64,000 nt of DNA. It comes from a virus. Each line of letters opens with the position of its first letter. Positions within the stretch are counted from its first letter, which is position 1. The notes under the pieces are model-generated. The model was not told the origin of the DNA, searched no databases, and saw nothing but the letters and a program-made list of their open reading frames with translations. Shown here piece after piece: positions 1 through 64,000 of the stretch. Location: the IMG/VR virus record IMGVR_UViG_3300039308_000034, positions 15,206 to 79,205 of that record, one strand, 5' to 3'. The position numbers were made by a program, and so were the translations under genes.

Positions 1-3000
1 AACAACATCGCCTTTCGCAAGTCCAGCAATCCCCCAGAGCTTCGCACCCGCATTCATAACCAGATCAATCGCCTCAAGTCTGGCAAAGCACTAAAGCCCA
101 CAGTCAAGAAATCTGAGATAGCAGCTGCCAAGCAACGCTTTACTGTTGGCACTCGTATTCAAGGACCTGATAATCAAGGCGAGTGGAAGCATGGGAGTGT
201 GCTGCAAACTCACAAGAAAAATACTACTTTCGTAATTCGCTTCGACGACGGCAGTTTCAGCCAACGCAGCATTACCAAACTGTTGCAGGACGGCTTTATC
301 AAAAGCAATGCACCGATCCAAGAGCCAGAACGCTACAGCTTTGAGGTCGGCGATCGGGTGACAGCCAAACGCTACGTCGAGCCAACCCCCGGCACGGTTG
401 TAGAAGTCCGTTTTCCTCAAGTGAAGGTGCGGTTTGACAAAGGCTCGATCGAGCGCACCCATGATGCCAGCGAACTCACTTTCTACTTTGAATCAAACCA
501 CCCCTATCCTGAACTGTATTTATTAGAAATCGAAGCACAGCTAAAGTTCAGTTTGCAAAAGCTAGAGCAGGTTGGCGAAGAGTATTGGAGCCCAAGCCAG
601 AAGCGCGGTTCTGCAGGCAAGTGGATTAAGCCAGGTGAAAAGCAAAATGAGCAAGAGCGCGAGCGGCTGGAACGGGAACAGGAAACCCTGATGGCAAAAG
701 CCCAATGCTTTGCCAAAGCCAATGACATTCAGATTGATGGCTCTGAGGCACATTGGGTGTTTCATCCGCGTACCTGGCTGAGTCTAGATGCTGATTTACT
801 TGCCCTAGCATCACTGGAAAAAGCTGGCATCAATCACCCTTATCCTGAATTTCATTTGCACAAGCTGTTTCAGCGACTTTACCAGGCGATCGAGCAGACA
901 GATCAGCCAACCATTGAAACCCTGCTTGATCACATTGAGAAGTTGCAAGATTGCCAGTCGATCGAGAATATTGCACAAGAACTGGACAATTATAGCTTTG
1001 CTCCGATCCCCCGCTGTGCCCGTCGCTACTGCAACTTGCCATTAGCTCGAAACTATTGCCCACTACGCTCGATTCAAGTTGGCGATCGAGTCACAGTGCA
1101 ATATGTGCAGGAGCATCGGGCAGGCAAAACCAACACACTGATTGTAGACAGGATGGGTTTATTCGGCGGAACTGGCTCCAACCCAGATAGCCACATTCAG
1201 CACGGCTTCACCTTGGAGCAAATTCTGCAACATCAACGCATTCCGGTTTCCCTGCATGAGCAGATTAAGACCTGCCATAACGGAGAAATGATTCGATATT
1301 TTGAAGTGTTGTGCGATCGATGCAGCTGCCAGCGTCCAGAGTTCGTTACCAAGCCCTCTGCAAAAGCCGATTCAGTTTGCCCGATGGGTAGTCCCAACTT
1401 CGAGGAGAAGCGACGGTTTGCTCGGTGGAAAGCAGTAGATGAGGCAATCGATCGAGGCTTTGTAGAACAGCAAGAAGACGGACTTGTAAAACTGATTTGT
1501 CCCTACTGCACTACTGAAACACACCTCCCCACACTCCAGCCATTAACGGAGTCAAAACAAATGTCTCAATTAAACAACCAAGAGTTAAACATCCTTGAAA
1601 CGGGAACACCCGCATGGGTTAAGGCAGCATTAGAAACTAGATCTTCGGATGATCTACCTCAAAACTCAGGTTCATCCTGTAGATCTTGTGAAGATCTAGA
1701 TCAGACCCTCCAGCCCCAAAAAGCTCTATTCACAAACCTCACATCAGCCTGGGTGAAGATTAACGCTAACCTGCTGAGAAAGCTTCAACAGGAATTGATT
1801 GATCACCCTGAACGGGCAGTCCGGCAGCATGATCCCGATCGCTGGCATCTTTACTGGCGTGGTGAGTACTTGGCGCTGCACAATTACGGCGAAACCGTTG
1901 AAATTATTGCTCATTACGATTGCTCGGTCACTTCGGTCGGCGGCACAATGACCCAATCGAAAGTTGAGCAGTTTATTCGAGACTGGCTAAAAGTTGACCC
2001 AACTGCCGAACCTGCTCATAACCTGATCGGGCAGTACGATATGACGACTCCCATTGGAGAGATTGCTATGCAGGTTGTCGCGGAGCGTAACGAGGAGGGA
2101 CAACCGTTTCTGCTGTTTGAATTCTGCGGCATTCCCAAGCCCGTGAATTACCCTAACCCCAACACAGTGTTTATTCACCGAATGCCTGATGAGTTAGAAG
2201 GGATGGAGCCGACCTGCAACAGTCCATCAGGGTATGCCGAATTTTCAGCACGGCAGATGCTGGCAGAGTTCATGGCAACGCTCGACCAAGAGGTTGAAGA
2301 GACTCTCCCCATTCTCCACAAAACACTGAAGCAGTCAGGAAAGCAGAAGGAGCAACAGATCCAGGTTTGCCAGGAAATTCTTCGCCAAATCGAAGCCACA
2401 ACTGTGGGTACATGGTGGGAGCCATTTGAAGCACTGCGACAGAAACCCTATTCAGCCGAGTTTATGCGATTGGTAGTTAAGGCAGCTACGCTGCGGAAAC
2501 TAGAAAAGCTTGGAGTAGCAACTGCGATCGATCAACTCTTCAATGGGCAACGAGCATGGTATTCCGAGCAGAAAGACACCAGTGCACTGGCAACTAACCT
2601 TGAACTCAGCAATCCTCGTCCAGCGGTAATTAACGGAGCAGCAGGAATTGCGTATGAAGTGGCGATCGTTCAGCCAGGACACCCTCAGCTTCGTGGCAGA
2701 GTAATTGAAGCTGGAGAAGCTGAAAGTATAGTTGAAGTTCCAGAGTTTGATCAGCCTGTTAAAGTATTCAACCAGTTTCTGGCACCGCTCCTGAGTGAAA
2801 AGAGACGCAAGCAAATTGAACGACTCCGCAAAGCTGCTGCATCCAAAAAATTGACCGATCGCTGTGATCATCGCTCGATTTCTGCCGCCTTAGTAGTAAT
2901 TGCAAATGCCCTCGAAACCAATACCTGCCCAGAACTGCTGCAAAAAGTCTCAGCCCTCAGCCACGTCAAAGCCCTCCTGCTAGGAGAACCGGCTACTGCC

Positions 3001-4350
3001 GCCGCAAATAAGCCTGATCACACTGCAATTCAGTCAATGGGACTCGTCGATGTAAACGCTTTTGCCGCAGCCCGAAATGCCCTTGTTGAGTTAATGAAGC
3101 AGTCTGAAACTGCCAGCCAAAGAACGCCGACTGATCGCAGCACCCAAATCTACACGCTCGATGGAGATGTCTTGATCGGTACTGTTGAAACAGCGAATGA
3201 GCTTCGATCACTTCTTGTTGAAAATCAATTAACGCTGGATGAAGTTTGGGGTGTTCCTGAAGAGGCGTATGCAGTTTTAGAGCAAGCAGTAGGATCGATC
3301 GATTTTGGGAAACATCAGTCATCCTATGTTGTTAACGTCAAGTACACCAAAGACTACGACACTTACATTGGTCGAGGGAACCCCATCTATCGGCTACCTC
3401 AGTCAAAATGGCACAATCCCTTCCAAATTGGCAAACATGGTAATCGTGTTGAGGTTCTTCAGAAATACGAAGCTCATTTATTAGGCAACGCTGAGTTAAT
3501 GGCAGCCCTGCCGGAGTTATTTGGACAAACGATCGCCTGCTGGTGTGCTCAAAAAGGTGAACGGCTCACAGCAGACGACCCGCTCAAATGTCATGGACAA
3601 ATCCTTCTCAAAGCTTTACGCGGTGACTATCAGCAACCCACACCACCCTCAATCCAATATGCGGAAATCAAAACACTTCAGCCGATGCATGGGCTTTGCT
3701 TCCTGGCAGCTGGAGCCAATCAATACTGCGATCGTCCTGCACCCGGAATTACCCTTCAAGTTGATGATTGGGTTCTAGTTCATGACGTAGCAGAATCCGC
3801 CCGTCCGGGCATCGTCAGGGGCTTCATTCATGATGCAGATTATGAGGGACGCGACGGCAGTCCCAACAGCATCCTAGTGCAGCTAGAGGACGGCTCGCAC
3901 ATCATTCAACCTGCTGCCTGGATTGAACCCGCCGAACCAGGACGGGCGTATCTTGGCATTCGCAGTGGCGATCGGGTGCAAATTACTCAACGTCCTAGTC
4001 ACATCGACCTAATTGAGTTTGAGCAATGGAGAGAGCGAATCGTTCAGCGAGTGAATTGGTTTAACGGCTTGTTTGCCGTACAGGTGCCTGGTCGCCCTGA
4101 ACACAGCGTCCAGGACTACTCATTTAACCAAGTTCAACTTGTTTCACCAATTACTCTAGAAGTCCGTGAAACGGACTATAGCACTGAAATCTCACCAGAA
4201 GCTGTCGTGCAAGTTACGGAATCCGATGAACCCTCATTAGCAGAACTTCCTCCACCTAAAAAACGAGGACGTCCCCCAAGCCGCAGAACAACATTACTAT
4301 TCAACTCGCTCTTTTCTAGGAGATTTTCTCATGCCTCAATTACCCCCTAA
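1..4350 (+). CDS. Very large multidomain phage protein with DUF4326-like domain and several KOW/SH3-like modules (5' end outside window)
   Basis: Frame 1 is open from base 1 through the 199..4350 ORF. YIGRG...SKWHNPF...IACWC...CHGQIL resembles DUF4326; repeated F(E/Q)VGDRV-type motifs. Confidence 0.7.
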   Translation, partial: NNIAFRKSSNPPELRTRIHNQINRLKSGKALKPTVKKSEIAAAKQRFTVGTRIQGPDNQGEWKHGSVLQTHKKNTTFVIRFDDGSFSQRSITKLLQDGFIKSNAPIQEPERYSFEVGDRVTAKRYVEPTPGTVVEVRFPQVKVRFDKGSIERTHDASELTFYFESNHPYPELYLLEIEAQLKFSLQKLEQVGEEYWSPSQKRGSAGKWIKPGEKQNEQERERLEREQETLMAKAQCFAKANDIQIDGSEAHWVFHPRTWLSLDADLLALASLEKAGINHPYPEFHLHKLFQRLYQAIEQTDQPTIETLLDHIEKLQDCQSIENIAQELDNYSFAPIPRCARRYCNLPLARNYCPLRSIQVGDRVTVQYVQEHRAGKTNTLIVDRMGLFGGTGSNPDSHIQHGFTLEQILQHQRIPVSLHEQIKTCHNGEMIRYFEVLCDRCSCQRPEFVTKPSAKADSVCPMGSPNFEEKRRFARWKAVDEAIDRGFVEQQEDGLVKLICPYCTTETHLPTLQPLTESKQMSQLNNQELNILETGTPAWVKAALETRSSDDLPQNSGSSCRSCEDLDQTLQPQKALFTNLTSAWVKINANLLRKLQQELIDHPERAVRQHDPDRWHLYWRGEYLALHNYGETVEIIAHYDCSVTSVGGTMTQSKVEQFIRDWLKVDPTAEPAHNLIGQYDMTTPIGEIAMQVVAERNEEGQPFLLFEFCGIPKPVNYPNPNTVFIHRMPDELEGMEPTCNSPSGYAEFSARQMLAEFMATLDQEVEETLPILHKTLKQSGKQKEQQIQVCQEILRQIEATTVGTWWEPFEALRQKPYSAEFMRLVVKAATLRKLEKLGVATAIDQLFNGQRAWYSEQKDTSALATNLELSNPRPAVINGAAGIAYEVAIVQPGHPQLRGRVIEAGEAESIVEVPEFDQPVKVFNQFLAPLLSEKRRKQIERLRKAAASKKLTDRCDHRSISAALVVIANALETNTCPELLQKVSALSHVKALLLGEPATAAANKPDHTAIQSMGLVDVNAFAAARNALVELMKQSETASQRTPTDRSTQIYTLDGDVLIGTVETANELRSLLVENQLTLDEVWGVPEEAYAVLEQAVGSIDFGKHQSSYVVNVKYTKDYDTYIGRGNPIYRLPQSKWHNPFQIGKHGNRVEVLQKYEAHLLGNAELMAALPELFGQTIACWCAQKGERLTADDPLKCHGQILLKALRGDYQQPTPPSIQYAEIKTLQPMHGLCFLAAGANQYCDRPAPGITLQVDDWVLVHDVAESARPGIVRGFIHDADYEGRDGSPNSILVQLEDGSHIIQPAAWIEPAEPGRAYLGIRSGDRVQITQRPSHIDLIEFEQWRERIVQRVNWFNGLFAVQVPGRPEHSVQDYSFNQVQLVSPITLEVRETDYSTEISPEAVVQVTESDEPSLAELPPPKKRGRPPSRRTTLLFNSLFSRRFSHASITP

Positions 4351-4744
4351 CTGGACAGAATCCGATCGCATTCAGTGGAGCCAATTTGTTTTTCAGGTAC
4401 TGAAAGACTGGCAGGAGCAGCACCCTGGAGATTCTAGCATTCGCCTTTATGTCGATTTCGATCGATTATGGGGCACAGAAAAGGCAACTCTAGTAAACCT
4501 GGCAGCCCAGATTATCAATCGGTGGCTTGCCGAAGCTCCAGCAACGCCCCAATCACCTCAAGACAAACTATGCAATACCCTTGCCTTTTACGTTGAGAGT
4601 CATACTTCTGCCGCTGCCTGGGATGATTCTTTTCAGCGCCAACTTGTTCGAGATCTTATCGAAAATATTGATAAAACACTGGAGCAAACATTACCCCGCA
4701 TCACAGTTACCCCTTCATGCGCACTTGGAGGGACTGGAAATTGA
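4331..4744 (+). CDS. Hypothetical protein
   Basis: 137-aa ORF overlapping both neighbours in a coupled + strand operon. Confidence 0.65.
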   Translation: MPQLPPNWTESDRIQWSQFVFQVLKDWQEQHPGDSSIRLYVDFDRLWGTEKATLVNLAAQIINRWLAEAPATPQSPQDKLCNTLAFYVESHTSAAAWDDSFQRQLVRDLIENIDKTLEQTLPRITVTPSCALGGTGN

Positions 4745-5270
4745 CAAAGTTTGAAGTTCGCGCCCTCACCCTTTGGGAACCTTGGGCAACTTTTATTGCC
4801 CTACTCCTCAAAGAATACGAAACCCGCCCCAAAAGACTTCTCTGGCGAGGACAGCTATACATTCATGCTGCACAGCGAAAAGTCCGTCACGATGATCTGC
4901 TGGCAATTAAAGAAATTGCGGCAGGCACTCCATTAGTTGAGAAAATATTTTAACCAAACTTTGGACAGGACAGATCCCGGTGCATTATGGCTGCATCATT
5001 GCCGTTTGTGACCTGACCCAATCACTCGAAATGGTAGCGAATTCTGGTAATTCTGCCTCACGCGAGGGTAATGACACAATCGCAATTTCCAGTGTTTCAT
5101 CACTAGAACGTGCCGTTGGTAACTGGCAACCCAACCGGCATGCTCTCAAACTCGAAAATGTTAAACCGCTCATTCTCCCTGTTCCAGCACAGGGCAAGCA
5201 AGGGCTTTGGATTCCTGATGTACAAACCATTGAACAAGTTGAGGTAAACTTCCATGCAGCCACTTTTTAA
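4741..5270 (+). pseudogene. ASCH-domain protein split by a 1-bp frameshift near 4941-4950
   Basis: First half ALTLWEPWA...K.YETR...RGQLYIHAA (ASCH motif) stops at 4953. Frame 3 is open from 4941 and carries the second half YGCIIAVCDL...LENVKPLILPVPAQGKQGLW. Confidence 0.7.
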
Positions 5271-5700
5271 GCGCACCCAATACGCGATCAACATCCTGTG
5301 TAACGGAATTCCTGTACCCCTATCTCTTACACCAGCACCAATCGCTATCGCCCAGCAAGATGTCATTTCCGAAGTTCAGGAAATTGCAAACACTGCTCGC
5401 ACAATTGTCAAAGAGCGCAGCAAAACGAAATATGGGAACTTGCAAGTGTTTACTGATGGTGTTTTAACCATCACCACTGACTTAAAAACTCAATATGTCA
5501 TTATCGTCATCTGGACAGACGGAGGAAGCGATCGCATTTTTGATGTTGCCGCTAATGGACGGCTAGATCTGTTTGTTCGAGACGTAGTGGTTGGGGAATC
5601 TTGCGTAAATTGGATCGATTGGCTGAAAGAAATTGCAGCACAGCCAAATGCTGCAGATTTCGGACTAGATGTTGAGCTGCAGATGGAGAGCGATCGATGA
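5254..5700 (+). CDS. Hypothetical protein
   Basis: 148-aa ORF with ATGA coupling to the next gene. Confidence 0.65.
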   Translation: MQPLFKRTQYAINILCNGIPVPLSLTPAPIAIAQQDVISEVQEIANTARTIVKERSKTKYGNLQVFTDGVLTITTDLKTQYVIIVIWTDGGSDRIFDVAANGRLDLFVRDVVVGESCVNWIDWLKEIAAQPNAADFGLDVELQMESDR

Positions 5701-6317
5701 CTAATCCAATTCCTTTAATGCCAGACATCGAACCGGATGTCATTTTTACAAATGCCTGGTTTAACCCTGAAAACCATCAGCCTGCCGTCTACTGGCAGTT
5801 GAATAGCAAAAATGGGATTATCTCGCTTATTGAAGCTAGAGCCAGGGCGCAATCTCTGTTTCAAGCGGTAGGTTATGCCGAGGGGGAAGCAGCGATCGTC
5901 AAAGGACTAATACATCTGCACAAATCCGCCGAGCGCCCTCAAAAAGGCTTTGAGAATAAGCGCAAGACAGAAGATAAAGCACTAATACTGTCTGCCAAGC
6001 TGCGAGAGTTTTTGAAAAAGGGACGATCGCCCTTGATGGAAGGTGTTGAGGTAATTTTTGGGCTAAAAACTCGCAAAGCTTTGGTTAATTGTCATTGGTA
6101 CGGAGAGATGTCCCAATGGGAAACCACACAGGCAATTAACCATGCCATCGGACTAATTGAAACGGCTGAAGCATCTGAGAGCGATGCCTATTTTCGGTGG
6201 TTCCTCATGGAGCGAATCGGAATTGAGGCATCTGAAACCTATCCACTCATAGCAGAATTTCAAACGTTTCGGCATCGTAGGCAGCTAGAAGAAATATTTA
6301 GAGAAACAATCCTATAG
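5697..6317 (+). CDS. Hypothetical protein
   Basis: 206-aa ORF coupled to the upstream gene. Confidence 0.7.
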   Translation: MTNPIPLMPDIEPDVIFTNAWFNPENHQPAVYWQLNSKNGIISLIEARARAQSLFQAVGYAEGEAAIVKGLIHLHKSAERPQKGFENKRKTEDKALILSAKLREFLKKGRSPLMEGVEVIFGLKTRKALVNCHWYGEMSQWETTQAINHAIGLIETAEASESDAYFRWFLMERIGIEASETYPLIAEFQTFRHRRQLEEIFRETIL

Positions 6318-6434
6318 CTCAATAATGCGCTGACTCAAATTCATCAACAGAGCTAGAAGTTTCTTCAACCGAATTAAACCGCCCTACCAAGTTGTGCCTA
6401 ACCCTAAATCCTATGAGGGTTCTCGAAGATCCCT

Positions 6435-7811
6435 ATGAAAACATTAGAATTTAAAATCTATCCCAACAAAACTCAGCAGCAAACGATCGATCGGTGGATT
6501 GAAACCCTCCGCTTAGTTTGGAACTGGGGGTTAGAACTCTTGATTGAACTTGATGCTTACAGTGCTCCCTACGTCGTCATGGTTAAACAAGAGGGAGAAC
6601 TCAAAAAAACTTATCATCGTGCTCCCTGTTGTCCAATCGGATGGGAATACCGCTGGATGAAAGGAAAACGATGGGAGTTTACCTCAGGAAAGCTAGACAT
6701 TATAGAAGGGGCTAGCGACACTGATTGGGCTGCCATTCCTTACTCGCGTCGTGCTTCAAGGCGACCTTACCGAATGTTCTGCCCACTCATTCCTACAGGG
6801 CTGGACGATCGCATTTGGGAAGAACCCTCACCCTTTGCCTATAAAGAACCGCGCCTCGACAACCCCTCCAACTTCTCACTCGCCAAGTTCTTCGCTCACA
6901 AACGCCATCCAGATTGGCAGGCACTCAATGAAATCCCTGCTTGGTTTATTCGAGGAACCTGCCACAGCCTTGCTAATGCTTGGGACCGATATAAGTCTAA
7001 GAAAGGAGGACTTCCCCGGTTTAAGCGCAAGGGGGATGCGGTTGACACTCTAATTCACGAAGACGCCTCAAAGCTGCGAATCCGACGGGTTGATGAAAAA
7101 GGTCGAGAGGTGGCATATCTCCAGATTCCCAAGCTGGGCGAATTCAAAGTGAAATATTTTGCACAGGACTGGAATCAAGATGTTCCGGTGAAAGTGTTAA
7201 AGCTGTGCCGCCAGCCTGACGCTTATTATCTCCAGATGACAGGCAATTTACCTGTCAAGCCACCCAAAGTCAGCACTAGAACGGCAGGATTGGCTTTGCC
7301 ACAGGCACAAGGCATTTTGTATGTAGACGATCGCGGCAAGATGGTGGAGGCAATCCCTGAAGATCTAAAGCTGCTATTGCGCCTGGAAAAATTACAGCAG
7401 CAACTGGCACGCCAGGAGTATTTGTCGAAGAATTGGCATAAGACAAAAAACAAGATTGCGCGGCTGTATCGTCGAGCGAAGCTTCGGGCTAGAAATCACA
7501 ATCATAAACTCAGTACGTTTGTCGTGCGGAAGTTTAATGAGATTGCAATTCAGGATGTAAAGGCAGGAGCCATCCCTAGCCCAGAACCAATTGTGGAGCA
7601 CGTTGAACCGCCTAAATATGCGCCAAATGGTGCAACGCAGGTTTCGCTAATTAACCAGCGTCGTACTGCTATGCGAACTGGACAATTTGTTGCCTTGATT
7701 CAGCAAAAAGCTAAATCAGCCGGTAAAACAGTTATTAAAATAAAACCTAAAAAGAATGCGAAGCAAACAAACCCCGCTAAGATAGCAGCTAGTATCAAAC
7801 CCAAAGACTGA
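6435..7811 (+). CDS. tnpB: Nuclease-dead TnpB (IS200/IS605 OrfB)-derived protein, TldR-like
   Basis: N-terminal KTLEFKIYPNKTQQQTIDRW...LVWN, LPRFKRKG and bridge-helix NWHKTKNKIARLYRR motifs. RuvC-I reads AGLALP (canonical GIDLG), RuvC-II IAIQD (canonical IEDL); no CxxC Zn finger or DxNAA motif. Confidence 0.85.
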   Translation: MKTLEFKIYPNKTQQQTIDRWIETLRLVWNWGLELLIELDAYSAPYVVMVKQEGELKKTYHRAPCCPIGWEYRWMKGKRWEFTSGKLDIIEGASDTDWAAIPYSRRASRRPYRMFCPLIPTGLDDRIWEEPSPFAYKEPRLDNPSNFSLAKFFAHKRHPDWQALNEIPAWFIRGTCHSLANAWDRYKSKKGGLPRFKRKGDAVDTLIHEDASKLRIRRVDEKGREVAYLQIPKLGEFKVKYFAQDWNQDVPVKVLKLCRQPDAYYLQMTGNLPVKPPKVSTRTAGLALPQAQGILYVDDRGKMVEAIPEDLKLLLRLEKLQQQLARQEYLSKNWHKTKNKIARLYRRAKLRARNHNHKLSTFVVRKFNEIAIQDVKAGAIPSPEPIVEHVEPPKYAPNGATQVSLINQRRTAMRTGQFVALIQQKAKSAGKTVIKIKPKKNAKQTNPAKIAASIKPKD

Positions 7812-8047
7812 TACTCGCTCAGGGGTGGGTCTGGGCGTAATGAATGGGTAAGTCGCTCGCGCACCATTGTACAACCGAGGTAGGTGCTACCTCCGATCGT
7901 CCTAAGGCAGCACGCTGACGGCAAATCTGGAAAATCTTGTTTACCTGTTAGTAAACGTTACTGCATCGATCACACACTTTTCCCAAAAGAAGATCGCACT
8001 TCCAATTGACCTGACCTTATTCCGATCGCACTGTAGCGAGGCATACG
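7812..8047 (+). ncRNA. Putative omegaRNA/guide RNA of the dead TnpB
   Basis: 236-bp gap directly 3' of tnpB; hairpins at 7813-7830, 7877-7893 (GAGGTAG-gtg-CTACCTC) and 7939-7956 (GTTTAC-N6-GTAAAC), then TCAC at 7970-7973. Position is as expected for omegaRNA; no expression data. Confidence 0.5.
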
Positions 8048-9136
8048 CTAGACTGTCTTCCGGCTTCCAGGTAATAAATGGCGATATCGTCGCGCAATCA
8101 TCATTGGGATCTTGGCTTCTCTGGCAACGGCTGCTAATGTCGCGCGTTTACGTTTCTGGGCAAGCCGTTGAATTGCTGCCCGGACGCGACTGGGAACATC
8201 CTCGCCAAATTGAATTTGATGTAGAGCTTTAGGATGATGCCACAGCTTTTGGCATTCAATTCCAGTTGTTTGAGCAATCGCACCTATATGAACCGTAGAC
8301 CGTTGAGTTTGCAATTGAACGATCGCTGTTTGAACCTGCTCCAACACAACCTGCATTTCGCTTTGGGTTGCCCGTTGCCATTCTGGAAGTTCAGTTGCGC
8401 TTCCAGGATCTTCAAACTGTTGGCGCAATAAAGATAGGGCTTGATCCAAATATTGCTCTACGTCCCAGGTTGACCGCTCCAAGAACCGGGCAATTTCATG
8501 GGGCGATCGATTATCGACATAAGCCCACTCCACAATCTGCTGAAGCTCCTGGGGCAGGAAGTCGAGGATCGAGCGTAACTTTGAGAATAGGGACAATCTT
8601 TCGGGTACCATAACGGCTTCAGTTCCCTCATTGTCTGGGCAGGGAATTGTATGAAGCAGCGTAAATCCTTCCTCTCCCTGTTGAACTGGCGCGTCCAAAC
8701 TTACTGCTGAACAATTTGCCTGCTGAAGCTCTAAAAACTTTTCAACAGAGATACCCATCATTAACCGAACTTCCTCGTGAGTGGGCTGCCGTCCTAAGAG
8801 GCTGAACAATTCTGCTTCAGCAGCATACATTCGTCGCCTCAATTGCTTAATTTCCGAGGGAAGCTTCACCGCTCCGTTTTGACCCAAAAACTCACGCATC
8901 TTACCTTTAATGCAAACCCTGGCGTAAGGCAAGAATGCATGAGTCGGAATTAAACCCAGCCGCTCGATCGCATAGATTAACCCGTCATAGCCCACCATTT
9001 CAAGATCTTCTACATCCATCCACCCGTTGCGGCAAAGGGAACGAGCAATCGACTTAACCAGGCCACGATGTTGCTCAATGATGCGGTTACGAAGAACGGT
9101 TGAAGGATCTTGGATATAAGCTTCCAATAATTCCAT
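8048..9136 (-). CDS. Phage-encoded group 3 (SigF/FliA-like) sigma-70 family factor with C-terminal extension
   Basis: Region 2 RNRIIEQHRGLVKSIAR...EDLEMVGYDGLIYAIER, region 3 LGRQPTHEE...VSLDAP, region 4 HTH. Start placed at 9136 (TAATG coupling with the dnaN stop). Confidence 0.88.
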   Translation of the reverse strand: MELLEAYIQDPSTVLRNRIIEQHRGLVKSIARSLCRNGWMDVEDLEMVGYDGLIYAIERLGLIPTHAFLPYARVCIKGKMREFLGQNGAVKLPSEIKQLRRRMYAAEAELFSLLGRQPTHEEVRLMMGISVEKFLELQQANCSAVSLDAPVQQGEEGFTLLHTIPCPDNEGTEAVMVPERLSLFSKLRSILDFLPQELQQIVEWAYVDNRSPHEIARFLERSTWDVEQYLDQALSLLRQQFEDPGSATELPEWQRATQSEMQVVLEQVQTAIVQLQTQRSTVHIGAIAQTTGIECQKLWHHPKALHQIQFGEDVPSRVRAAIQRLAQKRKRATLAAVAREAKIPMMIARRYRHLLPGSRKTV

Positions 9137-10290
9137 TAGACAGACCTGATCTGGATCGGCATGGTCAGTCCTACATAATCCTCCCCGCCAATGGGACGAA
9201 TTACCGCCGGACTTGTGGATGTATTGCACTGCAGCACAATCTCTTTTGTGCTGATCGCCTTCAGGGTTTCGAGCAGATATTTTACGTTAAACGCAATATC
9301 CAAGTCATCTCCTGTAATTGTCGCTGGAATCTCTTCCCTACCACTGCCCACATCTTGAGCTTCAACCGATAGCACAATCGTCTGAGAAGGAACATTAAGG
9401 CTGAATTTCACAATGCTGTTTTTTTGGTCTGCCAGCACAGCTACGCGTTCCATCGCCCCAATCAGTTGACGACGATCGATATAAGCCTCTCGTCCGAATT
9501 GACGCGGGATTAGCTGGTTATAGTTTGGATACTGCCCTTCAAGCAGACGCGTCGTCATGACCATGTTTTCTTCACGAAACTCAGCTAAGCCTTTACCCAG
9601 CTTAAAATCAAAGGTTTCTTTCGCTCCATTGCACAAAATTGCTTCCAGCAGTTTGACTGCCTTGCCTGGAATGGTTAACGACCCAACCTCTCGATCCGCT
9701 GGCTCCTCCTCAACAACTTTGAAGCAAGATAGGCGATGCCCGTCTGTCGAAGCCCATTCCAGACGATCGGCTTCGAGAGTGAAATGGATTCCGGTCAACA
9801 CTTGTTTTGTTTCGTCATCGCTACAGGAATAAAGTGTATGGCGCAATCCCGCCAACATCTCAACTTTGTTGAGGGTCATTGCTGCTTCTTGAGGCAACTC
9901 AAGCTCAGGGTATTCATCAGCTGGCATACCACGCACTTGATAGCGCCCAACTGTTGCAGTAATTGTTGCAACATCTGACTCATCAACCGAAATGGTAAGT
10001 ACTCCTTCCGGCAAACGGGAAACAATATCTCCCAAAAGTTTGGCAGGAAGAGTAATTGACCCAGAGGACTGAACAACTGCACCCATACTGACGCAAATTC
10101 CAATCGATAAATCAAATCCAGTCAAGGAAATCTGCTGCTTATCTTGATTGACCACTAAAAGCACGTTTGCTAATACTGGTTGAGAAGGGCGATTCGGAAT
10201 TGCACGAGATACCAATGTTAGTTTTTCATTGAGTTCTTTCTGCTGACAATTAAACAAAATTGCAGCATCAGTTTTGAGTAGTGTTGCCAT
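9136..10290 (-). CDS. dnaN: DNA polymerase III beta sliding clamp
   Basis: PVLANVLL, LTGFDLSIGI, ASTDGHRL, RLLEGQYPNYNQLIP, IAFNVKYLLE motifs; 384 aa. Confidence 0.95.
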   Translation of the reverse strand: MATLLKTDAAILFNCQQKELNEKLTLVSRAIPNRPSQPVLANVLLVVNQDKQQISLTGFDLSIGICVSMGAVVQSSGSITLPAKLLGDIVSRLPEGVLTISVDESDVATITATVGRYQVRGMPADEYPELELPQEAAMTLNKVEMLAGLRHTLYSCSDDETKQVLTGIHFTLEADRLEWASTDGHRLSCFKVVEEEPADREVGSLTIPGKAVKLLEAILCNGAKETFDFKLGKGLAEFREENMVMTTRLLEGQYPNYNQLIPRQFGREAYIDRRQLIGAMERVAVLADQKNSIVKFSLNVPSQTIVLSVEAQDVGSGREEIPATITGDDLDIAFNVKYLLETLKAISTKEIVLQCNTSTSPAVIRPIGGEDYVGLTMPIQIRSV

Positions 10291-10453
10291 TTCCTAAAAA
10301 TCCTTTTTGCTTAATTCGATGGACGTGAGCATAGATTGTTCCGAGCGCATTGAAACGAATTACGGCAATTTCTTTGCGGGTTTTACCCAACTGGATCAAT
10401 GCTAGGACTTCTTTTTCAGCCTTCGTCAGCCCTGCTGTTTTCAATTTTGCCAT
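10268..10453 (-). CDS. Small LuxR/GerE-type HTH protein
   Basis: LTKAEKEVLALIQLGKTRKEIA...TIYAHVHRIKQK fits the LuxR HTH pattern. Confidence 0.75.
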   Translation of the reverse strand: MAKLKTAGLTKAEKEVLALIQLGKTRKEIAVIRFNALGTIYAHVHRIKQKGFLGNGNTTQN

Positions 10454-10701
10454 TCTCTACGAACCTGGATAAAACCAATAGTTGGATTAGCATAAGTCTT
10501 AAGCCAAACCTGATACTTTAAATAATCTCGATCATCAAACAGCTTTTTTAAATCTCCATCCTGTTCAGTTAGCGTTAATATCCGCTCCATTGAATGTGCT
10601 TCATATACTTCAATCGAGTGCCGAAACAACATCGCTTTTAATATTCGGGTAGGGCAGTCGAATTCTCCAACAATTTGAATAATTGGAAGGGATTCAGGCA
10701 T
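10441..10701 (-). CDS. Hypothetical protein
   Basis: 86-aa ORF coupled within the minus-strand operon. Confidence 0.6.
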   Translation of the reverse strand: MPESLPIIQIVGEFDCPTRILKAMLFRHSIEVYEAHSMERILTLTEQDGDLKKLFDDRDYLKYQVWLKTYANPTIGFIQVRREWQN

Positions 10702-11033
10702 TAATCTAGTAAGCGATAGGGAGCGATCGAAAGCGTTTCACCACCATTGACACCAGCTGAAGCAAAGAGCGTTAGGAAGCTCATGCCATCATCGTCCTCA
10801 CTTGGCAAGCAAAGATGGAGGATTTGACCTGGAGCAGGGATGAAGGGCAAAGTAATAGTGGCGGAAGATTCTGCAATTCGTTTCAGGTGCTCGCGCTCGA
10901 ATCGTTCATCTTCTGACAGATTGCCAGATAGGTAAGTGTTGAAATCAAATTGAGCAGGTAGCCACAGATCAACGTAAAACGTATAAATAGCAAAGCATAC
11001 TGTCCTGGCAGGGCTAAGAGCGGTCTTGGACAT
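10701..11033 (-). CDS. Hypothetical protein
   Basis: 3' part of ORF 10701..11204; ATG at 11033 (MSKTALS) avoids a long overlap with the thymidylate synthase-like gene. Confidence 0.55.
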   Translation of the reverse strand: MSKTALSPARTVCFAIYTFYVDLWLPAQFDFNTYLSGNLSEDERFEREHLKRIAESSATITLPFIPAPGQILHLCLPSEDDDGMSFLTLFASAGVNGGETLSIAPYRLLD

Positions 11034-12504
11034 AGGGTTTTCCTTGTTGAACTGCTTGATAAGCACGTTGCAGCTCCATTCCCAAGTAAGCTGCGTGATC
11101 AGGTTGAAGTCCTGGGGCATCTTGGATGATCGCCCGCACAATCTCCTGGGGTTTACCTCGATAGGATGCAACCGTTGAACCTTTCGGATAACTCCGCTCG
11201 ACAAGCAGTTCCTCCCCGGAGACCTGAATCAGATAATCCCCACAAGGATCAAAATATCGTTTTGTTTCTGCGCGGATGAGCTGCTGGTAGTGAGTTTTTA
11301 CAATGGCGTCTGCTGCTTCAAAGCTCTCATCGTAAAGATGGGCTGATTCACTCAAAATAATGAGTGCTCCTAGCTTGAAGGTTTGTCCCGATCGCCTCGT
11401 TACCTCATCCCAAACATGTCTCTGAAGGGCTCGCAGCCCCATCGCATTAGCGACCCAAGCTGAGAACATATCATTTGAGCGAAACACAGCGGTTAAGCTA
11501 AAAACGCCATCTAGAACGCGTACCCAAATGTGATTAAGGCAAGGCGGGTTTTTGGCATCAGGATCATGTTGAACGTCCCAAAGGCTCATTACTGCTCTGG
11601 CAGAATTTGGATCATCACAAAGCTTCTGAATTACCTGCTCAATCTGATCTACTCCGAACTCCGACCGCAAACGCTGCCCATAGGTATATTTCACTCCGTC
11701 TGAACCTGTAGCATCTGCTAGAATTTGTGCTAGATAATCTCGGATAAAAGCACGATCAACGGGTAAGTAATTTGGCTCTGGGAAATCAAATCCATCCGGC
11801 TCATCCGTTACCACTGCCATCACATCAATCAATTCCTGCCACTGTCCATCATGTTGGTTCGGACGAACAACACCTGTTGTCCGAATCCGATGGAGGATTT
11901 TTACCCAAGCTTGAGCGATTGTCTCTCCTTCAATTCGATGTCCGTATAGCTGTCCTGGCAGAATGTTAGAGGCAAGTTGCCGGACTGGGAACTTCAAGCG
12001 GCTACGACCCGTTTCTGGCTTTTCTGGAAACATACAAGCTAGTGCATGAACCCGCTCGATCGCTGCTCCACGCTCGTCATGATAAAAACAAAGAATTGAT
12101 TGCCGCAGCGTTTCTAGTGCCTCAGCAGTAATCTCAAAATCAATAAAGCCCTTGATTTCCGATCGAATCAGCCAGGTTGGATGTCCGGCATCATCTATGC
12201 CTGCCTCAAATCCATGTACAAAAAAATCATGGAAGCAGCGGCAACTACCTGCATTGCTATCTTCTGTTGTTGCAGCTATCAAAACAACGTATTGAACTTG
12301 TGGATTAAGCAGCAGGTTTCGCACCAAAAACGAAATTCCGCGTGCTGCGCTATAAAGCTGCCCAATTACCGCATACTCATGGGATTCAAGGCGTTTAGCG
12401 ATCGTTTCTGAGATCGTCCAACCCGTAACGACAACTGTATGCCCACTACCATACAGAAGTTGACCGGGCTTATATTCTGCGAAATAAATTCCTGTTGTTT
12501 CCAT
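11014..12504 (-). CDS. thyA: Thymidylate synthase-like protein with N-terminal extra domain and C-terminal DUF4346-like domain
   Basis: YTYGQRL, SARAVMSLWD, PPCLNHIW, FRSNDMFSAWVAN catalytic motifs; GGAGG RBS before ATG 12504. Confidence 0.8.
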   Translation of the reverse strand: METTGIYFAEYKPGQLLYGSGHTVVVTGWTISETIAKRLESHEYAVIGQLYSAARGISFLVRNLLLNPQVQYVVLIAATTEDSNAGSCRCFHDFFVHGFEAGIDDAGHPTWLIRSEIKGFIDFEITAEALETLRQSILCFYHDERGAAIERVHALACMFPEKPETGRSRLKFPVRQLASNILPGQLYGHRIEGETIAQAWVKILHRIRTTGVVRPNQHDGQWQELIDVMAVVTDEPDGFDFPEPNYLPVDRAFIRDYLAQILADATGSDGVKYTYGQRLRSEFGVDQIEQVIQKLCDDPNSARAVMSLWDVQHDPDAKNPPCLNHIWVRVLDGVFSLTAVFRSNDMFSAWVANAMGLRALQRHVWDEVTRRSGQTFKLGALIILSESAHLYDESFEAADAIVKTHYQQLIRAETKRYFDPCGDYLIQVSGEELLVERSYPKGSTVASYRGKPQEIVRAIIQDAPGLQPDHAAYLGMELQRAYQAVQQGKPYVQDRS

Positions 12505-12505
12505 G

Positions 12506-12925
12506 CTACGCCGCCTCCTGATGTTCCCAATGCTGGAAGTGGGGTTTCGGCGTGTACCACCAATCTTGTTCCTCTGATGTAAGCGCCATCCAATGAAGCG
12601 TAGTGACTGTTTCTGGCTTCTGATATCCACCCAGCAGTATTACCGAATAACTGGGCGATTTAATACAGGCACGATCGGGTACAAACCTTTTACCGATTCG
12701 GTTCCAGCTTGGCATCTTGCAGCGAAACTGAATTGAGCAGTGAGGGTAGGGTAATTCTTCTCGATCGTACAACCGACAAACAGGACCCACTATCCGATAC
12801 ACAAACGTTTTGCCTGGCGACAGGACAGTATCGCCCTCATTCAGCACCTTGAATTTCCTCCAGAAGAGTTGCCATTTTTGCCGCTTCTGTGGACAGTTCT
12901 CGATATTTTTCAGCCAATCGGACAA
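12506..12925 (-). CDS. Hypothetical protein
   Basis: 139-aa ORF ending 1 bp before the thyA start; true start may be internal. Confidence 0.6.
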
Positions 12926-13319
12926 TTATGGTTTGAGACGAGATTAACTTCTCTAAAAAATCGCTTTTAACCTCATAAGTTGTGTATCGTTCCCCGCAAG
13001 CAAGACATTCGCGCCGTCGCCTCGTTGCTCCCCGCTGATCATGATTCCGCGATTCCAAAACTCGCGAGTCACGCCGTCCACATACCGGGCATTGAGTTCC
13101 GACTCGACTTTTCACAAGCTCTTGTGCCTGGCGACACAACTCCTGAATTTCAGGATCAACCAGACTAGGGCGAATTGATCGCAGCATGTTAATTGCTGCC
13201 TCACGGCTCGAATTCCAGGTCTCCCAAAACTTCAGTTCTTCATCCGAATCCCCCAAAATGTCGGCGAGCCGAATCGACTGGTAATAGGGTTTTAGTTTTG
13301 TTTCTATTTGTGCGACCAT
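12837..13319 (-). CDS. NrdR-like Zn-ribbon protein without ATP-cone
   Basis: [15 protein letters not shown]...[19 protein letters not shown] is the NrdR N-terminal signature, followed only by a short coiled-coil. Confidence 0.8.
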
Positions 13320-13366
13320 ACAACTCCTGTGGACGGGCTAGAAAGATTTGACGCTCGATCGAAACG

Positions 13367-13443
13367 AGTTCGGATGGTACTTAAAAAAGTGTTTAAGTCT
13401 TGGTGTGCAGAGGTTATACACTTTTTAATTTACTGTCCGAACC
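13367..13443. repeat. 28-bp bipartite sites #1 (13367-13394, +) and #2 (13416-13443, -), convergent, 21-bp spacer
   Basis: AGTTCGGATGG-TACTTA-AAAAAGTGTTT and, on the minus strand, GGTTCGGACAG-TAAATT-AAAAAGTGTAT. Confidence 0.9.
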
Positions 13444-13588
13444 AATCGCCCAAGCTCCAGCGAGCTACTGTGCGACCCCTCTCTTTGAAAGTAAATCGCT
13501 GCACATTCGCAATAAATCTGCTTCTGAGCATAAATAACTTGTTCTTCAAGAAAATAGAATTCAACCAATCAGTTTGTGCTTGTGGCAT
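13430..13588 (-). CDS. Small protein (52 aa, MPQAQTDWLNSIFLK...WFGQ), not in the supplied ORF track
   Basis: ATG at 13588 with AAGGA 5 nt upstream; fills the gap between nrdJ and the NrdR-like gene; stop lies inside site #2. Confidence 0.55.
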   Translation of the reverse strand: MPQAQTDWLNSIFLKNKLFMLRSRFIANVQRFTFKERGRTVARWSLGDWFGQ

Positions 13589-13616
13589 GATGTCCTTGAA
13601 AGAAATTCAAGTAGGC

Positions 13617-13640
13617 AGGGCGGAAAGCCGCCCTATTTTT
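13617..13640 (+). terminator. Intrinsic terminator-like hairpin
   Basis: AGGGCGG-aaag-CCGCCCT followed by ATTTTT; the U-tract is on the + strand, opposite to nrdJ. Confidence 0.6.
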
Positions 13641-13646
13641 CTGAGC

Positions 13647-16091
13647 TTATCGCTCCGACAAAAGACATTTATCGCTGTCACATCCAGCAGGACCCGCTTC
13701 GCTAATTTCCCCTTGGTCGTATCGGCTTAAGGCTACATAAAAGTCATCAATCTTTTGCCGCTGCAACACCTCTTTCAAGAGCTGATCGTACTTTGCTTGA
13801 TCAATCGGCTCGAATGGCAGACGTGGAAACGATTGATGGTCGTCAAACCGAGCCAGTAGGGTAGCAGAGATATAGCCCTCATCATTTTGAATTGCTTCGT
13901 AAATTCGCCGGGCAACTGCCTCAATTTCTGGTTCACGGAGTTCGATCGTTGCGGAAGTATTGTGTGCTGTATAGTGCTGTTGCACTTGCATATAGAAATC
14001 CAGCTGTGCCAGAGCCGAGAACTTGGAGATATCAATCTGGTCAGCTCCTGGCAGGTTTGCCCAACTCACTTCTACCGGAATTTCAACTAGCCATTCAGTG
14101 CAACGTGGTGAGAACGGATCGTTCAGTAAATTTCCCTGCTCATCCGTATCTGATTGAGCTGGAACTACGTTGTACCCATAGTCCAGACAAGCCAGTGCTA
14201 CTGGGTCATTTTTAGCAAAGGTGATTCGACGAATGCAGCGTTGCGCCTTGGGTGGGTGCCACCCTGGACTAGCACCTGTAAGAAGAGATTTTGTGCCGGA
14301 AGGTTGTACTGTTGTACAGCGATTAGGACATTTCAGCCCATGCTTGTCGCAATATTTCCAAACCTCACGGTGAACAATCGATTGCCAGAAATTGAGAAAA
14401 CTGGACTCTAAGAACGAAAAAATAGATGCAGTATTGCTTAGATCAACAGCATTCTCACCTGCAAACAGTGCAAGGAGTTCTGTAAGATTTGGATTTGCAT
14501 CGCAGCTATGCCATTCGATGGGTCGTCCGGCTTCCCACCAGCGGAGCCAGTCAACACCAAAGGCGTTAACGAAGAAATCAAATAGCCCAGTAAACGAGAC
14601 ACCGACAATTGGATCAAGCGATCGGGCTTCCTGGTATCGATCTTCAGTAAATTGATGATGCAATAGCCCCGCGACGAAAAGAGCACCTGCTGTAAACGCA
14701 TCATTCTGTTCCACAAGGTTCAGTGGATCAATTCGGTTGAGATGCACCTCGGAAAGATTGCAGTGGAAATTCGATGAAATAATTTCACCACAGGGATTTA
14801 GGGCATAGCGGATGATTCGATGATGCAACTCAGCTGCATCCATTTCTCTTCCATATTTCTGGAAAAATAGCTCCTGTAGATGTTCCTGCGCTAAGGATTG
14901 ATCCTCGTCATAATTTTCTAGAAACAGCTTTTTTTCGTAAGTTGTGCAGATCAGATCGCTGTTTGACCTGGCGACCGCCTCCCCTGCCCACTGAATTGCC
15001 CCTTCACCCGATTCATACTGAAGGTGTACTGCCTCCCAACATTCCTCTAAGGTTGGCTTACGGTGATAAACGCGAGTGTGATTTGCCATTCGCAGCGCGT
15101 CGCGTTTAGGGTCAATTTGCCAGTTTCCAGCTTCATCCTGACTCCAGAGGTTGAGCTTTAGCTGCGGATAGTCCGCGTCAAACTGACGAATTCCAGCACT
15201 TCTCCTGACGTTTCCTGCCACAACACATCGCGAGGCTTCATCAATCAACAGACAGCATTCTTCTGGGGTAAGCTGCCGCTCGATCGCCCCATTCAACAGG
15301 TGAGCCACTCTAGGAAATAGCTCTGGTAGCTTGCATGGATTTGCTACCCCCCCAAATCCATGCAAGCGTTCTCCCTGAGGCCGCACATAATTGAGTTCCA
15401 CTTGAACATGAAGCACTGACCCTATTGGGATATGCAATCCCTGCGGCATATCAAGCAGTCCAGGCTTTACAAACTCAGGCACAAAAATTGCAGAAGCTAG
15501 ATGCAGCAGTGATTCATATGCCTGCACCCATCCTTGGCGGCTATCGCCCACCTTAATGACAAACGACCAATAGTTTTGCGCGGACCAATCCTCAATTGTC
15601 GAAACCTCCCGCTTTGCCGAAATTCCTCCTGGTTGACCCAAAATGGAAACTTGCAATCGGTTCCGAATTACAGGCAGTTGGGAAATGCAGCGACTTTCTA
15701 GCACTGCTCCTGTGCCACAGCCCATCATTGCCAATTCCATAAGTAACCCAAAACTGCGCCAGTCTACTACCTCAGTCCCTGTGCAGTTATAAGCTCCTGA
15801 AAAATTTTCAGGCTTTTCTAGCCAGGGAGTTCCCCCAACCCAGAGCCAGCGACCTGATGGCAAGGCTTTGAGGGAGCGCTGCATCTGATTTAGTAAATGG
15901 AATTCTCCAGTTGAGAATTTTCCTAACTGGATGGCTCCAGCAAGCGTTCGATCGCATACTTCATTCCAGGATTCTCGCTGCTTTGCTGCTGTATTCCATC
16001 GGCTATAGGTTCGAGAAAACACAGGGTTGGCAGTTGGCGCAAAAAAATCGGATTTGACTTGGGATAGCATGGCTAACTTACTAAAGGACAA
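13647..16091 (-). CDS. nrdJ: Class II (adenosylcobalamin-dependent) ribonucleotide reductase
   Basis: PSGRWLW, YNC, VVAGNVRRSA, RMANHT, LNPCGEI...CNLSEV, TTVQPSGTKSLL and C-terminal GPAGCDSDKC; 814 aa, no intein seen. Confidence 0.93.
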   Translation of the reverse strand: MSFSKLAMLSQVKSDFFAPTANPVFSRTYSRWNTAAKQRESWNEVCDRTLAGAIQLGKFSTGEFHLLNQMQRSLKALPSGRWLWVGGTPWLEKPENFSGAYNCTGTEVVDWRSFGLLMELAMMGCGTGAVLESRCISQLPVIRNRLQVSILGQPGGISAKREVSTIEDWSAQNYWSFVIKVGDSRQGWVQAYESLLHLASAIFVPEFVKPGLLDMPQGLHIPIGSVLHVQVELNYVRPQGERLHGFGGVANPCKLPELFPRVAHLLNGAIERQLTPEECCLLIDEASRCVVAGNVRRSAGIRQFDADYPQLKLNLWSQDEAGNWQIDPKRDALRMANHTRVYHRKPTLEECWEAVHLQYESGEGAIQWAGEAVARSNSDLICTTYEKKLFLENYDEDQSLAQEHLQELFFQKYGREMDAAELHHRIIRYALNPCGEIISSNFHCNLSEVHLNRIDPLNLVEQNDAFTAGALFVAGLLHHQFTEDRYQEARSLDPIVGVSFTGLFDFFVNAFGVDWLRWWEAGRPIEWHSCDANPNLTELLALFAGENAVDLSNTASIFSFLESSFLNFWQSIVHREVWKYCDKHGLKCPNRCTTVQPSGTKSLLTGASPGWHPPKAQRCIRRITFAKNDPVALACLDYGYNVVPAQSDTDEQGNLLNDPFSPRCTEWLVEIPVEVSWANLPGADQIDISKFSALAQLDFYMQVQQHYTAHNTSATIELREPEIEAVARRIYEAIQNDEGYISATLLARFDDHQSFPRLPFEPIDQAKYDQLLKEVLQRQKIDDFYVALSRYDQGEISEAGPAGCDSDKCLLSER

Positions 16092-16093
16092 AC

Positions 16094-16615
16094 TTAATCA
16101 CGCTCGCGCGGCATCTGTACTGGAGAAAACACATCACAGCCGTCCTTCCCGTGACTGACTACCTTTAAGATGCGTTCTGGCTCAATCACATAAATCCGCT
16201 CAACATGAGCAACTGAATAAAACCGTTCTGCAATCTGCTGAATATCTCTAGCTCCATTCGGTTCGTCAAAATCGGTTTCACTTTGGGCAAACAGAACTAC
16301 CACAGGAACCCTATCCTTCTCTTGAAAAACCTGAATGGTGCAAAACTCTTTAAGAAACGTTCGAGTTGAAGTGCTTAACTGGTCAATTGCATACCCAACC
16401 CAAAAATCAGATAGGTCAGCTGCATCTAGATAAGGGTCAGATTGCCACTCGATCGCTGCTTCAAGGTCTTGGGCTTCAATCTTCTGCAAGTCAGCATCAG
16501 ATGGCTCTTGCCAATCCGATTGCTTGACTGGTGACCAGGCATATTGAACAAACTGCACTGCCAACAACGCCGACAGCCACACTCCTTTCAGGCTGAAGGC
16601 AATTTTTATGAGCAT
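16094..16615 (-). CDS. Hypothetical protein
   Basis: 173-aa ORF, GAGG RBS, first gene of the leftward operon. Confidence 0.65.
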   Translation of the reverse strand: MLIKIAFSLKGVWLSALLAVQFVQYAWSPVKQSDWQEPSDADLQKIEAQDLEAAIEWQSDPYLDAADLSDFWVGYAIDQLSTSTRTFLKEFCTIQVFQEKDRVPVVVLFAQSETDFDEPNGARDIQQIAERFYSVAHVERIYVIEPERILKVVSHGKDGCDVFSPVQMPRERD

Positions 16616-16713
16616 TGATCAAGCCTCGTTGCGACTTAAGATAATATACAGCGTTTTTTACCTTAAGGTGTTAATAGCTTAATATAAAATTAGCCGAGAA
16701 AAAGAGGAAGCGT

Positions 16714-17295
16714 GTGACGAAACCAATCAAGTTGGAAAGCGACGAGGTGGCGAAGCTCAAGCTGAAGATCAGCCATCTAGAAGGGCAGATTGCGGAATTA
16801 AAGGTAAACGCTGGAATTACTGAGCCCAGAATTAAAAAACTTAAATTACAGCGCGACGATAAAGGAAACGATCGGATTGCCATTACTTACCAGTCCCTAA
16901 CGCCTGATGGTGACTGGGACAATAGCTCTATCTCTCGTAAAGCCGCTGCTCGCCCCCAGTTTTATCATGCCCTTGAAGACCTGGCTCCTTACGTCTGTCT
17001 CATTTGTGAGCTGGACCCGGACTACAAAGAGGAAATGAGCATTATTGGGGTCAGCTTCTCGTATTCCGACGAAGATGTACCAGTCATGGGCGCAACAATT
17101 ACGGCTCAGAAGAAGTTGGAGACAGCAACCTCACCGCTCATCCTTAACACACCCCACAAGTCAGCCCAGCCATACGGTGGGGGTGAGGATGACTCCAATT
17201 GCTTTGACGAGAAAACTGTTCAGGCACTCAATCGAGTGAGTGAAGAATGTCAGCGATATTTGCGCGGCGAACGTGCCCAGCTGTCGTTTCTGTAA
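16714..17295 (+). CDS. Hypothetical phage protein
   Basis: 193-aa ORF divergent from the nrdJ operon. Confidence 0.7.
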   Translation: MTKPIKLESDEVAKLKLKISHLEGQIAELKVNAGITEPRIKKLKLQRDDKGNDRIAITYQSLTPDGDWDNSSISRKAAARPQFYHALEDLAPYVCLICELDPDYKEEMSIIGVSFSYSDEDVPVMGATITAQKKLETATSPLILNTPHKSAQPYGGGEDDSNCFDEKTVQALNRVSEECQRYLRGERAQLSFL

Positions 17296-17404
17296 GGAAA
17301 TCCTCAAGCATCAATGGGGGATTGATACAGAAAGCTGTTTGACATAAATCTGTTAGGGTCTAACTCGCTTGTCTCTCAAGCTGAAGGAAAAATGATAGAC
17401 AAAG

Positions 17405-18955
17405 TTGATTGTTATCTCTAGCGCACTCAATCCCCTAATTCGTATGACCCAAGCCTCTGATACACCAATCAAACCCACGAATGCAGCCAGCACTCCTGCC
17501 CAAACTGCTCCTCCATCTACAACAATCCAGGCTTCCAATTCTCAGTCTGCAACGGCTACAGCACCAATAGCCACAACCGCCAGAGTCGCAACTGTTTCTC
17601 AAACAGCCTTTCAGCCATCCCCGCTGAAAGAACAATATCGTGCACCCTATCAACCCGAATGTACTCCGGTCGAACTGATCTTTTTGTCTGGGCCGTACAA
17701 AGGCAAATCCCTTGATCTGGGGTTGGCAGTCAATGAGATTAGCCACAGCCAGAGTGCAAATTGGGAATCCCAAACTGTCAATGGCATTCGGGTTGGAGTT
17801 AACTTTACAAATATTGGTGGCAGGGAAATTTCCATGTCCCTAGAATACGCCGATGTCACTTACGACATCATTCACTTAGCAGAAGGAGTTGCGCTTCTCC
17901 AGCAAATTGGGGATGGTGAAGTGCAGCCACCGCTCATGCTGCTGACCCAGGGTGACGCAAAAAATATTGGTCCCATGGTCTGCAACAGTTTTCAGCAGAA
18001 TTACAGCGAACCTTTTGCAGGTAGAACCAGAGGGTTCCGTCATGCAAAAATTGACCTTAAATTTACAGTTATTGGTGGCAAAGCCAGCAACAACGCCTTA
18101 GCTCCCCCGATCGCCTCAACTCCACTCGGGGACGAAACCAAACGGCAAACACAATTGGAGCGGCAGCGGCAAGGAACGATCGCTGCTCAAAAGACGCTGT
18201 TGCTTCCCTGTTTAGGAGAAGAAGGCAGCAATCAGCTGACTGAAATGATTGATCAAGGGAAGTTGACTAATGTTGAGGCAATTTTGCAGCTTCCAGCTGA
18301 TGTATTTGTCAATGGGACACTTGGCGGGTTGTTCAACAAGCAGGTCTTGGCAGACCAACGCTTGCAAGATAAGTTGCGGGCTGACCTTGCCAGCACAATA
18401 GCAGCTAATGAAGATGGAGTTGGCAACACTACGTTTGCTCGTCAATTTGCCGAGGCACTGATTACCGGAGATTTTTCTCACGTTTCTCGTCCAGCAATCC
18501 AGGCACAAGCACAGGCAAGCAAACCAGATTACGACCAGATCTATCAAGCCATCCTGAACCAGGAGCTGGGCGATGACGCTTCTGTTTTTGCAGATGGTAA
18601 TACTGCCGGGGAGCGATTGCGATCGGGTTTTGGAACCTGTGGCATGAAGCTTCGCAGCAGTAACACTGGAATTACTGGAGCAAAAGCTCTGTTAGATGCA
18701 GAGGTGTTAAATGCGTTCAACACTTTGCTTGCAGATGAAAGTAATACTCAAACTTTAAAGGATGACTATGGCTTAACAGAATCCCAAATCCGTCATCTAC
18801 GTAAAGGGCAACCTTTTCAATCTAAAGAAGAGTTTATGAGCTACGTAAACCAGGATGGGAGCGGGATTAGTGGATACGCGATCTGGTCAAAAATTGGGAA
18901 TCCTGCAACTGGAGGTAATGACTCTAACCCATCCCCAACGGAGCCAACATCATGA
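17405..18955 (+). CDS. Probable tail tube initiator / P2 GpU-like baseplate protein with extensions
   Basis: Central beta-rich segment (ISHSQSANWESQ...REISMSLEY...PPLMLLTQG...FRHAKIDLKF) resembles contractile tube-initiator proteins; Ser/Thr/Ala-rich N-terminus; start may be internal. Confidence 0.55.
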   Translation: MIVISSALNPLIRMTQASDTPIKPTNAASTPAQTAPPSTTIQASNSQSATATAPIATTARVATVSQTAFQPSPLKEQYRAPYQPECTPVELIFLSGPYKGKSLDLGLAVNEISHSQSANWESQTVNGIRVGVNFTNIGGREISMSLEYADVTYDIIHLAEGVALLQQIGDGEVQPPLMLLTQGDAKNIGPMVCNSFQQNYSEPFAGRTRGFRHAKIDLKFTVIGGKASNNALAPPIASTPLGDETKRQTQLERQRQGTIAAQKTLLLPCLGEEGSNQLTEMIDQGKLTNVEAILQLPADVFVNGTLGGLFNKQVLADQRLQDKLRADLASTIAANEDGVGNTTFARQFAEALITGDFSHVSRPAIQAQAQASKPDYDQIYQAILNQELGDDASVFADGNTAGERLRSGFGTCGMKLRSSNTGITGAKALLDAEVLNAFNTLLADESNTQTLKDDYGLTESQIRHLRKGQPFQSKEEFMSYVNQDGSGISGYAIWSKIGNPATGGNDSNPSPTEPTS

Positions 18956-19353
18956 TTTACCGTTTAGTTGTCGCAGCATCGATCGCCTTATTGACCGCTT
19001 GTTCTGGGAATGTTGCCCAATCCCAGGTTCGCTACACGCTACAACCTTTGAGTGAGAATTGTCAGCTTCCATCTCATTTCCAAAATCAAGCCCTTATTGA
19101 TCGAGCTGCAAGTGTTTCCCTGGGGAGTACTGTAGATACAGCAATCCAGCAAATGGGACAACCGACTCAACCAATCAGTCATTACCGCAACATTCAGGCG
19201 GTTTCAGCAACCTGGCAAGCTCAAGAAAGTGGAACTCAGTTTGAGGTTGGATTTGATTTTATGGATGGTAAAACACTGTCCGATCGAACTGTTACGCTGG
19301 CTTACAATCTAGGAACCCCCTCAGAAAAGCTTTGTACCTGGAAGATTCAGTAA
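18952..19353 (+). CDS. Predicted lipoprotein
   Basis: Signal peptide ending in lipobox LLTAC; small beta domain. Confidence 0.7.
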   Translation: MIYRLVVAASIALLTACSGNVAQSQVRYTLQPLSENCQLPSHFQNQALIDRAASVSLGSTVDTAIQQMGQPTQPISHYRNIQAVSATWQAQESGTQFEVGFDFMDGKTLSDRTVTLAYNLGTPSEKLCTWKIQ

Positions 19354-19398
19354 CCATCTAGCCGAGCCCACACTCAACAGCGCGATCGGCTTTTCACA

Positions 19399-21027
19399 GT
19401 GATAACCAATCTCAATCAAAATCAACCACTTGCCCCAGTATCTCAACCCCAATCAAGCAGTCCACAGAACCAGAGTTTACAAGGGGGAACCAATTCAGCG
19501 TCAACTAAACCGCAATCGGAAACTGGAAAAGGGCGCACGAAGGCTTATTTGCGGATCAAACTTGGGCAACTAGAATTCAGCAGTCTCAATGGCGATATCT
19601 TAGGAAACCCTTGTATTCGCCTTAGCAGCTATCAATTCAGCTCTGCCAAAATTATTCTGAATGATCCAGACGACAAGATTCGACCAACCTTGGAAAAGCA
19701 ACAAGATGTTGAGATTGAGATTGGGTTCGCTGACGCCGAAAAGCAAAATGTTTTAGTCGGCAAACTCTTTGCGATCGGACGCATTCCCCCAGACGGAACT
19801 GAGATCGAGATTATTGATCCATCAGCAGCCATGCAAAACACAGGGTCTTCTGTGCAGTTTGCCAACGAAAAGCCTGTTGCCGTTGCTACCACAACCGCTC
19901 AAGATATCCTAACCGCCGATACTGCAATTCAGCAGGCACTCATTAACGCCGGACAGACCGCTGAGTCTGAGCAGGTTAATGATCTCGATCGCCTTACCCA
20001 TCAAGTTCCTGAACAGGAGCAAAACAATCCGTTTCTCTCTGCCGACGCTGCTTCTTTTACTTTTGGAGCAGGTGAATTCAACGCGATCGAGGCTACAGCC
20101 AACCCTCAATCAACTGTTGACACAGTTGACACGCAGACTAGCCAGCAGCAACAAACTCAAACTGACTTAGCTCAATCTGCCACTCAGTCTGCCACTCAAA
20201 ATCAATCAACCAATTCACCAACAGCCCAATTCGTTGCTGGACATCCAGGCTTGCAATATGCCAATAGCAGCACCAGTGGCACAGGTAACGCAGGTTCAGT
20301 TCGAGTTTCTCAGAGCGAAATGCGATCGGCACAGAACCAAGCAACCCTGACCGGAGATGTGGTGGTAACCCGCGGGAATACAGTACGTCAGGTTAGTCCG
20401 GGACAAGCTGACAAAACTGGGGTAGTGCTGGACTATAAAGGCAATCCTTCTGCCTTTATCGGTCGTCCAATCATCACGAAAAAAACAGGACTTCAGCTTC
20501 AGTCTGGATACGGCGCATTAACCGTAACTGGCTGGAGCCCCAATGATAAGCGCACTGTTGGCGCAACCGTCGTGACACCTGGTGGTGCGAGAGCTTATAG
20601 CCCAGATGAAACAATCAATGCACCCGAGTGGGGTCAGGTGAAGCTGGGTGATCCAGTCGTGGCAGGCAATATGTTTACTTGGGCAGACGTAACCCGCAAT
20701 GGCGAACGCATTCCAGAGACGAAGAGTGTAATGGAGGCGGCAATTCGCATCGCCAAAATCCTCGACCAAGTTATGCGGGACATGAACGGTGGCAAGAAGC
20801 CAGAGATTACCAGCTGGTATCGTCCGCTTTGGTACAACCGTCAGATTGGTAGTTCTGACAATTCACGGCACGTTCATGGTGATGCAATTGACTGGTTTCT
20901 ACCGAATATGATGAGTATTCACGATGCGATCGAGCCAAGCTATTCAGGCGGACTCGCCATCAAGAGCGGAGCATTTATCCACATTGATGCCTGTACAGAT
21001 CCAGCTAAACGGCGCTGGACTTATTAA
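19399..21027 (+). CDS. Baseplate hub-like protein with C-terminal peptidase M15A domain
   Basis: C-terminal ITSWYRP..YN..IGSSDNSRHVHGDAID...FIHID is the M15 Zn-peptidase pattern; N-terminus resembles gpD-like hub proteins. Confidence 0.7.
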   Translation: MITNLNQNQPLAPVSQPQSSSPQNQSLQGGTNSASTKPQSETGKGRTKAYLRIKLGQLEFSSLNGDILGNPCIRLSSYQFSSAKIILNDPDDKIRPTLEKQQDVEIEIGFADAEKQNVLVGKLFAIGRIPPDGTEIEIIDPSAAMQNTGSSVQFANEKPVAVATTTAQDILTADTAIQQALINAGQTAESEQVNDLDRLTHQVPEQEQNNPFLSADAASFTFGAGEFNAIEATANPQSTVDTVDTQTSQQQQTQTDLAQSATQSATQNQSTNSPTAQFVAGHPGLQYANSSTSGTGNAGSVRVSQSEMRSAQNQATLTGDVVVTRGNTVRQVSPGQADKTGVVLDYKGNPSAFIGRPIITKKTGLQLQSGYGALTVTGWSPNDKRTVGATVVTPGGARAYSPDETINAPEWGQVKLGDPVVAGNMFTWADVTRNGERIPETKSVMEAAIRIAKILDQVMRDMNGGKKPEITSWYRPLWYNRQIGSSDNSRHVHGDAIDWFLPNMMSIHDAIEPSYSGGLAIKSGAFIHIDACTDPAKRRWTY

Positions 21028-21029
21028 CA

Positions 21030-22625
21030 ATGGCTGACACTCAATCACTTACCCCAATTCAACCGATCAACCAACCAGGAACCGCAGATCCGGCTTCAGC
21101 GGTTTCTGTTGCGGCTACACCTGCTCAGCCCAAAGTAGATCCCTATCCGACTGCGAGCGAGATTATGCAGGTCTGTGTGGACAGCAACTCGTCAAACGTT
21201 AAAAAGTATGCGCCTTTTGTTTTGAAGGCAATGTGTAGTGCGGGCTTAACTAGCCGCAATCAGTTAATTGCGATCATCTGCACGATTTACACCGAAACGA
21301 CCCCCTTTGCTCCGATCCCAGAAGATGGGCGGGGTGCAGGCAGCGACTACGGAACCACCTATTACGGACGTGGATTTATTCAACTGACCTGGGAGGACAA
21401 CTACATTGCTGCCGAAAAGGAGCTTGGTTTAACCGGGCTTCACGCTAACCCAGATCTGGCACTAGAGCCGGAAAATGCGGCAAAGATATTAACCTGGTTT
21501 TGGAAGCGGAATGGAGTTGCTGCTTATGCTGAGAAAGGCGATTGGCAGAACGTTCGCTCAATGGTCAATGCCGGACACGCAGGCTCTTACAGCTATTGTT
21601 GGGGACGGGAAACTTATGAGCCTGCATTGGAACGTGCTCAAAAAGTTTTCACAAAGGATCTAAACCCTGCTGAAATTGGCGCGATGCCTGTAGACGGCAG
21701 TTACGGACTCGGCTGCATCGATCCTGGTTCAGGTTTAACCCGGACGATCGCCGGAGTGCAAAACCCAACGACTCAGGAGGATGCGCTTAGCTATGCCCTG
21801 GGGCTACACTTCCTCGATCGCCAGAAATCCCATGAATGTGTGCTCAACACCAACGTCTCCAGTGAGCCAGAGATTCTGAAGTTAGATGCTCAAAAGACTT
21901 TTGAACTCAAAGGAATTAGCACTGATTTAGACGGCGAGTACACAATTGATGAGATCTTCTTCTACCCGTTAGCGCCTGGCGGAATCCAGGCAAAGATCTA
22001 TGGCTATAAGCCAGACCCTAACGCACCTGCTCCACAGGTTTTCCTGCACGACACCACTCAGGCTAATGCACCTGCCACAGCAGCCACACCGCAATCTTCA
22101 CCGAGTGGTAGTACAGTTTTGCCAGTCCCCTGTTGGTTGCAGACCGACAATGCTGTGCAGCCCGACCGAACTTGTAACACCAGCTCAAATGCAATGGCAG
22201 CTAAGTTCTTGGGCGCTACCATCCAGAGTGATGACCAGTACTTCCAAATCGTGAGCAAGTACGGTGACAGTACCAGCATGGAGGCACAGACTGCCGCTCT
22301 TTCAGAGATTGGCATCAAGTCTCAGCAAAAAACAAACCTTGATTTCGCCGATCTCGATCGGCAGCTTGCCAATGGGAAACCCATCACCATCTCGATCGCC
22401 CATCGTGGTTCAGAGAGCAGCCCTAACTTAAACAAGTGGCATGTCATCTGCGTCATTGGCAAAACGCCGAATGGGGACTATATCGTTAATGATCCCTATG
22501 GCAGTGTCAACGATGCCTATACAAGTGACCCACACAACGGATGTGGTGCAATCTATACTCGACAAACCTTGACCCGCCGTTGGCTCGCAAGCGGTTCTGG
22601 AACTGGATGGGGGAGGCTCTTCTAA
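21030..22625 (+). CDS. GH19-like lysozyme + hub-like middle + C39-like peptidase
   Basis: YYGRGFIQLTWEDNY...HANPDLALEPENAA (GH19); RTCNTSSNAM...HVICVIG...YIVNDPYG (C39-like Cys-His). Confidence 0.85.
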   Translation: MADTQSLTPIQPINQPGTADPASAVSVAATPAQPKVDPYPTASEIMQVCVDSNSSNVKKYAPFVLKAMCSAGLTSRNQLIAIICTIYTETTPFAPIPEDGRGAGSDYGTTYYGRGFIQLTWEDNYIAAEKELGLTGLHANPDLALEPENAAKILTWFWKRNGVAAYAEKGDWQNVRSMVNAGHAGSYSYCWGRETYEPALERAQKVFTKDLNPAEIGAMPVDGSYGLGCIDPGSGLTRTIAGVQNPTTQEDALSYALGLHFLDRQKSHECVLNTNVSSEPEILKLDAQKTFELKGISTDLDGEYTIDEIFFYPLAPGGIQAKIYGYKPDPNAPAPQVFLHDTTQANAPATAATPQSSPSGSTVLPVPCWLQTDNAVQPDRTCNTSSNAMAAKFLGATIQSDDQYFQIVSKYGDSTSMEAQTAALSEIGIKSQQKTNLDFADLDRQLANGKPITISIAHRGSESSPNLNKWHVICVIGKTPNGDYIVNDPYGSVNDAYTSDPHNGCGAIYTRQTLTRRWLASGSGTGWGRLF

Positions 22626-22994
22626 ATGCTCAATCCTCGCTTTTTCGCCATCCCTTCTGATATCAAGCTTGAGCCATGGCAGAAGTTTCGTGTCATGGGA
22701 TATGCTCAGACTGGAGATTGGGTATTGGTCAAGTGGCAGATTACGATCGGCAGCAGAGAAGCCTACCGTTGGCAGAGTGGCGAAACCCTGTACCACGGTG
22801 AAACCGCAATCGAGGGGGGGAGGTTGGAGGGCAGCTTTAACCTTTACCAGACACCTGCTATTGAGCAAACCGGCACCCCACTCAACCAATCTGTTTGGGA
22901 TCGGATCGATCGGCGCATTGGGCAGCACGGCATTCCCCCAGCGATCGCGGCTGGCTTGAGAAATCCCAGAAATTATCGCTGTTTTCAGGTTTAA
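22626..22994 (+). CDS. Hypothetical protein
   Basis: 122-aa ORF, TAAATG-coupled to the lysin gene. Confidence 0.6.
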   Translation: MLNPRFFAIPSDIKLEPWQKFRVMGYAQTGDWVLVKWQITIGSREAYRWQSGETLYHGETAIEGGRLEGSFNLYQTPAIEQTGTPLNQSVWDRIDRRIGQHGIPPAIAAGLRNPRNYRCFQV

Positions 22995-24025
22995 TCTTTC
23001 TCTATTTTCTCAATTTCCTTTCGCTTCTGACGCAGCAGCTTCTCTAAGCTATCGATCTCCTGCTTCAACTGTCCCCTTTCCTCGTCAGATAGTTTTCGTA
23101 CTGACTTCTCGCTAATCCCCTCAATTTGGGAGCGAACCTTACCAATTCGACCTAGTACCGATCGAGGTACAGTGCTGCCAGCGGGTTTAATCAGAGACTT
23201 AATTTCAGAAACCGTTAATTCCTCCTCAATTGCTTTTTGGAGAATGGATTGCCTCAGCTCTAGATCGGCAATTCTCGATAGTTCGATCGCCTTTGTATAG
23301 GTCAAGCTGCCAGCGTTATAGGCTGCCAGGATCTCTTCTGGCAGGTTGAGGAGCCGGAGACGAGTCGTCACAAAGGAGAGAACAGTTAGCTCTGGGGCAG
23401 CTTCCTGGAAAAGTGCCTCAATTCGATCTCGCAGTGTTGGATCAATCGATGCTTTCTTCTCTGCTGCATTTTTCAGCTGATACAAAATTGAAATTGTCTC
23501 CTCTCGCGTCTTCTCCAAAGCCAGGGAGAGGAGATACAAGATCTCTTCTGTATCGTCTAATTCGTTTAAATCCTGACGACGCTTATTTTCAATCCGAGAC
23601 AGTTTTACAGCTGTCAGATCATCAACCTCAATAATATCTACAGGAATCTCCGTCAGGTTTGCCACGATCGCCGCATCCAGTCGAGTTTCTCCTGCAATTA
23701 AGCGTAGCCTACCATCAGATAGGCGTTGAACCCAGATAGAGCCGCGAAACCCGTAGGTTTGAATGCTCTCTACTAATAGCTGAAACTTTTCTGAGTCACG
23801 TTCTCGCCGCGAGCGATAAGGACGACGCTCAATTTGGGAAATCGGCACAACGGCTTGAGCGATGCGATCGGATGGTACTTCTGACAACAGGTTTTGCCGC
23901 CTTGAGGCTAACTCCTGCTCTAATTCAACAATCCGGGCTTGAGCTGCATCGAGTTCCTCTTTTGCTTGAACCGATTTCGTATGGTTGGAGAAGAAGGAAG
24001 CGGGGTTCGGACGGGTCTTAGGCAT
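22991..24025 (-). CDS. parB: ParB partition protein
   Basis: LVESIQTYG...RLIAGETRLDAA, ENKRRQDLN..D, central HTH; overlaps the parA stop. Confidence 0.92.
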   Translation of the reverse strand: MPKTRPNPASFFSNHTKSVQAKEELDAAQARIVELEQELASRRQNLLSEVPSDRIAQAVVPISQIERRPYRSRRERDSEKFQLLVESIQTYGFRGSIWVQRLSDGRLRLIAGETRLDAAIVANLTEIPVDIIEVDDLTAVKLSRIENKRRQDLNELDDTEEILYLLSLALEKTREETISILYQLKNAAEKKASIDPTLRDRIEALFQEAAPELTVLSFVTTRLRLLNLPEEILAAYNAGSLTYTKAIELSRIADLELRQSILQKAIEEELTVSEIKSLIKPAGSTVPRSVLGRIGKVRSQIEGISEKSVRKLSDEERGQLKQEIDSLEKLLRQKRKEIEKIEKD

Positions 24026-24848
24026 ACTGAACTTCCTGGGAAATTTCCTGAACTAACAGATCGGCGATCGGCTCAAAATCTTTGCAAGCTTCATGCCCTG
24101 GGCGATAGCAATAAAGCGGAGCCTGTCCTCGATTAGCAGCATTTTCAAACTCAGCGCTGTAACGAACGCCAGGGAAACAAGGAACGCCTTGACTCTCTAG
24201 TACCTCTGCGATTGATGCAGCAAAAGCTTTTTGATCTGCATTACTCGCAATCTTCATTGGCACACAGCCCAAAAGCTTTGGTACTGGCACAAGATTCAGA
24301 TCCTCCTCAACATTTCCAATCCACTGCAAGAGGGAATCAACTCCGGTCATTTTGACGCTCATTGGCAGTGGAATCAGGATATGTGTTGCGGTTGCCAAAG
24401 CCGTACAGCTCAACACATCTAGCGAAGCAGGTGAATCCAGGATGATCAGGTCATATTCTGGTGGATATTTCTTAAATGCCCTTTTCAAAACGGTTTCACG
24501 TCCTGTACGTGTTGGCAAATCCAGTGCGACTGAAACCATTACATCGCCACCTAAGCACACATTAAATTGTCCTTTCGGCGTTCCCCACTCTGGCGTTAAA
24601 GTGGGATACTTCCCATCAAAATCTCGATCGAACAGTGCAGCAGCCGTCTGACTCGGATCAATCTGAGGCTCTAGTCCACAGAACCGAGCTACAGAACCGT
24701 TAGTATCTAAGTCGATAAACAGCACTCTCAACCCTAGCTGAGCGATGCGATAACCTAGATGCACTCCCAATGTTGTTTTTCCAACGCCGCCAGCATTGGC
24801 AGTAATCCACAGAACTATCTGTTGTCGTGGCGTAATCAGCTTCTTCAT
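24018..24848 (-). CDS. parA: ParA partition ATPase
   Basis: NAGGVGKTT, VLFIDLDTNGS, YDLIILDSPASL motifs. Confidence 0.93.
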   Translation of the reverse strand: MKKLITPRQQIVLWITANAGGVGKTTLGVHLGYRIAQLGLRVLFIDLDTNGSVARFCGLEPQIDPSQTAAALFDRDFDGKYPTLTPEWGTPKGQFNVCLGGDVMVSVALDLPTRTGRETVLKRAFKKYPPEYDLIILDSPASLDVLSCTALATATHILIPLPMSVKMTGVDSLLQWIGNVEEDLNLVPVPKLLGCVPMKIASNADQKAFAASIAEVLESQGVPCFPGVRYSAEFENAANRGQAPLYCYRPGHEACKDFEPIADLLVQEISQEVQYA

Positions 24849-24860
24849 AACCCCTCCTAG

Positions 24861-24920
24861 TTTAGGAAAGTCGTTTTTCCTAAAATTCTATAAAATTAGG
24901 AAAAACGATTTTCCTAAATG
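24861..24920. promoter_or_regulatory. Two TTAGGAAA-N6-TTTCCTAA palindromes upstream of parA (candidate parS/operator)
   Basis: 24863-24884 TTAGGAAAGTCGTTTTTCCTAA and 24897-24918 TTAGGAAAAACGATTTTCCTAA, mutually inverted with one mismatch. Confidence 0.7.
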
Positions 24921-24954
24921 AGATATCGCTTAGAATAACGGCAAGATCGATCGC

Positions 24955-25971
24955 TTGCAACATTTTCTTCAAACTGAGATGCTTCCAAGTTTTCAATCCC
25001 ATGTCGTTAGCAAAACAGAGGATTGCTTCAAATGCTCTGTCTGTAGTCGGTCGTGGAAAAGTCGCCCCAGAACTGCCAATTGTCCAGGAGTTACAGCTTA
25101 TGACTGGATACCCAGGCACCTCAAGACGATCGATTGGTTTAAGTCTCAAAATTTGAAGCCTGCAACAGCCCCAGCTGGGTACTGGAACAAGCAATATTTG
25201 TATGAGATGGACAAGGTTGAAGTTGACGACCCTAACCTGCCACCGATCTACAAAGGCTACGATTTTGTTCGTGTAAAAGAAGGCTTAAAGACCGCAGGCG
25301 AATGGAAGAAAGATGATCGCTGTCCTCGGTCTGATGCGTCACCCAGGGCTGTTATATGGTGGTGCAATCGGTGGGAACCGTTATTCAAACAGGAAGACTG
25401 CGAATGGCATCCCCGCGATCGATTTATTTGCAGATCGACGTTGAAACGGAAACAGGGAGGTTTTTCACTGTCGAATGGATGGATCAGGCGACTCGAAGCC
25501 TGGATGAAGGAGCGAGGACATCATGTTTTGGAGGTAGAAAATCCTTACTCAAAACATGCACCAGATATGAAGCTATACAAGTCGTCTTGGGTGAAAATGT
25601 TCCTTGCGGAAAACGCTGAAGACTACTGCAAGTGGCTCGATCGCCAACAAACTTATATCGAACTGTTTGAGCGTAACCGGGAAGCGATCGCACAAGGGCG
25701 TATCCGGGCACGCCAACAGCAGCAGCAAAGACGCCAAGAGGCTGTACTTCAATTTGAGCAAGAAGCCAGAGAAAGAGAAAAAGCAGCTCAACAGCAAACC
25801 GTAGCGCAAAGCTTCTCACTTGACCTTTTACAAGACCAGATTCGAGAGCAAACGCTCCGATGTCTTCAGTGCGCGTCCAGCATCATGACTGAACAGGGGT
25901 TTCTTTGCGTGATTCACCAGTATGAGTTGCCCAGTATTCCCTGCCCTGATTGGAGCAGCCCAACCCCATAA
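24955..25971 (+). CDS. Hypothetical protein with N- and C-terminal CxxC motifs
   Basis: 338-aa ORF with CSVC and CLQC...C..H motifs; divergent from parA. Confidence 0.7.
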   Translation: MQHFLQTEMLPSFQSHVVSKTEDCFKCSVCSRSWKSRPRTANCPGVTAYDWIPRHLKTIDWFKSQNLKPATAPAGYWNKQYLYEMDKVEVDDPNLPPIYKGYDFVRVKEGLKTAGEWKKDDRCPRSDASPRAVIWWCNRWEPLFKQEDCEWHPRDRFICRSTLKRKQGGFSLSNGWIRRLEAWMKERGHHVLEVENPYSKHAPDMKLYKSSWVKMFLAENAEDYCKWLDRQQTYIELFERNREAIAQGRIRARQQQQQRRQEAVLQFEQEAREREKAAQQQTVAQSFSLDLLQDQIREQTLRCLQCASSIMTEQGFLCVIHQYELPSIPCPDWSSPTP

Positions 25972-25990
25972 GAGAAATCATCGGAAAATC

Positions 25991-27415
25991 ATGACAGCTA
26001 TTTCCAAGCTTCGCTTCTGGCAGGAACAAGCACTCAACCACTATCTCAGCCTCAATCCCAAAACCTATTTGGCTGAGGTTACCCCTGCAGGTGGGAAAAC
26101 CCGCTTTGCGCTGGCGCTGGGGAAAACCCTACTCGATCGCCGCGAGATTCGTCAGATTGTGATTGTCGTCCATACTGATCATCTGCGGTATCAATGGATT
26201 CAGGAATCCAGGAAACTGGGATGGAATCTTACAACTTATAGTGAGTATCTGAAGAAGGTTGAACATCGTCGCAGTAGTTTTACACTGCCTATTGGAGAAC
26301 TGACCGGGTTCGTACTCACTTACCAGCAACTAGAATCTCTAGCGGGATCTCACCAATTCCAGGCAATCGTTGGAGGGAAAAACTGGTGGATGTGTATCTT
26401 GGATGAAATTCACCACGCCAGCGAACATAAATCCTGGGGGACCTCCTTGCGATCGGCATTTTTGAATGTGCATCGGCGACTCTTGCTATCTGGCACACCG
26501 TTCCGGCATGACGATGGCAAGATTCCATTCGTCAAATACAAACATAAGGTTGGGCAACCCGATTTTTATTATGGTTATGACGAAGCCTTAAAAGACGGTA
26601 TCGTTGCACCCATCTTCTTCCCAACCTTTGGCGGCTCAGCGCATTGGAAGTTTGGGGATAATGAATTTAAAACTGATTTTGGCAGTCAGTTGAGCCAGAT
26701 CAACGCAGCTCGCCAACTGAATACAGCACTCAACAGTCGCGATTGGGTTAAATCAATTCTCGCGGCTGCTCACGATCGCCTCAGTGAGATTCGCCAATAC
26801 CAGCCGAATGCAGGGGGTCTGATCGTCACCCGTGATCAAGCTCACGCTCGATTTGTCGCCCGGATTTTGAGTCAGATTACTGGGGAAAAGCCAATTACTG
26901 TCATGTCTGACATTGACGAATCGCAGGAGCTAATCAGTCAGTTCCAATCGAGCAATGCTCCTTGGCTGGTGTCGGTCAAGATGGTTAGCGAAGGAGTTGA
27001 TATTCCCCGGCTACGGGTCGGCGTTTATGCCACCAATACACGAACTGAGTTATTTTTTCGTCAGGTTGTCGGCCGCTTGATTCGCTTGGCTGCGAATGTT
27101 GAGGACCAGAGTGTTTATCTCTATCTGCCACGACATCCACAACTGGTGAAATACGCTCAAGAAATTGCAGAACAGCGACAACACACTCTACGAGTTGTTG
27201 AACAGCGCAAGCCTGTGCAAAGTGCAGACGATCACCAATTTCTTCTTCCTGTTTCAGCTTTAGCTGCGATCGAGTCTACTTTGATGCCGGGAGGAGAATT
27301 CACTTCAGAAGAGCTGGCAAATGCTCAACGAGTCAGAGAAGCATCTGGAATGTGGGGAATTGCAATCGAAGCCGTTGCCAAAATTCTGAGAGCACAAGCC
27401 TCACTTGTGGTTTAA
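25991..27415 (+). CDS. Superfamily 2 DEAD/DEAH-box (ResIII-like) helicase
   Basis: TPAGGKT, DEIHH, LLSGTPFR, MVSEGVDIP, QVVGRLIR motifs; start placed at ATG 25991. Confidence 0.9.
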   Translation: MTAISKLRFWQEQALNHYLSLNPKTYLAEVTPAGGKTRFALALGKTLLDRREIRQIVIVVHTDHLRYQWIQESRKLGWNLTTYSEYLKKVEHRRSSFTLPIGELTGFVLTYQQLESLAGSHQFQAIVGGKNWWMCILDEIHHASEHKSWGTSLRSAFLNVHRRLLLSGTPFRHDDGKIPFVKYKHKVGQPDFYYGYDEALKDGIVAPIFFPTFGGSAHWKFGDNEFKTDFGSQLSQINAARQLNTALNSRDWVKSILAAAHDRLSEIRQYQPNAGGLIVTRDQAHARFVARILSQITGEKPITVMSDIDESQELISQFQSSNAPWLVSVKMVSEGVDIPRLRVGVYATNTRTELFFRQVVGRLIRLAANVEDQSVYLYLPRHPQLVKYAQEIAEQRQHTLRVVEQRKPVQSADDHQFLLPVSALAAIESTLMPGGEFTSEELANAQRVREASGMWGIAIEAVAKILRAQASLVV

Positions 27416-27502
27416 GAGTAAATTACTCAAAATCCCTCTTTCCCAGCCTTTCAGCCGATCGCCGCCGACAATAGAGAAAGCTGAAAATAACCTGGATACC
27501 GC

Positions 27503-27541
27503 CAACGCACCTCTCGAACTTCGGGGGGTGCGTTGCTTTTT
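27503..27541 (+). terminator. Terminator-like hairpin 5 nt before the tape measure ATG
   Basis: CAACGCACC/GGTGCGTTG stem extended by G-U pairs, then CTTTTT. Confidence 0.65.
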
Positions 27542-27546
27542 GAGCC

Positions 27547-30500
27547 ATGACTGAAGAAAACAAGATTGAACGATACGGCATAAGCGCTGAATACTCCTTT
27601 GATGCGTCCGAAAATACGTTTGCAACGATGAAACAAGTCGTTGCGGGATTGCAGACGATCGAGGATGCGGTCAAGCAAACGAGCAGCGCAATTAAGCAGT
27701 CAGGGTTGGCGCAAAACCTGCGTCAGATGGCAAACCAGGCGGGGGGAGCAATCGGACAAGCTACCCAACAGATGCAGCAAATGGGGCAGGGCTCCAAGCA
27801 AACCGGAAATCAGCTTCAGCAGCTTGCTCAAGAATTTCGGGCACTTCGAGCTGAGAGTAAAGCGATCGATCTCAGCGAGATTGCTGACCCACAACAGTTT
27901 AAGAAAGCGGAGACCGGGCTAAATGAATACATCCGGCAGCTAGAGCAGCTCAAAAAACAGATTGACACGACCACTCCTCAAGGTCGGCAAATGGCAGCGC
28001 AGATCCAGCGCGAACAGATGGTTGCCAGTCGCCAGATCGGCAAAATTAACCAGCAGGCACAGTCTTCTTCTCAGGATGCGGCACGCCAACTCGGTAACTT
28101 AGGCAAGGAGTTTCGAGCCCTGCGGGCAGAAGCACAAAATATTGATTTCGGTGATCTTGATGATCCCAATCAGTTTAAGCAAGCGACTCAGCAGATTGAG
28201 AAATATATTACCGAGCTGAAGAAGCTAGAGGCACAGGTTGATAAAACCTCACCGGAGGGTCGAACCCTGGCAGCTCAAATGCAACGATCCCAGACGATTG
28301 CCGGTAACCGACTCGACCGCGCCAACCTGGAACGACAATCAGCGAAAGCACAAGAGCGGCAAGGAATGGCAGCCGGAGTTGCCGGAGCCGGAGCTGCTGT
28401 CATGTTGCCAATGATTGGACTGGGGAAAGAAGCCATTTCCACAGTTAGCGAATTCAGCGACCAAATGATGGAGGTAAAAGCCGTCCTCGATCCGAAGGAT
28501 TGGGGAATGTTGGATGCAATTCGCCAAAAGGCAAAAGATTTAGGAGCCAGCACTCGTTACTCTGCTTCAGAAGCCGCATCTGGTTTTGTACTGCTTGCTC
28601 AAGCAGGTTACGACGTTGACAAGCAGATGAAGGCGATCGACGGCACTCTGAGTCTTGCTGCGGCTGGCAATCTACAACTGGCTCGTGCCACTGAAATTAC
28701 GGTTAGCACCCTTGGTCAATTTCAGATAGATGCTACCAAGGCGACCCATGTTGCCAACGTATTAGCGAAAGCAGCGGCAATGGGTCAACTCGATGTCAAT
28801 GACATGGGTGAATCCTTGAAATATGCCGGAGGTTCAGCAAAACGAGCAAACGTTAGCTTTGAGCAAACCTCCGCAATGTTAGCGCTGCTATCTGAAGGCG
28901 GACTAAAGGGTGAAATGGCAGGCAGTAACTTGGCATCCATGATGGACTCCATTACTGCTCCCAGTAGCACTGCTTCTAAAGCCCTGAGACAACTTGGCAT
29001 TATCACCAAGGATGCACGAGGAAACTTACTGCCATTCGATCGGATATTAGGACAACTAAACAACAGGCTCAGCAAAATGGGTTCGGGTCGTCGAGCCAGT
29101 TTTGAGAGTGCCATCTTTGGGACTACTGGTGGGCGCGCAGCCTCAATTCTGTTGCCGCGACTCAGTAAACTCGGGTCTGCAACCAGTGAGATTATGAATA
29201 CTGCCGACCAGGGGATCGGGTCAGCAGCCGAGCAAGCTCAAATCATGGAATCTGATATTGGTGGGGCTTTCCGAAGCTTGCAGTCTGCCATGCAGGGCGC
29301 GTTTATCGAAATTGGAGAACGGATTGCTCCTGCCGTTAAGGCAGCGACGCAAGCCATTACAGGATTACTCAAAACCTTTATCAAACTTCCGGAGCCAATC
29401 AAGACTGCCATTATCTTGACGGGAGCTATTGTTACAGGACTGGCAACGCTGGCAGTTGTACTAGGGACCGTTGGCATTGCCTTCTTTGGTTTTCAAGCGG
29501 CAATGGCTCAGGCGGCGATCGGGATGAGTGCAATGGCAGGGGCAGGAGTGCCGCTGACTGGGTTCTTTGCAACCGTAATGCAAGCTTTCTCAACGGGTGG
29601 CATCATTACTGGATTTGCTGGGTTAGGAACAAGCATTAGTACAGCTGCAGCAGCGCTGGGCGCATTCATTACAGGACCCGTTGGACTGTTGCTCGTTGCT
29701 GGAGCCGCGATCGTCGGCTTATTGGAAATCCTCACTCCTGGTTTTAATGTCCTGGGCACTGTTGTCGGGGTGGCACTCAGTCCGATCGCTTTTACATTTG
29801 GGTTGGTCAGAGGAGCACTCCAGGGATTATGGGTTGCTCTTAAGCCTGTCGTCACTGAGTTCTCCGGCATGAGCGGAGACGGGAAATATCTCTCTGATGT
29901 GATGCAGACGATCGCCAAGGTTCTGAGCAATGTTGCCGGAGTTGGAAAAGTTGCTGGAAAGGTTCTGGGTTTTCTAGTTGGGGCTGGCATTGCCACTCCA
30001 TTGAAATGGCTAATCAAAGGGTTTAAGTTTCTTATTGGGATGTTGCGCGGTGTGGGCATGGTTGCCGGGACGATCGCCGCTCCCTTTGTGTGGGCAATTC
30101 AGCAAATTGGTAGAGCATGGCAGGGCTTCGTGGACTGGTTCCAGAAAATGCCACTGGTTAAGTTTGCGCTCGATATTGCCCAGAAGTTAATTAATGCCCT
30201 AAATCATAATCCCACCGAGCGCATCCCTGAAGCTTGGGATAAAGCAGTGCAGCGAATTCAGGGGCTATTTGAATGGCTCGGACGTGCCGGACAAGCAACA
30301 GCAGAGGTTTTGTCCTACCTGCTCGACCCTTCCCGCATCTTCAAAGGCATTTTGCGTGGACTGATTACCCTGGTTCAAAATACGATTTCCACCATTCAGG
30401 ACAGTGGCATCGGGCAGGTGCTCGACAAGATTGGATTTGATGCACCGATCGATGGTTTACAGGCAGGCTTAGAAAAGCTTAAAGCGATGACTGAGGACAA

Positions 30501-33500
30501 GCCATTACAGGTTGAAGTCATCCCCAAACTGGACAGCACGATTCAGTCTGTTGCAGAAACCAAACCTGTTTCTCTAGCAGTTCAGCCAGTCGTAGATAAG
30601 CCTGATCTCACCTCAGTTCAGTCCATCAAACCGAGCGCGGTTCCGATTCAACCCACTCTGAGCAAAACTCCGGCACTGGGAATGCTGCCAACCCCAACAG
30701 CGGCTCCCACGCTCCAAACTCCTAACTTGAGCAATTTCCTGTCTGCACTCACTACCCAACTTGAGACTGCCAAAACGATCGCCGCTCAGACCTTTGGTGA
30801 AATCAAGCAATCTTGGCTAGATAACTGGAGTTTCTTGCAACGGTCTGGCACAACCGATCTCAGCCAACTATTTGCACCAGGAATTGATACCCTCAAAGCT
30901 CAACTCTCAACTGTACGGCAAGACTTTCAGTCCTTTGCTCAAGAAACGATCGCCGCCATTGGCAGTATGGACTGGGAAAAAGCCAAGCAATCAGCACAGA
31001 ACTTTGGCACAACACTTAGTGGAGCTGCTCAAAGTGCAGGCAAGGCAATCGGTGGATTAACCCTAAGCACCATAGCCCTTGGTGTGTTTTCGCTAACTTC
31101 CCTCAGCCCGCTAGTGCTAATTCTGGGCGGCATTGGCTTGACAGCACTCGCTATTGCAACTGATTTTTTGGGCATCCGCACCGCCATCATGGGTGTGATG
31201 AAAATGATTGGCGGACTGATCAATGTGGTCAGGGGTGCGATCGAAGTGTTTGTTGCACTACTTACCACTGCCACTAATACAGTGCAGGGCATCCTGAAAG
31301 TTTTGGATGGGATTCTGCCTGCCCTTCGGGGCGATTTCTCCCAAATGCAAGCTGGATGGAATCAAATTACGCAAGGATTCCAGGCAGGTGCAATCGAAAT
31401 CTCACAGGCATTTGGGCGAATGGGTCGCGGCATTGGGCAAGTTTTTGAAGGCGCGTTTCAAGTTGTACATGGCATTGGGGAAGGCATTTTTAGAGCAATT
31501 ACTGGAACAGCACAGGCTATCAAGCTAATCTTCCAGGGCATTGGCGCAACCATTAACGGTACTGCCAAACTGATCAGTTTAATTGGAGAAGGATTTCGGG
31601 CAATTCCTAGCGTCGTTGGAGAAGTTGGGCAGAAGATTCAGGCAAAGTGGCAGGCACTCAACAGTTGGATCAGTAATCTCAATTTGGTTCCCGATCTCAG
31701 CAGCTTCAGCAAGGTGGGCGACCGAATCAGCGGAGTGCTTAGCAGTGCGAAGACCCTGATTCAGACGGGAGTTGAGCAGATTCATTCTATTTGGAACGGT
31801 CTCAAGCTGAATCTACCTCATCTTGATCTCAGTCCAATACTGGGACTGCCCGATCGCATTCAGGGCATTGTGCAGCAAGCAGCTGGTGTTGTTCAAAGTG
31901 CAATTGCCCGGATTCAGCAAATCTGGCAAACTCTAACCTTCCATTTCCCTACGCTCGATCTCAGCCACCTAACCGCGCTGCCCAACCGCATTCAAGGCGT
32001 TGTGCAGCAAGCAACAGATGTTGTTCAAAGTGCGATTGCCCGGATTCAGCAGATCTGGCAAACTCTAACCTTCCATCTCCCTACGCTCGATCTCAGCCAC
32101 CTAACCGCACTGCCCGATCGCATTCAAGGCATTATTACCACCATTCGCAGCACTTTCGATGCTGGCACAACTCAAATTCGATCGACCTGGGACACGATCA
32201 GTCACCTTGCTCTGCCAGGGCTAAAGACCGTAATCGATACAGTCAAAGGTTTGCCGCCAATCTTCGAAGGAGCGATCGAGCGGATCAAGTCGCTCTGGTC
32301 TGGGGTGGGCGACAAAATTAGTAGCGTGTTGGGGTTTGTGCGAGGCAAATCAAAACAGGTTGGAGAAGAAATTACGCATAACCTGTCTGAAAACTCTCCG
32401 GGCCCGACCTTTCAGATTCGGATGAAATGGGCAATGACCGCCGAATCGGTGCAAGAACGAATGGTCAGCATTGCTCAACAAGCCAAACTGAGCGGACAGC
32501 AAATTGCTGATCGGGTTGTGGGTGGCTTTGAACAGATTCAGGTTGGCGCTAAGGCGAAGCTATCAGGTGTCAAGCAGCAGATTAGTTCAGCATTGAACGG
32601 TAAAGGCGTTGGAGCAGTTGGGCGCAGCTTTAGTTCAGTGGGAATGGCACTCAGCAATATTTCGCCACAGCTCGCAGCACCGCTGTTTGTGATGTCGGAC
32701 TTGATCGACACTTCCCAAACGCTTTCTGAAACCTTACCTGAAGCCCAAAAATTCTTTACCGGGCTTCTCCCAAAAGTGAAAGGATTGGGTGGAGCTGTTG
32801 GCGGACTGGTGCCCAAACTGGCAGGGATGTTGAGTGGGCTAATTCCAATTTTGACCAGCCTCAGCACAACTGCAATAACTGCACTTGGGGCAGTCGTCAC
32901 ACCACTGCTACCGATTATTGGCACGATCGCTGCGATTGGCATCGGCGTGATTCTGCTTCGCAAAGCATGGCAGAAAAACTTTTTGGGCATTCGATCGCTT
33001 GTTGAAACCATCGGTTCTGCAATTCAATCCCTATTTGCAGGCATCCTCAAATTTGCTGATCGCTTCCTCAATCCCCTTCGGCTCATTCAAGGTCTGTTCT
33101 CTCTGATTCGCCAGGGACTGAGCGGGCTGGGTAAGTTGTTCATTCCCCTTATGGGAATTACTACGGCAATTCAGGGAGGTTGGCAAGGCTTCAAGGATTG
33201 GTTTAACAGCCTGTTCAATGGATTGCCGATTAAAGCAGCTGATGCCAGCAAGAAGGTACAGCAAGCACTCTACACACCAACCAAAAAAGTACCCCCTCCA
33301 TGGGAAGCTGCGGTCCAGAAAGTTAAAGAGCAGATTGGCTCTCTCACTGCAATGGGGCAATCGATCGACCTCCCCCAAATGACTAGCCCCACAATTCAAC
33401 CCACCATTGCTCCAATTCCCACCATTACTAGCCCTACGATTCAGCCCACAATTGCCCCTGTTTCTCAGATTACAGCACCCCCTATCCTCGCTTCGACTGC

Positions 33501-36500
33501 TCCTGGACTTGCCACCATTCCACCTCAAATTGCCCAGATTAAAACCGGAATGGAAGAGCTAGGGCAGACATGGCAAGCCGAAACTGACCAGATGCAACAG
33601 CAGGGTATCGCTGCCTTTACCTCTGTCTTCAGTCCACTTGCCGATCGTGCCAAGACTGCCTTTGGGCAGCTACATCAGCGAGTCGCAGAATTCGTGGCAC
33701 AGGTGCAAGCATTGATGTCCAACGTAACGCTTGATAACTTGAACGAGGGAATTCAGGGCATTGGCAAGCAGTTGAAGGCATCCGTTCAACAGGCAGGCAA
33801 TAGTTTAAACGCTGCAACCCTCTCTGCAATTGCTTTCGGTGTAACCTCACTGCTTTCTCTGAGCCCAATCATTCTGATTCTGGGAGCGATCGGTTTAGGA
33901 GCACTGGCGATTGCCACAAACTTCCTGGGAGTCAGGACTGCCATTTTAGGCGTGTTCAAAATTGTTACAGGCTTGTTTAATACGGTGCGAGGTGGGTTGG
34001 AAACCATGACCGCCCTGATTACGACTGTCATTAATGCAGCCCGCAGCATGGCTCAAATCCTGGGAGGCATTCCCGCTGCTTTCCGAGGTGACCCCTCGCA
34101 GATGCAAGCCGGATTTGGTTCGCTAGTTGAGTCATTCCAAACCGGAGCCAGCCAGATCAAGCAAGCTTTCAATCGCATTGGACGCGGAGTCGGGCAAATC
34201 TTTGAAGGAGCCTACCAGGTTGTCAGCGGCATTGTTGATGGACTCATTCGACTATTCCAGGGGTTAGGTCAAGCGATCGAGTTGGTATTTAAGGGAGCCA
34301 GTGCAATCGTTACGGGGTTGGGTAGAACATTTCAGTTAGTGGGAGATGGGATTCAATCACTGCCGGGAATCGTGACCACTGCTGGGGATAAGCTGAAAGC
34401 AACCTGGCAGAACGTCACAGCCGCAGTTCACAACTTACCCTTCTTACCCAATCTGCAAGATCTACAGCAGCTCCCCGATCGCGTGGCTGGCATCTTCAAC
34501 ATTATTAAAGAGCAAGTACAAAAAGGGATTACTCAAATCCAGTCGGCTTGGCAAAGCTGGAACCTGCATTTGCCAGAAATCAATCTAAGCAGTTTGCAGC
34601 CGGTGGTAGAACGAACCAAAGCCACTGCTCAACAAATTCTAGGATTTTTCCAGAACCTCACCTTAAGACTGCCTGAACTGAACTTGAGCAACCTGCTTAA
34701 CGTACCAGAGCGCATTAGCAGCACGATCGCTCAAATTCAGGCAACCTGGACAAAGCTCAATCTCCCTTTCCCTGAAATTAAGCTGAGTGCTCTGCAAACA
34801 ATCCCCGATCGCGTTCACTCGCTGATATCGCAGGTACAGAACTACTGGAATAGTCTGGCTCTCAAATTTCCTTTACCTGACCTGAGCAGTCTGGAAGGAG
34901 TCAGCGATCGAGTACGTGGGGTCATCAGCGCAACTCAAGAGGTAATCGCAGCCGGAATTGCTCAGATCCGATCGATCTGGCAAACCCTTACCACGCTCGA
35001 TGATGTGCCAATCCTGCAAGGATTCGTTGATTTTGCCAAAACCCTTCCCGACATTTTTCAGGCAGCGATCGAGCAAATTAAGTCGCTGTGGGGTGGTTTG
35101 GGTGACAAGGTAAAAAACGTATTCGGCTTCATGCGCGGCAAGTCGAAAGAAACCGGGCAGGAGATGATTAGCAACCTTGCTGAAAACTCTCCGGGTCCGA
35201 CATTTCAGATTCGCCAAAAGTGGCAGATGACCGCCGAACGGATTCAGGCGTATTTGTCAGGTGTTGCCGAACATGCCCAAGTCACAGGTCAGCAGATTGC
35301 AACTCAAATTACTGCCGGAACCCAGCAAGCCGCGACCGCTGCCAAAACAAAATTAGGCGCGATCGGGCAAAGCCTGAATCAGGCATTGGGCGGCAAGGGT
35401 GTTTACGCAATGGGACGCAGCTTCAGTTCAGTCGGCATGGTATTGAGCAACTTTGCACCTCAAGCTGCCGCTCCGCTGTTCATGCTGTCTGATCTAGTCG
35501 ATACATCGCAGACTCTCTCCGAAACACTGCCTGAAACTCAAAAGTTCTTTACTGGGCTATTGCCCAAGGTGAAGGGACTGGGGGGAGCTGTTGGCGGACT
35601 GTTACCCAAATTAGGGGGACTGGTCAGTGGCATAATTCCGCTCTTTGGTAGCTTGGGCACTGCTGCGACAACCGCGCTGGCTGCAATTGCGGGTCCACTG
35701 TTGCCGATTATTGCCGGGATTGCTGCGGTGATTGCAGTGGGCTATTTGCTATACCAGGCATTCAAACAAAACTTCCTTGGCATTCGATCGCTCGTGCAGG
35801 GTGTTGGTAAAGCCTTGACAGGCACATTCAAGCTCATTGGGGCGGTCGTTCAGGGAATTGCTGATTTGATTGGCAATACGTTTGGTGCAGCGATTCAAAC
35901 GGTAGTGCGAGTTGCCAGTTCAATCGGCTCTTTCCTAATTGCTCCCTTTGTTGCTGCTAAAAACCAGATTCAGAGTGCATGGCAAGGATTTCAGCAATGG
36001 TTTAGCGGACTGATGGGCGGCTTGCCTAATCTGGCTGCCGAAGCAGGCAAGCGGATTATTGGCTTCTTGAATCACAATCCAACCATCGTGATTCCTGACT
36101 CCTGGGAAGGCGCGGTTCAACGCATCAGTGGTGATCTCTCAACGTTACCTGGAGTAGCGCAGGATGTGGGTCAGCAAATGGTAGGAGCAATTCAGCCCGA
36201 TACCATTCCGAATCAACTCAGTGACTCGATCGGTGCATTTGGCGAAACTGCCTCAACTGTAGCTGGGCAAGTCAGCAATGGCTTTAAAGGCATGACCCTG
36301 GCATCAGTCGCTTTTGGTGTTTCCTCGCTCACCTCCCTTGCCCCGATCGCGCTGATCATGGCTGGCATTGCTTTAGCAGCTCTGGCAGTTGCAACGAATT
36401 TCCTCGGCATTCGCACCATTCTCGGCGGACTATGGCGCGTCATTCAGGGAGTGGTAGAGATTGCAGTCTCTGGGTTTAAGGCAGTTTTACAGGTCCTCAA

Positions 36501-39500
36501 AGGACTGTTCCAGATTCTGGGCAGCGTTCCGGCAGCCCTGATGGGTGACTTCTCCGGCATTCTGGCAGGCTGGCAAGTTGTGGCCGCAGGGATGAAGCAA
36601 GCGGCTGATTCATTGATGAGTGGAATGCAAACCATTTTTGGAGGTGGAGCACAAGTTATTCGTGGCATTTTTGAAGGGCTGGGGCAAATCGTCAAAGTTG
36701 ATGTCTTTGACAAGATGCTTAATGCTGCTAGAGAGTTTGTTTCTCAGGTGCAAGCCTGGTTTGAGAAGCTATCTAGCACAATGACCACTACCCTCAGCAA
36801 ACCAGCCGAGATGATGAGTGGTCTGTTTCGCCGGAAACAAAAAGGGGTTGCACCTGCGGCATCACCCATTCTGGAATCGCAGGCGATCGTTCCTGATATT
36901 CAAGCAGCTCCAATCATCAATGCAGTTCCCCTTATCCCCGAATCCCGTGCAGTTCAGCAATCCCCTTCAGTCTCTATTGCCCAACCCCAAATCTCCTCTT
37001 CAGCCTCCAGTTCCAATTTGGATAGCCTCACTCAACAACTCAGTACCGCTGAATCTGGAATTGAGACGATACAATCTCGAACCCAAACTGCACTCAATGC
37101 CACCACTTCCGGCATCAGTTCTTTAGGGGTTGCCCTCTCCAACTTTGCCCCCCAACTAGCAGCCCCACTGTTTATCCTTACCGATATGATTGATGGCTTT
37201 CTTGGGGTAACGCAGGCAATTCCAGTCTTCAAAGCAGCGATCGTAGGGAGTGCCGCAGTGACAGCCACCACGAATGTTGAAATGACTGCCAGTAACCTTG
37301 CCCTTGCCGGAAGCAACGAGATGGTTGCAGCGACAAGCCTGAGAACTCGACTAGCGATGATGCTCACGGCGGTTCAACAAAAGGCGATCGCTGCTTCAAA
37401 CTGGGTTGTTTCTGCCTCCAACTGGGTTGCGGTTCAGAGTCAGCAAGCCCTGTCCAGCGCCACAGTGCAGTCGGGTTTAGCAATGCTCTGGAATCAGATA
37501 CAACAAAAAGCTGCGACCACCTATAACGGGATGGTTGCTGCCTCCAACTGGCTTGTAGCAACCAGCCAGCAAGCGATTACTTGGGCAACTTCTGAGACCG
37601 GACTCGCAATGATTGGGGCAACCCTTCAGAAACAGGTGTCTACAGCCTGGAACTGGTTATTGGCAGCCAGCAATCAAGCTGTTGCCGGAACAACGACCGA
37701 AGCAGGATTGACAATGCTTTGGTACAGCATTCAATCGAAAGCAGCGGTGGTCTGGAATGGCATTTTGATGGGTTGGAACTGGTTGCTGTCTCTCAGCTTT
37801 GAAGGGATTGCAGTAGCGGCAACGGCGGCATGGTCAGCCGTTCTCGCACCCATCATGCCGGTCGTTCTGGCAATCGGGGCAGTTGTTGGAGCTGTTGTTT
37901 TGCTCTGGCAGGCATTCAAAAATAATTGGGGTGGCATGGGGGATGCCATGTCTGGGGTCATGCAGGGCATTCAGGACTTTTTTGCCCAAATTTGGAATGG
38001 AATCAAAGCAGTGGTGGCATTAGGGGTGCAGTTTGCTCAATTCTCCTTCTCGATCTCCCCAATCGTCATTGCCTTCAAAATGTTGTGGGGTGTAATTCAA
38101 GGGGTGTTAGTGGGAGTTGTCGCCGCTTGGAACTCGAGCTTCGCCATCATTGCTGAAAATATCAGCACAACCTTCGGCACAATCAAACAGGTTATTGTCT
38201 CTGCCTTTCAGCCTTTTTCTGAAATGTTTGCTCAACTCAGTAGCAGCCTCAATCAAAGCCAAAGGCAGGTCGGTGGACTGGGTACAGCAATTAGTGCGCT
38301 CGTCAATATCTTGCTGATTCCGACTAAACTCATCACCGCAGTACTTGGCGTATTGCTGCGAGCGATCGGACTGATTATGCAGGCGCTGGTCGTGGTCGGT
38401 GGAGTAATCTTTAAAGCCCTGCTTGTGCCCTTCCGCATTGTGGCAGGAGTCGTGATGGGCATCATCCAGATTGGGCTAGGCGTCAAAGATGTTTTCATGG
38501 ATGTGCTCGGTAGTGTCTGGGGTGCGTTGCAGTCGATCGCGCAAGCATTTCAACCGATGTTTGATGCGATTACCCAAATTGGCACAACTTTACGAGATGC
38601 CCTAAGCCCACTACTAGGAAAAGCTGCGGGCGGCGATAGCTTTGGAGCTGGAATTAAAGCAGTCATTAAAGCAGTCCTCATCCCAATTCGGGTTATTGCG
38701 GGAATTATTCAGGTCATCTTTAAGGCAATCTCGCTCATCATTAAGCTTGTTGCAGCTGTTCTTAGCCCTGTGATTCGGGGACTGGCTGTACCCATTCAAA
38801 TCGTGGCGACTACCTTAAAGATTGTCGTTGCTGTAATTAGTACAATCTTCAACGTGATTGGCAGCATCGTTTCCTTCATCGGCAGCGCGCTCCAGTCCAT
38901 TTACAATCTGATTCCGGCTCCCATCCGCTGGTTTTTGGAAACGATCGGCAAGGGAATTGGCTCAGTTGTGAGTTTCCTGTTCGGTAGTGGACAGCAAGAA
39001 CAGGCACAGCCCACTCAGAAGCCGCAGAAATTTGCCTCTGGAGGTTTGGTCACAAATCCGGGCTTAGTTTCTGGTGCAGGCGGTGGCACAAGCGATCGAA
39101 TTCCGGCAATGCTCAGTAATGGCGAGTTTGTGATGCGAGCAGCGGCAACGAGAATGTTTATGCCCTGGCTCAACGCGATGAATCAGGGTCAAAACCCGAT
39201 CGCCTCGCTGATGGGCGGCATGCAGCAACAGCAATCTAGCTTTGTGCAGGCTTTACTGTCAGGTACTCCGGCTAAATCAGCGCTGCAACTCTTACCGATC
39301 GCACCTCCGGCAATTCCTCAGACCCCGATTGCTCCAGCACAGCAGGCAAAGTTACCGGAAGGCGTGAGTGTAACGGTGCAACTGACGATTCAAAATATTA
39401 CTGTTGTCAGCGATAGCGATACCTCTAGCGCCGCTCGTCGATTAGCAGAGGAAGTGCAGCCCGAATTTGAACGTATGGTGCGCGATGCCCTCAGAGATAT

Positions 39501-39519
39501 TGTCGAGAAGATGCGATAA
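27547..39519 (+). CDS. Giant tail tape measure protein (3990 aa)
   Basis: TP901-type core (AKDLGASTRYSASEAASG..LAQAG), amphipathic W/F-periodic repeats, C-terminal FASGGLV..G.GGGTSDRIPAMLSNGEFV motif. Confidence 0.95.
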   Translation: MTEENKIERYGISAEYSFDASENTFATMKQVVAGLQTIEDAVKQTSSAIKQSGLAQNLRQMANQAGGAIGQATQQMQQMGQGSKQTGNQLQQLAQEFRALRAESKAIDLSEIADPQQFKKAETGLNEYIRQLEQLKKQIDTTTPQGRQMAAQIQREQMVASRQIGKINQQAQSSSQDAARQLGNLGKEFRALRAEAQNIDFGDLDDPNQFKQATQQIEKYITELKKLEAQVDKTSPEGRTLAAQMQRSQTIAGNRLDRANLERQSAKAQERQGMAAGVAGAGAAVMLPMIGLGKEAISTVSEFSDQMMEVKAVLDPKDWGMLDAIRQKAKDLGASTRYSASEAASGFVLLAQAGYDVDKQMKAIDGTLSLAAAGNLQLARATEITVSTLGQFQIDATKATHVANVLAKAAAMGQLDVNDMGESLKYAGGSAKRANVSFEQTSAMLALLSEGGLKGEMAGSNLASMMDSITAPSSTASKALRQLGIITKDARGNLLPFDRILGQLNNRLSKMGSGRRASFESAIFGTTGGRAASILLPRLSKLGSATSEIMNTADQGIGSAAEQAQIMESDIGGAFRSLQSAMQGAFIEIGERIAPAVKAATQAITGLLKTFIKLPEPIKTAIILTGAIVTGLATLAVVLGTVGIAFFGFQAAMAQAAIGMSAMAGAGVPLTGFFATVMQAFSTGGIITGFAGLGTSISTAAAALGAFITGPVGLLLVAGAAIVGLLEILTPGFNVLGTVVGVALSPIAFTFGLVRGALQGLWVALKPVVTEFSGMSGDGKYLSDVMQTIAKVLSNVAGVGKVAGKVLGFLVGAGIATPLKWLIKGFKFLIGMLRGVGMVAGTIAAPFVWAIQQIGRAWQGFVDWFQKMPLVKFALDIAQKLINALNHNPTERIPEAWDKAVQRIQGLFEWLGRAGQATAEVLSYLLDPSRIFKGILRGLITLVQNTISTIQDSGIGQVLDKIGFDAPIDGLQAGLEKLKAMTEDKPLQVEVIPKLDSTIQSVAETKPVSLAVQPVVDKPDLTSVQSIKPSAVPIQPTLSKTPALGMLPTPTAAPTLQTPNLSNFLSALTTQLETAKTIAAQTFGEIKQSWLDNWSFLQRSGTTDLSQLFAPGIDTLKAQLSTVRQDFQSFAQETIAAIGSMDWEKAKQSAQNFGTTLSGAAQSAGKAIGGLTLSTIALGVFSLTSLSPLVLILGGIGLTALAIATDFLGIRTAIMGVMKMIGGLINVVRGAIEVFVALLTTATNTVQGILKVLDGILPALRGDFSQMQAGWNQITQGFQAGAIEISQAFGRMGRGIGQVFEGAFQVVHGIGEGIFRAITGTAQAIKLIFQGIGATINGTAKLISLIGEGFRAIPSVVGEVGQKIQAKWQALNSWISNLNLVPDLSSFSKVGDRISGVLSSAKTLIQTGVEQIHSIWNGLKLNLPHLDLSPILGLPDRIQGIVQQAAGVVQSAIARIQQIWQTLTFHFPTLDLSHLTALPNRIQGVVQQATDVVQSAIARIQQIWQTLTFHLPTLDLSHLTALPDRIQGIITTIRSTFDAGTTQIRSTWDTISHLALPGLKTVIDTVKGLPPIFEGAIERIKSLWSGVGDKISSVLGFVRGKSKQVGEEITHNLSENSPGPTFQIRMKWAMTAESVQERMVSIAQQAKLSGQQIADRVVGGFEQIQVGAKAKLSGVKQQISSALNGKGVGAVGRSFSSVGMALSNISPQLAAPLFVMSDLIDTSQTLSETLPEAQKFFTGLLPKVKGLGGAVGGLVPKLAGMLSGLIPILTSLSTTAITALGAVVTPLLPIIGTIAAIGIGVILLRKAWQKNFLGIRSLVETIGSAIQSLFAGILKFADRFLNPLRLIQGLFSLIRQGLSGLGKLFIPLMGITTAIQGGWQGFKDWFNSLFNGLPIKAADASKKVQQALYTPTKKVPPPWEAAVQKVKEQIGSLTAMGQSIDLPQMTSPTIQPTIAPIPTITSPTIQPTIAPVSQITAPPILASTAPGLATIPPQIAQIKTGMEELGQTWQAETDQMQQQGIAAFTSVFSPLADRAKTAFGQLHQRVAEFVAQVQALMSNVTLDNLNEGIQGIGKQLKASVQQAGNSLNAATLSAIAFGVTSLLSLSPIILILGAIGLGALAIATNFLGVRTAILGVFKIVTGLFNTVRGGLETMTALITTVINAARSMAQILGGIPAAFRGDPSQMQAGFGSLVESFQTGASQIKQAFNRIGRGVGQIFEGAYQVVSGIVDGLIRLFQGLGQAIELVFKGASAIVTGLGRTFQLVGDGIQSLPGIVTTAGDKLKATWQNVTAAVHNLPFLPNLQDLQQLPDRVAGIFNIIKEQVQKGITQIQSAWQSWNLHLPEINLSSLQPVVERTKATAQQILGFFQNLTLRLPELNLSNLLNVPERISSTIAQIQATWTKLNLPFPEIKLSALQTIPDRVHSLISQVQNYWNSLALKFPLPDLSSLEGVSDRVRGVISATQEVIAAGIAQIRSIWQTLTTLDDVPILQGFVDFAKTLPDIFQAAIEQIKSLWGGLGDKVKNVFGFMRGKSKETGQEMISNLAENSPGPTFQIRQKWQMTAERIQAYLSGVAEHAQVTGQQIATQITAGTQQAATAAKTKLGAIGQSLNQALGGKGVYAMGRSFSSVGMVLSNFAPQAAAPLFMLSDLVDTSQTLSETLPETQKFFTGLLPKVKGLGGAVGGLLPKLGGLVSGIIPLFGSLGTAATTALAAIAGPLLPIIAGIAAVIAVGYLLYQAFKQNFLGIRSLVQGVGKALTGTFKLIGAVVQGIADLIGNTFGAAIQTVVRVASSIGSFLIAPFVAAKNQIQSAWQGFQQWFSGLMGGLPNLAAEAGKRIIGFLNHNPTIVIPDSWEGAVQRISGDLSTLPGVAQDVGQQMVGAIQPDTIPNQLSDSIGAFGETASTVAGQVSNGFKGMTLASVAFGVSSLTSLAPIALIMAGIALAALAVATNFLGIRTILGGLWRVIQGVVEIAVSGFKAVLQVLKGLFQILGSVPAALMGDFSGILAGWQVVAAGMKQAADSLMSGMQTIFGGGAQVIRGIFEGLGQIVKVDVFDKMLNAAREFVSQVQAWFEKLSSTMTTTLSKPAEMMSGLFRRKQKGVAPAASPILESQAIVPDIQAAPIINAVPLIPESRAVQQSPSVSIAQPQISSSASSSNLDSLTQQLSTAESGIETIQSRTQTALNATTSGISSLGVALSNFAPQLAAPLFILTDMIDGFLGVTQAIPVFKAAIVGSAAVTATTNVEMTASNLALAGSNEMVAATSLRTRLAMMLTAVQQKAIAASNWVVSASNWVAVQSQQALSSATVQSGLAMLWNQIQQKAATTYNGMVAASNWLVATSQQAITWATSETGLAMIGATLQKQVSTAWNWLLAASNQAVAGTTTEAGLTMLWYSIQSKAAVVWNGILMGWNWLLSLSFEGIAVAATAAWSAVLAPIMPVVLAIGAVVGAVVLLWQAFKNNWGGMGDAMSGVMQGIQDFFAQIWNGIKAVVALGVQFAQFSFSISPIVIAFKMLWGVIQGVLVGVVAAWNSSFAIIAENISTTFGTIKQVIVSAFQPFSEMFAQLSSSLNQSQRQVGGLGTAISALVNILLIPTKLITAVLGVLLRAIGLIMQALVVVGGVIFKALLVPFRIVAGVVMGIIQIGLGVKDVFMDVLGSVWGALQSIAQAFQPMFDAITQIGTTLRDALSPLLGKAAGGDSFGAGIKAVIKAVLIPIRVIAGIIQVIFKAISLIIKLVAAVLSPVIRGLAVPIQIVATTLKIVVAVISTIFNVIGSIVSFIGSALQSIYNLIPAPIRWFLETIGKGIGSVVSFLFGSGQQEQAQPTQKPQKFASGGLVTNPGLVSGAGGGTSDRIPAMLSNGEFVMRAAATRMFMPWLNAMNQGQNPIASLMGGMQQQQSSFVQALLSGTPAKSALQLLPIAPPAIPQTPIAPAQQAKLPEGVSVTVQLTIQNITVVSDSDTSSAARRLAEEVQPEFERMVRDALRDIVEKMR
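31849..32112 (+). repeat. Recent 132-bp (44-codon) tandem duplication inside the tape measure gene
   Basis: Near-identical units start at 31849 and 31981, partial third at 32113 (LPDRIQG...LDLSHLTA). Confidence 0.85.
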
Positions 39520-39544
39520 CACTTTTTGCAGCACCGTCCGAACT
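39517..39544 (-). repeat. 28-bp bipartite site #3
   Basis: AGTTCGGACGG-TGCTGC-AAAAAGTGTTA; contains the tape measure stop and lies 2 bp from the terS stop. Confidence 0.85.
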
Positions 39545-39546
39545 AC

Positions 39547-40323
39547 TTATTCGATCGGCTCTGAATCAACATCGATCGCCTCATTAAACAGTTCGCGCTT
39601 TGACTGGTGAATCAAGACCCAGCCATAGTCTGTCTGCCGCATTTCATAACCGTATTTATCTGCCACACGGAGCCAGTTGTTCCAGTCACTATCAACCCCA
39701 GTGAATTTCGCCAGCAGTCGCAACTCGCTATCCCCAGATTTCATTTTAAGTTTTATCTGTGGTCGTCCCTGTTCATCTAAGGTGTTAGAAATTTCCTGAA
39801 TTGCCCCTAGCACATGGCGCGGTAACTTCTTGAGGTCTTTGATTGAAATCTCGCCAGAAGGGGAAATGTCTGCAACATCAACAATGGTTGTTTCGACCCT
39901 TGATTTCAGGTGTTTGAGCACCCAGGTCTGAGTTAGCTCTGCTTCAAGAGCGATCGAACCTGTCAGTTCACGTAAATAAGTTTGAATGTCGGGTCGTTTC
40001 AGCAGGCGGGAAGCATTTGTTCTGGCAACGGCTGAACTGACCTCGTAACCAGCTCTGATATAAGCAGCTCCACCATTAAAATCCTGAATATACTGCCGAC
40101 AAAACTCTTTGTGCTGCGGATCGATCTCACTTGTGCTTGTTGAAAGCTCTCTTAATCGTTTTTGCACGTTAGCATTTGTGAGCAGCTTTCCCCCCACGAT
40201 CGCCGCCTCAGAGCGATTAGCGACGGGAATCCCAGCACGAATACAAGCCTCGCCTGGATCGAAACAGTCGAGGTATTCGAGGCAAAACTTATCTTCTTGA
40301 TCAGCAGGACTCAAACTGGGCAC
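39547..40323 (-). CDS. terS: Terminase small subunit with duplicated N-terminal HTH domain
   Basis: Two copies of (Q..)FC.EY..DF....A.IRAG......A...LL....VQ..LREL, then VLKHL...oligomerisation region. Confidence 0.85.
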   Translation of the reverse strand: MPSLSPADQEDKFCLEYLDCFDPGEACIRAGIPVANRSEAAIVGGKLLTNANVQKRLRELSTSTSEIDPQHKEFCRQYIQDFNGGAAYIRAGYEVSSAVARTNASRLLKRPDIQTYLRELTGSIALEAELTQTWVLKHLKSRVETTIVDVADISPSGEISIKDLKKLPRHVLGAIQEISNTLDEQGRPQIKLKMKSGDSELRLLAKFTGVDSDWNNWLRVADKYGYEMRQTDYGWVLIHQSKRELFNEAIDVDSEPIE

Positions 40324-40368
40324 AAACGTCTAAACCTTAGCAACGATCGTCCTTACAGACTTTCTTAA

Positions 40369-40410
40369 GAAAACTAAACGGCTTGATTCAAGTATGCCCA
40401 AATCAAGCCG
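40369..40410 (-). terminator. Terminator-like hairpin in the terS leader
   Basis: Perfect 10-bp arms CGGCTTGATT/AATCAAGCCG, followed on the minus strand by TTTAGTTTTC. Confidence 0.55.
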
Positions 40411-40440
40411 CTGCGTCAGTGTTTAAGCTAGTTTTCAGTT

Positions 40441-40517
40441 GGTTCGGATGACATTTCAAAAAGTGTTTATGTGGATCTATCTGAACAAGAAACACTTTTT
40501 GATTTACCATCCAAACC
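40441..40517. repeat. 28-bp bipartite sites #4 (40441-40468, +) and #5 (40490-40517, -), convergent, 21-bp spacer
   Basis: GGTTCGGATGA-CATTTC-AAAAAGTGTTT and, on the minus strand, GGTTTGGATGG-TAAATC-AAAAAGTGTTT. Confidence 0.9.
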
Positions 40518-40521
40518 ACCT

Positions 40522-40983
40522 TTAAAGTTCCTCATCAGGTGACCAAATCTTCCGATTTACAACCCACTCAACGCCAACCATGCGGCAAGATTTGAATTTA
40601 AGAACCAAATTCAGGCAGTCTCGATTAGAGTTTTGCAAAAATGTCCAGGCTTGCTCAATCTCTTTACGTGTCACACAGATTGCCTGATCAACCCTCTCTC
40701 TCAAAATGGCATCCGTTATCCCTGTAAGTCGAGCAGGCTTCTTCACATCCCCCCGGCTGTAGGAATAAACCTGTTTATGAGATGGACAGTCCCAAATCTG
40801 GACTTCATCCGCACTGCGCTTACCGTTGGCAGAGCTACGGCGATGATAAAACAGCAGTTTGAGACTCGTTTCCTGGTTGGGAGAGTTAGTCTCAAGCAGC
40901 ATCTGCTTGATCAACGGCGCGATCGCTCTTAGAAGTTCACTGTGACGATCGGTAGGAAGAAGAGAAGTGGTGGCGGCGACCAT
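40522..40983 (-). CDS. Hypothetical protein
   Basis: 153-aa ORF between the chaperone genes and terS. Confidence 0.6.
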   Translation of the reverse strand: MVAATTSLLPTDRHSELLRAIAPLIKQMLLETNSPNQETSLKLLFYHRRSSANGKRSADEVQIWDCPSHKQVYSYSRGDVKKPARLTGITDAILRERVDQAICVTRKEIEQAWTFLQNSNRDCLNLVLKFKSCRMVGVEWVVNRKIWSPDEEL

Positions 40984-41019
40984 TTAAGTTAGGGATTGGA
41001 TAGGGATTAGATTTCTAAA

Positions 41020-41298
41020 CTAGCGATGGGAAGAACGTTGTTTGGTTTGAGCACGTTCCATTTCTTCGCGTTGCTGGCGGTAGAGATCACTGAGTTTTTT
41101 AACCCAGAAATCCCGTTGGCTTGGAGTCAGCTCATCGATCGCGGTGGCATCTTTGAACGGAGCTTGTTCTCCAACCGACAGCAGAAACGCTACTTCATTG
41201 AGGTATTCCTCATTCGGCGGATTCAGGAGGGACAAACAAAAATTGCCGAAGGTTCCCCCAGGCAACTGCCGCTTTCCATTCATGCCCACAACGAACAC
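41020..41298 (-). CDS. Probable second tail assembly chaperone (start uncertain)
   Basis: EEYLNEVAFLL...DELTPSQRDFWVKKL..LYRQQREE resembles small chaperone C-terminal ORFs; overlaps the upstream chaperone in the +1 frame. Confidence 0.55.
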   Translation of the reverse strand: MFVVGMNGKRQLPGGTFGNFCLSLLNPPNEEYLNEVAFLLSVGEQAPFKDATAIDELTPSQRDFWVKKLSDLYRQQREEMERAQTKQRSSHR

Positions 41299-42139
41299 AG
41301 TTCATCTCAAGGCTCATGTCAGGAACGATTTGCAGCTTTTCCATTGCTTTCCGCAAAATTCCGAGGTCGGTTAGAGTCAGCTCATCATACAATTCGTCGC
41401 TGAAGACTTGCCCCCGAATATTCCCGTAGGTTGCTGAATCTGGAAGGGCAACAACCATCGCGTAGAGCATTTCAATATCTGTTACCGACTGCGGTTCAGA
41501 GAGCTTTGCCATGTGATGAAGTTTCATCGGCTGCATCAGAACACGCTTGATCGTTTCACCAGGAATATCAATTCCGTCCTGGAGAATCACTTCAAAGAGA
41601 GGCTTTGACTTCAAGTCGTGAACCAGGGGTACATCCAAACCGTCCAGCGTATGGTATCCACCTTTAGCAGGATTATCTTTATTCTTGGTACCACAAGCCT
41701 CACAGTCTGCTTCCATTGCAATCATTGTCCCCTGTGCAGCCTTACGAATGTGGAGCAACAGTGTCAGGACATCACCAAAACACATCCGCTCAAAGAAGAG
41801 GGATAGATTCAAGGACAGCTTTGAGGCAAGGTCTGTTACAGGGTAGCCGCCAATGGTCGCGACAATCTGAGGGAGAAACTGCCCGAGGATTTTGACCGCC
41901 TTGCTCTTGTGCGTATTGATTAAAGTTGCCAGCAAGCGATCGTACTTAGTCTTATAGGGATGAAGCGTAAAGCTTTGCAGCCGCTCTCCTTCAAAGAAAA
42001 TGCCAACTGGAAGAATTTGCTCCATCTCGGAGAATGCGATCGTATCAATGCGAAGCTCCCCAAGCGGCACTGCGTCGATCGTTGCCGTTGGGAGTTCGTC
42101 TGTTGCCTGGGGAGCAAAGCCACTATTTGATTTAGCCAT
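41210..42139 (-). CDS. Tail/baseplate assembly chaperone-like protein, two similar halves each ending in CxxC
   Basis: LPVGI...L.P and L.DGI...L.P halves; CEAC and CVRC motifs; DELTLTDLGIL helix. Confidence 0.6.
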   Translation of the reverse strand: MAKSNSGFAPQATDELPTATIDAVPLGELRIDTIAFSEMEQILPVGIFFEGERLQSFTLHPYKTKYDRLLATLINTHKSKAVKILGQFLPQIVATIGGYPVTDLASKLSLNLSLFFERMCFGDVLTLLLHIRKAAQGTMIAMEADCEACGTKNKDNPAKGGYHTLDGLDVPLVHDLKSKPLFEVILQDGIDIPGETIKRVLMQPMKLHHMAKLSEPQSVTDIEMLYAMVVALPDSATYGNIRGQVFSDELYDELTLTDLGILRKAMEKLQIVPDMSLEMNCVRCGHEWKAAVAWGNLRQFLFVPPESAE

Positions 42140-42155
42140 CGTTGATTCCTGGATA

Positions 42156-42194
42156 CAAACAATAAGAGACTTCTCCCGCTAGGGGAAAAGCCTC
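42156..42194 (-). terminator. Terminator-like hairpin in the chaperone leader
   Basis: Minus strand GAGGCTTTTCCCC-TAGC-GGGAGAAGTCTC (12-bp stem with two G-U pairs only on this strand), then TTATTGTTTG. Confidence 0.6.
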
Positions 42195-42265
42195 GTTGAA
42201 GGGTGATTACACTATTTAGCTGTTGATTAATTTTACCTTAAGGGGTAAGCCTTAAGAAGTAAATC

Positions 42266-42303
42266 CTATCCTTTAAAAGATATTTTTTCCTTTTAAAGGA
42301 TAG
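42266..42303. repeat. Inverted repeat with perfect 14-bp arms
   Basis: CTATCCTTTAAAAG-N10-CTTTTAAAGGATAG. Confidence 0.8.
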
Positions 42304-42368
42304 ATGGATTTGAAATAATTCTTAAAGCTTGGCTTACAACAAACCCTTTGAAAGAGAGCGTTCAGCAG

Positions 42369-42416
42369 AAAACTTTACAGCAGATTAAAGAATTCTTTAA
42401 TCTGCTGTAAAGTTTT
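42369..42416. repeat. Perfect 48-bp palindrome (candidate telomere resolution site)
   Basis: AAAACTTTACAGCAGATTAAAGAA|TTCTTTAATCTGCTGTAAAGTTTT, no loop and no mismatch. The palindrome is certain; the function is inferred. Confidence 0.85.
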
Positions 42417-42595
42417 TCCCTTCGTAAAACCCGCAATTAAGAGAACTACAAAGTCAGTAGGGCTTGATTTTCCGTATTTTTTCGCAATCATCAAATAGTT
42501 AATTTGCTTATTGTTTTTCTTAGTAAGTGCATCTGCGGAGTTTTTCATCTAGATAGCGTAATTTCACTCATATCTTTTGTCTGCTGAATATCAAT

Positions 42596-43060
42596 ATGCA
42601 AGCCAGAACCATCGACACAGCTTTTAACCTCGATCGCCCCGAACTGTATCACGAAAAAGCAATATTGCTTGATGCAATCACCGGAGACGACCCTTTTATC
42701 ATTGTTCGGCAAGATAATAATCATGTCATTCAAGCAGGGCAGATTGAAGAAGTGTTTGGGATTCCGGCAACTTATTGGGTCGGTCAAGATCTAACTAGGT
42801 TTCACAGCAGCGACAATGGTAAGCCCTTTCCTAGTTTTGGCAGGATGAGCTACTTGAACAGTGCAGGCAGACATCATTTATCTGATTTTGAGTTAATTAC
42901 CAGAGGTGTGCAATTCAACACCCAAACTCAAGCGATCACGCCAAGTGAAAGGTCTTGGCAGATCGTGTGCGATATTTGGTTTTTAAATTTCTACTTCGGA
43001 TTTCCTTGTCGATTGGTTGTGATTAAAAATGCTGTTCCAATGCCTTACACACGCAAATAA
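42596..43060 (+). CDS. Hypothetical protein, possible PAS-like fold (paralog of next gene)
   Basis: Shares DIWFLNFYFGFPCRL / DIFFLKEYFGIPSRL and an upstream F.VVR..N.V motif with 43142..43837. Confidence 0.65.
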   Translation: MQARTIDTAFNLDRPELYHEKAILLDAITGDDPFIIVRQDNNHVIQAGQIEEVFGIPATYWVGQDLTRFHSSDNGKPFPSFGRMSYLNSAGRHHLSDFELITRGVQFNTQTQAITPSERSWQIVCDIWFLNFYFGFPCRLVVIKNAVPMPYTRK

Positions 43061-43141
43061 AAATTTTTGGCTAATTTGCTTCTCTAGCTTGATGTAAGCG
43101 ATTTACAATAATTTTGGTATTATCTTTTTAAGCCTGAGCCT

Positions 43142-43837
43142 ATGTTGCCCGAGATACCAAAATTTATTGCCGGGGTAGGATTACCAGAACTCTTACTTCC
43201 CTGCCAATTTTCTCGTAAGGGAAGCACTCTACAAATTAAAACCTCGCCTCAGTCAGCAGAGCAGTTATGGAGCTATTATTTGCTCCTGGCGCACAATGCA
43301 GTGTGCTATTTGGATTGGTGCAATGTGATTCAAATAGACGGGCATCCTGTTGTTTATAATTTCAATGTAAAAGAAACTATTCAACATGCAATGAACTTTG
43401 ATTTGGTTGAAAGCGAATCGCCAGTTCGGGAAAAAGACATCCTGATCATGGCAACCGCATCCAACAACAGCTTTGCAGTTGTTCGAGATGAAGACAATTG
43501 TGTTGTATGGGCAGGGGCAGGCGTTGTTCGATTTTCTCCAATTCCTTCTGGGCTTTGGAGCGGCTACAACATTACTCCTTTATGGCAGCAGGAAGACGAT
43601 ACCCCTGGAGAGATGCCAAAAGAACTGAAGCGAATGTATGGCTACAGAGATAAAGGGGATGTTTATATCCCTAATTTTGAATATGTTGCTTATACAGGGC
43701 AAATCGATCCTGATTCCAGGCAAATTGTTCCTAACCAAAAGTGCAACTTTGTTGCCGATATTTTCTTTTTGAAGGAATACTTTGGCATCCCAAGCCGGTT
43801 GTCAATTACCAAGAAATGTGAGCCAGTCGCACTTTAA
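43142..43837 (+). CDS. Hypothetical protein, possible PAS-like C-terminal domain plus N-terminal extension
   Basis: C-terminal ~150 aa aligns by eye with 42596..43060. Confidence 0.65.
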   Translation: MLPEIPKFIAGVGLPELLLPCQFSRKGSTLQIKTSPQSAEQLWSYYLLLAHNAVCYLDWCNVIQIDGHPVVYNFNVKETIQHAMNFDLVESESPVREKDILIMATASNNSFAVVRDEDNCVVWAGAGVVRFSPIPSGLWSGYNITPLWQQEDDTPGEMPKELKRMYGYRDKGDVYIPNFEYVAYTGQIDPDSRQIVPNQKCNFVADIFFLKEYFGIPSRLSITKKCEPVAL

Positions 43838-44136
43838 TTTAGCTGCTCAGGGTTCCTTAATAAGGAATCTTCGCACTCCTGTTGCTGAATTTCATACAGT
43901 TCATCTACGGTATAGCGATCGATCCGATCGGGTCTGTAGATTAGCTGGGAAAATTGCCCGAGCCATAGCATGTTGATCATCTCTCCACGCAAAACTGATT
44001 GGAGAATTTCAATTGGAATCCCATTGACCATCCCCAGTTCTAACGCCATATCGCAAAATCTTTGCTGATCATCCTGACTAGTGGAATCCAGCCCACGCGC
44101 CTTCATCTCTTGAACGACCAGACAGCGTAAAGACAT
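43834..44136 (-). CDS. Stand-alone copy of the ~80-aa domain repeated in the upstream repressor-like protein
   Basis: EMKARGLDST...GIPIEILQSVLRGE...LWLGQFSQL matches EFKKRGLDPT...AVPVKDLEAALAGK...LWLGQLSQI. Confidence 0.7.
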   Translation of the reverse strand: MSLRCLVVQEMKARGLDSTSQDDQQRFCDMALELGMVNGIPIEILQSVLRGEMINMLWLGQFSQLIYRPDRIDRYTVDELYEIQQQECEDSLLRNPEQLN

Positions 44137-44142
44137 ATATTT

Positions 44143-45321
44143 TTAGACGTTAGCAAGAGTCGTATCCAAACTCACACTCATAGAGATTAGCTGGTTGACA
44201 TCAAAAGGCAAAATCTGTGAAAGTTGACCAAGCCATAACGTTTTAATTGGCTTTCCTGCTAGGGCTGCCTCAAGATCTTTGACAGGGACGGCACGGCTCA
44301 GATTTAGTTCTTCTTTGAAAAGCCGTGAAAACTTTTTCACATCAGCCGAATCGGTTGGGTCAAGACCTCGCTTCTTAAATTCTTCCCACAAAGCTTTTGC
44401 TAGGGGAGTTTTGAATTCTGGCGTCTTAGGTTGGGGCTTAAACTGCAATTGATAGAGTTCTTTGCCTGTCTGCTTGAACAAAAGAGCTAGATCCTGAAGC
44501 TGCTCAACCTCAAGAACATCTCCCCGGAGGATTGCCTCGAAGACTTTGATTGGGATACCTTTCCCTTCCGGCGATTTTGTTAAATCTCGGAATTTCTTGA
44601 TATCCATTCGGTTCTCTGGGCTAAGGCGGCGCAAAGCAAATTCACGCCTGAGCAGGGTAGCCACAGGAGTTACCCCCTCCGTTACTTGATATTCCTGGAG
44701 CTTTGCAAGCTCTAAAGGAGAATACAAACCGCCATCTTCATCTTTTAGAAACATGGCAAACTGCTCCAACCAATGAGCATCCACTGGGGAACCGTTTAAG
44801 GCTTGCTTCAGCACTTTCAAAGGGATTGCAGCTCCTTCCTCTTGAAGGATTTGCATTGTGAACTGGCGCTGTTGAGTTTCTTCCATGGGATCAAACCCTC
44901 GCTCCTCAATCTCTCGGTAGAGAACAGCTTGCAAATTCAATTCTGGCTCTGCCGTCCGCTCAGCTGATTTAGTTTTCCGCTGTGTTGCATAAAGCGATGC
45001 CATCGCCTCTCGTGACAAGTCTCCAGATTTAATCTGAGCCGATCGCTCCACCAAAAGAGCAGCAACTCGTTCCCAGAAAAAACTAACTGCTTCAGGGCAG
45101 ATGAAGTGGGTCGATAGCAAAATTGCTTCTAAATTCGCCAGTCGGGAATCTGAGGTCCCAAGCTTGATATCTGAAAGTTTTCCGTTTGTGAGACCCGAAG
45201 CCAAATAACTGCGGCAGCCTGCCACAATATCCAAGCCGATCAAAGAAAACTCTTCTAGAGTTTCCTCTAATGCAAGGGAAAAGATTGTTCGTTGGCGGGT
45301 AGTTGTGCTCATCAAACGCAA
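44143..45321 (-). CDS. Putative immunity repressor: XRE-like N-terminus + three tandem ~80-aa repeats
   Basis: N-terminal LTNGKLSDIKLGTSDSRLANLEAIL (XRE-like); three RG(F/L)(D/S)P...IP.K.....L.G repeats; divergent from a small XRE gene. Confidence 0.6.
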   Translation of the reverse strand: MRLMSTTTRQRTIFSLALEETLEEFSLIGLDIVAGCRSYLASGLTNGKLSDIKLGTSDSRLANLEAILLSTHFICPEAVSFFWERVAALLVERSAQIKSGDLSREAMASLYATQRKTKSAERTAEPELNLQAVLYREIEERGFDPMEETQQRQFTMQILQEEGAAIPLKVLKQALNGSPVDAHWLEQFAMFLKDEDGGLYSPLELAKLQEYQVTEGVTPVATLLRREFALRRLSPENRMDIKKFRDLTKSPEGKGIPIKVFEAILRGDVLEVEQLQDLALLFKQTGKELYQLQFKPQPKTPEFKTPLAKALWEEFKKRGLDPTDSADVKKFSRLFKEELNLSRAVPVKDLEAALAGKPIKTLWLGQLSQILPFDVNQLISMSVSLDTTLANV

Positions 45322-45417
45322 AATAAATCCTATCTTATGCCGATTTTACCGAATCTAGAGCCTTCAGGATTATTTTTTAGATAAACGTCGAAAAATTTAA
45401 TCCCCACTGTAGCGCGG

Positions 45418-45444
45418 AGTAACATTTTACAGGCTAATGTTACT
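45418..45444. promoter_or_regulatory. Candidate operator in the repressor/cro-like intergenic region
   Basis: Perfect 9-bp arms AGTAACATT-N9-AATGTTACT. Confidence 0.6.
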
Positions 45445-45473
45445 ATTTTAAGGAAAAGAAGAAGCATAAACTT

Positions 45474-45746
45474 GTGTTGCGCTATCAAGATCTCCGCTGG
45501 GGAAGCATTTCACTGTTGGCAGAGTTAACTGGCTATTATCCTAGCCAATTTTCCGCATGGATTAACCAACCAGATGCCCAAATGTCGATCGCAACGTTAG
45601 ACCACATTAGCGAGATGACAGGGGTGCCATTTGACGAGGTGAGACGTGCTTTTCGAGAGCGCAGACAACAGGCTCAGCTTGAACAAAAGGTAAACCGGAG
45701 GCTGCGTAACGCTTTAAAAAAAACAACTCGAAAGGTAGCTGTATAG
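45474..45746 (+). CDS. Cro-like XRE HTH protein
   Basis: SISLLAELTGYYPSQFSAWINQPDAQMSIATLDHISEMTGV; first gene of the replication operon. Confidence 0.75.
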   Translation: MLRYQDLRWGSISLLAELTGYYPSQFSAWINQPDAQMSIATLDHISEMTGVPFDEVRRAFRERRQQAQLEQKVNRRLRNALKKTTRKVAV

Positions 45747-45763
45747 CATCTCTATAAAAACTT

Positions 45764-45788
45764 GGTTCGGAAGTGCCTCCTCCGAACC
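45764..45788. repeat. Palindrome made of two left-arm half-sites
   Basis: GGTTCGGA-agtgcctcc-TCCGAACC, 17 bp after the cro-like stop. Confidence 0.65.
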
Positions 45789-45863
45789 TACAAATAATTA
45801 TCCAAATCTGAGGGAAATTATGAACGAAGTTAAAAGATTTAGCAAGCTTTTCCCGCAGCAAGC

Positions 45864-47606
45864 TTGCTCCTTCCTAAGCTCTACACAACAGGGAGGCGGA
45901 GTATGGTAGCGGCTAGTCATCTAAACATTGTGCCACTCCAAAGAAAACGTACTCCCGACATTCCAACTGCTTTTGAGATGGGATTGCTAGGCATAGGTAC
46001 TGTTGCCTTTCGGATTTTCTACGATTTGAGAGAACTCGCCAAGCCTATGGTCGATCGCCAGGGGCAAGAACGGCTAGGGATAAAAATTGGCTTGGCTGCA
46101 ATTGCTAAACGCTGTATTCTGCCCGATCGCCCGAATGCCTCTGCTGCTGTTCTCCGGCGCGCAGTTTTTCATGGCATTGCTGAGATTGAAGCCTGTGGTT
46201 TAATCCACATCGAAAAATCAACTACTGCCTCTAAAGAAGCAAATTGCTATTTTTTCTCAGAACGAACTGAGTGGTGCAAACGTCCAGAGAACTTTGCTTC
46301 CAGCAATATCCGCCAGGGGCGACCCAAGGGGATAACCAAGAAGAAAACTAGATCTTCAGATGATCTACTGCAAAATTCGAGCTTGCCCCCTAGATCACCC
46401 GAAGATCTAGTGCAAATTAACGATTTAGAAGCTAGATCTTCGGATGATCTAGTCGTGCAAAATGGACGAAACCCGCATTCTTCCGTTGAGAGTCTACAAA
46501 AAATCTCTGAAGCTAGATCTTCGGATGATCACTTTAAATATGTATATGTAGATCAGGATGTAGAAGTAACTAAAGATCTTGATTTAAACCAGAGTATTGA
46601 AGAAAGAAATACTTTATTGCGTAGACTCAGCGCGATCGACGCCTCTACTGGCTCTATACCAGTTGAACTACCTTCAAACGTTGAGTTGCATTTCAACCCT
46701 GAATTAATTTCACCTGTTCAGCCCAATACTGTAGAGCCACAAAGCCGATCGGCTCAGACTCTTTCTGGCGGGACGAATTCTACGAAGGTGAAAAAAACAA
46801 AACGACAGATAGACAAGGAGAAATATCTCCTACCGGATACAGGGGTCAATAAGGTCGCCGCACTGCCCAATGTTTCGCCGGAAGGGGTTGCTATTTTTGA
46901 AGCCTGGTTTCCCCAGTGGAAGGAGCGCTATCGATCGGTGCGAAACCGCTATGCGGATCAGACAATGGCAGCGATTCACTTCGCTCGGATGGTTCAGATC
47001 CAATTGGAGGAGGGGGAGTTTGATTCCGAAGCGGAACTCTATCAAGCGTTCTGGGAGCGGTGTTTGGTCTGGAACAAGCAGACGGATGACAAAATTCTAC
47101 GGGGCGATCGGTGTATCGAGATGCCTGACGTAGATGGGTTTTTATTGGGCAGGCATGGCGGTGAACCCTACTGGAAGCCCTGTATCCCCGAATCAGAGCC
47201 GCCAATCCCGCATGCTGAGCGATTTACTGCCGTTTGGCAGCAAGCTTACGCCGAGTACCTTTCCTTGCAGCAGGGAGGCTGTGATGTGTCGCCCGGTTCC
47301 CATGATGAGGCAAAACGAGTTTGGGCAATGCTCTACGTCGATGAACCACCTTGTGACATTGAAGCATTGATCAAGTTTTATTTTCAGCACAAACGTGAGC
47401 GGCTGGGCCGGAGCGGCAATATTGCAATTAGCAAATTCAGTAATTTGATTCGCCCTGAAAGTCTGAAGTATGTGCGGGATGTTATGCATCAAAAGCAACC
47501 AAGTGAGTCCAACGAGGCAAGACCCAAAACAGAATCTGAGCTGATGTTAGAAGCCGCATTGGAGGAACTGCGAAAACAGCCGATCGGAGGTGTAACTTAT
47601 GGTTAA
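45864..47606 (+). CDS. Replication initiator (lambda-O-like layout)
   Basis: N-terminal winged-HTH-like region, central RSSDDL repeats encoded by iterons, directly upstream of and overlapping dnaB; start may be 45902. Confidence 0.75.
   Translation: MLLPKLYTTGRRSMVAASHLNIVPLQRKRTPDIPTAFEMGLLGIGTVAFRIFYDLRELAKPMVDRQGQERLGIKIGLAAIAKRCILPDRPNASAAVLRRAVFHGIAEIEACGLIHIEKSTTASKEANCYFFSERTEWCKRPENFASSNIRQGRPKGITKKKTRSSDDLLQNSSLPPRSPEDLVQINDLEARSSDDLVVQNGRNPHSSVESLQKISEARSSDDHFKYVYVDQDVEVTKDLDLNQSIEERNTLLRRLSAIDASTGSIPVELPSNVELHFNPELISPVQPNTVEPQSRSAQTLSGGTNSTKVKKTKRQIDKEKYLLPDTGVNKVAALPNVSPEGVAIFEAWFPQWKERYRSVRNRYADQTMAAIHFARMVQIQLEEGEFDSEAELYQAFWERCLVWNKQTDDKILRGDRCIEMPDVDGFLLGRHGGEPYWKPCIPESEPPIPHAERFTAVWQQAYAEYLSLQQGGCDVSPGSHDEAKRVWAMLYVDEPPCDIEALIKFYFQHKRERLGRSGNIAISKFSNLIRPESLKYVRDVMHQKQPSESNEARPKTESELMLEAALEELRKQPIGGVTYG
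46348..46600 (+). promoter_or_regulatory. Probable replication origin: four iterons plus AT-rich tract
   Basis: CTAGATC-N7-GATCTA units at 46348, 46390 and 46432 (42-bp period) and a one-arm-degenerate unit at 46513, followed by TTTAAATATGTATATG. Confidence 0.8.
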
Positions 47607-48957
47607 TTCTGCCAAGGTCGTTTCTTTCTCAGGCGATCGAGATTTACTGCCACCCCACAACATCGACGTTGAAGAAGTCATTTTAGGGGGAATTCTTCTT
47701 GATCCTGTAGCGATCGAACGAGTGCAAGACATTCTGCTTCCTGAAGCCTTTTATATCTCTGCTCATCAGGAGATTTTTAGAGCCGCGTTAAGCCTGAACA
47801 ATCAGGGAAAAAACCCGGACATTATGCAGGTTGCAACCTGGTTACATGATCACGGGTTGCTCGAAAAAATCGGCGGGCAAGCTCGCCTGGCAGATTTGAT
47901 GGGAAGCGTGGTATCTGCGGTCAACATTGACCAATATGCTGCGCTCTTGATGGACAAATACACTCGCAGGCGGCTGATCGAGGTTAGCCATGAAATTCAG
48001 TCCATTGCCTATGATGGAACACAACCAGTCGAGCAAATACTCGATCTATCTGAGCAAAAGCTTTATGCCGTAAATCAATCTCTTAACACGGCTCAACTCT
48101 CGGCAACACCGGTTGGAGAGATTTGCGATGAACTCTATATCGATTTAGAAGCAGGATTTTACCCAGGGCTAACAACGGGACATCTAGATTTCGATGCGCT
48201 AACTGGTGGATATTTCCCTGGAGAGTTAACGGTTGCAGCTGGTGCAACCAGTATGGGGAAATCGCATTACGGTACTGCTCTCAGTTATGCCATTGCTGCA
48301 AGACATCGACTGCCAACAGTTATTTTTACTTGTGAAATGCCGAAAAAGCAATACACTGAAAGGCTTTTGGCACATGTCACGCTTGTGAACTCGATGAAAA
48401 TCCGATTTCGGCAAATTCCCCAAGACGACAGAGCGACTTGGGAAAAGATTTTGCAAGGCAGCAATCATTTGGCTGAGCAGCCCATTTACATCTATGACTG
48501 CTCCAACCCCAGCTACACCCAGATGCGATCAATTCTGCGCCGGGTTCCGGCTCCCAACGGAATTGGGTTAGTGGTGCTGGACTATTTACAACTCCTGCAA
48601 GGTCAGGAGGACAAAGAAAATCGCGCCCGCGAACTCAACCGGATTACCTGGGGCTGTAAGCAGATTGCGATGGAATTTAATACCTCCTTTCTGGCACTCT
48701 CCCAAATCCGTCGAGATGTTTCAACCCGTGCCAACAAACGCCCCACTCTCGACGACTTGTATGAGTCCGGAGCGATCGCCAACCACAGCGATCGAGTCAT
48801 GTTTTTCTACCGGGACGACTACTACAATCCCGATTCTTCTGACAGGGGAATCATTGAATTGATTGTGGCAAAGGTTCGCGCAGGTGCAACCGGAACCTGC
48901 AAAATGCTGTTCGATCCCACAACCAGTAGATTTTTGAACGTCAAAACCTATGGCTAA
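47599..48957 (+). CDS. dnaB: Replicative DNA helicase
   Basis: LPPHNIDVEEVILGGILLD, AGATSMGKS, VVLDYLQLL, LSQIRRDV.TRANKRP.LDDLYESGAI, ELIVAKVRAGATG. Confidence 0.96.
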   Translation: MVNSAKVVSFSGDRDLLPPHNIDVEEVILGGILLDPVAIERVQDILLPEAFYISAHQEIFRAALSLNNQGKNPDIMQVATWLHDHGLLEKIGGQARLADLMGSVVSAVNIDQYAALLMDKYTRRRLIEVSHEIQSIAYDGTQPVEQILDLSEQKLYAVNQSLNTAQLSATPVGEICDELYIDLEAGFYPGLTTGHLDFDALTGGYFPGELTVAAGATSMGKSHYGTALSYAIAARHRLPTVIFTCEMPKKQYTERLLAHVTLVNSMKIRFRQIPQDDRATWEKILQGSNHLAEQPIYIYDCSNPSYTQMRSILRRVPAPNGIGLVVLDYLQLLQGQEDKENRARELNRITWGCKQIAMEFNTSFLALSQIRRDVSTRANKRPTLDDLYESGAIANHSDRVMFFYRDDYYNPDSSDRGIIELIVAKVRAGATGTCKMLFDPTTSRFLNVKTYG

Positions 48958-49117
48958 CACTTCCTGTGCCTGGTGTACCAATCCCGTTTCATTGTCAGAT
49001 TCAATTTCACTGAATGGTAAGCGGATGCCGTTTTTCTATCACAAGAATTGCTTCAACGAGTATGAGGTATGGTTTCGTCGCACTGCCAATCGTCGCTGCA
49101 ATCCGCTTTCTCGTTAG
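48950..49117 (+). CDS. Small Zn-finger-like protein (55 aa), not in the ORF track
   Basis: MANTSCAWC...FYHKNCF; overlaps the dnaB stop by 8 bp. Confidence 0.55.
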   Translation: MANTSCAWCTNPVSLSDSISLNGKRMPFFYHKNCFNEYEVWFRRTANRRCNPLSR

Positions 49118-49190
49118 TTGCGTTTTATTGCAAAGAAGCAATTAAAGCAGTCAAAAAGGTTAAAAGTTTTATGTTAGCCTGTAAAATTTA

Positions 49191-49469
49191 ATGCAATTGG
49201 AAGCTCTCATTCAGGTAGAATCCCGCTGTCTTCAGTCTGCTCTCAATACCGCCGGATTTGCACTGCAACCTTTTCAAAGTGGTTGCTATGGACTTCGCAT
49301 CGTTTCGGGGAGACATAGCCTCTATGCGGTCGTCTTCCTGCCCAATCCGGTCTTTGATTGGGTTGTTCTACCTCGGATGGCAGCTCGATCGCCACAGTAT
49401 CAGGCGATCGAACAAATCGTTAATTCTACTTTGAGGAAAAGCAATGCAGGTTTTTGCAAGTCAGCTTAA
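49191..49469 (+). CDS. Hypothetical protein
   Basis: 92-aa ORF in the + operon. Confidence 0.55.
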   Translation: MQLEALIQVESRCLQSALNTAGFALQPFQSGCYGLRIVSGRHSLYAVVFLPNPVFDWVVLPRMAARSPQYQAIEQIVNSTLRKSNAGFCKSA

Positions 49470-49653
49470 AGAGCATGACGTGATTCGCTATGGTTCTGGT
49501 AGCACGATACAAAGTTTTGAGGTTGTTAATGTTCGTCCCGGGCAGATGGGGGTAAACCTGTGGCTGCGACCTGTCAATCAAAAGCTAACCCAGGAAGTTT
49601 TTCTACTCAATACGCGCAAGGTGGAGCAGCTGCGATCGGCGACAATTGTTTAG
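49444..49653 (+). CDS. Small hypothetical protein, SH3/KOW-like
   Basis: 69 aa, QLKEHDVIRY...FEVVNV beta pattern. Confidence 0.55.
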   Translation: MQVFASQLKEHDVIRYGSGSTIQSFEVVNVRPGQMGVNLWLRPVNQKLTQEVFLLNTRKVEQLRSATIV

Positions 49654-49654
49654 C

Positions 49655-49682
49655 GGTTCGGACGGTAAAACAAAAAGCGTTT
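49655..49682 (+). repeat. 28-bp bipartite site #6
   Basis: GGTTCGGACGG-TAAAAC-AAAAAGCGTTT, 1 bp after the stop at 49653. Confidence 0.85.
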
Positions 49683-49778
49683 TATCTTTTAAGGGAATCG
49701 GCTAAGATAAAAGCAGGCAAAAAATTAGGGAGAAGCGTTGCAACCGCGACTCCCTCTTGCAAAAAATACAATTCAACC

Positions 49779-50876
49779 ATGATCTTAGCACCTTTCACGG
49801 CTCCTGCGGCGCAGGATATTAGCCGTTACTCTGAGTTATCAGATTTTGCTGCCCTTGCTGAGGCTCCCCTTGAAGAACAATTAGCCTGGGCTTGTTTCCG
49901 ACTCAACGTGCTGGAGTCGCAAGCTTATGACTTGAAGAAGGATTTAACCAATCCTCGGCGAGCCCACCTGGCACAGCCCAAGCTTGAGCACACATTGGCA
50001 GAGCAAAGACAACTGCGGGAAGCAATCCAAGCAAGTTGCCCCAGAATCGCGGTCTACCAAACGCATCAACACAGTTGGCAGTGGCGCGAAATTCCAGAAT
50101 TTAGGATTGGTGATCGAGTGAAAGTCCTCTGGGCAGAACCAGGGATGGAAGCTGATATTGGACGGGTTGGTACGGTAGGAGAAGGAGGAGTTGATCGACG
50201 GCTGCGAGTTTGGCTAGACATTGATGCCTTGGGACGGCTCCTTCTCCCAGAACAGCTCCAGGCTTTTAGAACCAATCGCCATACTCAGAAGCTCGATAAT
50301 CTACAAGCCAAATTAGAGGACCTGCAAGCCCAGCGTGACGCAATACTGGCGCAAGGAGAAGTCCAGCCTGGCTGCTGGCTCACGATGTATCCAACAACCA
50401 AGGGCTCTGGCAAAAAGTGCGGCAACACTGATGGAGGATACGCCTTCTGGTGCTGGCAACAAAATGGCAAAACCAAAAAGAAAGCCATTCAGCCAAATGA
50501 ACTAGGGCACTATGAAAACATCCATAATCGCACTAAGAAACTGAAAGCGGTTAATCAGGCGATCGCCCGCATTGAGAAACAGATTGATGCTTGTGTATCT
50601 GTTTGTGCAGGCAGCAAAATTTCTTATAAGCCAGATACAACAGGCAAATCGATCGGGCAATATGACTGGTACGATTCCCGAGACCAATATCCTTTTGGGA
50701 ACTATCCCCACCGCACATTTAATATCACCGTGTTTCAGTGGCAGGCAGCTGCAAAGGGAGGCTTAAAGCGTGGCAAGACGATCGCTAAGCATCGACTTAG
50801 CATTGATGCCAGCCCTGCAGAAATTGAGCAGGCGCGCCAGTGGGCGATTGAGGAAGTGAGAAAGCTAGATGGTTGA
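49779..50876 (+). CDS. Hypothetical protein with KOW-like motif and coiled-coils
   Basis: FRIGDRVKVL...IGRVGTV motif; start moved to ATG 49779 because site #6 lies in the longer ORF. Confidence 0.65.
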   Translation: MILAPFTAPAAQDISRYSELSDFAALAEAPLEEQLAWACFRLNVLESQAYDLKKDLTNPRRAHLAQPKLEHTLAEQRQLREAIQASCPRIAVYQTHQHSWQWREIPEFRIGDRVKVLWAEPGMEADIGRVGTVGEGGVDRRLRVWLDIDALGRLLLPEQLQAFRTNRHTQKLDNLQAKLEDLQAQRDAILAQGEVQPGCWLTMYPTTKGSGKKCGNTDGGYAFWCWQQNGKTKKKAIQPNELGHYENIHNRTKKLKAVNQAIARIEKQIDACVSVCAGSKISYKPDTTGKSIGQYDWYDSRDQYPFGNYPHRTFNITVFQWQAAAKGGLKRGKTIAKHRLSIDASPAEIEQARQWAIEEVRKLDG

Positions 50877-50889
50877 AACGTTTCAATCT

Positions 50890-50925
50890 AAACGGGGGAC
50901 TCTAGTAAGGGATCCGCCCGTTTTT
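50890..50925 (+). terminator. Terminator-like hairpin
   Basis: AAACGGG-GGA...TCC-G-CCCGTTT followed by a T-run. Confidence 0.5.
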
Positions 50926-50943
50926 GTCAGCAAAATTGCGATC

Positions 50944-50971
50944 GGTTCGGATGGTGTAACCAAAAGTGTTT
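50944..50971 (+). repeat. 28-bp bipartite site #7
   Basis: GGTTCGGATGG-TGTAAC-CAAAAGTGTTT. Confidence 0.9.
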
Positions 50972-50988
50972 CTCTCTTTCTTGATCCT

Positions 50989-51405
50989 ATGCGTGACTTT
51001 AAGCCTGAAGAAATCCTTGATCTATTAGACGAGGTAAGACAGGACATTCAAATTTGTGTTCGCCAAGCCACTTCAACTGATGATGTGAACTATGGCATTC
51101 CAGCACAGGCACAATTGGTTTGCCGAGCGGTACGCGGACTGATTGTTCCAGAGAAATCGTTCTCAATCGCCGCTGGACAAAATGTGTCGGTCGGTGGTTA
51201 CCTTGGCTATATCTCTGCAGAAGACCTACAGCGATCGGATATTAAGCCAAATCTCCAACTGCTCTGGGAAGGCAAAACATACCAGATTGAATATCGTCGG
51301 GGCATTCAAGCGAATCAGGGTGAGGTATTGCTACATGAATTAGGCTTGCGGCAAACACAGTCTCAAACATTTGCAACCCAGCCCGATCCCGTGATCAATT
51401 TTTAA
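50989..51405 (+). CDS. Probable head-closure (SPP1 gp16-like) neck protein
   Basis: 138 aa; YISAEDL..SDIKPNLQLLWEGKTYQI pattern; start moved to ATG 50989, downstream of the terminator and site #7. Confidence 0.6.
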   Translation: MRDFKPEEILDLLDEVRQDIQICVRQATSTDDVNYGIPAQAQLVCRAVRGLIVPEKSFSIAAGQNVSVGGYLGYISAEDLQRSDIKPNLQLLWEGKTYQIEYRRGIQANQGEVLLHELGLRQTQSQTFATQPDPVINF

Positions 51406-51490
51406 ATTTGGGGAATTCTGAATTGAGTAGAAAACACCTTGATCCGGCTCGATCGACATGCCATAGCCAATCGAGCCATTTTTGTTTTTG

Positions 51491-51518
51491 AAACACTTTT
51501 GGTTACACCGTCCGAACC
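51491..51518 (-). repeat. 28-bp bipartite site #8
   Basis: GGTTCGGACGG-TGTAAC-CAAAAGTGTTT; 27/28 identical to #7; 7 bp after the adaptor stop. Confidence 0.9.
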
Positions 51519-51525
51519 GATCAAG

Positions 51526-52179
51526 CTAGTTTGTCGTAATTGTCCGTCGTCGATATTTGTCTATCCCCATCAAAATTTTATCCAAAACGGTTTGTGGCTG
51601 TTGCCTATTACTGTTGCCAGACGAGCTACTGGTGGGATAGCGAAATGATTTGCTCAGTCCACCAGGGATGCTGATTGATGCTACTTCTCGATCGGCTGTA
51701 TTCAGGAAATTTAGATCTCCCCCCAATGCCCTCTCTTCAATTACTTTAAGCAGTAAGGACCAAACCGCCTGCGTCACTTCCCTGGGCAGCGGGTCAATGC
51801 CTGCCACATAAGTCACTTCAAAAGGTACGTTTCTAACATTAAAAAATAGCCTCCGATTTTGCCGCCAAATTGATGCAATCTGGACTTTGGGAATCGGTAG
51901 TGGCGAGATCCCAACCGCATGGTCCTGGAATGACATCAGATTTTCAACGGAGAGAACTGGATAGTAAGTCATGATGGCTTCACCCTTGGCATTGGTTGTC
52001 AGTCGCTCTGTATATTGCGTCGGGGCAATACGATAGCCTGCCCACCCATCAACAACAATTTCCAAATCACTTAACCCCAGTTCCAGCAATTCTAATGAAG
52101 GAGCTGTTTCGGCAGTGTACTTGCCCATCAGAATTAGTCGATCGCGAGCAGCTTCAGCGGTAAGGTAGGCGAGAGACAT
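51526..52179 (-). CDS. Probable head-tail connector/adaptor protein
   Basis: YLT.EAARDRL...YPVLSV..L...FEVTYVAG.DPLP.EVTQAV..L...VASISIPG...ILMGIDKYRR pattern. Confidence 0.75.
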   Translation of the reverse strand: MSLAYLTAEAARDRLILMGKYTAETAPSLELLELGLSDLEIVVDGWAGYRIAPTQYTERLTTNAKGEAIMTYYPVLSVENLMSFQDHAVGISPLPIPKVQIASIWRQNRRLFFNVRNVPFEVTYVAGIDPLPREVTQAVWSLLLKVIEERALGGDLNFLNTADREVASISIPGGLSKSFRYPTSSSSGNSNRQQPQTVLDKILMGIDKYRRRTITTN

Positions 52180-52181
52180 AT

Positions 52182-52207
52182 AAAAAAAGACACCCGAATG
52201 AGTGCCT
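52182..52207 (-). terminator. Terminator-like hairpin 2 nt before the adaptor ATG
   Basis: Minus strand AGGCACTC-ATTC-GGGTGTCT (G-U pairs on this strand), then TTTTTT, AT, ATG. Confidence 0.7.
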
Positions 52208-52352
52208 GTAATGGTCTTTTAGGAAAGATCGTGTCATTGAGGAGAAAAAATGGACTTAGTTCAATTTTAGCTGCTCACAAGTCTAAGTTAATCTAAAACA
52301 CATAAAATTCTTAGGCTAAGATAAGAGCAAATTCATCTTTTACTAAAGCCCA

Positions 52353-52395
52353 ACGGACAGGATCAGCACTGATTCTCTGTCCGTCTTCTGCTTTC
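52353..52395 (+). terminator. Hairpin plus pyrimidine tract before the baseplate gene
   Basis: ACGGACAG/CTGTCCGT and inner ATCAG/CTGAT stems, then CTTCTGCTTTC; ATG at 52400. Confidence 0.5.
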
Positions 52396-52399
52396 TGGA

Positions 52400-53425
52400 A
52401 TGCCTTATTCAAAAGTTCTCTACGAAAATTTGCCGCTCTATGCGCGATTTGCCGATGAAAAAGGCGTTTTGCAGCAGGTTTGTGATGCAATTCAACCTCA
52501 ATATAACGACATTCATCGTCGTCTCAACCGACTAGAGTTTTTCTTTGATGTAGAGCATACACCCGCAGAATTTCTCGATTGGTTTGGGCAAATTGTTGGG
52601 CTTTCTCCAATTAACGATCAGTGGCTGGGGCTGGGCTTAAACCCAAATTGGACGAGTGCCTACAAGCGACGGGTTATCCAGCGTGCCTGGACTTATTGGC
52701 AGCTTAAAGGAACAGAATGGGCGGTTCGGGAGGCAATCGATTTATGGTTGCAATGGCAGCCAGCGCACTCAAATCGACTGTACTTTACTCAACCCTTTGG
52801 CAAAACTCCGGTGGCAACTCCACCGCTTTGGTTTGGCTGGGGCACCCCCTATGATACAAGCTGGGCATTGCCGTGGGATGCAGTGCAGCGCCTAGGCAGT
52901 GGTGATGAGCTGCAAGCTTATCAACCAGAGTGGAAGCGGATTGATTTAACCCAAATTGACCAACCTTGGAGTGATCGCTCCATAATTCAGTCTGCTGCAC
53001 CAGAGCAGCAATCGATCGGTTCAGCAATGGGTCCTTACGATTCCTGGATGCACTTTTCACTTCATGCGAGTGAGTGGAACAAGGTCGCACCTAACATCGT
53101 TGAACTCAACCCTGAAATATGGGATGCCCATATCACTCCTACCGTTTGTTTGTGGCTAGAAGTTGACCCAGGCGATGTTTCAGGGTTACAGCCGCTGGAA
53201 CTGCAACCAAACACGCTACTTCCTCAGCAAGAAACTGTTTGGGATGTTGTTCAGGACGGGATGAGATGGGGTGACATCTATCCCATCCTCGGCTCACCCG
53301 CTCCGATCGTGATTCCACCGGGTGGCTTCGTCATGGAGGATGGTGAAACGCCCTGGCTAGTGGAGGATGGGTCGGGAATTTGGTACACCAGCGAAGACGA
53401 AGAAGCAGAATCAACAGGAGATTGA
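52400..53425 (+). CDS. Baseplate wedge / P2 tail protein I-like
   Basis: LP.YAR..D...L...FFDVEHTPAEFLDWFGQIVG...RRVIQRAW.YWQLKGT..AVREAI is typical of gpI-like proteins. Confidence 0.8.
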   Translation: MPYSKVLYENLPLYARFADEKGVLQQVCDAIQPQYNDIHRRLNRLEFFFDVEHTPAEFLDWFGQIVGLSPINDQWLGLGLNPNWTSAYKRRVIQRAWTYWQLKGTEWAVREAIDLWLQWQPAHSNRLYFTQPFGKTPVATPPLWFGWGTPYDTSWALPWDAVQRLGSGDELQAYQPEWKRIDLTQIDQPWSDRSIIQSAAPEQQSIGSAMGPYDSWMHFSLHASEWNKVAPNIVELNPEIWDAHITPTVCLWLEVDPGDVSGLQPLELQPNTLLPQQETVWDVVQDGMRWGDIYPILGSPAPIVIPPGGFVMEDGETPWLVEDGSGIWYTSEDEEAESTGD

Positions 53426-53426
53426 G

Positions 53427-54008
53427 ATGAGCGATCCAGGAACCGTTTCGAGCTGGACCAAATTGAGCAAAGAGGACTTTGACGGTGCTGATCTACTGCC
53501 AGTTATCGACGTCTCAGAAACGGGTCGTAACCGCAATAAAACCATTCGCAAAGACAATTTGCCGTATGCTCCAGAAGACCATACCCATAACATTGTTGAG
53601 ATCTACGGGTTGGATTACCTGCTGGACCTGAAATCGCCAGTCAACCATACTCATCCAGCAACCGCCATTCAATTTGGTTCCATTCGGGCATATCGTCCCA
53701 GGGCGGTCGCGGCTGAAAGTCGTAATCTGGATTCCTCGGATCAAGGGCGAAAAATTTGGTGCAATTCGTCTGCTCCAATCACCCTAACAGTCCCAGTCGA
53801 TACAGGAAACTCGGCAATTGACTTAGTAATTGATAGCGAAATTGATTTAATTCAGATCGGAACTGGGGAGGTTTGGATTGCTCCAGAAGATCTGACTGTA
53901 CTGATTAACGATCAGACGAATCCGATCAAGCTGTCAGGCAAATTTTCAGGTGCTCAACTCGTTAAATACGCGCCCAATACCTATTACTTGTTAGGGGGCA
54001 CCGCATAA
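53427..54008 (+). CDS. Tail fibre-associated protein
   Basis: D.LPVIDVSE...NKTI and HTH.....I motifs; C-terminal ITLTVP...IQIGTGEV...KFSGAQLVK...YYLLG domain. Confidence 0.65.
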   Translation: MSDPGTVSSWTKLSKEDFDGADLLPVIDVSETGRNRNKTIRKDNLPYAPEDHTHNIVEIYGLDYLLDLKSPVNHTHPATAIQFGSIRAYRPRAVAAESRNLDSSDQGRKIWCNSSAPITLTVPVDTGNSAIDLVIDSEIDLIQIGTGEVWIAPEDLTVLINDQTNPIKLSGKFSGAQLVKYAPNTYYLLGGTA

Positions 54009-56425
54009 TGGCGATCGGGCTGCTCTATGCCATTTTTAAGTCAGCAAGTTCAGGCAGCAGTGACCTCCTACCTGAAACGATCGATTATCGCAATCGGTTA
54101 CTTGCCGACAATGAAACGATCTCTGACGAAGATCTCCAGTTGGTCAACGGATTCCTCGCAGGCTTGTGCGAAGATGGGTTGCGTGACCCAAACAACCCTC
54201 AAAGCTCAATCTTGAGAGAGTTCAGTTTTTACGGTGGCAATAGCCTGAACTCTGCTTTACATAAGCTTTTCTACATTGCTGGCACTCCCGCAAAGTGTAC
54301 CAACGTCAATTTTGTTGAGGCAGACTTTTCACGCACAACAGGGCTTGCCCCTGATATTTCTCTCTCGAAATCTCTTTCTACTGGGTTACCCTCAAACCTT
54401 CTTTCTTACGAAAACACCCACCTTTCTTCTTGGACAAACTCTGAGCGACTCAGCAACAACTACGAACACCTGATTGGTGCCTTTGCCTTCAACCTTGAGT
54501 TGGGTTGGTCATTCGATCGAACGACCTATTATTCAGGCAAGGATTTCTATGCCCTGTCTGAACCAATCAACAGAATTGGGCTATTTACGTTTACCAGAAC
54601 CCCATCTGCGGTTACCTTCTATCACAATGGGGTTCCATTCTCCTCGCTCCCTTCGATTGGTGAGTTCTCCTTTTCTGATTCAGCAATCAATGTCTTCCGA
54701 GGGCACTCCCTCAACTCAAGCCAGGCTGGAATCCAATACTCGATCGGCACTGGAATGACGGATGCTCAGTCTCTTGCCTTCTACAATCGCTGCCTGACGT
54801 TGCAACAAGGATTAGGAAGGCTGCCCATTAATCCTGAAGTACTCGAATACAGAGCCAGGATATTAGCGCAGGGAGGTACTATTTCAGCGTCCACTCTGGC
54901 AAGTGTTGACAAACTGACAACCGACCTTCAGTCAGTCAAGAGTAAAATTATCGCGCTCTACCCGGTTGCAGGCGATCGCTTGCAGGATGCGCTCGTGCCT
55001 CTCTATACAACCGTTGCTGCCACTGGCTACAACTACGTTGCAGGAGATTATGTTGAGCGAGGAATGAGTGGAGGGTTAAAAGGTGGCAATGGCAAATACG
55101 TCAATACGGGTATTACGGGTGCCGGACTCTCTCCTGCTGACTTTGGATTAGGTTTTTACTTCTCCGAGTGGGAGTACCCAGGCTCTAACTACGAAATGCT
55201 CGGCGGGTGGCTCGATACTTCCTCTGGGGTTGTCCAGGTTTCACTGAGCCGCAACGGTGGGTTGATTTATCCCTTGGGGGGCAACTCCTATCTCTACAAT
55301 ACTTTTTCTGATGCGACCAAACGGGGGTTTATTTTTGAAACCGCACTGACAGCAAGCTCTCTAAATGTCTATATCAACGGCAATTTCGTTTCAGGCTCAG
55401 CCTACGATCGGGGCACTGACTGGAATACCACCCGACCGCTTTATCTGGGAGCTAGAAATCTAATTGGCAATCCTGATAGCTTTTCTGCTGCACGGATCAA
55501 AACCGCTGTTTTGACCAAGGGGCTGAGCGAGGCTGAGGCGCTTATCCTCTACAACGCAGTCTATGCTTTCAATTCGGCACTTGGTCGAGCTGAAGCTTCG
55601 CTTCATGCCGATACGATCGACTTTCAAAATCGGATGACAGCCGCAAGTGTGGCACTGAGCGAAGATGATTTAGCGTTAGGTGCTGACCCGCTAATTCGGG
55701 CATTGCAACCGTTTAAGGCGAATGTAGTAGGGGCTTTTCCAATTATTGGAGTGGGATTAAATGCTGCAAAATTATCGCTGTTTGCTCAGAGCGATCGATT
55801 AGATTCGTCTGGCGGGTTGACGGGAGCAAACAAGGATTTGTTGCTCACAAATGTTGTTGCCGGAGACTATGCCCAGTCCAAGGGATTGAAGCAATCCGCT
55901 TCATCAATTCTGGAAATGAACTGGTCACTTCAATCAATTGATCAGGCGAACTTTACAGCATTAATCTACTGCGCGCCAATTAGATACAACGTGGGAGACC
56001 AGTGCCTTTTTGGAGGCTATCGAAATTTTATTTATGAAATGAGCTTTGGCGCAGCGGCAATTTCGAGTGGGCTGATTGTGTCAGGAGGTAAAACGAGCTC
56101 ACCAAATTCATTTGCGACAGGTTCAACCAATTTCAGTCAAGGAATGGTTGCGTTGACCGCTTCCAGTAGTAACGACCTGCGACTTTACACAAACACATCG
56201 TTGGCAGGTTCTACCAGCGTTACCAGAGATGTTTCAGGTTCAATCAACCTCAATTTCCCGCTTTTGTCTTATGCAATTTACGATGGCGATAATTATGGCA
56301 GGATGGTCGGCAGCGAATTGAGGTTTGCCCTACTTTTAAATCGTGGGGTTTCTGAGGCAGAGATCGCCACGATGTACACCGCGATCCAATCATTCAACGA
56401 ATACTTTGAACGGGCAATTGTATGA
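54008..56425 (+). CDS. Putative receptor-binding protein with three tandem ~270-aa repeats (LamG-like)
   Basis: Repeat starts ETIDYRNRL, EVLEYRARI, DTIDFQNRM; each ends G.T.A....FY....A...LGR. Confidence 0.65.
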   Translation: MAIGLLYAIFKSASSGSSDLLPETIDYRNRLLADNETISDEDLQLVNGFLAGLCEDGLRDPNNPQSSILREFSFYGGNSLNSALHKLFYIAGTPAKCTNVNFVEADFSRTTGLAPDISLSKSLSTGLPSNLLSYENTHLSSWTNSERLSNNYEHLIGAFAFNLELGWSFDRTTYYSGKDFYALSEPINRIGLFTFTRTPSAVTFYHNGVPFSSLPSIGEFSFSDSAINVFRGHSLNSSQAGIQYSIGTGMTDAQSLAFYNRCLTLQQGLGRLPINPEVLEYRARILAQGGTISASTLASVDKLTTDLQSVKSKIIALYPVAGDRLQDALVPLYTTVAATGYNYVAGDYVERGMSGGLKGGNGKYVNTGITGAGLSPADFGLGFYFSEWEYPGSNYEMLGGWLDTSSGVVQVSLSRNGGLIYPLGGNSYLYNTFSDATKRGFIFETALTASSLNVYINGNFVSGSAYDRGTDWNTTRPLYLGARNLIGNPDSFSAARIKTAVLTKGLSEAEALILYNAVYAFNSALGRAEASLHADTIDFQNRMTAASVALSEDDLALGADPLIRALQPFKANVVGAFPIIGVGLNAAKLSLFAQSDRLDSSGGLTGANKDLLLTNVVAGDYAQSKGLKQSASSILEMNWSLQSIDQANFTALIYCAPIRYNVGDQCLFGGYRNFIYEMSFGAAAISSGLIVSGGKTSSPNSFATGSTNFSQGMVALTASSSNDLRLYTNTSLAGSTSVTRDVSGSINLNFPLLSYAIYDGDNYGRMVGSELRFALLLNRGVSEAEIATMYTAIQSFNEYFERAIV

Positions 56426-56805
56426 CACCTGAAGAACTGCAATTCAATCTAGCAAGCAATCCTCGCAATATGCTTCAGCTAACAAATGAAGAGCGATCGT
56501 CACTGCTTCTTCTGTTATCCCCATACTCTAGCGAGGGGTTTTCTCAACAGCAATTTGAATGGCTTTCAAATTGGTTCCTGGTTGTTCCAGAGAATGAGAT
56601 TACTTCAATTGAGGTCTTTAACCAGAAACCCAGATCTATCAAAGTGGGTTACCAAACGACACTCGACGATCGTAAGGTTGTTCGAGCTGCAATTCTGCTC
56701 GATCAAGGAAATTATCCTAGGCATGAATTACCGTGTGAAAGCTGGACGATCGTTAAACTTTCCGACTCAGATTTTCCCCACATCACATCAATAAACCCCA
56801 ACTAA
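56422..56805 (+). CDS. Hypothetical (tail module)
   Basis: 127-aa coupled ORF. Confidence 0.65.
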   Translation: MTPEELQFNLASNPRNMLQLTNEERSSLLLLLSPYSSEGFSQQQFEWLSNWFLVVPENEITSIEVFNQKPRSIKVGYQTTLDDRKVVRAAILLDQGNYPRHELPCESWTIVKLSDSDFPHITSINPN

Positions 56806-56806
56806 A

Positions 56807-57310
56807 ATGACAATTCGAGGACTTGACCCCCAAACAGGCGAATTTATCTATCTTGCCGCCGACGGCGCTGGGAGCGAAGTTGACCCCAAGATTTTGATTC
56901 GCAAAGATCCAATTGCTCATGCAAAACTTGATGCATTGGCGAATGCGATCAGCAGTTTGTTCCCCTCACCGCAAGTCTATAATTCCAACCCCAGCAACAA
57001 TTCTGCTGCTGCTATGGTTAAGACCTCAAGTGGATACTTGTGCGGATTCTCAATCTCAAACTACACCAGCACCACCTGCTATCTTCAATTTTTCAATCTA
57101 GCCAATCCGCCAGAGGCTGGCAATTCCAGCCCGCAGCTACGTCCTTTCGTTGTTTATGCAGGCAGTGTATTTGGAATCGGATCAGAACTTCTTAGCCAAC
57201 GCGGCGTTCTATTTGGCTCAGGTATTAGCTACGGGATATCTTCTACCCGCAATACTTTCACCCCAGTTACTCAGCCAGGAAATTTAGACGTAATTGTTCT
57301 CTTCAATTAA
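56807..57310 (+). CDS. Hypothetical, probable virion beta protein
   Basis: 167 aa; GYLCGFSISN...YLQFFN...F.SGISYG.SST. Confidence 0.65.
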   Translation: MTIRGLDPQTGEFIYLAADGAGSEVDPKILIRKDPIAHAKLDALANAISSLFPSPQVYNSNPSNNSAAAMVKTSSGYLCGFSISNYTSTTCYLQFFNLANPPEAGNSSPQLRPFVVYAGSVFGIGSELLSQRGVLFGSGISYGISSTRNTFTPVTQPGNLDVIVLFN

Positions 57311-57316
57311 AAAGAA

Positions 57317-57832
57317 ATGTTTATTTATCAACCTCTTCCAACCTACACGAATAGCCCAACAAATGAGTCTGGGGTTCCTACAATTCAATGGATTAAATCG
57401 AGGTTTGGCGGCATTATCTCAATGCCTGCAAAGACGGTTGACCCCAACAGTCCAGAAACAGCTTTGAACCTATCAGGGTCAGATTTTACGATCGCTACCA
57501 TTTCAAACGGTAGTGAGCTTAATCCTAAAGCGATTACTCCGTTATCTAATAACGGAAAGCATTTCTACCGAATTAGCTATCAAGTTCAGTATTCCTTCAC
57601 CGGGTTTGCTACAACCCTACGGCTTGCAATCGTGGTGCTCGAAAATGGCGTAAGAACAGACTATATTCTTGAAGAGCTTAAGGCAGACAAAATCTATGGT
57701 AGAACCCTAAGCGGCTCTACAGTTATTCCACTTACCAGCAACAACAATTTTTACTCAAGAATGTTCGTTGTAGCTTTTTCTGATGTTACATCCGAAGTCA
57801 CGGGAAGTCTTGGGATTGAAATTGTATCCTAA
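57317..57832 (+). CDS. Hypothetical, beta-rich
   Basis: 171-aa ORF ending the tail-fibre operon. Confidence 0.65.
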   Translation: MFIYQPLPTYTNSPTNESGVPTIQWIKSRFGGIISMPAKTVDPNSPETALNLSGSDFTIATISNGSELNPKAITPLSNNGKHFYRISYQVQYSFTGFATTLRLAIVVLENGVRTDYILEELKADKIYGRTLSGSTVIPLTSNNNFYSRMFVVAFSDVTSEVTGSLGIEIVS

Positions 57833-57837
57833 GCTAA

Positions 57838-58506
57838 TCATTGCAGCTTAGTTGGTTCGCCTTCATCTATTTCAATCGAATCAATTTTCTGTAATCGGCG
57901 CAGATAAAATCTGTAGAAAACCGATGCTTCTGTTACCCAATAGTCATCAAGCTCGTGGTTTTCTAGACACCAATCAAACTCACGAGAGGTGCGACAACGA
58001 ATCAAAAACGATCGCTCCCGATTTTCAATCAATCGATCTCGAAGAGAGAGCGTTACTTTAAGTGAAAGCCAATCCTGAATATCTACGCTTTTAATTTCAT
58101 CAAGAGCGAGATATATGCAGAACAAGCAGCGAGGCGAAATTTTGTCACGAGCCAAACGCACAGTACAAAAAATAACGTGTGTTGGTTGTCGTGTTCCAAG
58201 ACCTCTAAATCCCTCTGCCAGCATAGCTTTTGCGGTCTTTTGCGTAAGCCTTTGACAAAAGAGGTGGTGGACGATATTTGAGGTACGGGGCAGCGCGCCA
58301 CGAAACTCGGCAATCCGGGATGACGGAACCACTGCCCGGAACGGTGGAACTGTTTCACGATATTTTTTCCTCCCATGAAATTGGGGAAGCCAGGATTGGA
58401 GCCAACCATAGAAAGAACCCCACCAAAGTTTATCAAGGAATCGATTGTGCCGATCTGCTGTTTGATACATTGAGCTTTGTCCGATCGCTAAAAAAGAGTG
58501 GCACAA
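57838..58506 (-). CDS. Hypothetical protein
   Basis: 222-aa ORF filling the gap; convergent with the fibre operon. Confidence 0.6.
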   Translation of the reverse strand: MCHSFLAIGQSSMYQTADRHNRFLDKLWWGSFYGWLQSWLPQFHGRKKYRETVPPFRAVVPSSRIAEFRGALPRTSNIVHHLFCQRLTQKTAKAMLAEGFRGLGTRQPTHVIFCTVRLARDKISPRCLFCIYLALDEIKSVDIQDWLSLKVTLSLRDRLIENRERSFLIRCRTSREFDWCLENHELDDYWVTEASVFYRFYLRRLQKIDSIEIDEGEPTKLQ

Positions 58507-58598
58507 ATTAACGAAAATTCACACTTTTTGTCCGGATCGAGGCTGCTTGCAGCGATACCTCGATTTAAGTTGCTGTGCCACCTTTGCAATCAGCACAT

Positions 58599-58991
58599 TC
58601 AGCGCAGTGGCTTCTCTCCCGATTTCCAGATCAGCAAATGCTGTAAAAAGTCCAAAATTGCTTGCCTCTGGGGAAGAGGCAACATTGAAAACATTGCTGC
58701 TGCTGCAAAGACAAGGGGAATAAAATCCAACAGATCAAGCTGACCTGTCCTAGTTCTCAGATAGCTTTCCGCACCAAGATTGAATTCCAAAACAGTGGAA
58801 AAGATCGTAGAAGCTAACATCCCTAGAACAAATAGAATTAGGAAAATGTAGTGGAGAACCTGATGATGCAACCTTTTTCGCTCTTTTGAGCCTTCCTGAA
58901 GCTGTGCGGAAATGAAGGCTTCCAAACCATCAATTCGGTCACAGAGAACAATAAACTCATCCCGTGTGATCCACTGGGGATCTTCCATCAT
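58599..58991 (-). CDS. Small membrane protein, possible holin
   Basis: Two hydrophobic segments and a charged C-terminus; 130 aa. Confidence 0.5.
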   Translation of the reverse strand: MMEDPQWITRDEFIVLCDRIDGLEAFISAQLQEGSKERKRLHHQVLHYIFLILFVLGMLASTIFSTVLEFNLGAESYLRTRTGQLDLLDFIPLVFAAAAMFSMLPLPQRQAILDFLQHLLIWKSGEKPLR

Positions 58992-59120
58992 AAAATTTAT
59001 GCCAACTTAATTGGGTCTATCCTGGTCTATTTTTAGCATTTAAGGTTACGATTAGGCTATAAAATTAATAGCTGGCATTTTTTGCTGGCAAAGTAATTCA
59101 TAACCATCACAACTCCTAAC

Positions 59121-59150
59121 GGCAGTCCCTTTGCGGGGCTGTCTTTTTTT
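59121..59150 (+). terminator. Terminator-like hairpin in the leader of the protease-capsid operon
   Basis: GGCAGTCCC-TTTGC-GGGGCTGTC followed by seven T. Confidence 0.75.
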
Positions 59151-60824
59151 GTGCCCATGAATACCTCACTCCAGGCAGCTGGAAAAGTCCTTTCTACGAA
59201 CAATGCAGTCCGCCTCAAGCAGGTTTTTAGCCTCATCGCTGAAATATTACTGTCAGCCGACATTATTGATGCTGAAAAGCTAGAGGCTTTAATCCCAGAG
59301 GATGAAACCCCGGGAGAAGCCGAAGGAGTTGCAGCATCAACCGAATCTCAGCCGATCGAAGCTGAAGCTGAGGACTTTAAAACTCAGGTACAGCGAGTCA
59401 CCTGGCACGATCGGTTCAAAAGCGTAATTAAGATTTTCGTCAATCGGTTTCAATGCCTGCACGATGATAGCGAGCAAAGTTTAACGATTGAGATGGGTGT
59501 AGACGTGGCTAAAAATCGCGTCAAAGCGATTGCTGCACTAATTGATGATCTCAAAGCCGTTTTGACTGAACTTAGCGCCGATCATCCTGGTGCAACTGAG
59601 GACTCTACAGCACGTTGGCAAGGAATGGAAGCGCCCTACCTTTACCTAAGTGCTGGCCAGGAGCAGCAAGAGGTGAATCATCTAAGTCTTACTTTCGATT
59701 GTCCTGTTCAGGCAAGCAGTAAGACCAAGCGTAAAAACAATCGGCATCCGGTTTCTGGCGTTTTATTTCGGATTGATGAGCCATCTGAAGCAGTTCCTTC
59801 TAAAGGACCTGGATTGCCTCTCTACATTCCTCAAGACGTTGCAGCCAGCATTCTCAACAATGTTTCTGGCTTGCCTCTTGATGCTGCTGACAACTTAAGT
59901 GAACATGCCGACGAAAACATCACAGGTGTAATGCTATCGGCTGAAATTCAAGAGAAAGACTTTGTTGTTCACGGCTTTCTTTTTGAAGCATCACGACCAG
60001 ACAAAGTAGAAGCGATCGCCGCAAACCGCGACACCCTTGGCATGAGCATGACTGCTGATGCTTGGGGTCATGAGGCTGAAGTTAGTGGACGCAAGGTGTT
60101 TTGGGTTGACTCGATCGATCTCAAGGGAGCAAACATCCTCTATTCCGATCGCGCAACCTACCAGCAAACTCGCCTCATTGCTGCCGAAAAGTTTGACCCC
60201 GCTAACCGCGACCCAACCCCCACTGATTCAACTGCTCAACCCCCAGTGGCAACGCAGGCGAATCAAAAACCTGTTTCCGTTGCGGCGGCAACTACCCCCC
60301 AAGACCAACCCTCTATTCCTACAGGACAAGAACCTATGACTCTCGATCCCGCTTTGCAGCAACAACTGACCGATATCAGCGGCACCCTTGGAACGCTCCG
60401 CTCCGATGTCACTAAAGACATTACCTCTTTAGCAGACAGCGTTAAATTGCTGGCTGAAACGGTACAAACCGTTCAGGCTTCTGTGCAAACAATTGAGTCT
60501 GAACGGCAACAGAATATCCAGCAAGTTGCAGCAGCACAACGCCAACAACAAGAAACGGAACAGCGCAACGCGCTTGTTACCGATGTTGCAGCAGCAGTTG
60601 CCAAAATGCTGAACCCCAGTGGTCAGCCGGCTCGTCGCACCGTACCGCTGGCAACTCAAACTGAAACTGAAGTGAATGCAGCCTCCATGAACGGATTGCA
60701 GCTGGAATTGGTAAAAGCGCAGTCTGCTCTGGATGCACTCCGCACGGGTGGGGGTGATCGGACAAAGCGTATGGAACTTGTTCAAAAAATCTCCAACCTC
60801 AAAGTTCAACTAGGCATTGCATAA
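59151..60824 (+). CDS. Prohead protease / scaffold fusion
   Basis: Central GVLFRIDEPS...LSEHA...GMSM protease-like core and C-terminal coiled-coil; directly upstream of the capsid gene. Confidence 0.7.
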   Translation: MPMNTSLQAAGKVLSTNNAVRLKQVFSLIAEILLSADIIDAEKLEALIPEDETPGEAEGVAASTESQPIEAEAEDFKTQVQRVTWHDRFKSVIKIFVNRFQCLHDDSEQSLTIEMGVDVAKNRVKAIAALIDDLKAVLTELSADHPGATEDSTARWQGMEAPYLYLSAGQEQQEVNHLSLTFDCPVQASSKTKRKNNRHPVSGVLFRIDEPSEAVPSKGPGLPLYIPQDVAASILNNVSGLPLDAADNLSEHADENITGVMLSAEIQEKDFVVHGFLFEASRPDKVEAIAANRDTLGMSMTADAWGHEAEVSGRKVFWVDSIDLKGANILYSDRATYQQTRLIAAEKFDPANRDPTPTDSTAQPPVATQANQKPVSVAAATTPQDQPSIPTGQEPMTLDPALQQQLTDISGTLGTLRSDVTKDITSLADSVKLLAETVQTVQASVQTIESERQQNIQQVAAAQRQQQETEQRNALVTDVAAAVAKMLNPSGQPARRTVPLATQTETEVNAASMNGLQLELVKAQSALDALRTGGGDRTKRMELVQKISNLKVQLGIA

Positions 60825-60833
60825 TTTGCCTCT

Positions 60834-60868
60834 ATCCTTCACCCTTCACCCCTCATCCTTCATTCCTA
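60834..60868 (+). repeat. Five heptamer repeats (STRR-like) before the capsid gene
   Basis: ATCCTTC ACCCTTC ACCCCTC ATCCTTC ATTCCTA. Confidence 0.6.
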
Positions 60869-60875
60869 ACTAACT

Positions 60876-61970
60876 ATGGCTGTCGCCTCACCTCCTGGAT
60901 TTACTAACATTGAAAACGCAGAAAATTTGCTTCAATCGGTTCAGATTGGAGCATCTGCCACCAACCTGGGTGGCTTTACAATTAATCAGGAATTTGATCC
61001 TGAAGTGGAAGACAACCTACGGGACAATACAGTTCTGTGGCAGTTGATCACCACAAAGAAGAAAGCAATTGCACCGGTTATTAAGAAGATTCGTCGTACC
61101 TCAAGACCAACGGCTGATTTTGTCGATCGCAACAACCTACAGGCGGCTTATAACAATAGCCACGGTGATACTGCTCTGAATCTCCAAGACCCTGGGCAGG
61201 AAGTCAAAGCAGTTGCTGGGAAACTCAGTTTTGCTCACTTCAACCGATCGATGTATGAGCAGCAGGGTCGTCCGTACGGCGACGAGATTGCGTCCGAAAC
61301 AGACGAACTTCTCACCAACACTGCTCGATTCCTGGAGATGCAGCTTGTTCAAGGCGATGCAAATTCCAATTCATTGGCATTTAATGGCATCGAAAAGCTG
61401 ATCCCTTCCTCAGGACACATTTTTACCGTTGACCTGACTGATGCCCAACCTGAATCAATCATCAGCAAAATCGATGAGGTTGTGCTTCGCGCCAGTACTC
61501 AGCGGAATTACATGCAGAAGTTGACGCATATCGTTGGAACGGGCTCAGCTCACAAAGCAATCCGGGAAGAGGTTGGTCAGGCACTTTTCTACACGAACTC
61601 GAAAGAGGTTGTGCCTGGTCTGAACGTTCCGTCGGTCATGACTAATAATGGCGAGTTACCGATCATCACATCGCCCTATCTGAATGACCTGGATGGCGGC
61701 GCGGGGGATGATACGATTCGCCTTTATCTGCTCGATATGACTTCGCTCGAGTGGCATGGAGTTGTGCCATTTGGAGGTACACCTGACAACCTGGAACCCC
61801 AGATTTTTGACATTACTCAGTATGTCAATGGTCAACCACTGGTTGAGCAACGGATGGTTCTGCTCTATGGCGCACTTTACGCCAAAAATCAGGGCGCTGG
61901 GATCTATCGGATCGATATCAAAGTTCCTTCGGGAACGGTCTGGAACAGCGTAGAAGAAGCCTTAGTTTAG
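60876..61970 (+). CDS. Major capsid protein (HK97 fold)
   Basis: 364 aa; VKAVAGKLSF, LEMQLVQGDA....AFNGIEKLI, LPIITSPY, IYLLD pattern; follows the protease. Confidence 0.85.
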   Translation: MAVASPPGFTNIENAENLLQSVQIGASATNLGGFTINQEFDPEVEDNLRDNTVLWQLITTKKKAIAPVIKKIRRTSRPTADFVDRNNLQAAYNNSHGDTALNLQDPGQEVKAVAGKLSFAHFNRSMYEQQGRPYGDEIASETDELLTNTARFLEMQLVQGDANSNSLAFNGIEKLIPSSGHIFTVDLTDAQPESIISKIDEVVLRASTQRNYMQKLTHIVGTGSAHKAIREEVGQALFYTNSKEVVPGLNVPSVMTNNGELPIITSPYLNDLDGGAGDDTIRLYLLDMTSLEWHGVVPFGGTPDNLEPQIFDITQYVNGQPLVEQRMVLLYGALYAKNQGAGIYRIDIKVPSGTVWNSVEEALV

Positions 61971-61984
61971 TGTGAGGTAAACGG

Positions 61985-62407
61985 ATGGCAACCCTAAGTG
62001 CAACGCCAAAATGGAGGCTTCCAATTCTGGTCGTTCCCGGACTGGGAACCGTCCGCCACCCTCGTAATGGGATTCTTCAGGTGGATGAATCAACCGCTGC
62101 ATGGCTGATTGAACAAGGCTATGCAGTGGCAGCGTCCCAACCGGAGGCTCCACCAATCCCGCTTGGCGATCCCATCACTCTTTCAACTGAAACATTGCCT
62201 GAATCTTGGGAAACGATCGCCCTCCGCTTTGTTCAAACTGAAGATGAGACAAGGCTCGCAGCGGTTAAAGGCATCAGTCCTCAAAAAGCCAAAGAACTAA
62301 CTGAGCATCGCCCAGAAAATTGGGAGGCGCTCAAAGATAGCCTAACAAACTCTCAACTTAAGGCAATCCAAGCTCACGTTGCTCAACCCAAAACCCCTGA
62401 CCTCTAA
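61985..62407 (+). CDS. Hypothetical protein with HhH-like motif
   Basis: LAAVKGISPQKAKEL motif; downstream of the capsid gene. Confidence 0.65.
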   Translation: MATLSATPKWRLPILVVPGLGTVRHPRNGILQVDESTAAWLIEQGYAVAASQPEAPPIPLGDPITLSTETLPESWETIALRFVQTEDETRLAAVKGISPQKAKELTEHRPENWEALKDSLTNSQLKAIQAHVAQPKTPDL

Positions 62408-62419
62408 TCCCTAACAGCC

Positions 62420-62992
62420 ATGACCCTTCACGCTCCATTTGGTTCTCTTAAATCGCTCTCTCAAACTTCCGCAAACCGCAAACCAGAAAGAGCAAAATAT
62501 ACCTTTACCCGTCCAGCTGATACTACTGCTTATGCCGCAGGCGATTTTCTCTATCCTGCTGTTCCAGGAGCTGGCTCACAAATTAAAGCAATTCCCTTTC
62601 TAGGAGCCGTTGCCAACGCTGGACAGGAAACGCTTCTGCTCAGTGCCACTCTGATTGATCATGCGAGTGGAGCTTCTGCCGCTAACATCGATCTGCTCCT
62701 GTTTAGTGCACCCCTGACAACGGCACCCGTCGATAATGCTGCCAGCACGCCTGGAATTGTTGCAGCTGATCTGGAAAATCTGATCGATGTCATTTCATTC
62801 CCAGATTCGATCGCCATTGCTGCAGGCCCAGCCCGCATCTACTCAGTCTCACCCAATAAGATTATTGCAACAGCTGGTAGCTCTAAGGATTTGTATGCTG
62901 TGCCGATCGTGCGGAATGCCTATACGCCAACCAGTGGTGGCAAGTTTACCTTCATTTTGGGACTGCTACCGCGCGATTTGGGACTGTTTTAG
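62420..62992 (+). CDS. Hypothetical, probable head-associated virion protein
   Basis: 190-aa beta-rich ORF (FTRPADTTAYAAGD) in the capsid operon. Confidence 0.65.
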   Translation: MTLHAPFGSLKSLSQTSANRKPERAKYTFTRPADTTAYAAGDFLYPAVPGAGSQIKAIPFLGAVANAGQETLLLSATLIDHASGASAANIDLLLFSAPLTTAPVDNAASTPGIVAADLENLIDVISFPDSIAIAAGPARIYSVSPNKIIATAGSSKDLYAVPIVRNAYTPTSGGKFTFILGLLPRDLGLF

Positions 62993-63025
62993 CTTGTCTT
63001 AGTTTTGTCTACTGAGGAGAGTTAC

Positions 63026-63053
63026 AGGGGACTGCCTTTGCACCCCCTTTTTT
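63026..63053 (+). terminator. Capsid operon terminator
   Basis: AGGGG..TGC-cttt-GCA.CCCCT followed by a T-run. Confidence 0.65.
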
Positions 63054-64000
63054 ATTGGGGAATTCCAATTGATGGCAACCCAACAGCAATTGTTTTAACG
63101 ACTGCTACATCCTCTACCTGCTCGCCATCCCATAAATCCTTAATTGTTAGCCGGAAGCGGACGCTGAACAGCGTGCCAGTTTTTTGTAGTTGGTCTCCGA
63201 TCTGCAGGCCCGATCGCCCCACCAAAAATACAGAGAGTCCATAGGCGGGAGCATCCATTTTGCCTTTTCCAATCTGGTTTACCAATGCCTTGTGGATTGC
63301 CTTGACATCCCCTAGTGTCGCACCAATGATTTCAACCTCAACAGGCTGATCATAAACCTGGGTCAACTCCAACAATCGCGCCTGATCTCCAGCAATTCGG
63401 ACGAAATCCTGAGCGATTGGTTTACGATAATTTTCACCTTCAAGCAGTCGTAGCAAAACACAGGGAATTTCTTCAACTTGATAAACCCCAACTTCGTGAT
63501 CTACTTTGGGTTTGTAACTCAAATGCATTTCTACTGCCCGATCGCCCGGAACCAATTCGCTTAATAAAATCCGATCTGATCCGAGCGTACCACTTACCAT
63601 CTTGAGTTCAGGCACAAGCACTCGAATATCGCTAATGCGATCCTGCTTAAGGTCTTTAGGCAACGGGAGCGCATTACCCTCCGGGTTCGGCATTGCAGCA
63701 CGAGTTAGCGTGACAGGCACAGTTAGAAACTGCCTTAAAGCAAACTCCATCAGGTAGTCGAGAAATTCACGACCGACCTCATAGCCTGCAACCACCTGGC
63801 GTATCTGGGGCGATCGACCATCTTCAAACCGATCAAGCCGAAGCAGAAACTGGATTGGTCCTGCCCACAGAGGTAATACCTGTCGCAACTGGGCCCCCGT
63901 GTAAAACAAGGGAGCTGCTGTGTCCTGCCATCGTCCATCAAGAAATACTTGAGCCACACCCGATGCCCTGAGAGGAGCGATCGTCACCCCCAATTCGCGG
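63052..64000 (-). CDS. Probable neck / tail-completion-like protein (5' end probably outside window)
   Basis: Frame is open to the window end; IPCVLLRLLEGEN...YDQPVEVEI...FSVRFRLTI pattern. Confidence 0.55.
   Translation of the reverse strand, partial: RELGVTIAPLRASGVAQVFLDGRWQDTAAPLFYTGAQLRQVLPLWAGPIQFLLRLDRFEDGRSPQIRQVVAGYEVGREFLDYLMEFALRQFLTVPVTLTRAAMPNPEGNALPLPKDLKQDRISDIRVLVPELKMVSGTLGSDRILLSELVPGDRAVEMHLSYKPKVDHEVGVYQVEEIPCVLLRLLEGENYRKPIAQDFVRIAGDQARLLELTQVYDQPVEVEIIGATLGDVKAIHKALVNQIGKGKMDAPAYGLSVFLVGRSGLQIGDQLQKTGTLFSVRFRLTIKDLWDGEQVEDVAVVKTIAVGLPSIGIPQ

Follow-up and report, generated by a model that had tools for sequence, protein, structure and literature searches.

We describe a locus on a tailed cyanophage that is probably a minimal CRISPR-Cas module, derived from type V-U2 and nuclease-dead, which acts on its own to bind or silence DNA under RNA guidance. 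It lies in the window (the whole 64-kb stretch of viral DNA that was analyzed, part of an 80.7-kb viral record) among tape measure, endolysin, RNR, and DnaB genes, and consists of a gene for a dead Cas12 (dCas12) protein, a tracrRNA-like scaffold RNA, and what appears to be a vestigial array (7968 to ~8050) of two or three repeat ends, each with a short candidate guide after it (Table 1). The dead V-U2-derived Cas12 family to which the protein belongs has not been described previously, and the clade is carried mainly by cyanophage-like elements.

Table 1. Positions of the dCas12 gene, its predicted RNA, and the candidate repeat ends and guides in the window
Feature	Positions	Strand	Basis
Nuclease-dead, C-terminally truncated Cas12 gene of type V-U2 descent (458 aa)	6435..7811	+	Pfam, alignments, motif tables, tree, AF2, PDB fold search
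Conserved core of tracrRNA/omegaRNA-like scaffold RNA, beginning directly after the stop codon	7812..7907	+	CM R1, covariation
Hairpin 1, loop GUGG at 7825-7828	7816..7837	+	Pair counts, invariant columns
Hairpin 3, GAGGUAG-GUG-CUACCUC	7877..7893	+	Compensatory changes in 7/7 pairs, 11 sequences
Putative anti-repeat CGAUCG	7894..7899	+	Covariation with array-unit ends across loci
Distal scaffold part, shortened relative to relatives	7908..7967	+	Alignment A4, RNAalifold; window row aligns loosely
Degenerate repeat end GATCACAC, then candidate guide g0 (7976-7991)	7968..7975	+	Sequence; resembles L038 units ..GATCGACAC
Repeat end GATCGCAC, then candidate guide g1 (8000-8023, TTCCAATTGACCTGACCTTATTCC)	7992..7999	+	8-mer rarity, relatives' arrays
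Second repeat end GATCGCAC, then candidate guide g2 (from 8032)	8024..8031	+	Sequence, 8-mer rarity

The dCas12 protein and its descent

The protein retains a WED/REC N terminus, the conserved CCP...CP Cys motif, and a remnant of RuvC. Two Pfam domains are recognized past their curated cutoffs (HTH_OrfB_IS605 at residues 2 to 38, E = 9e-10; OrfB_IS605 at residues 312 to 379, E = 3e-9), and the Zn-ribbon/TNB model stays below threshold at 14 bits against a cutoff of 26. An AF2 model (pLDDT 81.8) finds its best PDB fold matches in ISDra2 TnpB, Cas12p, Cas12f, and dCas12f, with Foldseek E values of 2e-14 for ISDra2 TnpB and 1e-7 to 1e-9 for Cas12f. The WED/REC/RuvC fold and both OrfB domains place the protein in the TnpB/Cas12 superfamily, and the recognizable TnpB scaffold noted in an earlier, sequence-only reading of this DNA is borne out by the domains and the match to ISDra2 TnpB.

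That reading had also called the active site dead, and alignment with active relatives agrees. The RuvC-I Asp is replaced by Ala (AGLALPQ) and the RuvC-II Glu by Gln (IAIQD), and the alignment finds neither CxxC pairs nor a RuvC-III segment, the latter missing because the protein stops early; the D-E-D triad positions are A, Q, and absent. A roughly 90-aa Cys/Trp-rich insertion had been described as well. The stretch is there (approximately residues 42 to 135, with C65, C66, and C116 invariant or nearly so in a CCP...W...FCP motif), but it is not peculiar to the dead protein, as active V-U2 relatives share it in the alignment; the part specific to the subclade of P0001 to P0003 is only ~20 aa.

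In a maximum-likelihood (ML) tree the protein falls within a well-supported clade (100/100; 26 rows of the tree) of dead, C-terminally truncated proteins, and this clade is nested inside the active cyanobacterial type V-U2 Cas12 (C2c8) proteins, including that of Aphanizomenon cyanophage CL131. The sister pair of the dead clade reads D-E-K, and a second, independent dead clade is present in cellular cyanobacteria. NCBI-named C2c8 homologs match the protein at E values of 1e-23 to 1e-50. On these phylogenetic and sequence grounds it belongs to a nuclease-dead offshoot of the type V-U2 Cas12 (C2c8) family, which is CRISPR-associated. We file it as a dead derivative and not as a regular V-U2 member because it is missing the catalytically competent RuvC of the described members. 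The earlier proposal of an independent exaptation of a transposon TnpB does not survive this placement, and close dead relatives still have CRISPR arrays.

Every open reading frame in the dead clade is intact, and the proteins are still 45 to 75% identical even though synonymous sites are saturated. Values of dN are 0.17 to 0.64 with dS saturated in nearly all pairs, and omega is 0.08 to 0.15 for the pairs where it is computable; since dS is saturated for most pairs, dN/dS is to be read as a bound only. These data support a catalytically dead, selectively maintained protein of the RNA-guided type. The homologs are intact and conserved rather than randomly decaying IS copies, so the claim of a maintained dead protein stands.

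The predicted scaffold RNA and the apparent remnant array

The 236-nt gap between the dCas12 gene and the convergent sigma gene (7812 to 8047) is real, and its first part is a conserved structured RNA. The covariance model CM R1 matches the core with 83.9 bits (E = 9e-22), its sole match in the window. Compensatory changes occur at 15 of the 16 scaffold base pairs in an alignment of 11 sequences, and 96.6% of cells are paired, a level reached by none of 500 shuffles. Matches with E values of 1e-13 to 1e-27 lie beside every near relative with enough flanking sequence. Linkage of the RNA to the gene and to the arrays is obligate: it is located either downstream of the gene or divergently upstream of it, and the array always follows in the RNA's own orientation. 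A further CM match in Chroococcidiopsis C49 adjoins a photosystem-like gene and is probably spurious.

A candidate guide RNA had been proposed for this gap, and a conserved partner RNA is indeed found there; the region 3' of the gene is conserved and covarying among homologs. The gap had also been described as structured, which covariation confirms and thermodynamic stability does not, as its MFE is not exceptional (z = +1.19) and reaches significance on neither strand. Scanning the window for Rfam families, tRNAs, and tandem repeats returned nothing at the locus. Among public sequencing runs, the only one containing the locus sequence is a DNA run, and none is an RNA run.

The GUG at 7825 to 7827 in the loop of hairpin 1 is identical in all 11 aligned scaffolds. 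By analogy with the tracrRNAs of Cas12p and other Cas12 proteins (bioRxiv 10.1101/2025.01.20.633832), it probably forms a pseudoknot with CAC, which is invariant at the 3' ends of the repeats. The putative anti-repeat follows hairpin 3. At loci with CGAUCG in this position the array units end in ..GAUCGCAC or ..UCGACAC, and at L035 and L040, with CAACCAACC there, they end in ..GUUGCAC or ..GCUGCAC; the alternation of CGAUCG and CAACC thus covaries with the repeat 3' ends, as expected of an anti-repeat. L006 and L007 have 13- to 15-nt anti-repeats to their own repeats, read directly from the sequence. Judged from these comparisons, the locus appears to combine the conserved structured RNA and the covarying anti-repeat by which tracrRNA-dependent type V systems are recognized. 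The distal scaffold of the relatives has a long-range CAAGCAUCU/AGAUGCUUG stem around AGAACCnnGAAAACU.

In dead relatives the repeats are 37 nt and the spacers 35 nt long, or else the array has decayed to repeat ends of ~8 to 11 nt. Regular arrays lie beside the dead homologs at L005 (6 repeats), L006 (9 repeats), and L007 (~13 repeats), and decayed arrays beside those at L003, L034, L035, L037, and L038. The relatives' arrays are built of a GATCGCAC-type unit, and this 8-mer has only 4 forward copies in the 64 kb, two of them in the gap. The window itself has two or three repeat-end units and no regular array; GATCACAC is the weakest of the three, and g2 runs into the stop codon (8048 to 8050) of the sigma gene. 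With so short an array and a degenerate first unit, the RNA part of the system may be in decay here beside a protein that is still conserved. A Stenomitos contig (L046) considered as a continuation of the array was rejected as a k-141 graph overlap.

Proposed mode of action and its alternatives

In the reading that we favor, the scaffold would be transcribed and bound by dCas12, and would pair with the last nucleotides of each repeat (scaffold CGAUCG with repeat CGAUCG), with the GUG of the hairpin 1 loop probably pairing with the terminal CAC. The complex would bind DNA complementary to the guides, whose boundaries are predicted, beside a PAM/TAM. It would remain on the DNA without cutting, dCas12 having lost the RuvC triad, the Zn finger, and RuvC-III, and binding of chosen DNA sequences without cleavage is the most likely activity of the protein. 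The bound complex would presumably keep the target from being transcribed or replicated, in the manner of Cas12m, Cas12c, and TldR.

Searches of the window with g1 and g2, allowing up to 3 mismatches, returned only the guides themselves, and 11- to 14-mers of positions 7960 to 8075 gave no match within g1 or g2 in the 80.7-kb viral record. No target of g1 was found in IMG/VR, and 401 cyanobacterial genomes gave a single 3-mismatch match inside an sbcD-like CDS, at chance level. The spacers of L005, L006, and L007 have no convincing target among the local loci, the phage collection, the 401 genomes, IMG/VR, or their own records. The 8-mer ACACTTTT (7974 to 7981), common to dispersed 28-bp sites, was not counted as a target because only 6 nt of it lie inside the guide and the next site positions vary. 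Since the viral record contains no match to any guide, the target most likely belongs to the host or a rival mobile element and not to the phage itself.

A broader proposal is possible, and we offer it tentatively: these loci may form an unrecognized subtype, in which a phage-borne, dead V-U2-derived Cas12 and a tracr-like scaffold work with "mini-repeat" arrays that keep only the last ~8 to 11 nt of the repeat, and a dozen or more short (~14 to 16 nt) guides would provide multiplexed silencing of rival-phage or host genes. If true, this would be a natural multiplex CRISPRi cassette, a self-contained protein-RNA unit moving between cyanophages.

It is unlikely, although conceivable, that the dead Cas12 does more than sterically block and is a guide-directed recruiter whose Cys/Trp-rich REC insertion docks an unlinked factor of the host or the phage (e.g., thioredoxin or a nuclease). 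The conserved CCP...W...FCP motif falls in a low-confidence region of the AF2 model, and in the related Cas12p the REC lobe has a TB domain with Cys and Trp residues that binds host TrxA (10.1101/2025.01.20.633832). However, HMM matches to Cas12p are confined to the C-terminal half and reveal no homology of the insertion to the TB domain; moreover, TrxA in Cas12p boosts cleavage, an activity absent here, and no partner gene is linked.

We consider it quite unlikely that the module represses phage genes under RNA guidance, with guides aimed at late or lytic genes of the phage itself or, for superinfection exclusion, at genes of close relatives. In the L003 array, two guides (one is also present in L034) match tail-region genes of the L007 dCas12 phage with one mismatch each, 77 nt apart on one strand (rough chance estimate, ~0.005), and the viral records are classed as proviruses. 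These matches are only 14 to 17 nt long, though, were found after many comparisons, and could reflect either self- or cross-targeting; the window's guides are without a match of at least 11 nt in their own viral record, and no match was seen between the long spacers of L006 and L007 and the records that contain them.

The sequence-only reading had named the convergent sigma gene (8048 to 9229) as a candidate partner, and a role as an RNA-guided transcription activator, with dCas12 bringing this sigma to guide-specified sites, has a precedent in dCas12f-sigmaE (PMC13472631). Candidate guide g2 reaches up to the stop codon of the neighboring sigma gene, but the two genes are convergent and not in a co-oriented operon, and the sigma, with its regions 2, 3, and 4, differs from the ECF-type partner of dCas12f. 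Co-occurrence speaks against the partnership too, the sigma gene being present in the window only: tblastn found no sigma homolog within 6 to 8 kb at any of ~30 homolog loci, with the caveat that contigs can be short, and the called genes at the loci of the eight homolog proteins looked up have no Sigma70 Pfam domain. This role is thus very unlikely. DnaN and the upstream neighbors in the window also have no homologs at these loci (tblastn), and an all-against-all comparison of neighboring open reading frames found no protein family in at least 3 loci; with no recurrent neighboring protein, the locus is a self-contained unit. Hints of "Csf1/Csf3" upstream of P0002 did not recur at an E value of 0.01 or better.

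That the gene is a functionless, decaying IS200/IS605 tnpB remnant is extremely improbable. The loss of catalytic residues, the truncation, and the "transposase" label in public records would fit, but more than 20 distinct intact dead homologs (37 to 60% identity, too divergent to be assembly duplicates of one sequence) form a clade with low dN at saturated dS, the partner RNA is conserved and covarying, the gene is single copy in the viral record, and, as first noted, no tnpA is nearby, with no TnpA-like Pfam match in the eight neighboring open reading frames scanned (4331 to 10701).

Relation to known systems and implications

To our knowledge, type V-U2 is the one type V "U" subtype with no published experimental mechanism. 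The closest described system, that of Aphanizomenon cyanophage vB_AphaS-CL131, is an intact V-U2 system, and a regulatory function has been suggested for it before (PMC6293099). The window protein is nested in that family and, over 95% of its own length, is 28% identical to the CL131 protein; an N-terminal MKTLEFK...W.WN motif and a Cys-rich segment in REC are common to both. They share a layout of gene, a few hundred nucleotides, and a co-oriented array with ~36-nt repeats, and occur in cyanobacteria and cyanophages without cas1/cas2. However, CL131 and other V-U2 effectors have the D/E/D triad and a CCCC Zn finger, whereas the window clade has neither and is truncated, and its arrays are often decayed to 8- to 11-nt repeat ends, with 2 to 3 units in the window.

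TldRs are similar: they too have a dead RuvC, a C-terminal truncation, a scaffold-plus-guide RNA next to the gene, and short guides, and those of the fliC-associated clade are carried by phages; steric repression is demonstrated for TldR (Wiegand et al., bioRxiv 10.1101/2023.11.30.569447; PMC13622181) and only proposed for the window clade. TldRs are direct descendants of transposon TnpB; each uses one fixed guide and represses a paralog of its linked cargo gene (fliC, oppF, or csrA) (bioRxiv 10.1101/2023.11.30.569447; PMC13622181). In contrast, the window clade derives from a CRISPR-associated Cas12 and has multi-guide arrays, no linked cargo gene, and no target found. Of the features that define TldRs, the dead site and the adjacent RNA are seen here, and TnpB descent, membership of the fliC/oppF/csrA clade, and a guide to a paralog promoter are not. 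dCas12f is likewise a nuclease-dead miniature Cas12 (fold match to structure 9n9c, E = 1e-7); like TldR, it is without the C terminus, and a dCas12f cluster beside CRISPR arrays has been noted (PMC13472631). It belongs to the V-F lineage and to Bacteroidota, whereas the window clade is of V-U2 descent in cyanobacteria and their phages, and the sigma-E linkage is absent from the window clade.

Cas12p, a phage-encoded miniature Cas12 also called "Cas12 hacker" (PDB 9jfs), is the top or near-top match in sequence and fold. It has a 185-nt tracrRNA, a 37-nt repeat, and a pseudoknot with the repeat 3' end, and in its sgRNA complex structure the repeat is ordered over the last 10 nt only (10.1101/2025.01.20.633832), in agreement with the logic of decayed repeats in the window clade. 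However, Cas12p is an active nuclease of 500 to 700 aa that requires host TrxA (10.1101/2025.01.20.633832). It is not of the window family, and its profile matches are mainly in the RuvC half.

Cas12m (V-M) and Cas12c use array-encoded guides and interfere by DNA binding and transcriptional silencing without cleavage, the mode that we propose here. They retain the RuvC site, which is used in crRNA processing. The window protein is without the triad, so any pre-crRNA processing must fall to host RNases, and its fold similarity to these proteins is weaker (E = 1e-5). Cas12k (V-K, formerly V-U5) is, like the window protein, a naturally dead Cas12 from cyanobacteria with a long tracrRNA, and reportedly has truncated repeat-spacer units with short guides (bioRxiv 10.1101/2021.02.06.429022). 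As part of the cyanobacterial CAST it is always linked to Tn7-like tnsB/tnsC/tniQ; it forms a separate clade, and we found no tnsB/tnsC/tniQ in the neighbor clusters or among the Pfam-annotated genes at the homolog loci, where most genes are unannotated.

The natural dead Cas12 and TnpB derivatives (Cas12k, Cas12m, TldR, and dCas12f-sigmaE) each represent a new use of RNA-guided DNA binding. In the window clade nuclease activity was lost once more, independently, and the ML tree has two such losses within V-U2. Its arrays, at all stages from regular CRISPR to minimal repeat ends, offer a direct look at how much repeat a type V effector needs. The protein is compact (400 to 460 aa) and, with its natural multi-guide arrays, could also become a small tool for CRISPRi in cyanobacteria, and identified targets would tell whether the phages use the module against their hosts, against rivals, or on themselves.

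A nuclease-dead branch of the V-U2 family

A search of 5.8 billion proteins returned 55 matches to the window's dCas12 protein. The nearest ~22 relatives (37 to 60% identity) come from cyanobacterial MAGs and metagenomes and are unnamed or labelled 'transposase', and more distant ones carry the NCBI name 'type V CRISPR-associated protein C2c8', the effector of CRISPR-Cas subtype V-U2. Cultured phages contribute a single match, the V-U2 effector of Aphanizomenon phage CL131, which is catalytically intact and lies ~250 nt upstream of an array with 36-nt repeats (PMC6293099).

HTH_OrfB_IS605 (residues 2-38) and OrfB_IS605 (312-379) pass Pfam's curated cut-offs, and the Cas12f1-like TNB (Zn-ribbon) model matches only below threshold. 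An AlphaFold2 model built from 24 clade members (mean pLDDT 81.8, pTM 0.68) matches ISDra2 TnpB in a fold search (E 2e-14), with further matches to Cas12p, Cas12f, dCas12f, Cas12k, and Cas12m. Alignment with relatives shows that the RuvC-I Asp of active members is replaced by Ala (GLDVG to GLALPQ) and the RuvC-II Glu by Gln (AVED to AIQD), and that the protein terminates ahead of the CxxC...CxxC Zn finger and the RuvC-III RDxxAAxNI motif. The sequence-only reading, which had described a TnpB scaffold with precisely these substitutions and losses, was thus correct. It had also reported a Cys/Trp-rich insertion after the N-terminal helix; the segment is present (about residues 42-135; across the clade, C65, C66, and C116 are invariant or close to it), but active relatives have it as well, so that it belongs to the family at large and is not linked to inactivation.

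In a maximum-likelihood tree, read with a table of catalytic positions in 66 proteins, the protein falls within a 26-row clade (support 100/100) whose members all lack the RuvC-I Asp, the Zn finger, and RuvC-III, and all but three lack the RuvC-II Glu. The sister of this clade is a pair whose third catalytic position is Lys, after D and E at the first two, and active V-U2 proteins surround both. The window's protein is therefore a dead branch of a CRISPR-associated Cas12 family, V-U2 (C2c8), and no fresh domestication of TnpB; the independent exaptation proposed earlier is not supported. In the sister proteins (P0023 and P0024), RuvC-I and RuvC-II retain their Asp and Glu, most of the Zn finger is present, and Lys replaces the RuvC-III Asp; these proteins may represent a step on the way to inactivation. 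Five rows from cellular cyanobacteria (Gloeocapsa, Chroococcidiopsis) form a second, independent dead clade; its loci (L011, L013, L022, and L024) are cellular contigs of Chroococcidiopsidaceae-type genomes, its proteins have long Cys-free C-terminal tails, and L024 has a 3-repeat array.

All ORFs in the window's clade are intact, each on different contigs, and 31 columns are invariant. Among ten coding sequences dN is 0.17 to 0.64, and omega is 0.08 to 0.15 where computable, dS being saturated in nearly all pairs. Random decay is thus ruled out.

A covarying scaffold RNA and its arrays

The block immediately after the window's dCas12 stop codon is common to the homolog loci L034, L003 (two tandem copies), L038, L002, and L033, and in L035, L039, L040, and L041 it instead lies upstream, opposite in strand to the gene; the RNA gene is thus a separate unit that accompanies the protein gene whichever way the two are arranged. 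From 11 sequences, RNAalifold gives two hairpins (1 and 3) and a long-range stem, with compensatory changes in 17 of 23 predicted pairs. In the 16 pairs of hairpins 1 and 3, 96.6% of cells are paired, versus 74.7% in shuffles and 37 to 62% with the partner slid, and 15 pairs have changed on both sides, which 0 of 500 shuffles reach. The scaffold covariance model, R1, finds exactly one site in the window (83.9 bits, E 9e-22), one adjoining every near relative with enough flank, and weak yet correctly placed matches inside the gene 3' ends of the second dead clade. In that clade and in L006, L007, and L008, the ORF's long C-terminal tail shares sequence with the RNA region, much as tnpB does with omegaRNA; the window's distal scaffold is shorter than those of relatives. 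The 236-nt gap, earlier described as structured, therefore does hold a conserved, covarying RNA, although its thermodynamic stability is not unusual (z = +1.19).

Features of the dCas12 module and neighboring sequence in the window
Feature	Position	Strand	Basis or detail
dCas12 gene	6435-7811	+	ORF, 458 aa
R1 match (scaffold core)	7812-7907		covariance model
Hairpin 1	7816-7837	+	RNAalifold, compensatory pairs
Hairpin 3	7877-7893	+	RNAalifold, compensatory pairs
CGAUCG after hairpin 3	7894-7899	+	sequence
Degenerate repeat end GATCACAC	7968-7975	+	
Candidate guide g0	7976-7991	+	array layout
Repeat end GATCGCAC	7992-7999 and 8024-8031	+	
Candidate guide g1	8000-8023	+	array layout
Candidate guide g2	from 8032, into sigma stop codon	+	array layout
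LuxR/GerE-type HTH gene	10271-10453	-	61 aa

Repeats come after every scaffold, in the orientation of the RNA. Regular CRISPR arrays (36-37-nt repeats, 31-40-nt spacers) are beside the dead homologs in L005 (6 repeats), L006 (9), and L007 (~13), and also beside active relatives (L008, L014, L015, L029, and CL131). The irregular arrays of L003, L034, L038, L037, and L035 keep only the last ~8 to 11 nt of the repeat (..CGATCGCAC, ..CGATCGACAC, ..AAGTGGAAC, or ..GTTGCAC), with units down to 22-40 nt, and the two gap copies of the window's repeat end are among just 4 forward copies in 64 kb. L003, the locus of protein P0007, has two tandem scaffold-plus-array modules (L003:8245-9080 and L003:9085-10500) in a gene-free 2.5-kb stretch; their scaffolds are ~90% identical and the second array has slightly different repeat ends (..GATCGACAC or ..GATCGGCAC). 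In L041, an identical 35-nt segment of repeat end and adjacent guide (L041:2245-2285 and L041:3922-3962) flanks the array-scaffold-dCas12 module on both sides, and may reflect duplication of a unit or a trace left by module movement.

Scaffolds with CGAUCG after hairpin 3 have array units ending in GAUCGCAC or UCGACAC, and in the two loci where CAACCAACC takes its place, the units end in GUUGCAC or GCUGCAC; the anti-repeat covaries with the repeat ends. L006 and L007 have, upstream of their arrays, 13-15 nt that read as complementary to the 3' half of their own repeats. The hairpin-1 loop GUG is invariant and all clade units end in CAC, suggesting a pseudoknot of the kind that tracrRNAs, including that of Cas12p, are described as forming with the repeat 3' end; the solved Cas12p sgRNA complex shows no order in the repeat beyond its last 10 nt (10.1101/2025.01.20.633832).

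Setting, targets, and probable mode of action

The window lies within an 80.7-kb IMG/VR record classed as a provirus, excised from a contig listed as 199 kb, and codes for a tape-measure-like protein (3,990 aa, PhageMin_Tail domain), two endolysin-like proteins, ribonucleotide reductase, a thymidylate-synthase-like protein, DnaB, DnaN, and a sigma-70-type factor (regions 2, 3, and 4). The HTH gene is just upstream of dnaN and shares a minus-strand block with the sigma gene. As reported previously, there is no tnpA nearby, with no TnpA-like Pfam match in the 8 neighboring ORFs scanned (4331-10701). We note that L037:13319-14503, 4 kb from the dCas12 gene on the same phage contig, codes for an ordinary TnpB in which all three Pfam domains are present.

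When the ORFs within 6 kb of 17 dead-clade genes were all compared with one another, no neighbor family occurred in more than two loci, and the module is thus protein plus RNA only. Homologs of the window's sigma, DnaN, and upstream neighbors are absent from every homolog locus, and the proposal of the convergent sigma as a partner is therefore not supported.

The viral record contains no further match to the window's guides, and g1, the sole guide searched further, is absent from IMG/VR and has just one match, at chance level, in 401 cyanobacterial genomes. The relatives' long spacers have no match in the records they come from or in any other collection searched. Two L003 guides (L003:8514 and 8893, one shared with L034 at L034:9897) match tail-region genes of L007 with one mismatch each, at sites 77 nt apart on one strand (L007:10639 and 10716, minus); the chance probability is roughly estimated at 0.005, obtained after many comparisons, and these matches may be a first hint of array targets. 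Eight well-conserved, dispersed 28-bp sites (GGTTCGGAYGGT-N6-AAAAAGTGTTT, window 13367-51518) have only the 8-mer ACACTTTT in common with the dCas12 gap.

We consider dCas12 to be, probably, an RNA-guided DNA binder that is unable to cut. The tracr-like scaffold and few short guides would program it to bind guide-specified DNA, with its effect exerted by occupancy, as for Cas12m, Cas12c, and TldR. It seems unlikely that an unlinked factor is recruited by way of the Cys-rich insertion, and self-regulation or exclusion of sister phages is slightly less likely still. Sigma-dependent activation is quite improbable, given the lack of sigma homologs in the homolog loci and because the window's sigma, with its region 3 and convergent orientation, differs from the ECF sigma genes linked to dCas12f (PMC13472631). 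A dead relic is scarcely credible in light of the intact ORFs, low omega, and invariant columns.

In full-text searches of the literature on V-U2/C2c8, nuclease-dead Cas12 with cyanophage, TldR, and dCas12f, neither the dead V-U2 branch nor its RNA was described. Dead Cas12 and TnpB derivatives are already known as a kind, and the window's dCas12 is a distinct lineage, carried by a phage and with unusual mini-repeat arrays.

Follow-up and report, generated by a model that had tools for sequence, protein, structure and literature searches.

The locus described here, in a 64,000-nucleotide stretch of viral DNA (the window), is best explained as a phage-borne, nuclease-dead DNA binder that derives from type V-U2, uses several guides, and is aimed mostly elsewhere than at the eight dispersed bipartite sites of the phage, which would be read by a protein; we give this reading a probability of about 65%. 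The features on which it rests are listed in Table 1.

Table 1. Positions of the features in the window
Feature	Position	Strand	Basis or remark
RuvC-dead C2c8 (type V-U2)-derived Cas12/TnpB-fold effector, 458 aa	6435..7811	+	NCBIfam, catalytic columns, tree, structure model
tracrRNA-like scaffold, joined directly to repeat 1	7812..7966	+	7 aligned copies, covariation
Invariant GTG, loop of scaffold hairpin 1	7825..7827	+	Invariant alignment columns
Anti-repeat CGATCG	7894..7899	+	Pairs with all three repeats; covaries with repeat across relatives
Hairpin of the preliminary description, part of variable 3' stem of scaffold	7939..7956	+	z -0.25; not conserved in relatives
Truncated repeat 1, CGATCACAC, one G-to-A change, includes TCAC 7970-7973	7967..7975	+	
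Guide 1 (putative), about 14 nt; first 6 nt match right arm of sites	7976..7989	+	
Truncated repeat 2	7992..7999	+	
Guide 2 (putative), about 22 nt	8000..8022	+	
Truncated repeat 3	8023..8031	+	
Possible guide 3, up to sigma stop codon	8032..8047	+	
SigF/FliA-like sigma factor with orphan C-terminal extension, convergent neighbor	8048..9136	-	
Dispersed bipartite site 1	13367..13394	+	
Dispersed bipartite site 2	13416..13443	-	
Dispersed bipartite site 3	39517..39544	-	
Dispersed bipartite site 4	40441..40468	+	
Dispersed bipartite site 5	40490..40517	-	
Dispersed bipartite site 6, ACGCTTTT variant, mismatch at guide position 1	49655..49682	+	
Dispersed bipartite site 7	50944..50971	+	
Dispersed bipartite site 8	51491..51518	-	

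The effector gene has an intact open reading frame, and the best NCBIfam family for its product is C2c8 (262 bits, below the family cut-off of 350), compared with 85 bits against the profile of IS200/IS605 TnpB (cut-off, 425). The protein is thus derived from C2c8/V-U2 and is not the IS200/IS605 TnpB for which a preliminary description of this DNA had taken it. The same description had called the protein nuclease dead, and the alignment of catalytic columns bears this out: the RuvC-I aspartate is replaced by alanine and the RuvC-II glutamate by glutamine, and RuvC-III is absent. The zinc finger is absent as well, and the protein has no CxxC pairs. In a tree of 95 homologs, the effector falls within a clade of 34 proteins (support, 0.976) that are dead without exception (34/34) and that are nested among active C2c8 proteins, and its predicted structure matches the TnpB and Cas12p folds. 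The relatives sit on cyanobacterial phage-like contigs, and the genes of the clade are annotated as transposases. No tnpA was found near the effector gene, which is followed by repeat-spacer units instead of a single-guide transposon right end; nor was tnsB, tnsC, or tniQ found among the called genes flanking the window gene or its relatives.

Two related loci have unusual surroundings. The closest protein relative (P0002; L008:6946-11878) closes an operon with weak hits to Csf3 and Csf1, which suggests a type IV-like module beside a dead V-U2 effector. In Gloeobacter morelensis plasmid pGMOR1 (NZ_CP063846.1; L056:3932-6220), the RuvC site of a C2c8-like gene, annotated only as a transposase, is partly or fully dead; a canonical array of about eight repeats follows the gene directly.

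The stretch that begins immediately 3' of the effector gene resembles a tracrRNA. In an alignment of seven copies from six phage loci, roughly the first 90 bases are conserved across the six loci, and 15 of the 24 predicted pairs show two-sided changes. A covariance model of this scaffold recovers the held-out copy of locus L004, upstream of a canonical array, with an E value of 2.5e-8. The anti-repeat changes together with the repeat: where the repeat has gained an A the anti-repeat has gained a T, and in L010 the two partners are wholly different and still form a pair. The gap behind the effector gene is the predicted source of the effector's RNA, as the preliminary description had proposed, in the form of a covarying tracrRNA-like scaffold followed by repeats. 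Nearly all repeats terminate in CAC, and the invariant GTG in the loop of hairpin 1 could, by analogy with the R:AR-1 pseudoknot of Cas12p, be the pseudoknot partner of this CAC. Rfam has no match in the window or the related loci, and an exact scan of IMG/VR returned no copy of the scaffold. The organization of the scaffold varies: locus L002 has a second copy with a second array (L002:12023-13000), in which the repeat is one base longer and the anti-repeat carries the compensating base, and in L010 the scaffold and a truncated array (9160-9915) are found upstream of the gene, on the strand opposite to it.

In the window, the scaffold runs into three truncated repeats on the same strand, each about 9 nt long and of the form (C)GATCGCAC. 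A cluster of three such words in this gap has a Poisson probability of about 1e-6; this value is optimistic, since HIP1-like words form clusters in the intergenic regions of cyanobacteria. The anti-repeat pairs with all three of them. In repeats 2 and 3, as in L002, L004, L009, and L046, the anti-repeat:repeat duplex stops 3 nt short of the 3' end of the repeat and leaves CAC; L010 is compatible with this geometry, and for L047 the comparison script gave no register. Repeat 1 ends within a CACACAC run that allows three registers, of which only the one ending at 7975 keeps the geometry of the family. This register has a single mismatch, at a position that is also variable in L002 and L009, and it agrees with the computed fold, in which 7895-7899 pair with 7967-7971. 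With this geometry, the start of guide 1 is placed, from sequence comparison, at 7976.

This placement revises the earlier account of the same stretch. According to that account, an IS200/IS605-type omegaRNA ends at a TCAC that follows a subterminal hairpin, and the guide, which begins right after it, matches the dispersed sites over 8 nt. The letters are as it gave them: between the effector stop at 7811 and the sigma stop at 8048, the only TCAC or TCAA is the TCAC within repeat 1, it lies 13 nt behind the hairpin, and ACACTTTT follows it directly, at 7974-7981. The hairpin, however, is no transposon end; it belongs to the variable 3' stem of the scaffold, it is unremarkable in itself, and it is not conserved in the relatives. 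Because the protein derives from C2c8/V-U2, the rule that a right end finishes with TCAA does not apply. The guide does begin within 2 nt of the proposed position, but at 7976 and not at 7974, which assigns two of the eight matching bases to the repeat and reduces the match between guide and sites to the 6-mer ACTTTT. As written, the earlier model is very improbable. The CACACAC run does allow a CAC ending at 7973, and the 8-mer is not expected in the gap by chance: the probability of finding ACACTTTT in a 236-nt gap is 1.1% by genome windows and 0.8% by shuffles, and the window holds nine copies against 3.0 expected, a number reached in none of 100 shuffles. A repeat ending at 7973 would nevertheless need a 2-nt bulge to bring the anti-repeat duplex beside the terminal CAC, for which repeats 2 and 3 and four relatives provide no precedent; the computed pairing, the C2c8-like score of the effector, and the lack of a nearby tnpA likewise speak against the model.

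The arrays of the relatives are either full or truncated and hold 5 to 23 guides. Beside the same scaffold, L004 has a canonical array with 36-nt repeats that end in GATCGCAC. In L002, L009, L046, L047, and L010, the repeats are truncated, most of them to about 6 to 12 nt, with short spacers and up to 23 units. These arrays bear on a further explanation, in which the array of the window has decayed, or HIP1-like words have clustered there by chance, and the dead effector is left with no usable guides. The window has only three imperfect repeats, the mismatch of repeat 1 affects the pairing core, the core of the repeats resembles HIP1, intergenic HIP1 clusters are present in host genomes, and no targets were found for the guides of the window. 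Against this stand the intact reading frame, the compensatory pairs that the scaffold retains, the placement of all three repeats on one strand with each of them pairing with the anti-repeat, and the same truncated design in L010, L047, and L005, whose repeats are not HIP1 words. We consider decay or chance improbable.

One protospacer in a neighboring phage provides the only clue to the PAM of the family, and it comes from a relative that is 49% identical: a spacer of L009 matches a gene of the related phage L002 at 29 of 36 nt; the match is perfect over the 13 nt of the 5' seed, and the flank is TTG. An exact scan of IMG/VR for this protospacer returned none. L002 and L009 also share spacer sequences of 30 and 16 nt (L002:11662/L009:12089 and L002:11893/L009:11897), and the 30-nt spacer has no target in 90 genomes. 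The first array unit of L009 (11629-11668) shares 98% identity with the end of a host MITE of roughly 124 bp, which has 14-bp terminal inverted repeats and was found in four or more genomes from the host order. Searches with the arrays in plasmids and 90 to 401 genomes gave only HIP1-driven or MITE matches. A match of an L009 junction to a host membrane-protein gene was rejected as HIP1 driven, the idea that the guides target host CRISPR leaders found no support, and no self-targeting was found in Gloeobacter pGMOR1 or G488.

As for the window itself, guide 2 matched the 90 genomes at chance level or not at all and has no convincing target. It has two 10-nt 5' matches in the phage's own genes (44009-44018 and 63063-63072), both preceded by GGA or GAA, which are probably chance products of a GGAATTCC-like palindrome. 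Guide 1 is two edits from an L009 spacer over 14 nt, a resemblance expected 0.008 times among 83 spacers and about 0.025 times over three guides, pointing to a target that includes bases absent from the dispersed sites. As a coincidence, it is comparable in size to the seed match at those sites.

All eight bipartite sites were recovered, with ACACTTTT in seven of them; among the dispersed gapped motifs of the 80.7-kb provirus, theirs is dominant. It has been suggested from this stretch that the effector is guided to these sites. In the form compatible with the revised guide start, guide 1 would bind the right arm of the sites by a 6-nt seed and an (A/T)AC PAM, and a second protein, the sigma factor or another, would read the other arm and supply the missing specificity. 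Such targeting is doubtful, although several observations fit it. The matching bases are precisely those of the 5' seed of the guide fused to the scaffold, and the probability that a guide starts with one of the ten site-conserved hexamers is 0.2% per guide and 0.7% over the three guides; no such hexamer starts any of the 83 spacers of the relatives. AAC or TAC lies 5' of the seed in 8/8 sites. There is a precedent in TldR, which recognizes a TAM and a 6-nt seed (10.1101/2023.11.30.569447), and in L002, 5 nt are common to the first guide and an operator of that phage.

Other observations speak against it. The single PAM clue is TTG, which conflicts with (A/T)AC, and across eight systems, self seed matches show no clear enrichment of any flank (AC rises to 10% versus 5% only with 8-nt seeds, in 13 cases). 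The seven bases 3' of the seed vary freely, with no drift toward the guide; at guide positions 7 to 14, the seven sites scored match at 1 to 3 of 8 positions, the random level. Site 6 differs from the guide at guide position 1, the phage genome contains 66 copies of ACTTTT, and only two of the eight sites, at the NrdR block and terS, face a gene start in the direction of the guide. The relatives do not support the link either. The closest phage (111 kb) has many genes and the dead effector in common with the window and has neither the sites nor the sigma factor; its array is cut off by the contig end, and both contigs of its MAG end at the same 141 bases. The operator of L002 is intergenic and consists of six inverted pairs (12 copies) of a 12-bp word with 21- to 23-nt spacers, between positions 2382 and 20770 of a contig assembled from L126 and L127. 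Its layout resembles the two inverted pairs of the window, its sequence is unrelated, and none of the 23 guides of L002 has a 6-nt seed match in it. The site motif has two unrelated single matches in IMG/VR, and in 90 genomes of the host order it has 5 matches, versus 11 for a reversed control. The 6-nt match between guide 1 and the sites is thus most likely due to chance, the 0.7% coincidence notwithstanding, and the eight sites are best read as operators of a phage protein.

Other palindromic elements are present in the window. A perfect 48-bp palindrome without a loop lies at 42369-42416, and a 28-nt inverted pair (45424-45451 and 49160-49187; 79% complementary) flanks the replication block and may be a second operator family.

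The convergent sigma factor is not kept beside the relatives of the effector: no homolog was found in the replicons of 111, 70, and 172 kb, in 38 kb of L002, or in eight shorter loci, all of which carry relatives of the dead Cas12. No homolog of its C-terminal extension was found. Co-folding of the effector with the C-terminal half of the sigma factor scored 0.00, which has no weight either way.

Under the preferred reading of a multi-guide binder, a single transcript 3' of the effector gene would contain the tracrRNA-like scaffold and then the three repeat-spacer units, the repeats having been cut back to their scaffold-pairing portion. Together with the scaffold, the dead effector would take up short processed guides and bind matching DNA without cutting it, acting as a roadblock or a repressor. 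By analogy with Cas12m and TldR, we infer that its targets are most likely competing phages or host loci.

Several known systems share traits with this one. V-U2 (C2c8) has been reported in cyanophage vB_AphaS-CL131 (gp061) and was called minimal and possibly regulatory (PMC6293099). It is the best HMM family for the effector, and the two have in common a cyanophage location, the order of effector and array, and the lack of visible adjacent adaptation genes. The window effector, in contrast, has lost all three RuvC residues and the zinc finger and scores below the family cut-off, and its locus has repeats of about 9 nt, spacers of 14 to 22 nt, and a scaffold fused to repeat 1. Cas12k, also a dead cyanobacterial Cas12, has guides made of the tracr-pairing part of the repeat and a short spacer (10.1101/2021.02.06.429022). 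It belongs to a different lineage, however, tnsBC and tniQ are lacking among the called genes flanking the window effector, and only single homing guides are truncated in Cas12k, whereas whole arrays are truncated in the clade of the window. Cas12m is a noncutting Cas12 for which a role as a roadblock to mobile elements has been proposed (PMC11013384), but it belongs to V-U1 and has ordinary arrays, unlike the tracr-like scaffold found here in phages.

TldR is likewise a dead protein of the TnpB fold, occurs in prophages, uses a 6-nt seed, and represses by binding (10.1101/2023.11.30.569447), and conserved RuvC inactivation, a TldR-like trait, is found in the 34 dead proteins of our single clade. 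TldR, however, is a direct descendant of transposon TnpB and uses one omegaRNA guide whose target match is longer, whereas the system of the window is CRISPR derived and multi-guide. The dCas12f systems combine a dead Cas12, a C-terminal truncation, a sigma gene next door, and a minimized array with a half-repeat fused to the tracrRNA (PMC13472631; PMC10691335). In contrast to dCas12f-sigmaE, the sigma factor of the window belongs to group 3, is encoded convergently, and has no counterpart in the relatives searched; the dispersed sites have a second conserved arm, and most of them do not point toward a gene start. Cas12p (Cas12 hacker) is among the best fold matches (TM, 0.56) and is also phage borne, and its tracrRNA forms a pseudoknot with the end of the repeat, of which 10 nt are present in the complex (PDB 9jfs; 10.1101/2025.01.20.633832). 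Nevertheless, Cas12p is an active nuclease with a GTN PAM and is 16% identical to the effector.

Cyanophage V-U2, truncated repeat-spacer units of Cas12k, and array minimization in dead Cas12f are already known. The literature covered, which was incomplete, contained no dead V-U2 clade whose multi-guide arrays are truncated throughout; this clade may correspond to one of the inactive V-U groups numbered in PMC10691335. Dead V-U2 with shrunken arrays, common to related viruses, is apparently undescribed, and repeats of about 9 nt are probably too short for standard array finders.

Should the dead V-U2 effector, against our expectation, mark the eight composite sites of its own genome by a 6-nt seed, with the second arm read by a phage protein, this link would amount to a new phage regulatory logic, in which RNA and protein together form a hybrid operator network that controls a temperate cyanophage. 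For the clade as a whole, the comparison describes a cyanophage lineage that has lost cutting, kept its scaffold, and compressed its arrays to repeats of about 9 nt and up to 23 short guides. The clade would thus offer a compact multiplex DNA binder of 410 to 460 aa, and it gives a series of intermediates from a canonical array to a fused single guide.

Follow-up and report, generated by a model that had tools for sequence, protein, structure and literature searches.

The IMG/VR virus record IMGVR_UViG_3300039308_000034, of which we analyzed a 64,000-nucleotide stretch (positions 15,206 to 79,205; here called the window), carries eight dispersed copies of an asymmetric 28-bp sequence that most probably serve as docking sites for the phage's own gene regulators rather than as recombination sites. 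More specifically, we hypothesize, with a probability of roughly 0.45, that two DNA-binding modules recognize them as asymmetric operators or "stoperator"-like gates. A binding site for a bipartite regulator, or a roadblock, had been the second choice of a preliminary description of this DNA; it is the reading that we favor, as the placement and the conserved arms of the sites support it, while the readers themselves are ones that we infer. The element is a HIP1-rich prophage of a cyanobacterium, that is, a temperate virus; its prophage status follows from the presence of a host histidine kinase gene beyond TerL.

All eight sites lie at the coordinates and on the strands originally assigned to them (Table 1) and match RGTTCGGAYRG-N6-MAAAAGTGTTW with zero or one mismatch each, the chance expectation from 100 dinucleotide-preserving shuffles being 0. 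A tighter consensus, GGTTCGGAYGGT-N5-MAAAAGTGTTT, fits them with 0 to 2 mismatches. The motif scan that had been proposed, run over the 80.7-kb record and an extension of about 10 kb that includes 3.4 kb of host DNA and holds no site, returned these eight and no ninth close copy; since the next-best match has 5 mismatches compared with 0 to 2 within the set, the sites form a discrete set. As described before, both 11-bp arms are kept and the center varies, except for a T at position 12 in seven of the eight sites, and only sites 7 and 8 have identical centers. The left (L) arm agrees with the reverse complement of the right (R) arm at 1/11 positions, and the site is without dyad symmetry. Such constraint on the arms, combined with a variable center at each site, fits a sequence-specific reader and not decaying repeat copies. 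No other public sequence was found to contain the motif; none of the public genomes, metagenomes, and viral contigs scanned had more than one exact match to it, and none of the relatives examined carries it. A further contig from this sample has a ninth site, beside a tape-measure paralog; this contig is probably a second, related prophage.

The placement of the sites is highly nonrandom. All of them fall in intergenic DNA, which makes up only about 6% of the genome (p about 5e-11), and four (sites 3, 5, 6, and 8) start 1 to 7 bp past a co-directional stop codon, an adjacency with p of about 0.004 even conditional on intergenic position. The association with stop codons noted in the preliminary description therefore stands, although its count of five becomes four with our gene calls; the nearest long co-directional gene ends 67 bp before site 7 and 203 bp before site 2. 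The last three bases of site 3 double as the stop codon (TAA) of the 3990-aa gene, with the terS stop 2 bp off, and because this site makes up the whole spacer of two convergent genes, it is here that a read-through barrier would most obviously be needed. Six of the eight sites are oriented like the gene ending upstream, and the remaining two are second members of pairs. Both pairs (1/2 and 4/5) have a 28+21+28 bp layout and unrelated spacers, and that the 21-bp spacing recurs in two independent pairs suggests that their geometry is constrained, as is typical of protein assemblies. In phage P1, operators are found singly and as inverted doublets. Downstream of site 2, an NrdR-type Zn-ribbon gene starts after 96 nt; site 6 marks the border between the replication genes and the next block, which contains at least one structural gene; and sites 7 and 8 have a common GATC flank and together make up an inverted repeat of 33 bp in which a single position is mismatched.

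Table 1. Coordinates, in the window, of the 28-bp sites and of associated features
Feature	Position	Strand	Remarks
Site 1	13367-13394	+	AGTTCGGATGG-TACTTA-AAAAAGTGTTT; paired with site 2, R arms inward
Site 2	13416-13443	-	Exactly 21 bp from site 1; in gap after RNR gene
Site 3	39517-39544	-	Occupies entire gap between convergent tape-measure gene and terS
Site 4	40441-40468	+	Paired with site 5, R arms inward
Site 5	40490-40517	-	Starts 4 bp past stop of 153-aa gene; exactly 21 bp from site 4
Site 6	49655-49682	+	Starts 1 bp past stop of 69-aa gene; 96 nt upstream of 365-aa gene
Site 7	50944-50971	+	After intrinsic-terminator-like hairpin (50881-50917); 17 nt upstream of 138-aa ORF
Site 8	51491-51518	-	Starts 7 bp past stop of head-tail adaptor gene; center TGTAAC
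L-L' palindrome	45764-45788		Two left-arm cores, GGTTCGGA-N9-TCCGAACC
Cro/CI-type HTH protein	45474-45746	+	90 aa; HTH_26, E = 5e-4, 20.7 bits (curated Pfam cutoff, 22)
P0003, NrdR/Ogr-like Zn-ribbon protein	12837-13319	-	160 aa; encoded directly downstream of pair 1/2
SigF/SigB/FliA-type (group 3) phage sigma factor	8048-9229	-	Would read the sites if they were promoters
Strong intrinsic terminator	40377-40412	-	16-bp stem and T run; between pair 4/5 and terS start
Intrinsic terminator	13617-13634	+	Downstream of pair 1/2

As a prophage, the element needs a silencing system. We propose that the sites would act in cis as two-part, asymmetric operators at gene boundaries, bound by a phage-encoded regulatory system. 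In the prophage state, an occupied site would keep RNA polymerase from reading past the end of a gene into the block that follows; where a site overlaps a start region, its occupancy would also keep the downstream promoter closed. The arms, which are unrelated and 11 bp each, would be recognized by two different modules, either domains of one protein or two proteins, in a fixed 17-bp register. A single site would gate one direction and a tight pair both, in mid-operon, so that the pairs may gate the NrdR-like/thymidylate synthase/clamp/sigma block (pair 1/2) and terS (pair 4/5). In favor of such a system, a related phage (L059) carries, at the ends of genes, a dispersed inverted-repeat element of its own with a similar variable center of 21 to 23 bp, and the ninth site lies in what is probably a second prophage.

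Candidate readers are encoded by the phage for each arm. The palindrome of two left-arm cores lies 18 bp past the stop of the Cro/CI-type gene, which makes the product of this gene a candidate left-arm reader. Within the palindrome, the second half-site begins at position 18, a register equal to that of the R arm in the 28-bp sites; its location after an HTH gene and this matching register argue for a separate left-arm reader that is also able to bind as a symmetric dimer. The candidate reader of the right arm, with its GTGT/ACAC core, is P0003, for which a search for full-length relatives found none.

The group 3 sigma factor encoded by the phage raises another possibility, which we regard as doubtful, namely, that the sites are phage-specific promoters for it. 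Forward, they would drive the operon from the NrdR-like to the sigma gene (autoregulation), terS, the 365-aa and 138-aa genes, and a small plus-strand RNA; in reverse, they would mostly produce antisense RNAs starting at the stop codons of upstream genes. The conserved blocks span 28 bp, near the 27 to 29 bp of a -35/-10 pair, and GGTTC-N17-GTGTTT (forward) is loosely like the SigB/SigF-class consensus GGTTT-N15-17-GGGTAT, just as WAAC-N16-TCCGAACC (reverse) is loosely like the sigma-28-class consensus TAAA-N15-GCCGATAA, but likeness in both polarities makes such matches weak. Site 7 shows the classic order of terminator, site, 17 nt, and ATG, site 6 sits where the replication genes meet the 365-aa gene, and the plus-strand terminator at 13617-13634 implies a start within pair 1/2 and a short plus-strand transcript that would not extend beyond the RNR/NrdR-like gap. 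However, the earlier objection to simple promoters, that about half the sites would point antisense, is correct, as only four to five of the eight sites face a gene in the forward polarity and two in the reverse. Moreover, two starts would overlap face to face within each pair, just 5 to 6 bp are nonconserved (versus 11 to 17 in known sigma promoters), the L-N9-L' palindrome cannot serve as a promoter, a site is lacking from most structural operons, and site 3 sits between convergent genes. The sites may have a dual operator/promoter role. It is unlikely that they act in RNA, where paired copies would fold, in the sense transcript, into long hairpins interrupted by an internal loop and act as signals for RNase III-type processing, for stability, or for antitermination, and distant copies (3 with 4; 6 or 7 with 8) would form alternative long-range pairings. 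The minus strand of pair 4/5 does give a near-perfect hairpin with 28-bp arms (gap -66 kcal/mol, z = -5.7) directly followed by a terminator, pair 1/2 gives a weaker fold (z = -2.7), six of the eight sites are sense oriented and 3' of a gene, and the L-N9-L' palindrome is likewise a hairpin; the element of phage L059 described above consists of plain palindromes that form hairpins at gene ends. Yet no partner lies close to site 3 or site 6, and partners resemble each other no more than nonpartners. Whereas the three differences that separate sites 4 and 5 all permit G-U pairing on the sense strand, three of four in pair 1/2 disrupt pairing, and compatible transitions overall amount to 5/7 (p about 0.23). 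Pairing alone would allow sequence drift, and yet the arms are constant at every copy, which points to a sequence-specific reader.

The preliminary description had preferred a multisite, Xer/dif-like inversion network. On this reading, the sites would be 11-6-11 cores for inversion or deletion by a site-specific recombinase, and at the least sites 7 and 8 would flip the 138-aa ORF. The 28-bp layout, the position of all sites outside ORFs, and the inverted sites 7 and 8, with their common center and 33-bp repeat, would suit such a network, and the other contig joins the tape-measure paralog to a site 5-like copy with different DNA in between, so that the site may coincide with a mosaic boundary. 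We nevertheless consider this reading very improbable. Known tyrosine and serine recombinase cores have dyad-related arms, and six of the eight centers differ here, which would block strand exchange between those sites. The lack of a recombinase reported for the window holds for the whole record, where five classes were looked for and not found: tyrosine recombinases (integrases), serine recombinases (resolvases), protelomerases, rve, and Y1 transposases. The extension has none listed either. Contigs of the source run, the only one that contains this DNA, show no inversion or deletion joints over sites 3 to 8, although contigs can miss rare forms. The similarity to the XerC arm, put at 7/11, was recovered at 6-7/11, which by a rough estimate lies within chance when both arms and strands are compared. 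XerCD dif/pdif sites likewise comprise 28 bp, 11-6-11, with two different arms, but dif arms are partly dyad related and bound by two paralogous recombinases, whereas the arms here are unrelated, the centers vary among sites, and neither recombinase nor product was found. Odds that are slimmer still attach to selfish REPIN/MITE-like repeats of the host or phage, functionless for the phage, with the inverted doublet as the mobile unit and the singlet as a remnant. As in RAYT-mobilized REPIN/REP systems, hairpin-forming inverted doublets (two, of 77 bp) occur with singlets in intergenic positions 3' of genes, one copy lies on another contig of the sample, and sites 7 and 8 resemble terminal inverted repeats with GATC flanks. 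Unlike in those systems, the arms are near invariant and variation is restricted to the center, while transposed copies decay otherwise; the doublet spacers are unrelated; RAYT-type (Y1) and DDE transposases are absent from the record; and neither the public sequences scanned nor the extension with its host DNA adds further copies. Least probable of all is that P0001, an adjacent protein of the C2c8 kind (type V-U2, TnpB-like) that is nuclease dead, targets the right arm by means of a short guide that begins ACACTTTT and pairs with this arm, the left arm being read by the neighboring sigma factor or another protein. The models would be TldR repressors, which exist with 9- to 11-nt guides (bioRxiv 10.1101/2023.11.30.569447), and dCas12f-sigmaE RNA-guided transcription (PMC12259090); the shared features are a nuclease-dead TnpB/Cas12-family gene, a guide locus, and a sigma neighbor. 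P0001 is C2c8-like (E = 1e-77), with its RuvC-I Asp and RuvC-II Glu replaced and its Zn-ribbon/RuvC-III part missing; its gene and the sigma gene are arranged tail to tail, and in the gap of 236 nt, besides a conserved scaffold, the repeat-end motif GATC[AG]CAC occurs three times, compared with an expectation of about 0.03; ACACTTTT after the first motif equals the reverse right arm, positions 3 to 10, at seven of eight sites. Unlike in the models, however, this noncoding complementarity to the right-arm core is only 8 nt, stops there, and is probably scaffold: in alignment with relatives, the ACACTTTT stretch falls ahead of the first repeat, within the scaffold that they conserve, the aligned repeat end is at 8023-8032, and the guide following it has no target in the phage. 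Further, the left arm is unaccounted for, the sigma factor is group 3 and not ECF as in dCas12f-sigmaE, the neighborhood is not conserved (a sigma gene adjoins in 0/7 relatives), and the relatives' guides have no enrichment in their own flanks.

Regulator-bound operators or gates, the reading that we prefer, can be compared with two known systems. The L5 repressor, a two-domain monomer, reads more than 20 asymmetric sites, which follow the direction of transcription and lie in short intergenic spaces (PMC9283540). Like these sites, Cluster A mycobacteriophage operators/stoperators in general (L5 gp71, TipsytheTRex repressor; PMC9283540) are asymmetric, dispersed over a temperate genome, and located in short intergenic spaces at gene ends, mostly along transcription, as are ours; they are, however, 13-mers in more than 20 copies, whereas the cyanobacterial prophage has 8 copies of 28 bp split 11-6-11, with inverted pairs at fixed spacing and predicted binding, and no gp71-type repressor homolog was recognized in it. 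A specific footprint of 22 bp, split 11-6-11, would be larger than that of either the stoperators or the C1 operators known so far. For a network that silences the whole genome, eight sites are a small number, and many operons have none. Phage P1 has 22 dispersed asymmetric 17-bp C1 operators (PMC8546580), likewise spread over a large temperate phage genome with ParAB, which is also carried here; no C1 homolog was found in this phage, and the P1 operators are contiguous and overlap promoters of specific genes, while the sites here abut stop codons. If our reading is correct, these sites would constitute a control network of the type known in other temperate phages, here with an unusual two-armed design.

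All eight sites of the preliminary description are present at the positions listed in the table, where none would be expected by chance, and the column-wise information bears out its account of conserved arms flanking a variable centre. Every site is a 28-bp word with an 11-6-11 layout (left arm, centre, right arm), within the 28- to 30-bp two-arm form of core sites. Against a sharper consensus, GGTTCGGAYGGT-N5-MAAAAGTGTTT, the eight carry zero to two mismatches, and no other match in the record or its extensions of about 10 kb comes closer than five; they therefore form a closed set rather than the top of a continuum. All eight are intergenic in a window of which about 6% is intergenic by a conservative gene list (p ~5e-11). 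Sites 3, 5, 6, and 8 begin 1 to 7 bp past a co-directional stop codon (p ~0.004 given intergenic position), so that the stop-codon adjacency previously described holds for four sites; the fifth then counted is one too many by our gene calls. Site 3 alone fills the space between the tape-measure gene and terS, which converge on it, and contains the TAA stop of the tape-measure gene. Six of the eight are co-directional with the gene ending upstream, and the remaining two are the inverted partners in pairs 1/2 and 4/5, whose members have their right arms inward and exactly 21 bp between them, the two spacers being unrelated. Sites 7 and 8 form a wider inverted pair, 519 bp apart around a 138-aa open reading frame (ORF), with a common centre and a common GATC flank. 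We conclude that these two-part words at gene boundaries are real, form a discrete set, and are under selection.

The window covers 15206-79205 of an 80,751-bp IMG/VR record, which is classed as a provirus and estimated to be about 77% complete. HIP1 (GCGATCGC) richness is a hallmark of cyanobacteria, and this motif is abundant in the window (22 copies, both strands counted). Virion genes in the window comprise terS and genes for a head-tail adaptor, tail proteins, and a 3990-aa protein with a widely conserved tape-measure motif at its C terminus. Nucleotide metabolism and replication are represented by a class II RNR, a thymidylate synthase-like protein, a beta clamp, DnaB, and an SNF2 helicase, and partition and regulation by ParA/ParB, a SigF/SigB/FliA-type sigma factor, a Cro/CI-type HTH protein, and an NrdR-type Zn-ribbon protein; a TnpB-like protein is also encoded. 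The right end is prolonged beyond the record by a Logan contig of the source run, on which the large terminase gene lies about 35 kb from terS and which further on encodes a host-type hybrid histidine kinase of 1570 aa. As this kinase lies beyond the portal and large terminase genes, the element is a prophage longer than the record. To the left of the window, a gene cluster may constitute a DNA-modification module. A perfect, loopless 48-bp palindrome lies within a 455-bp divergent intergenic region, and the Logan contigs break exactly there; no protelomerase (PF16684) was found in the record.

Coordinates of the eight sites and of other features (window positions unless another contig is named)
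Feature	Position	Strand	Details
Site 1	13367	+	Centre TACTTA
Site 2	13416	-	Centre TAAATT
Site 3	39517	-	Centre TGCTGC
Site 4	40441	+	Centre CATTTC
Site 5	40490	-	Centre TAAATC
Site 6	49655	+	Centre TAAAAC
Site 7	50944	+	Centre TGTAAC
Site 8	51491	-	Centre TGTAAC
Iteron-like copy	1637-1699		CTAGATC-N7-GATCTAG, inside first giant ORF
C2c8-like gene (P0001) with scaffold and repeat-end motifs behind it	6435-8047		Tail to tail with SigF-like sigma factor gene
Sigma factor gene	8048-9229		SigF-like
Gap between RNR gene and pair 1/2	13444-13646		Holds plus-strand terminator and possible 46-aa minus-strand ORF
Terminator	13617-13634	+	Downstream of pair 1/2, just before RNR stop
Inverted repeat upstream of parA	24861-24918		23-nt arms, TTTAGGAAAGTCGTTTTTCCTAA / TTAGGAAAAACGATTTTCCTAAA
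Tape-measure 3' end	39180-39260		Copied at start of 24,591-nt contig
48-bp palindrome	42369-42416		Perfect, loopless
Left-arm core palindrome	45764-45788		GGTTCGGA-N9-TCCGAACC
Iteron-like units	46347-46452		CTAGATC-N7-GATCTAG, inside 580-aa gene
Cluster left of window	1526-12856 (full record, L009)		Two PAPS-reductase-domain proteins, radical SAM enzyme, N6-type DNA methyltransferase, sulfotransferase
Right extension	10869-16900 (contig L037)		In order: portal, 222-aa gene, large terminase (GpA_ATPase), 88-aa gene, host hybrid histidine kinase
Repeat copies in related phage contig L059	2347-2399, 7734-7786, 9815-9867, 13264-13316 (L059)		TTTTGGGATATGG-N21-23-CCATATCCCAAAA

We tentatively read the sites as a dispersed operator/stoperator-like network, putatively recognized by two DNA-binding modules (probability about 0.45). 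As in stoperators, the sites are asymmetric and occur as many dispersed copies (eight here) in short intergenic spaces. A gate at the gene end would explain six of the sites directly, and the other two would be the second halves of two-way gates. The left-arm core also forms a palindrome of its own, which follows the Cro/CI-type HTH stop codon by 18 bp and precedes both DnaB and a 580-aa gene that has no family match and contains iteron-like repeats. The second half-site of this palindrome starts at position 18, in exactly the register of the right arm of the 28-bp sites. On the simplest reading of these sequences, the left arm has its own predicted reader, which would pair with itself on the palindrome and whose partner on the eight sites would be a separate right-arm reader.

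For the right arm, a plausible candidate reader is P0003, a 160-aa protein encoded directly downstream of pair 1/2. Its sole recognizable part is an NrdR-type Zn ribbon (E = 5e-15), and its nearest ESM Atlas neighbours are small viral Zn-ribbon proteins, some of them sharing its Ogr/Delta family of phage late-gene activators; its AF2 model is poor (pLDDT 55). Likeness of the right arm to an NrdR box, judged by eye, extends to GTGT/ACAC only and is too weak to count. ParB is less likely as a reader because parA is directly preceded by a separate long palindrome, probably the par operator or centromere. A likeness of GGTTCGGA to a tRNA T arm was dropped (no flanking stem, G at position 58), as was a reading of the sites as solitary CRISPR repeats (variable centre, no hairpin).

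Several other explanations were weighed against this operator network. In forward polarity, sites 2, 5, 6, and 7 face gene starts 96, 166, 96, and 17 nt away, respectively, sites 3, 4, and 8 are antisense, and site 1 faces a gap with a plus-strand terminator; in reverse polarity, only sites 1 and 4 face genes. With four or five of the eight lying sense-upstream of a gene in one polarity and two in the other, and with site 3 between convergent genes, promoters of the phage SigF-like (group 3) sigma factor would explain at best about half of the sites, and we regard that reading as unlikely; in a consensus scan, no host-type sigma-70 promoter overlapped the sites. Between pair 4/5 and terS stands a strong intrinsic terminator on the minus strand, plus-strand terminator-like hairpins precede sites 7 and 8, and the plus-strand terminator near pair 1/2 implies a short transcript confined to the gap between that pair and the RNR gene, a gap that may encode a small RNA. 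It is a long shot that the sites are SigF-like sigma promoters in AAACACTTTT-to-CCGAACC polarity that drive an antisense network. Were this true, six of the eight would fire RNAs from starts at or close to the stop codon of the gene that ends at the site, the two tight pairs would be back-to-back divergent promoters, and the targets (terS, the head-tail adaptor, 365-aa, 153-aa, and 69-aa genes, and the RNR 3' region) would point to sigma-driven timing or silencing of virion and replication genes. Action of the sites as RNA elements is doubtful to a similar degree: a very stable hairpin is predicted for pair 4/5 (z = -5.7) and a less stable one for pair 1/2 (z = -2.7), but pair partners are no more alike than non-partners, only 5/7 transition differences are wobble compatible (p ~0.23), two sites have no nearby partner, and both arms keep one sequence throughout the set, beyond what pairing alone would call for. 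Rfam returned nothing at gathering thresholds in the window, and a search of sequencing runs for this DNA turned up no RNA run.

The preliminary description had favoured a multi-site inversion network. The 28-bp 11-6-11 layout is indeed that of Xer/dif-type core sites; however, the left arm and the reverse-complemented right arm are identical at only 1/11 positions, so that dyad symmetry is lacking, and centres agree solely between sites 7 and 8. Phage_integrase, Resolvase, ResT-TelK, rve, and Y1_Tnp had no match in the ~77%-complete 80.7-kb record, and recombinases of those classes are absent from the gene list of the right extension, so that the earlier failure to recognize a recombinase in the window holds for the whole record. 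The contigs of the only public run holding this DNA are co-linear, with no inverted or deleted joint over sites 3 to 8, in assemblies that can drop rare variants. The similarity of the left arm to the XerC arm (6-7/11) is within chance by our rough estimate. A dif/pdif-like inversion or deletion network is therefore very unlikely, which removes the tempting claim of recombinase-free inversion; sites 7 and 8 are at most a formal candidate for one invertible segment. Selfish repeats of the REPIN or MITE type are highly improbable, as searches returned only single, chance-level matches (11 in genome contigs and 13 in metagenome contigs, about the chance number by our estimate, and none in the viral contig collection), and the record encodes no Y1 or rve transposases. 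Barely credible, finally, is that the sites are targets of a nuclease-dead C2c8 protein, although the phage encodes a suitable effector. P0001 is C2c8-like (type V-U2; E = 1e-77), with the RuvC-I Asp replaced by Ala and the RuvC-II Glu by Gln and without the Zn ribbon/RuvC-III, as in nuclease-dead effectors, and belongs to a subclade of 36 to 56% identical proteins on phage-like contigs, all without PF07282. Where downstream DNA was available, the relatives show a conserved non-coding scaffold and, behind it, CRISPR-like units that end in GATCGCAC or GTGGAAC. The P0001 3' gap likewise has the scaffold and three GATC[AG]CAC repeat-end motifs (~0.03 expected), and ACACTTTT within it matches the right arm. 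TldRs with 9- to 11-nt guides (bioRxiv 10.1101/2023.11.30.569447) and a dCas12f-sigmaE system (PMC12259090) have been published and keep the idea just alive. Yet the match stops at 8 nt, short of the at least 9 to 16 nt expected beside a conserved TAM, with only a loose WA in its 5' flank, and the gap and the sites share no 11-mer or longer match. Moreover, the ACACTTTT stretch aligns within the scaffold of the relatives and not with a spacer; the phage contains no target for the guide after the aligned repeat end (8023-8032) and no convincing ones for candidate guides 2 and 3, and the guides of the relatives show no enrichment in the relatives' own flanks. A sigma factor neighbours the C2c8-like gene in 0/7 relatives, and a controlled complex prediction for P0001 and the sigma factor scored 0.01, which counts neither way on binding. 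A still bolder variant of the antisense reading would have the nuclease-dead C2c8 help to place the sigma factor via the 8-nt right-arm match.

Relatives of the phage bear on the operator network in another way. Searches of viral contigs with the terS, adaptor, and P0003 proteins and a nucleotide search of phage records gave no match, no homolog of the 365-aa protein was found, P0003 resembles other proteins in its Zn ribbon only, and the best public motif matches (L013/L032, a cyanobacterial MAG) have no protein in common with the phage. The nearest relatives, reached via the C2c8-like gene, are the phage contigs L144 (59, 50, and 38% identity on three proteins) and L059 (35 to 49% on five proteins). 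The 28-bp motif is absent from both, and L059 has a dispersed inverted repeat of its own, with four copies in 21 kb. Three of these lie between genes, two of them starting 3 to 6 bp past a co-directional stop, and the fourth lies in a gene-free gap after the C2c8-like gene; the hairpins have no U tract behind them, and no protein linked to the repeat was identified. To judge from the two sequence sets, inverted repeats at gene ends, with a centre of about 21 bp, seem to be a recurrent feature of this phage group whose sequence differs between lineages, as expected for sites co-evolving with their reader. A ninth site, a 29-nt near-copy of site 5, occurs on a 24,591-nt contig from the same sample at the same depth. 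This contig opens with a copy, 92% identical, of the tape-measure 3' end, and the ninth site follows 493 nt later; the diverged copy is absent from the phage record. The contig probably stems from a second, related prophage of the same host. The C-terminal fragment of the giant protein, used as a query, gave no hits, and the shared 60-aa tape-measure stretch is a common motif for which a search returned 80 unrelated loci.

How temperate cyanophages regulate their genes has, to our knowledge, hardly been explored, and a compact, discrete set of two-part sites at gene boundaries gives direct experimental access to the question. Dispersed operator networks are known from mycobacteriophages and P1; if the arms are read by different modules, the set would show how such networks can be built from heterologous readers. 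The closest known parallels are the L5/TipsytheTRex repressor sites (PMC9283540) and the C1 operators of P1, which has 22 asymmetric copies (PMC8546580). From both the L5/TipsytheTRex sites and the P1 C1 operators, the sites described here differ in their 11-6-11 architecture and their fixed-spacing inverted pairs.
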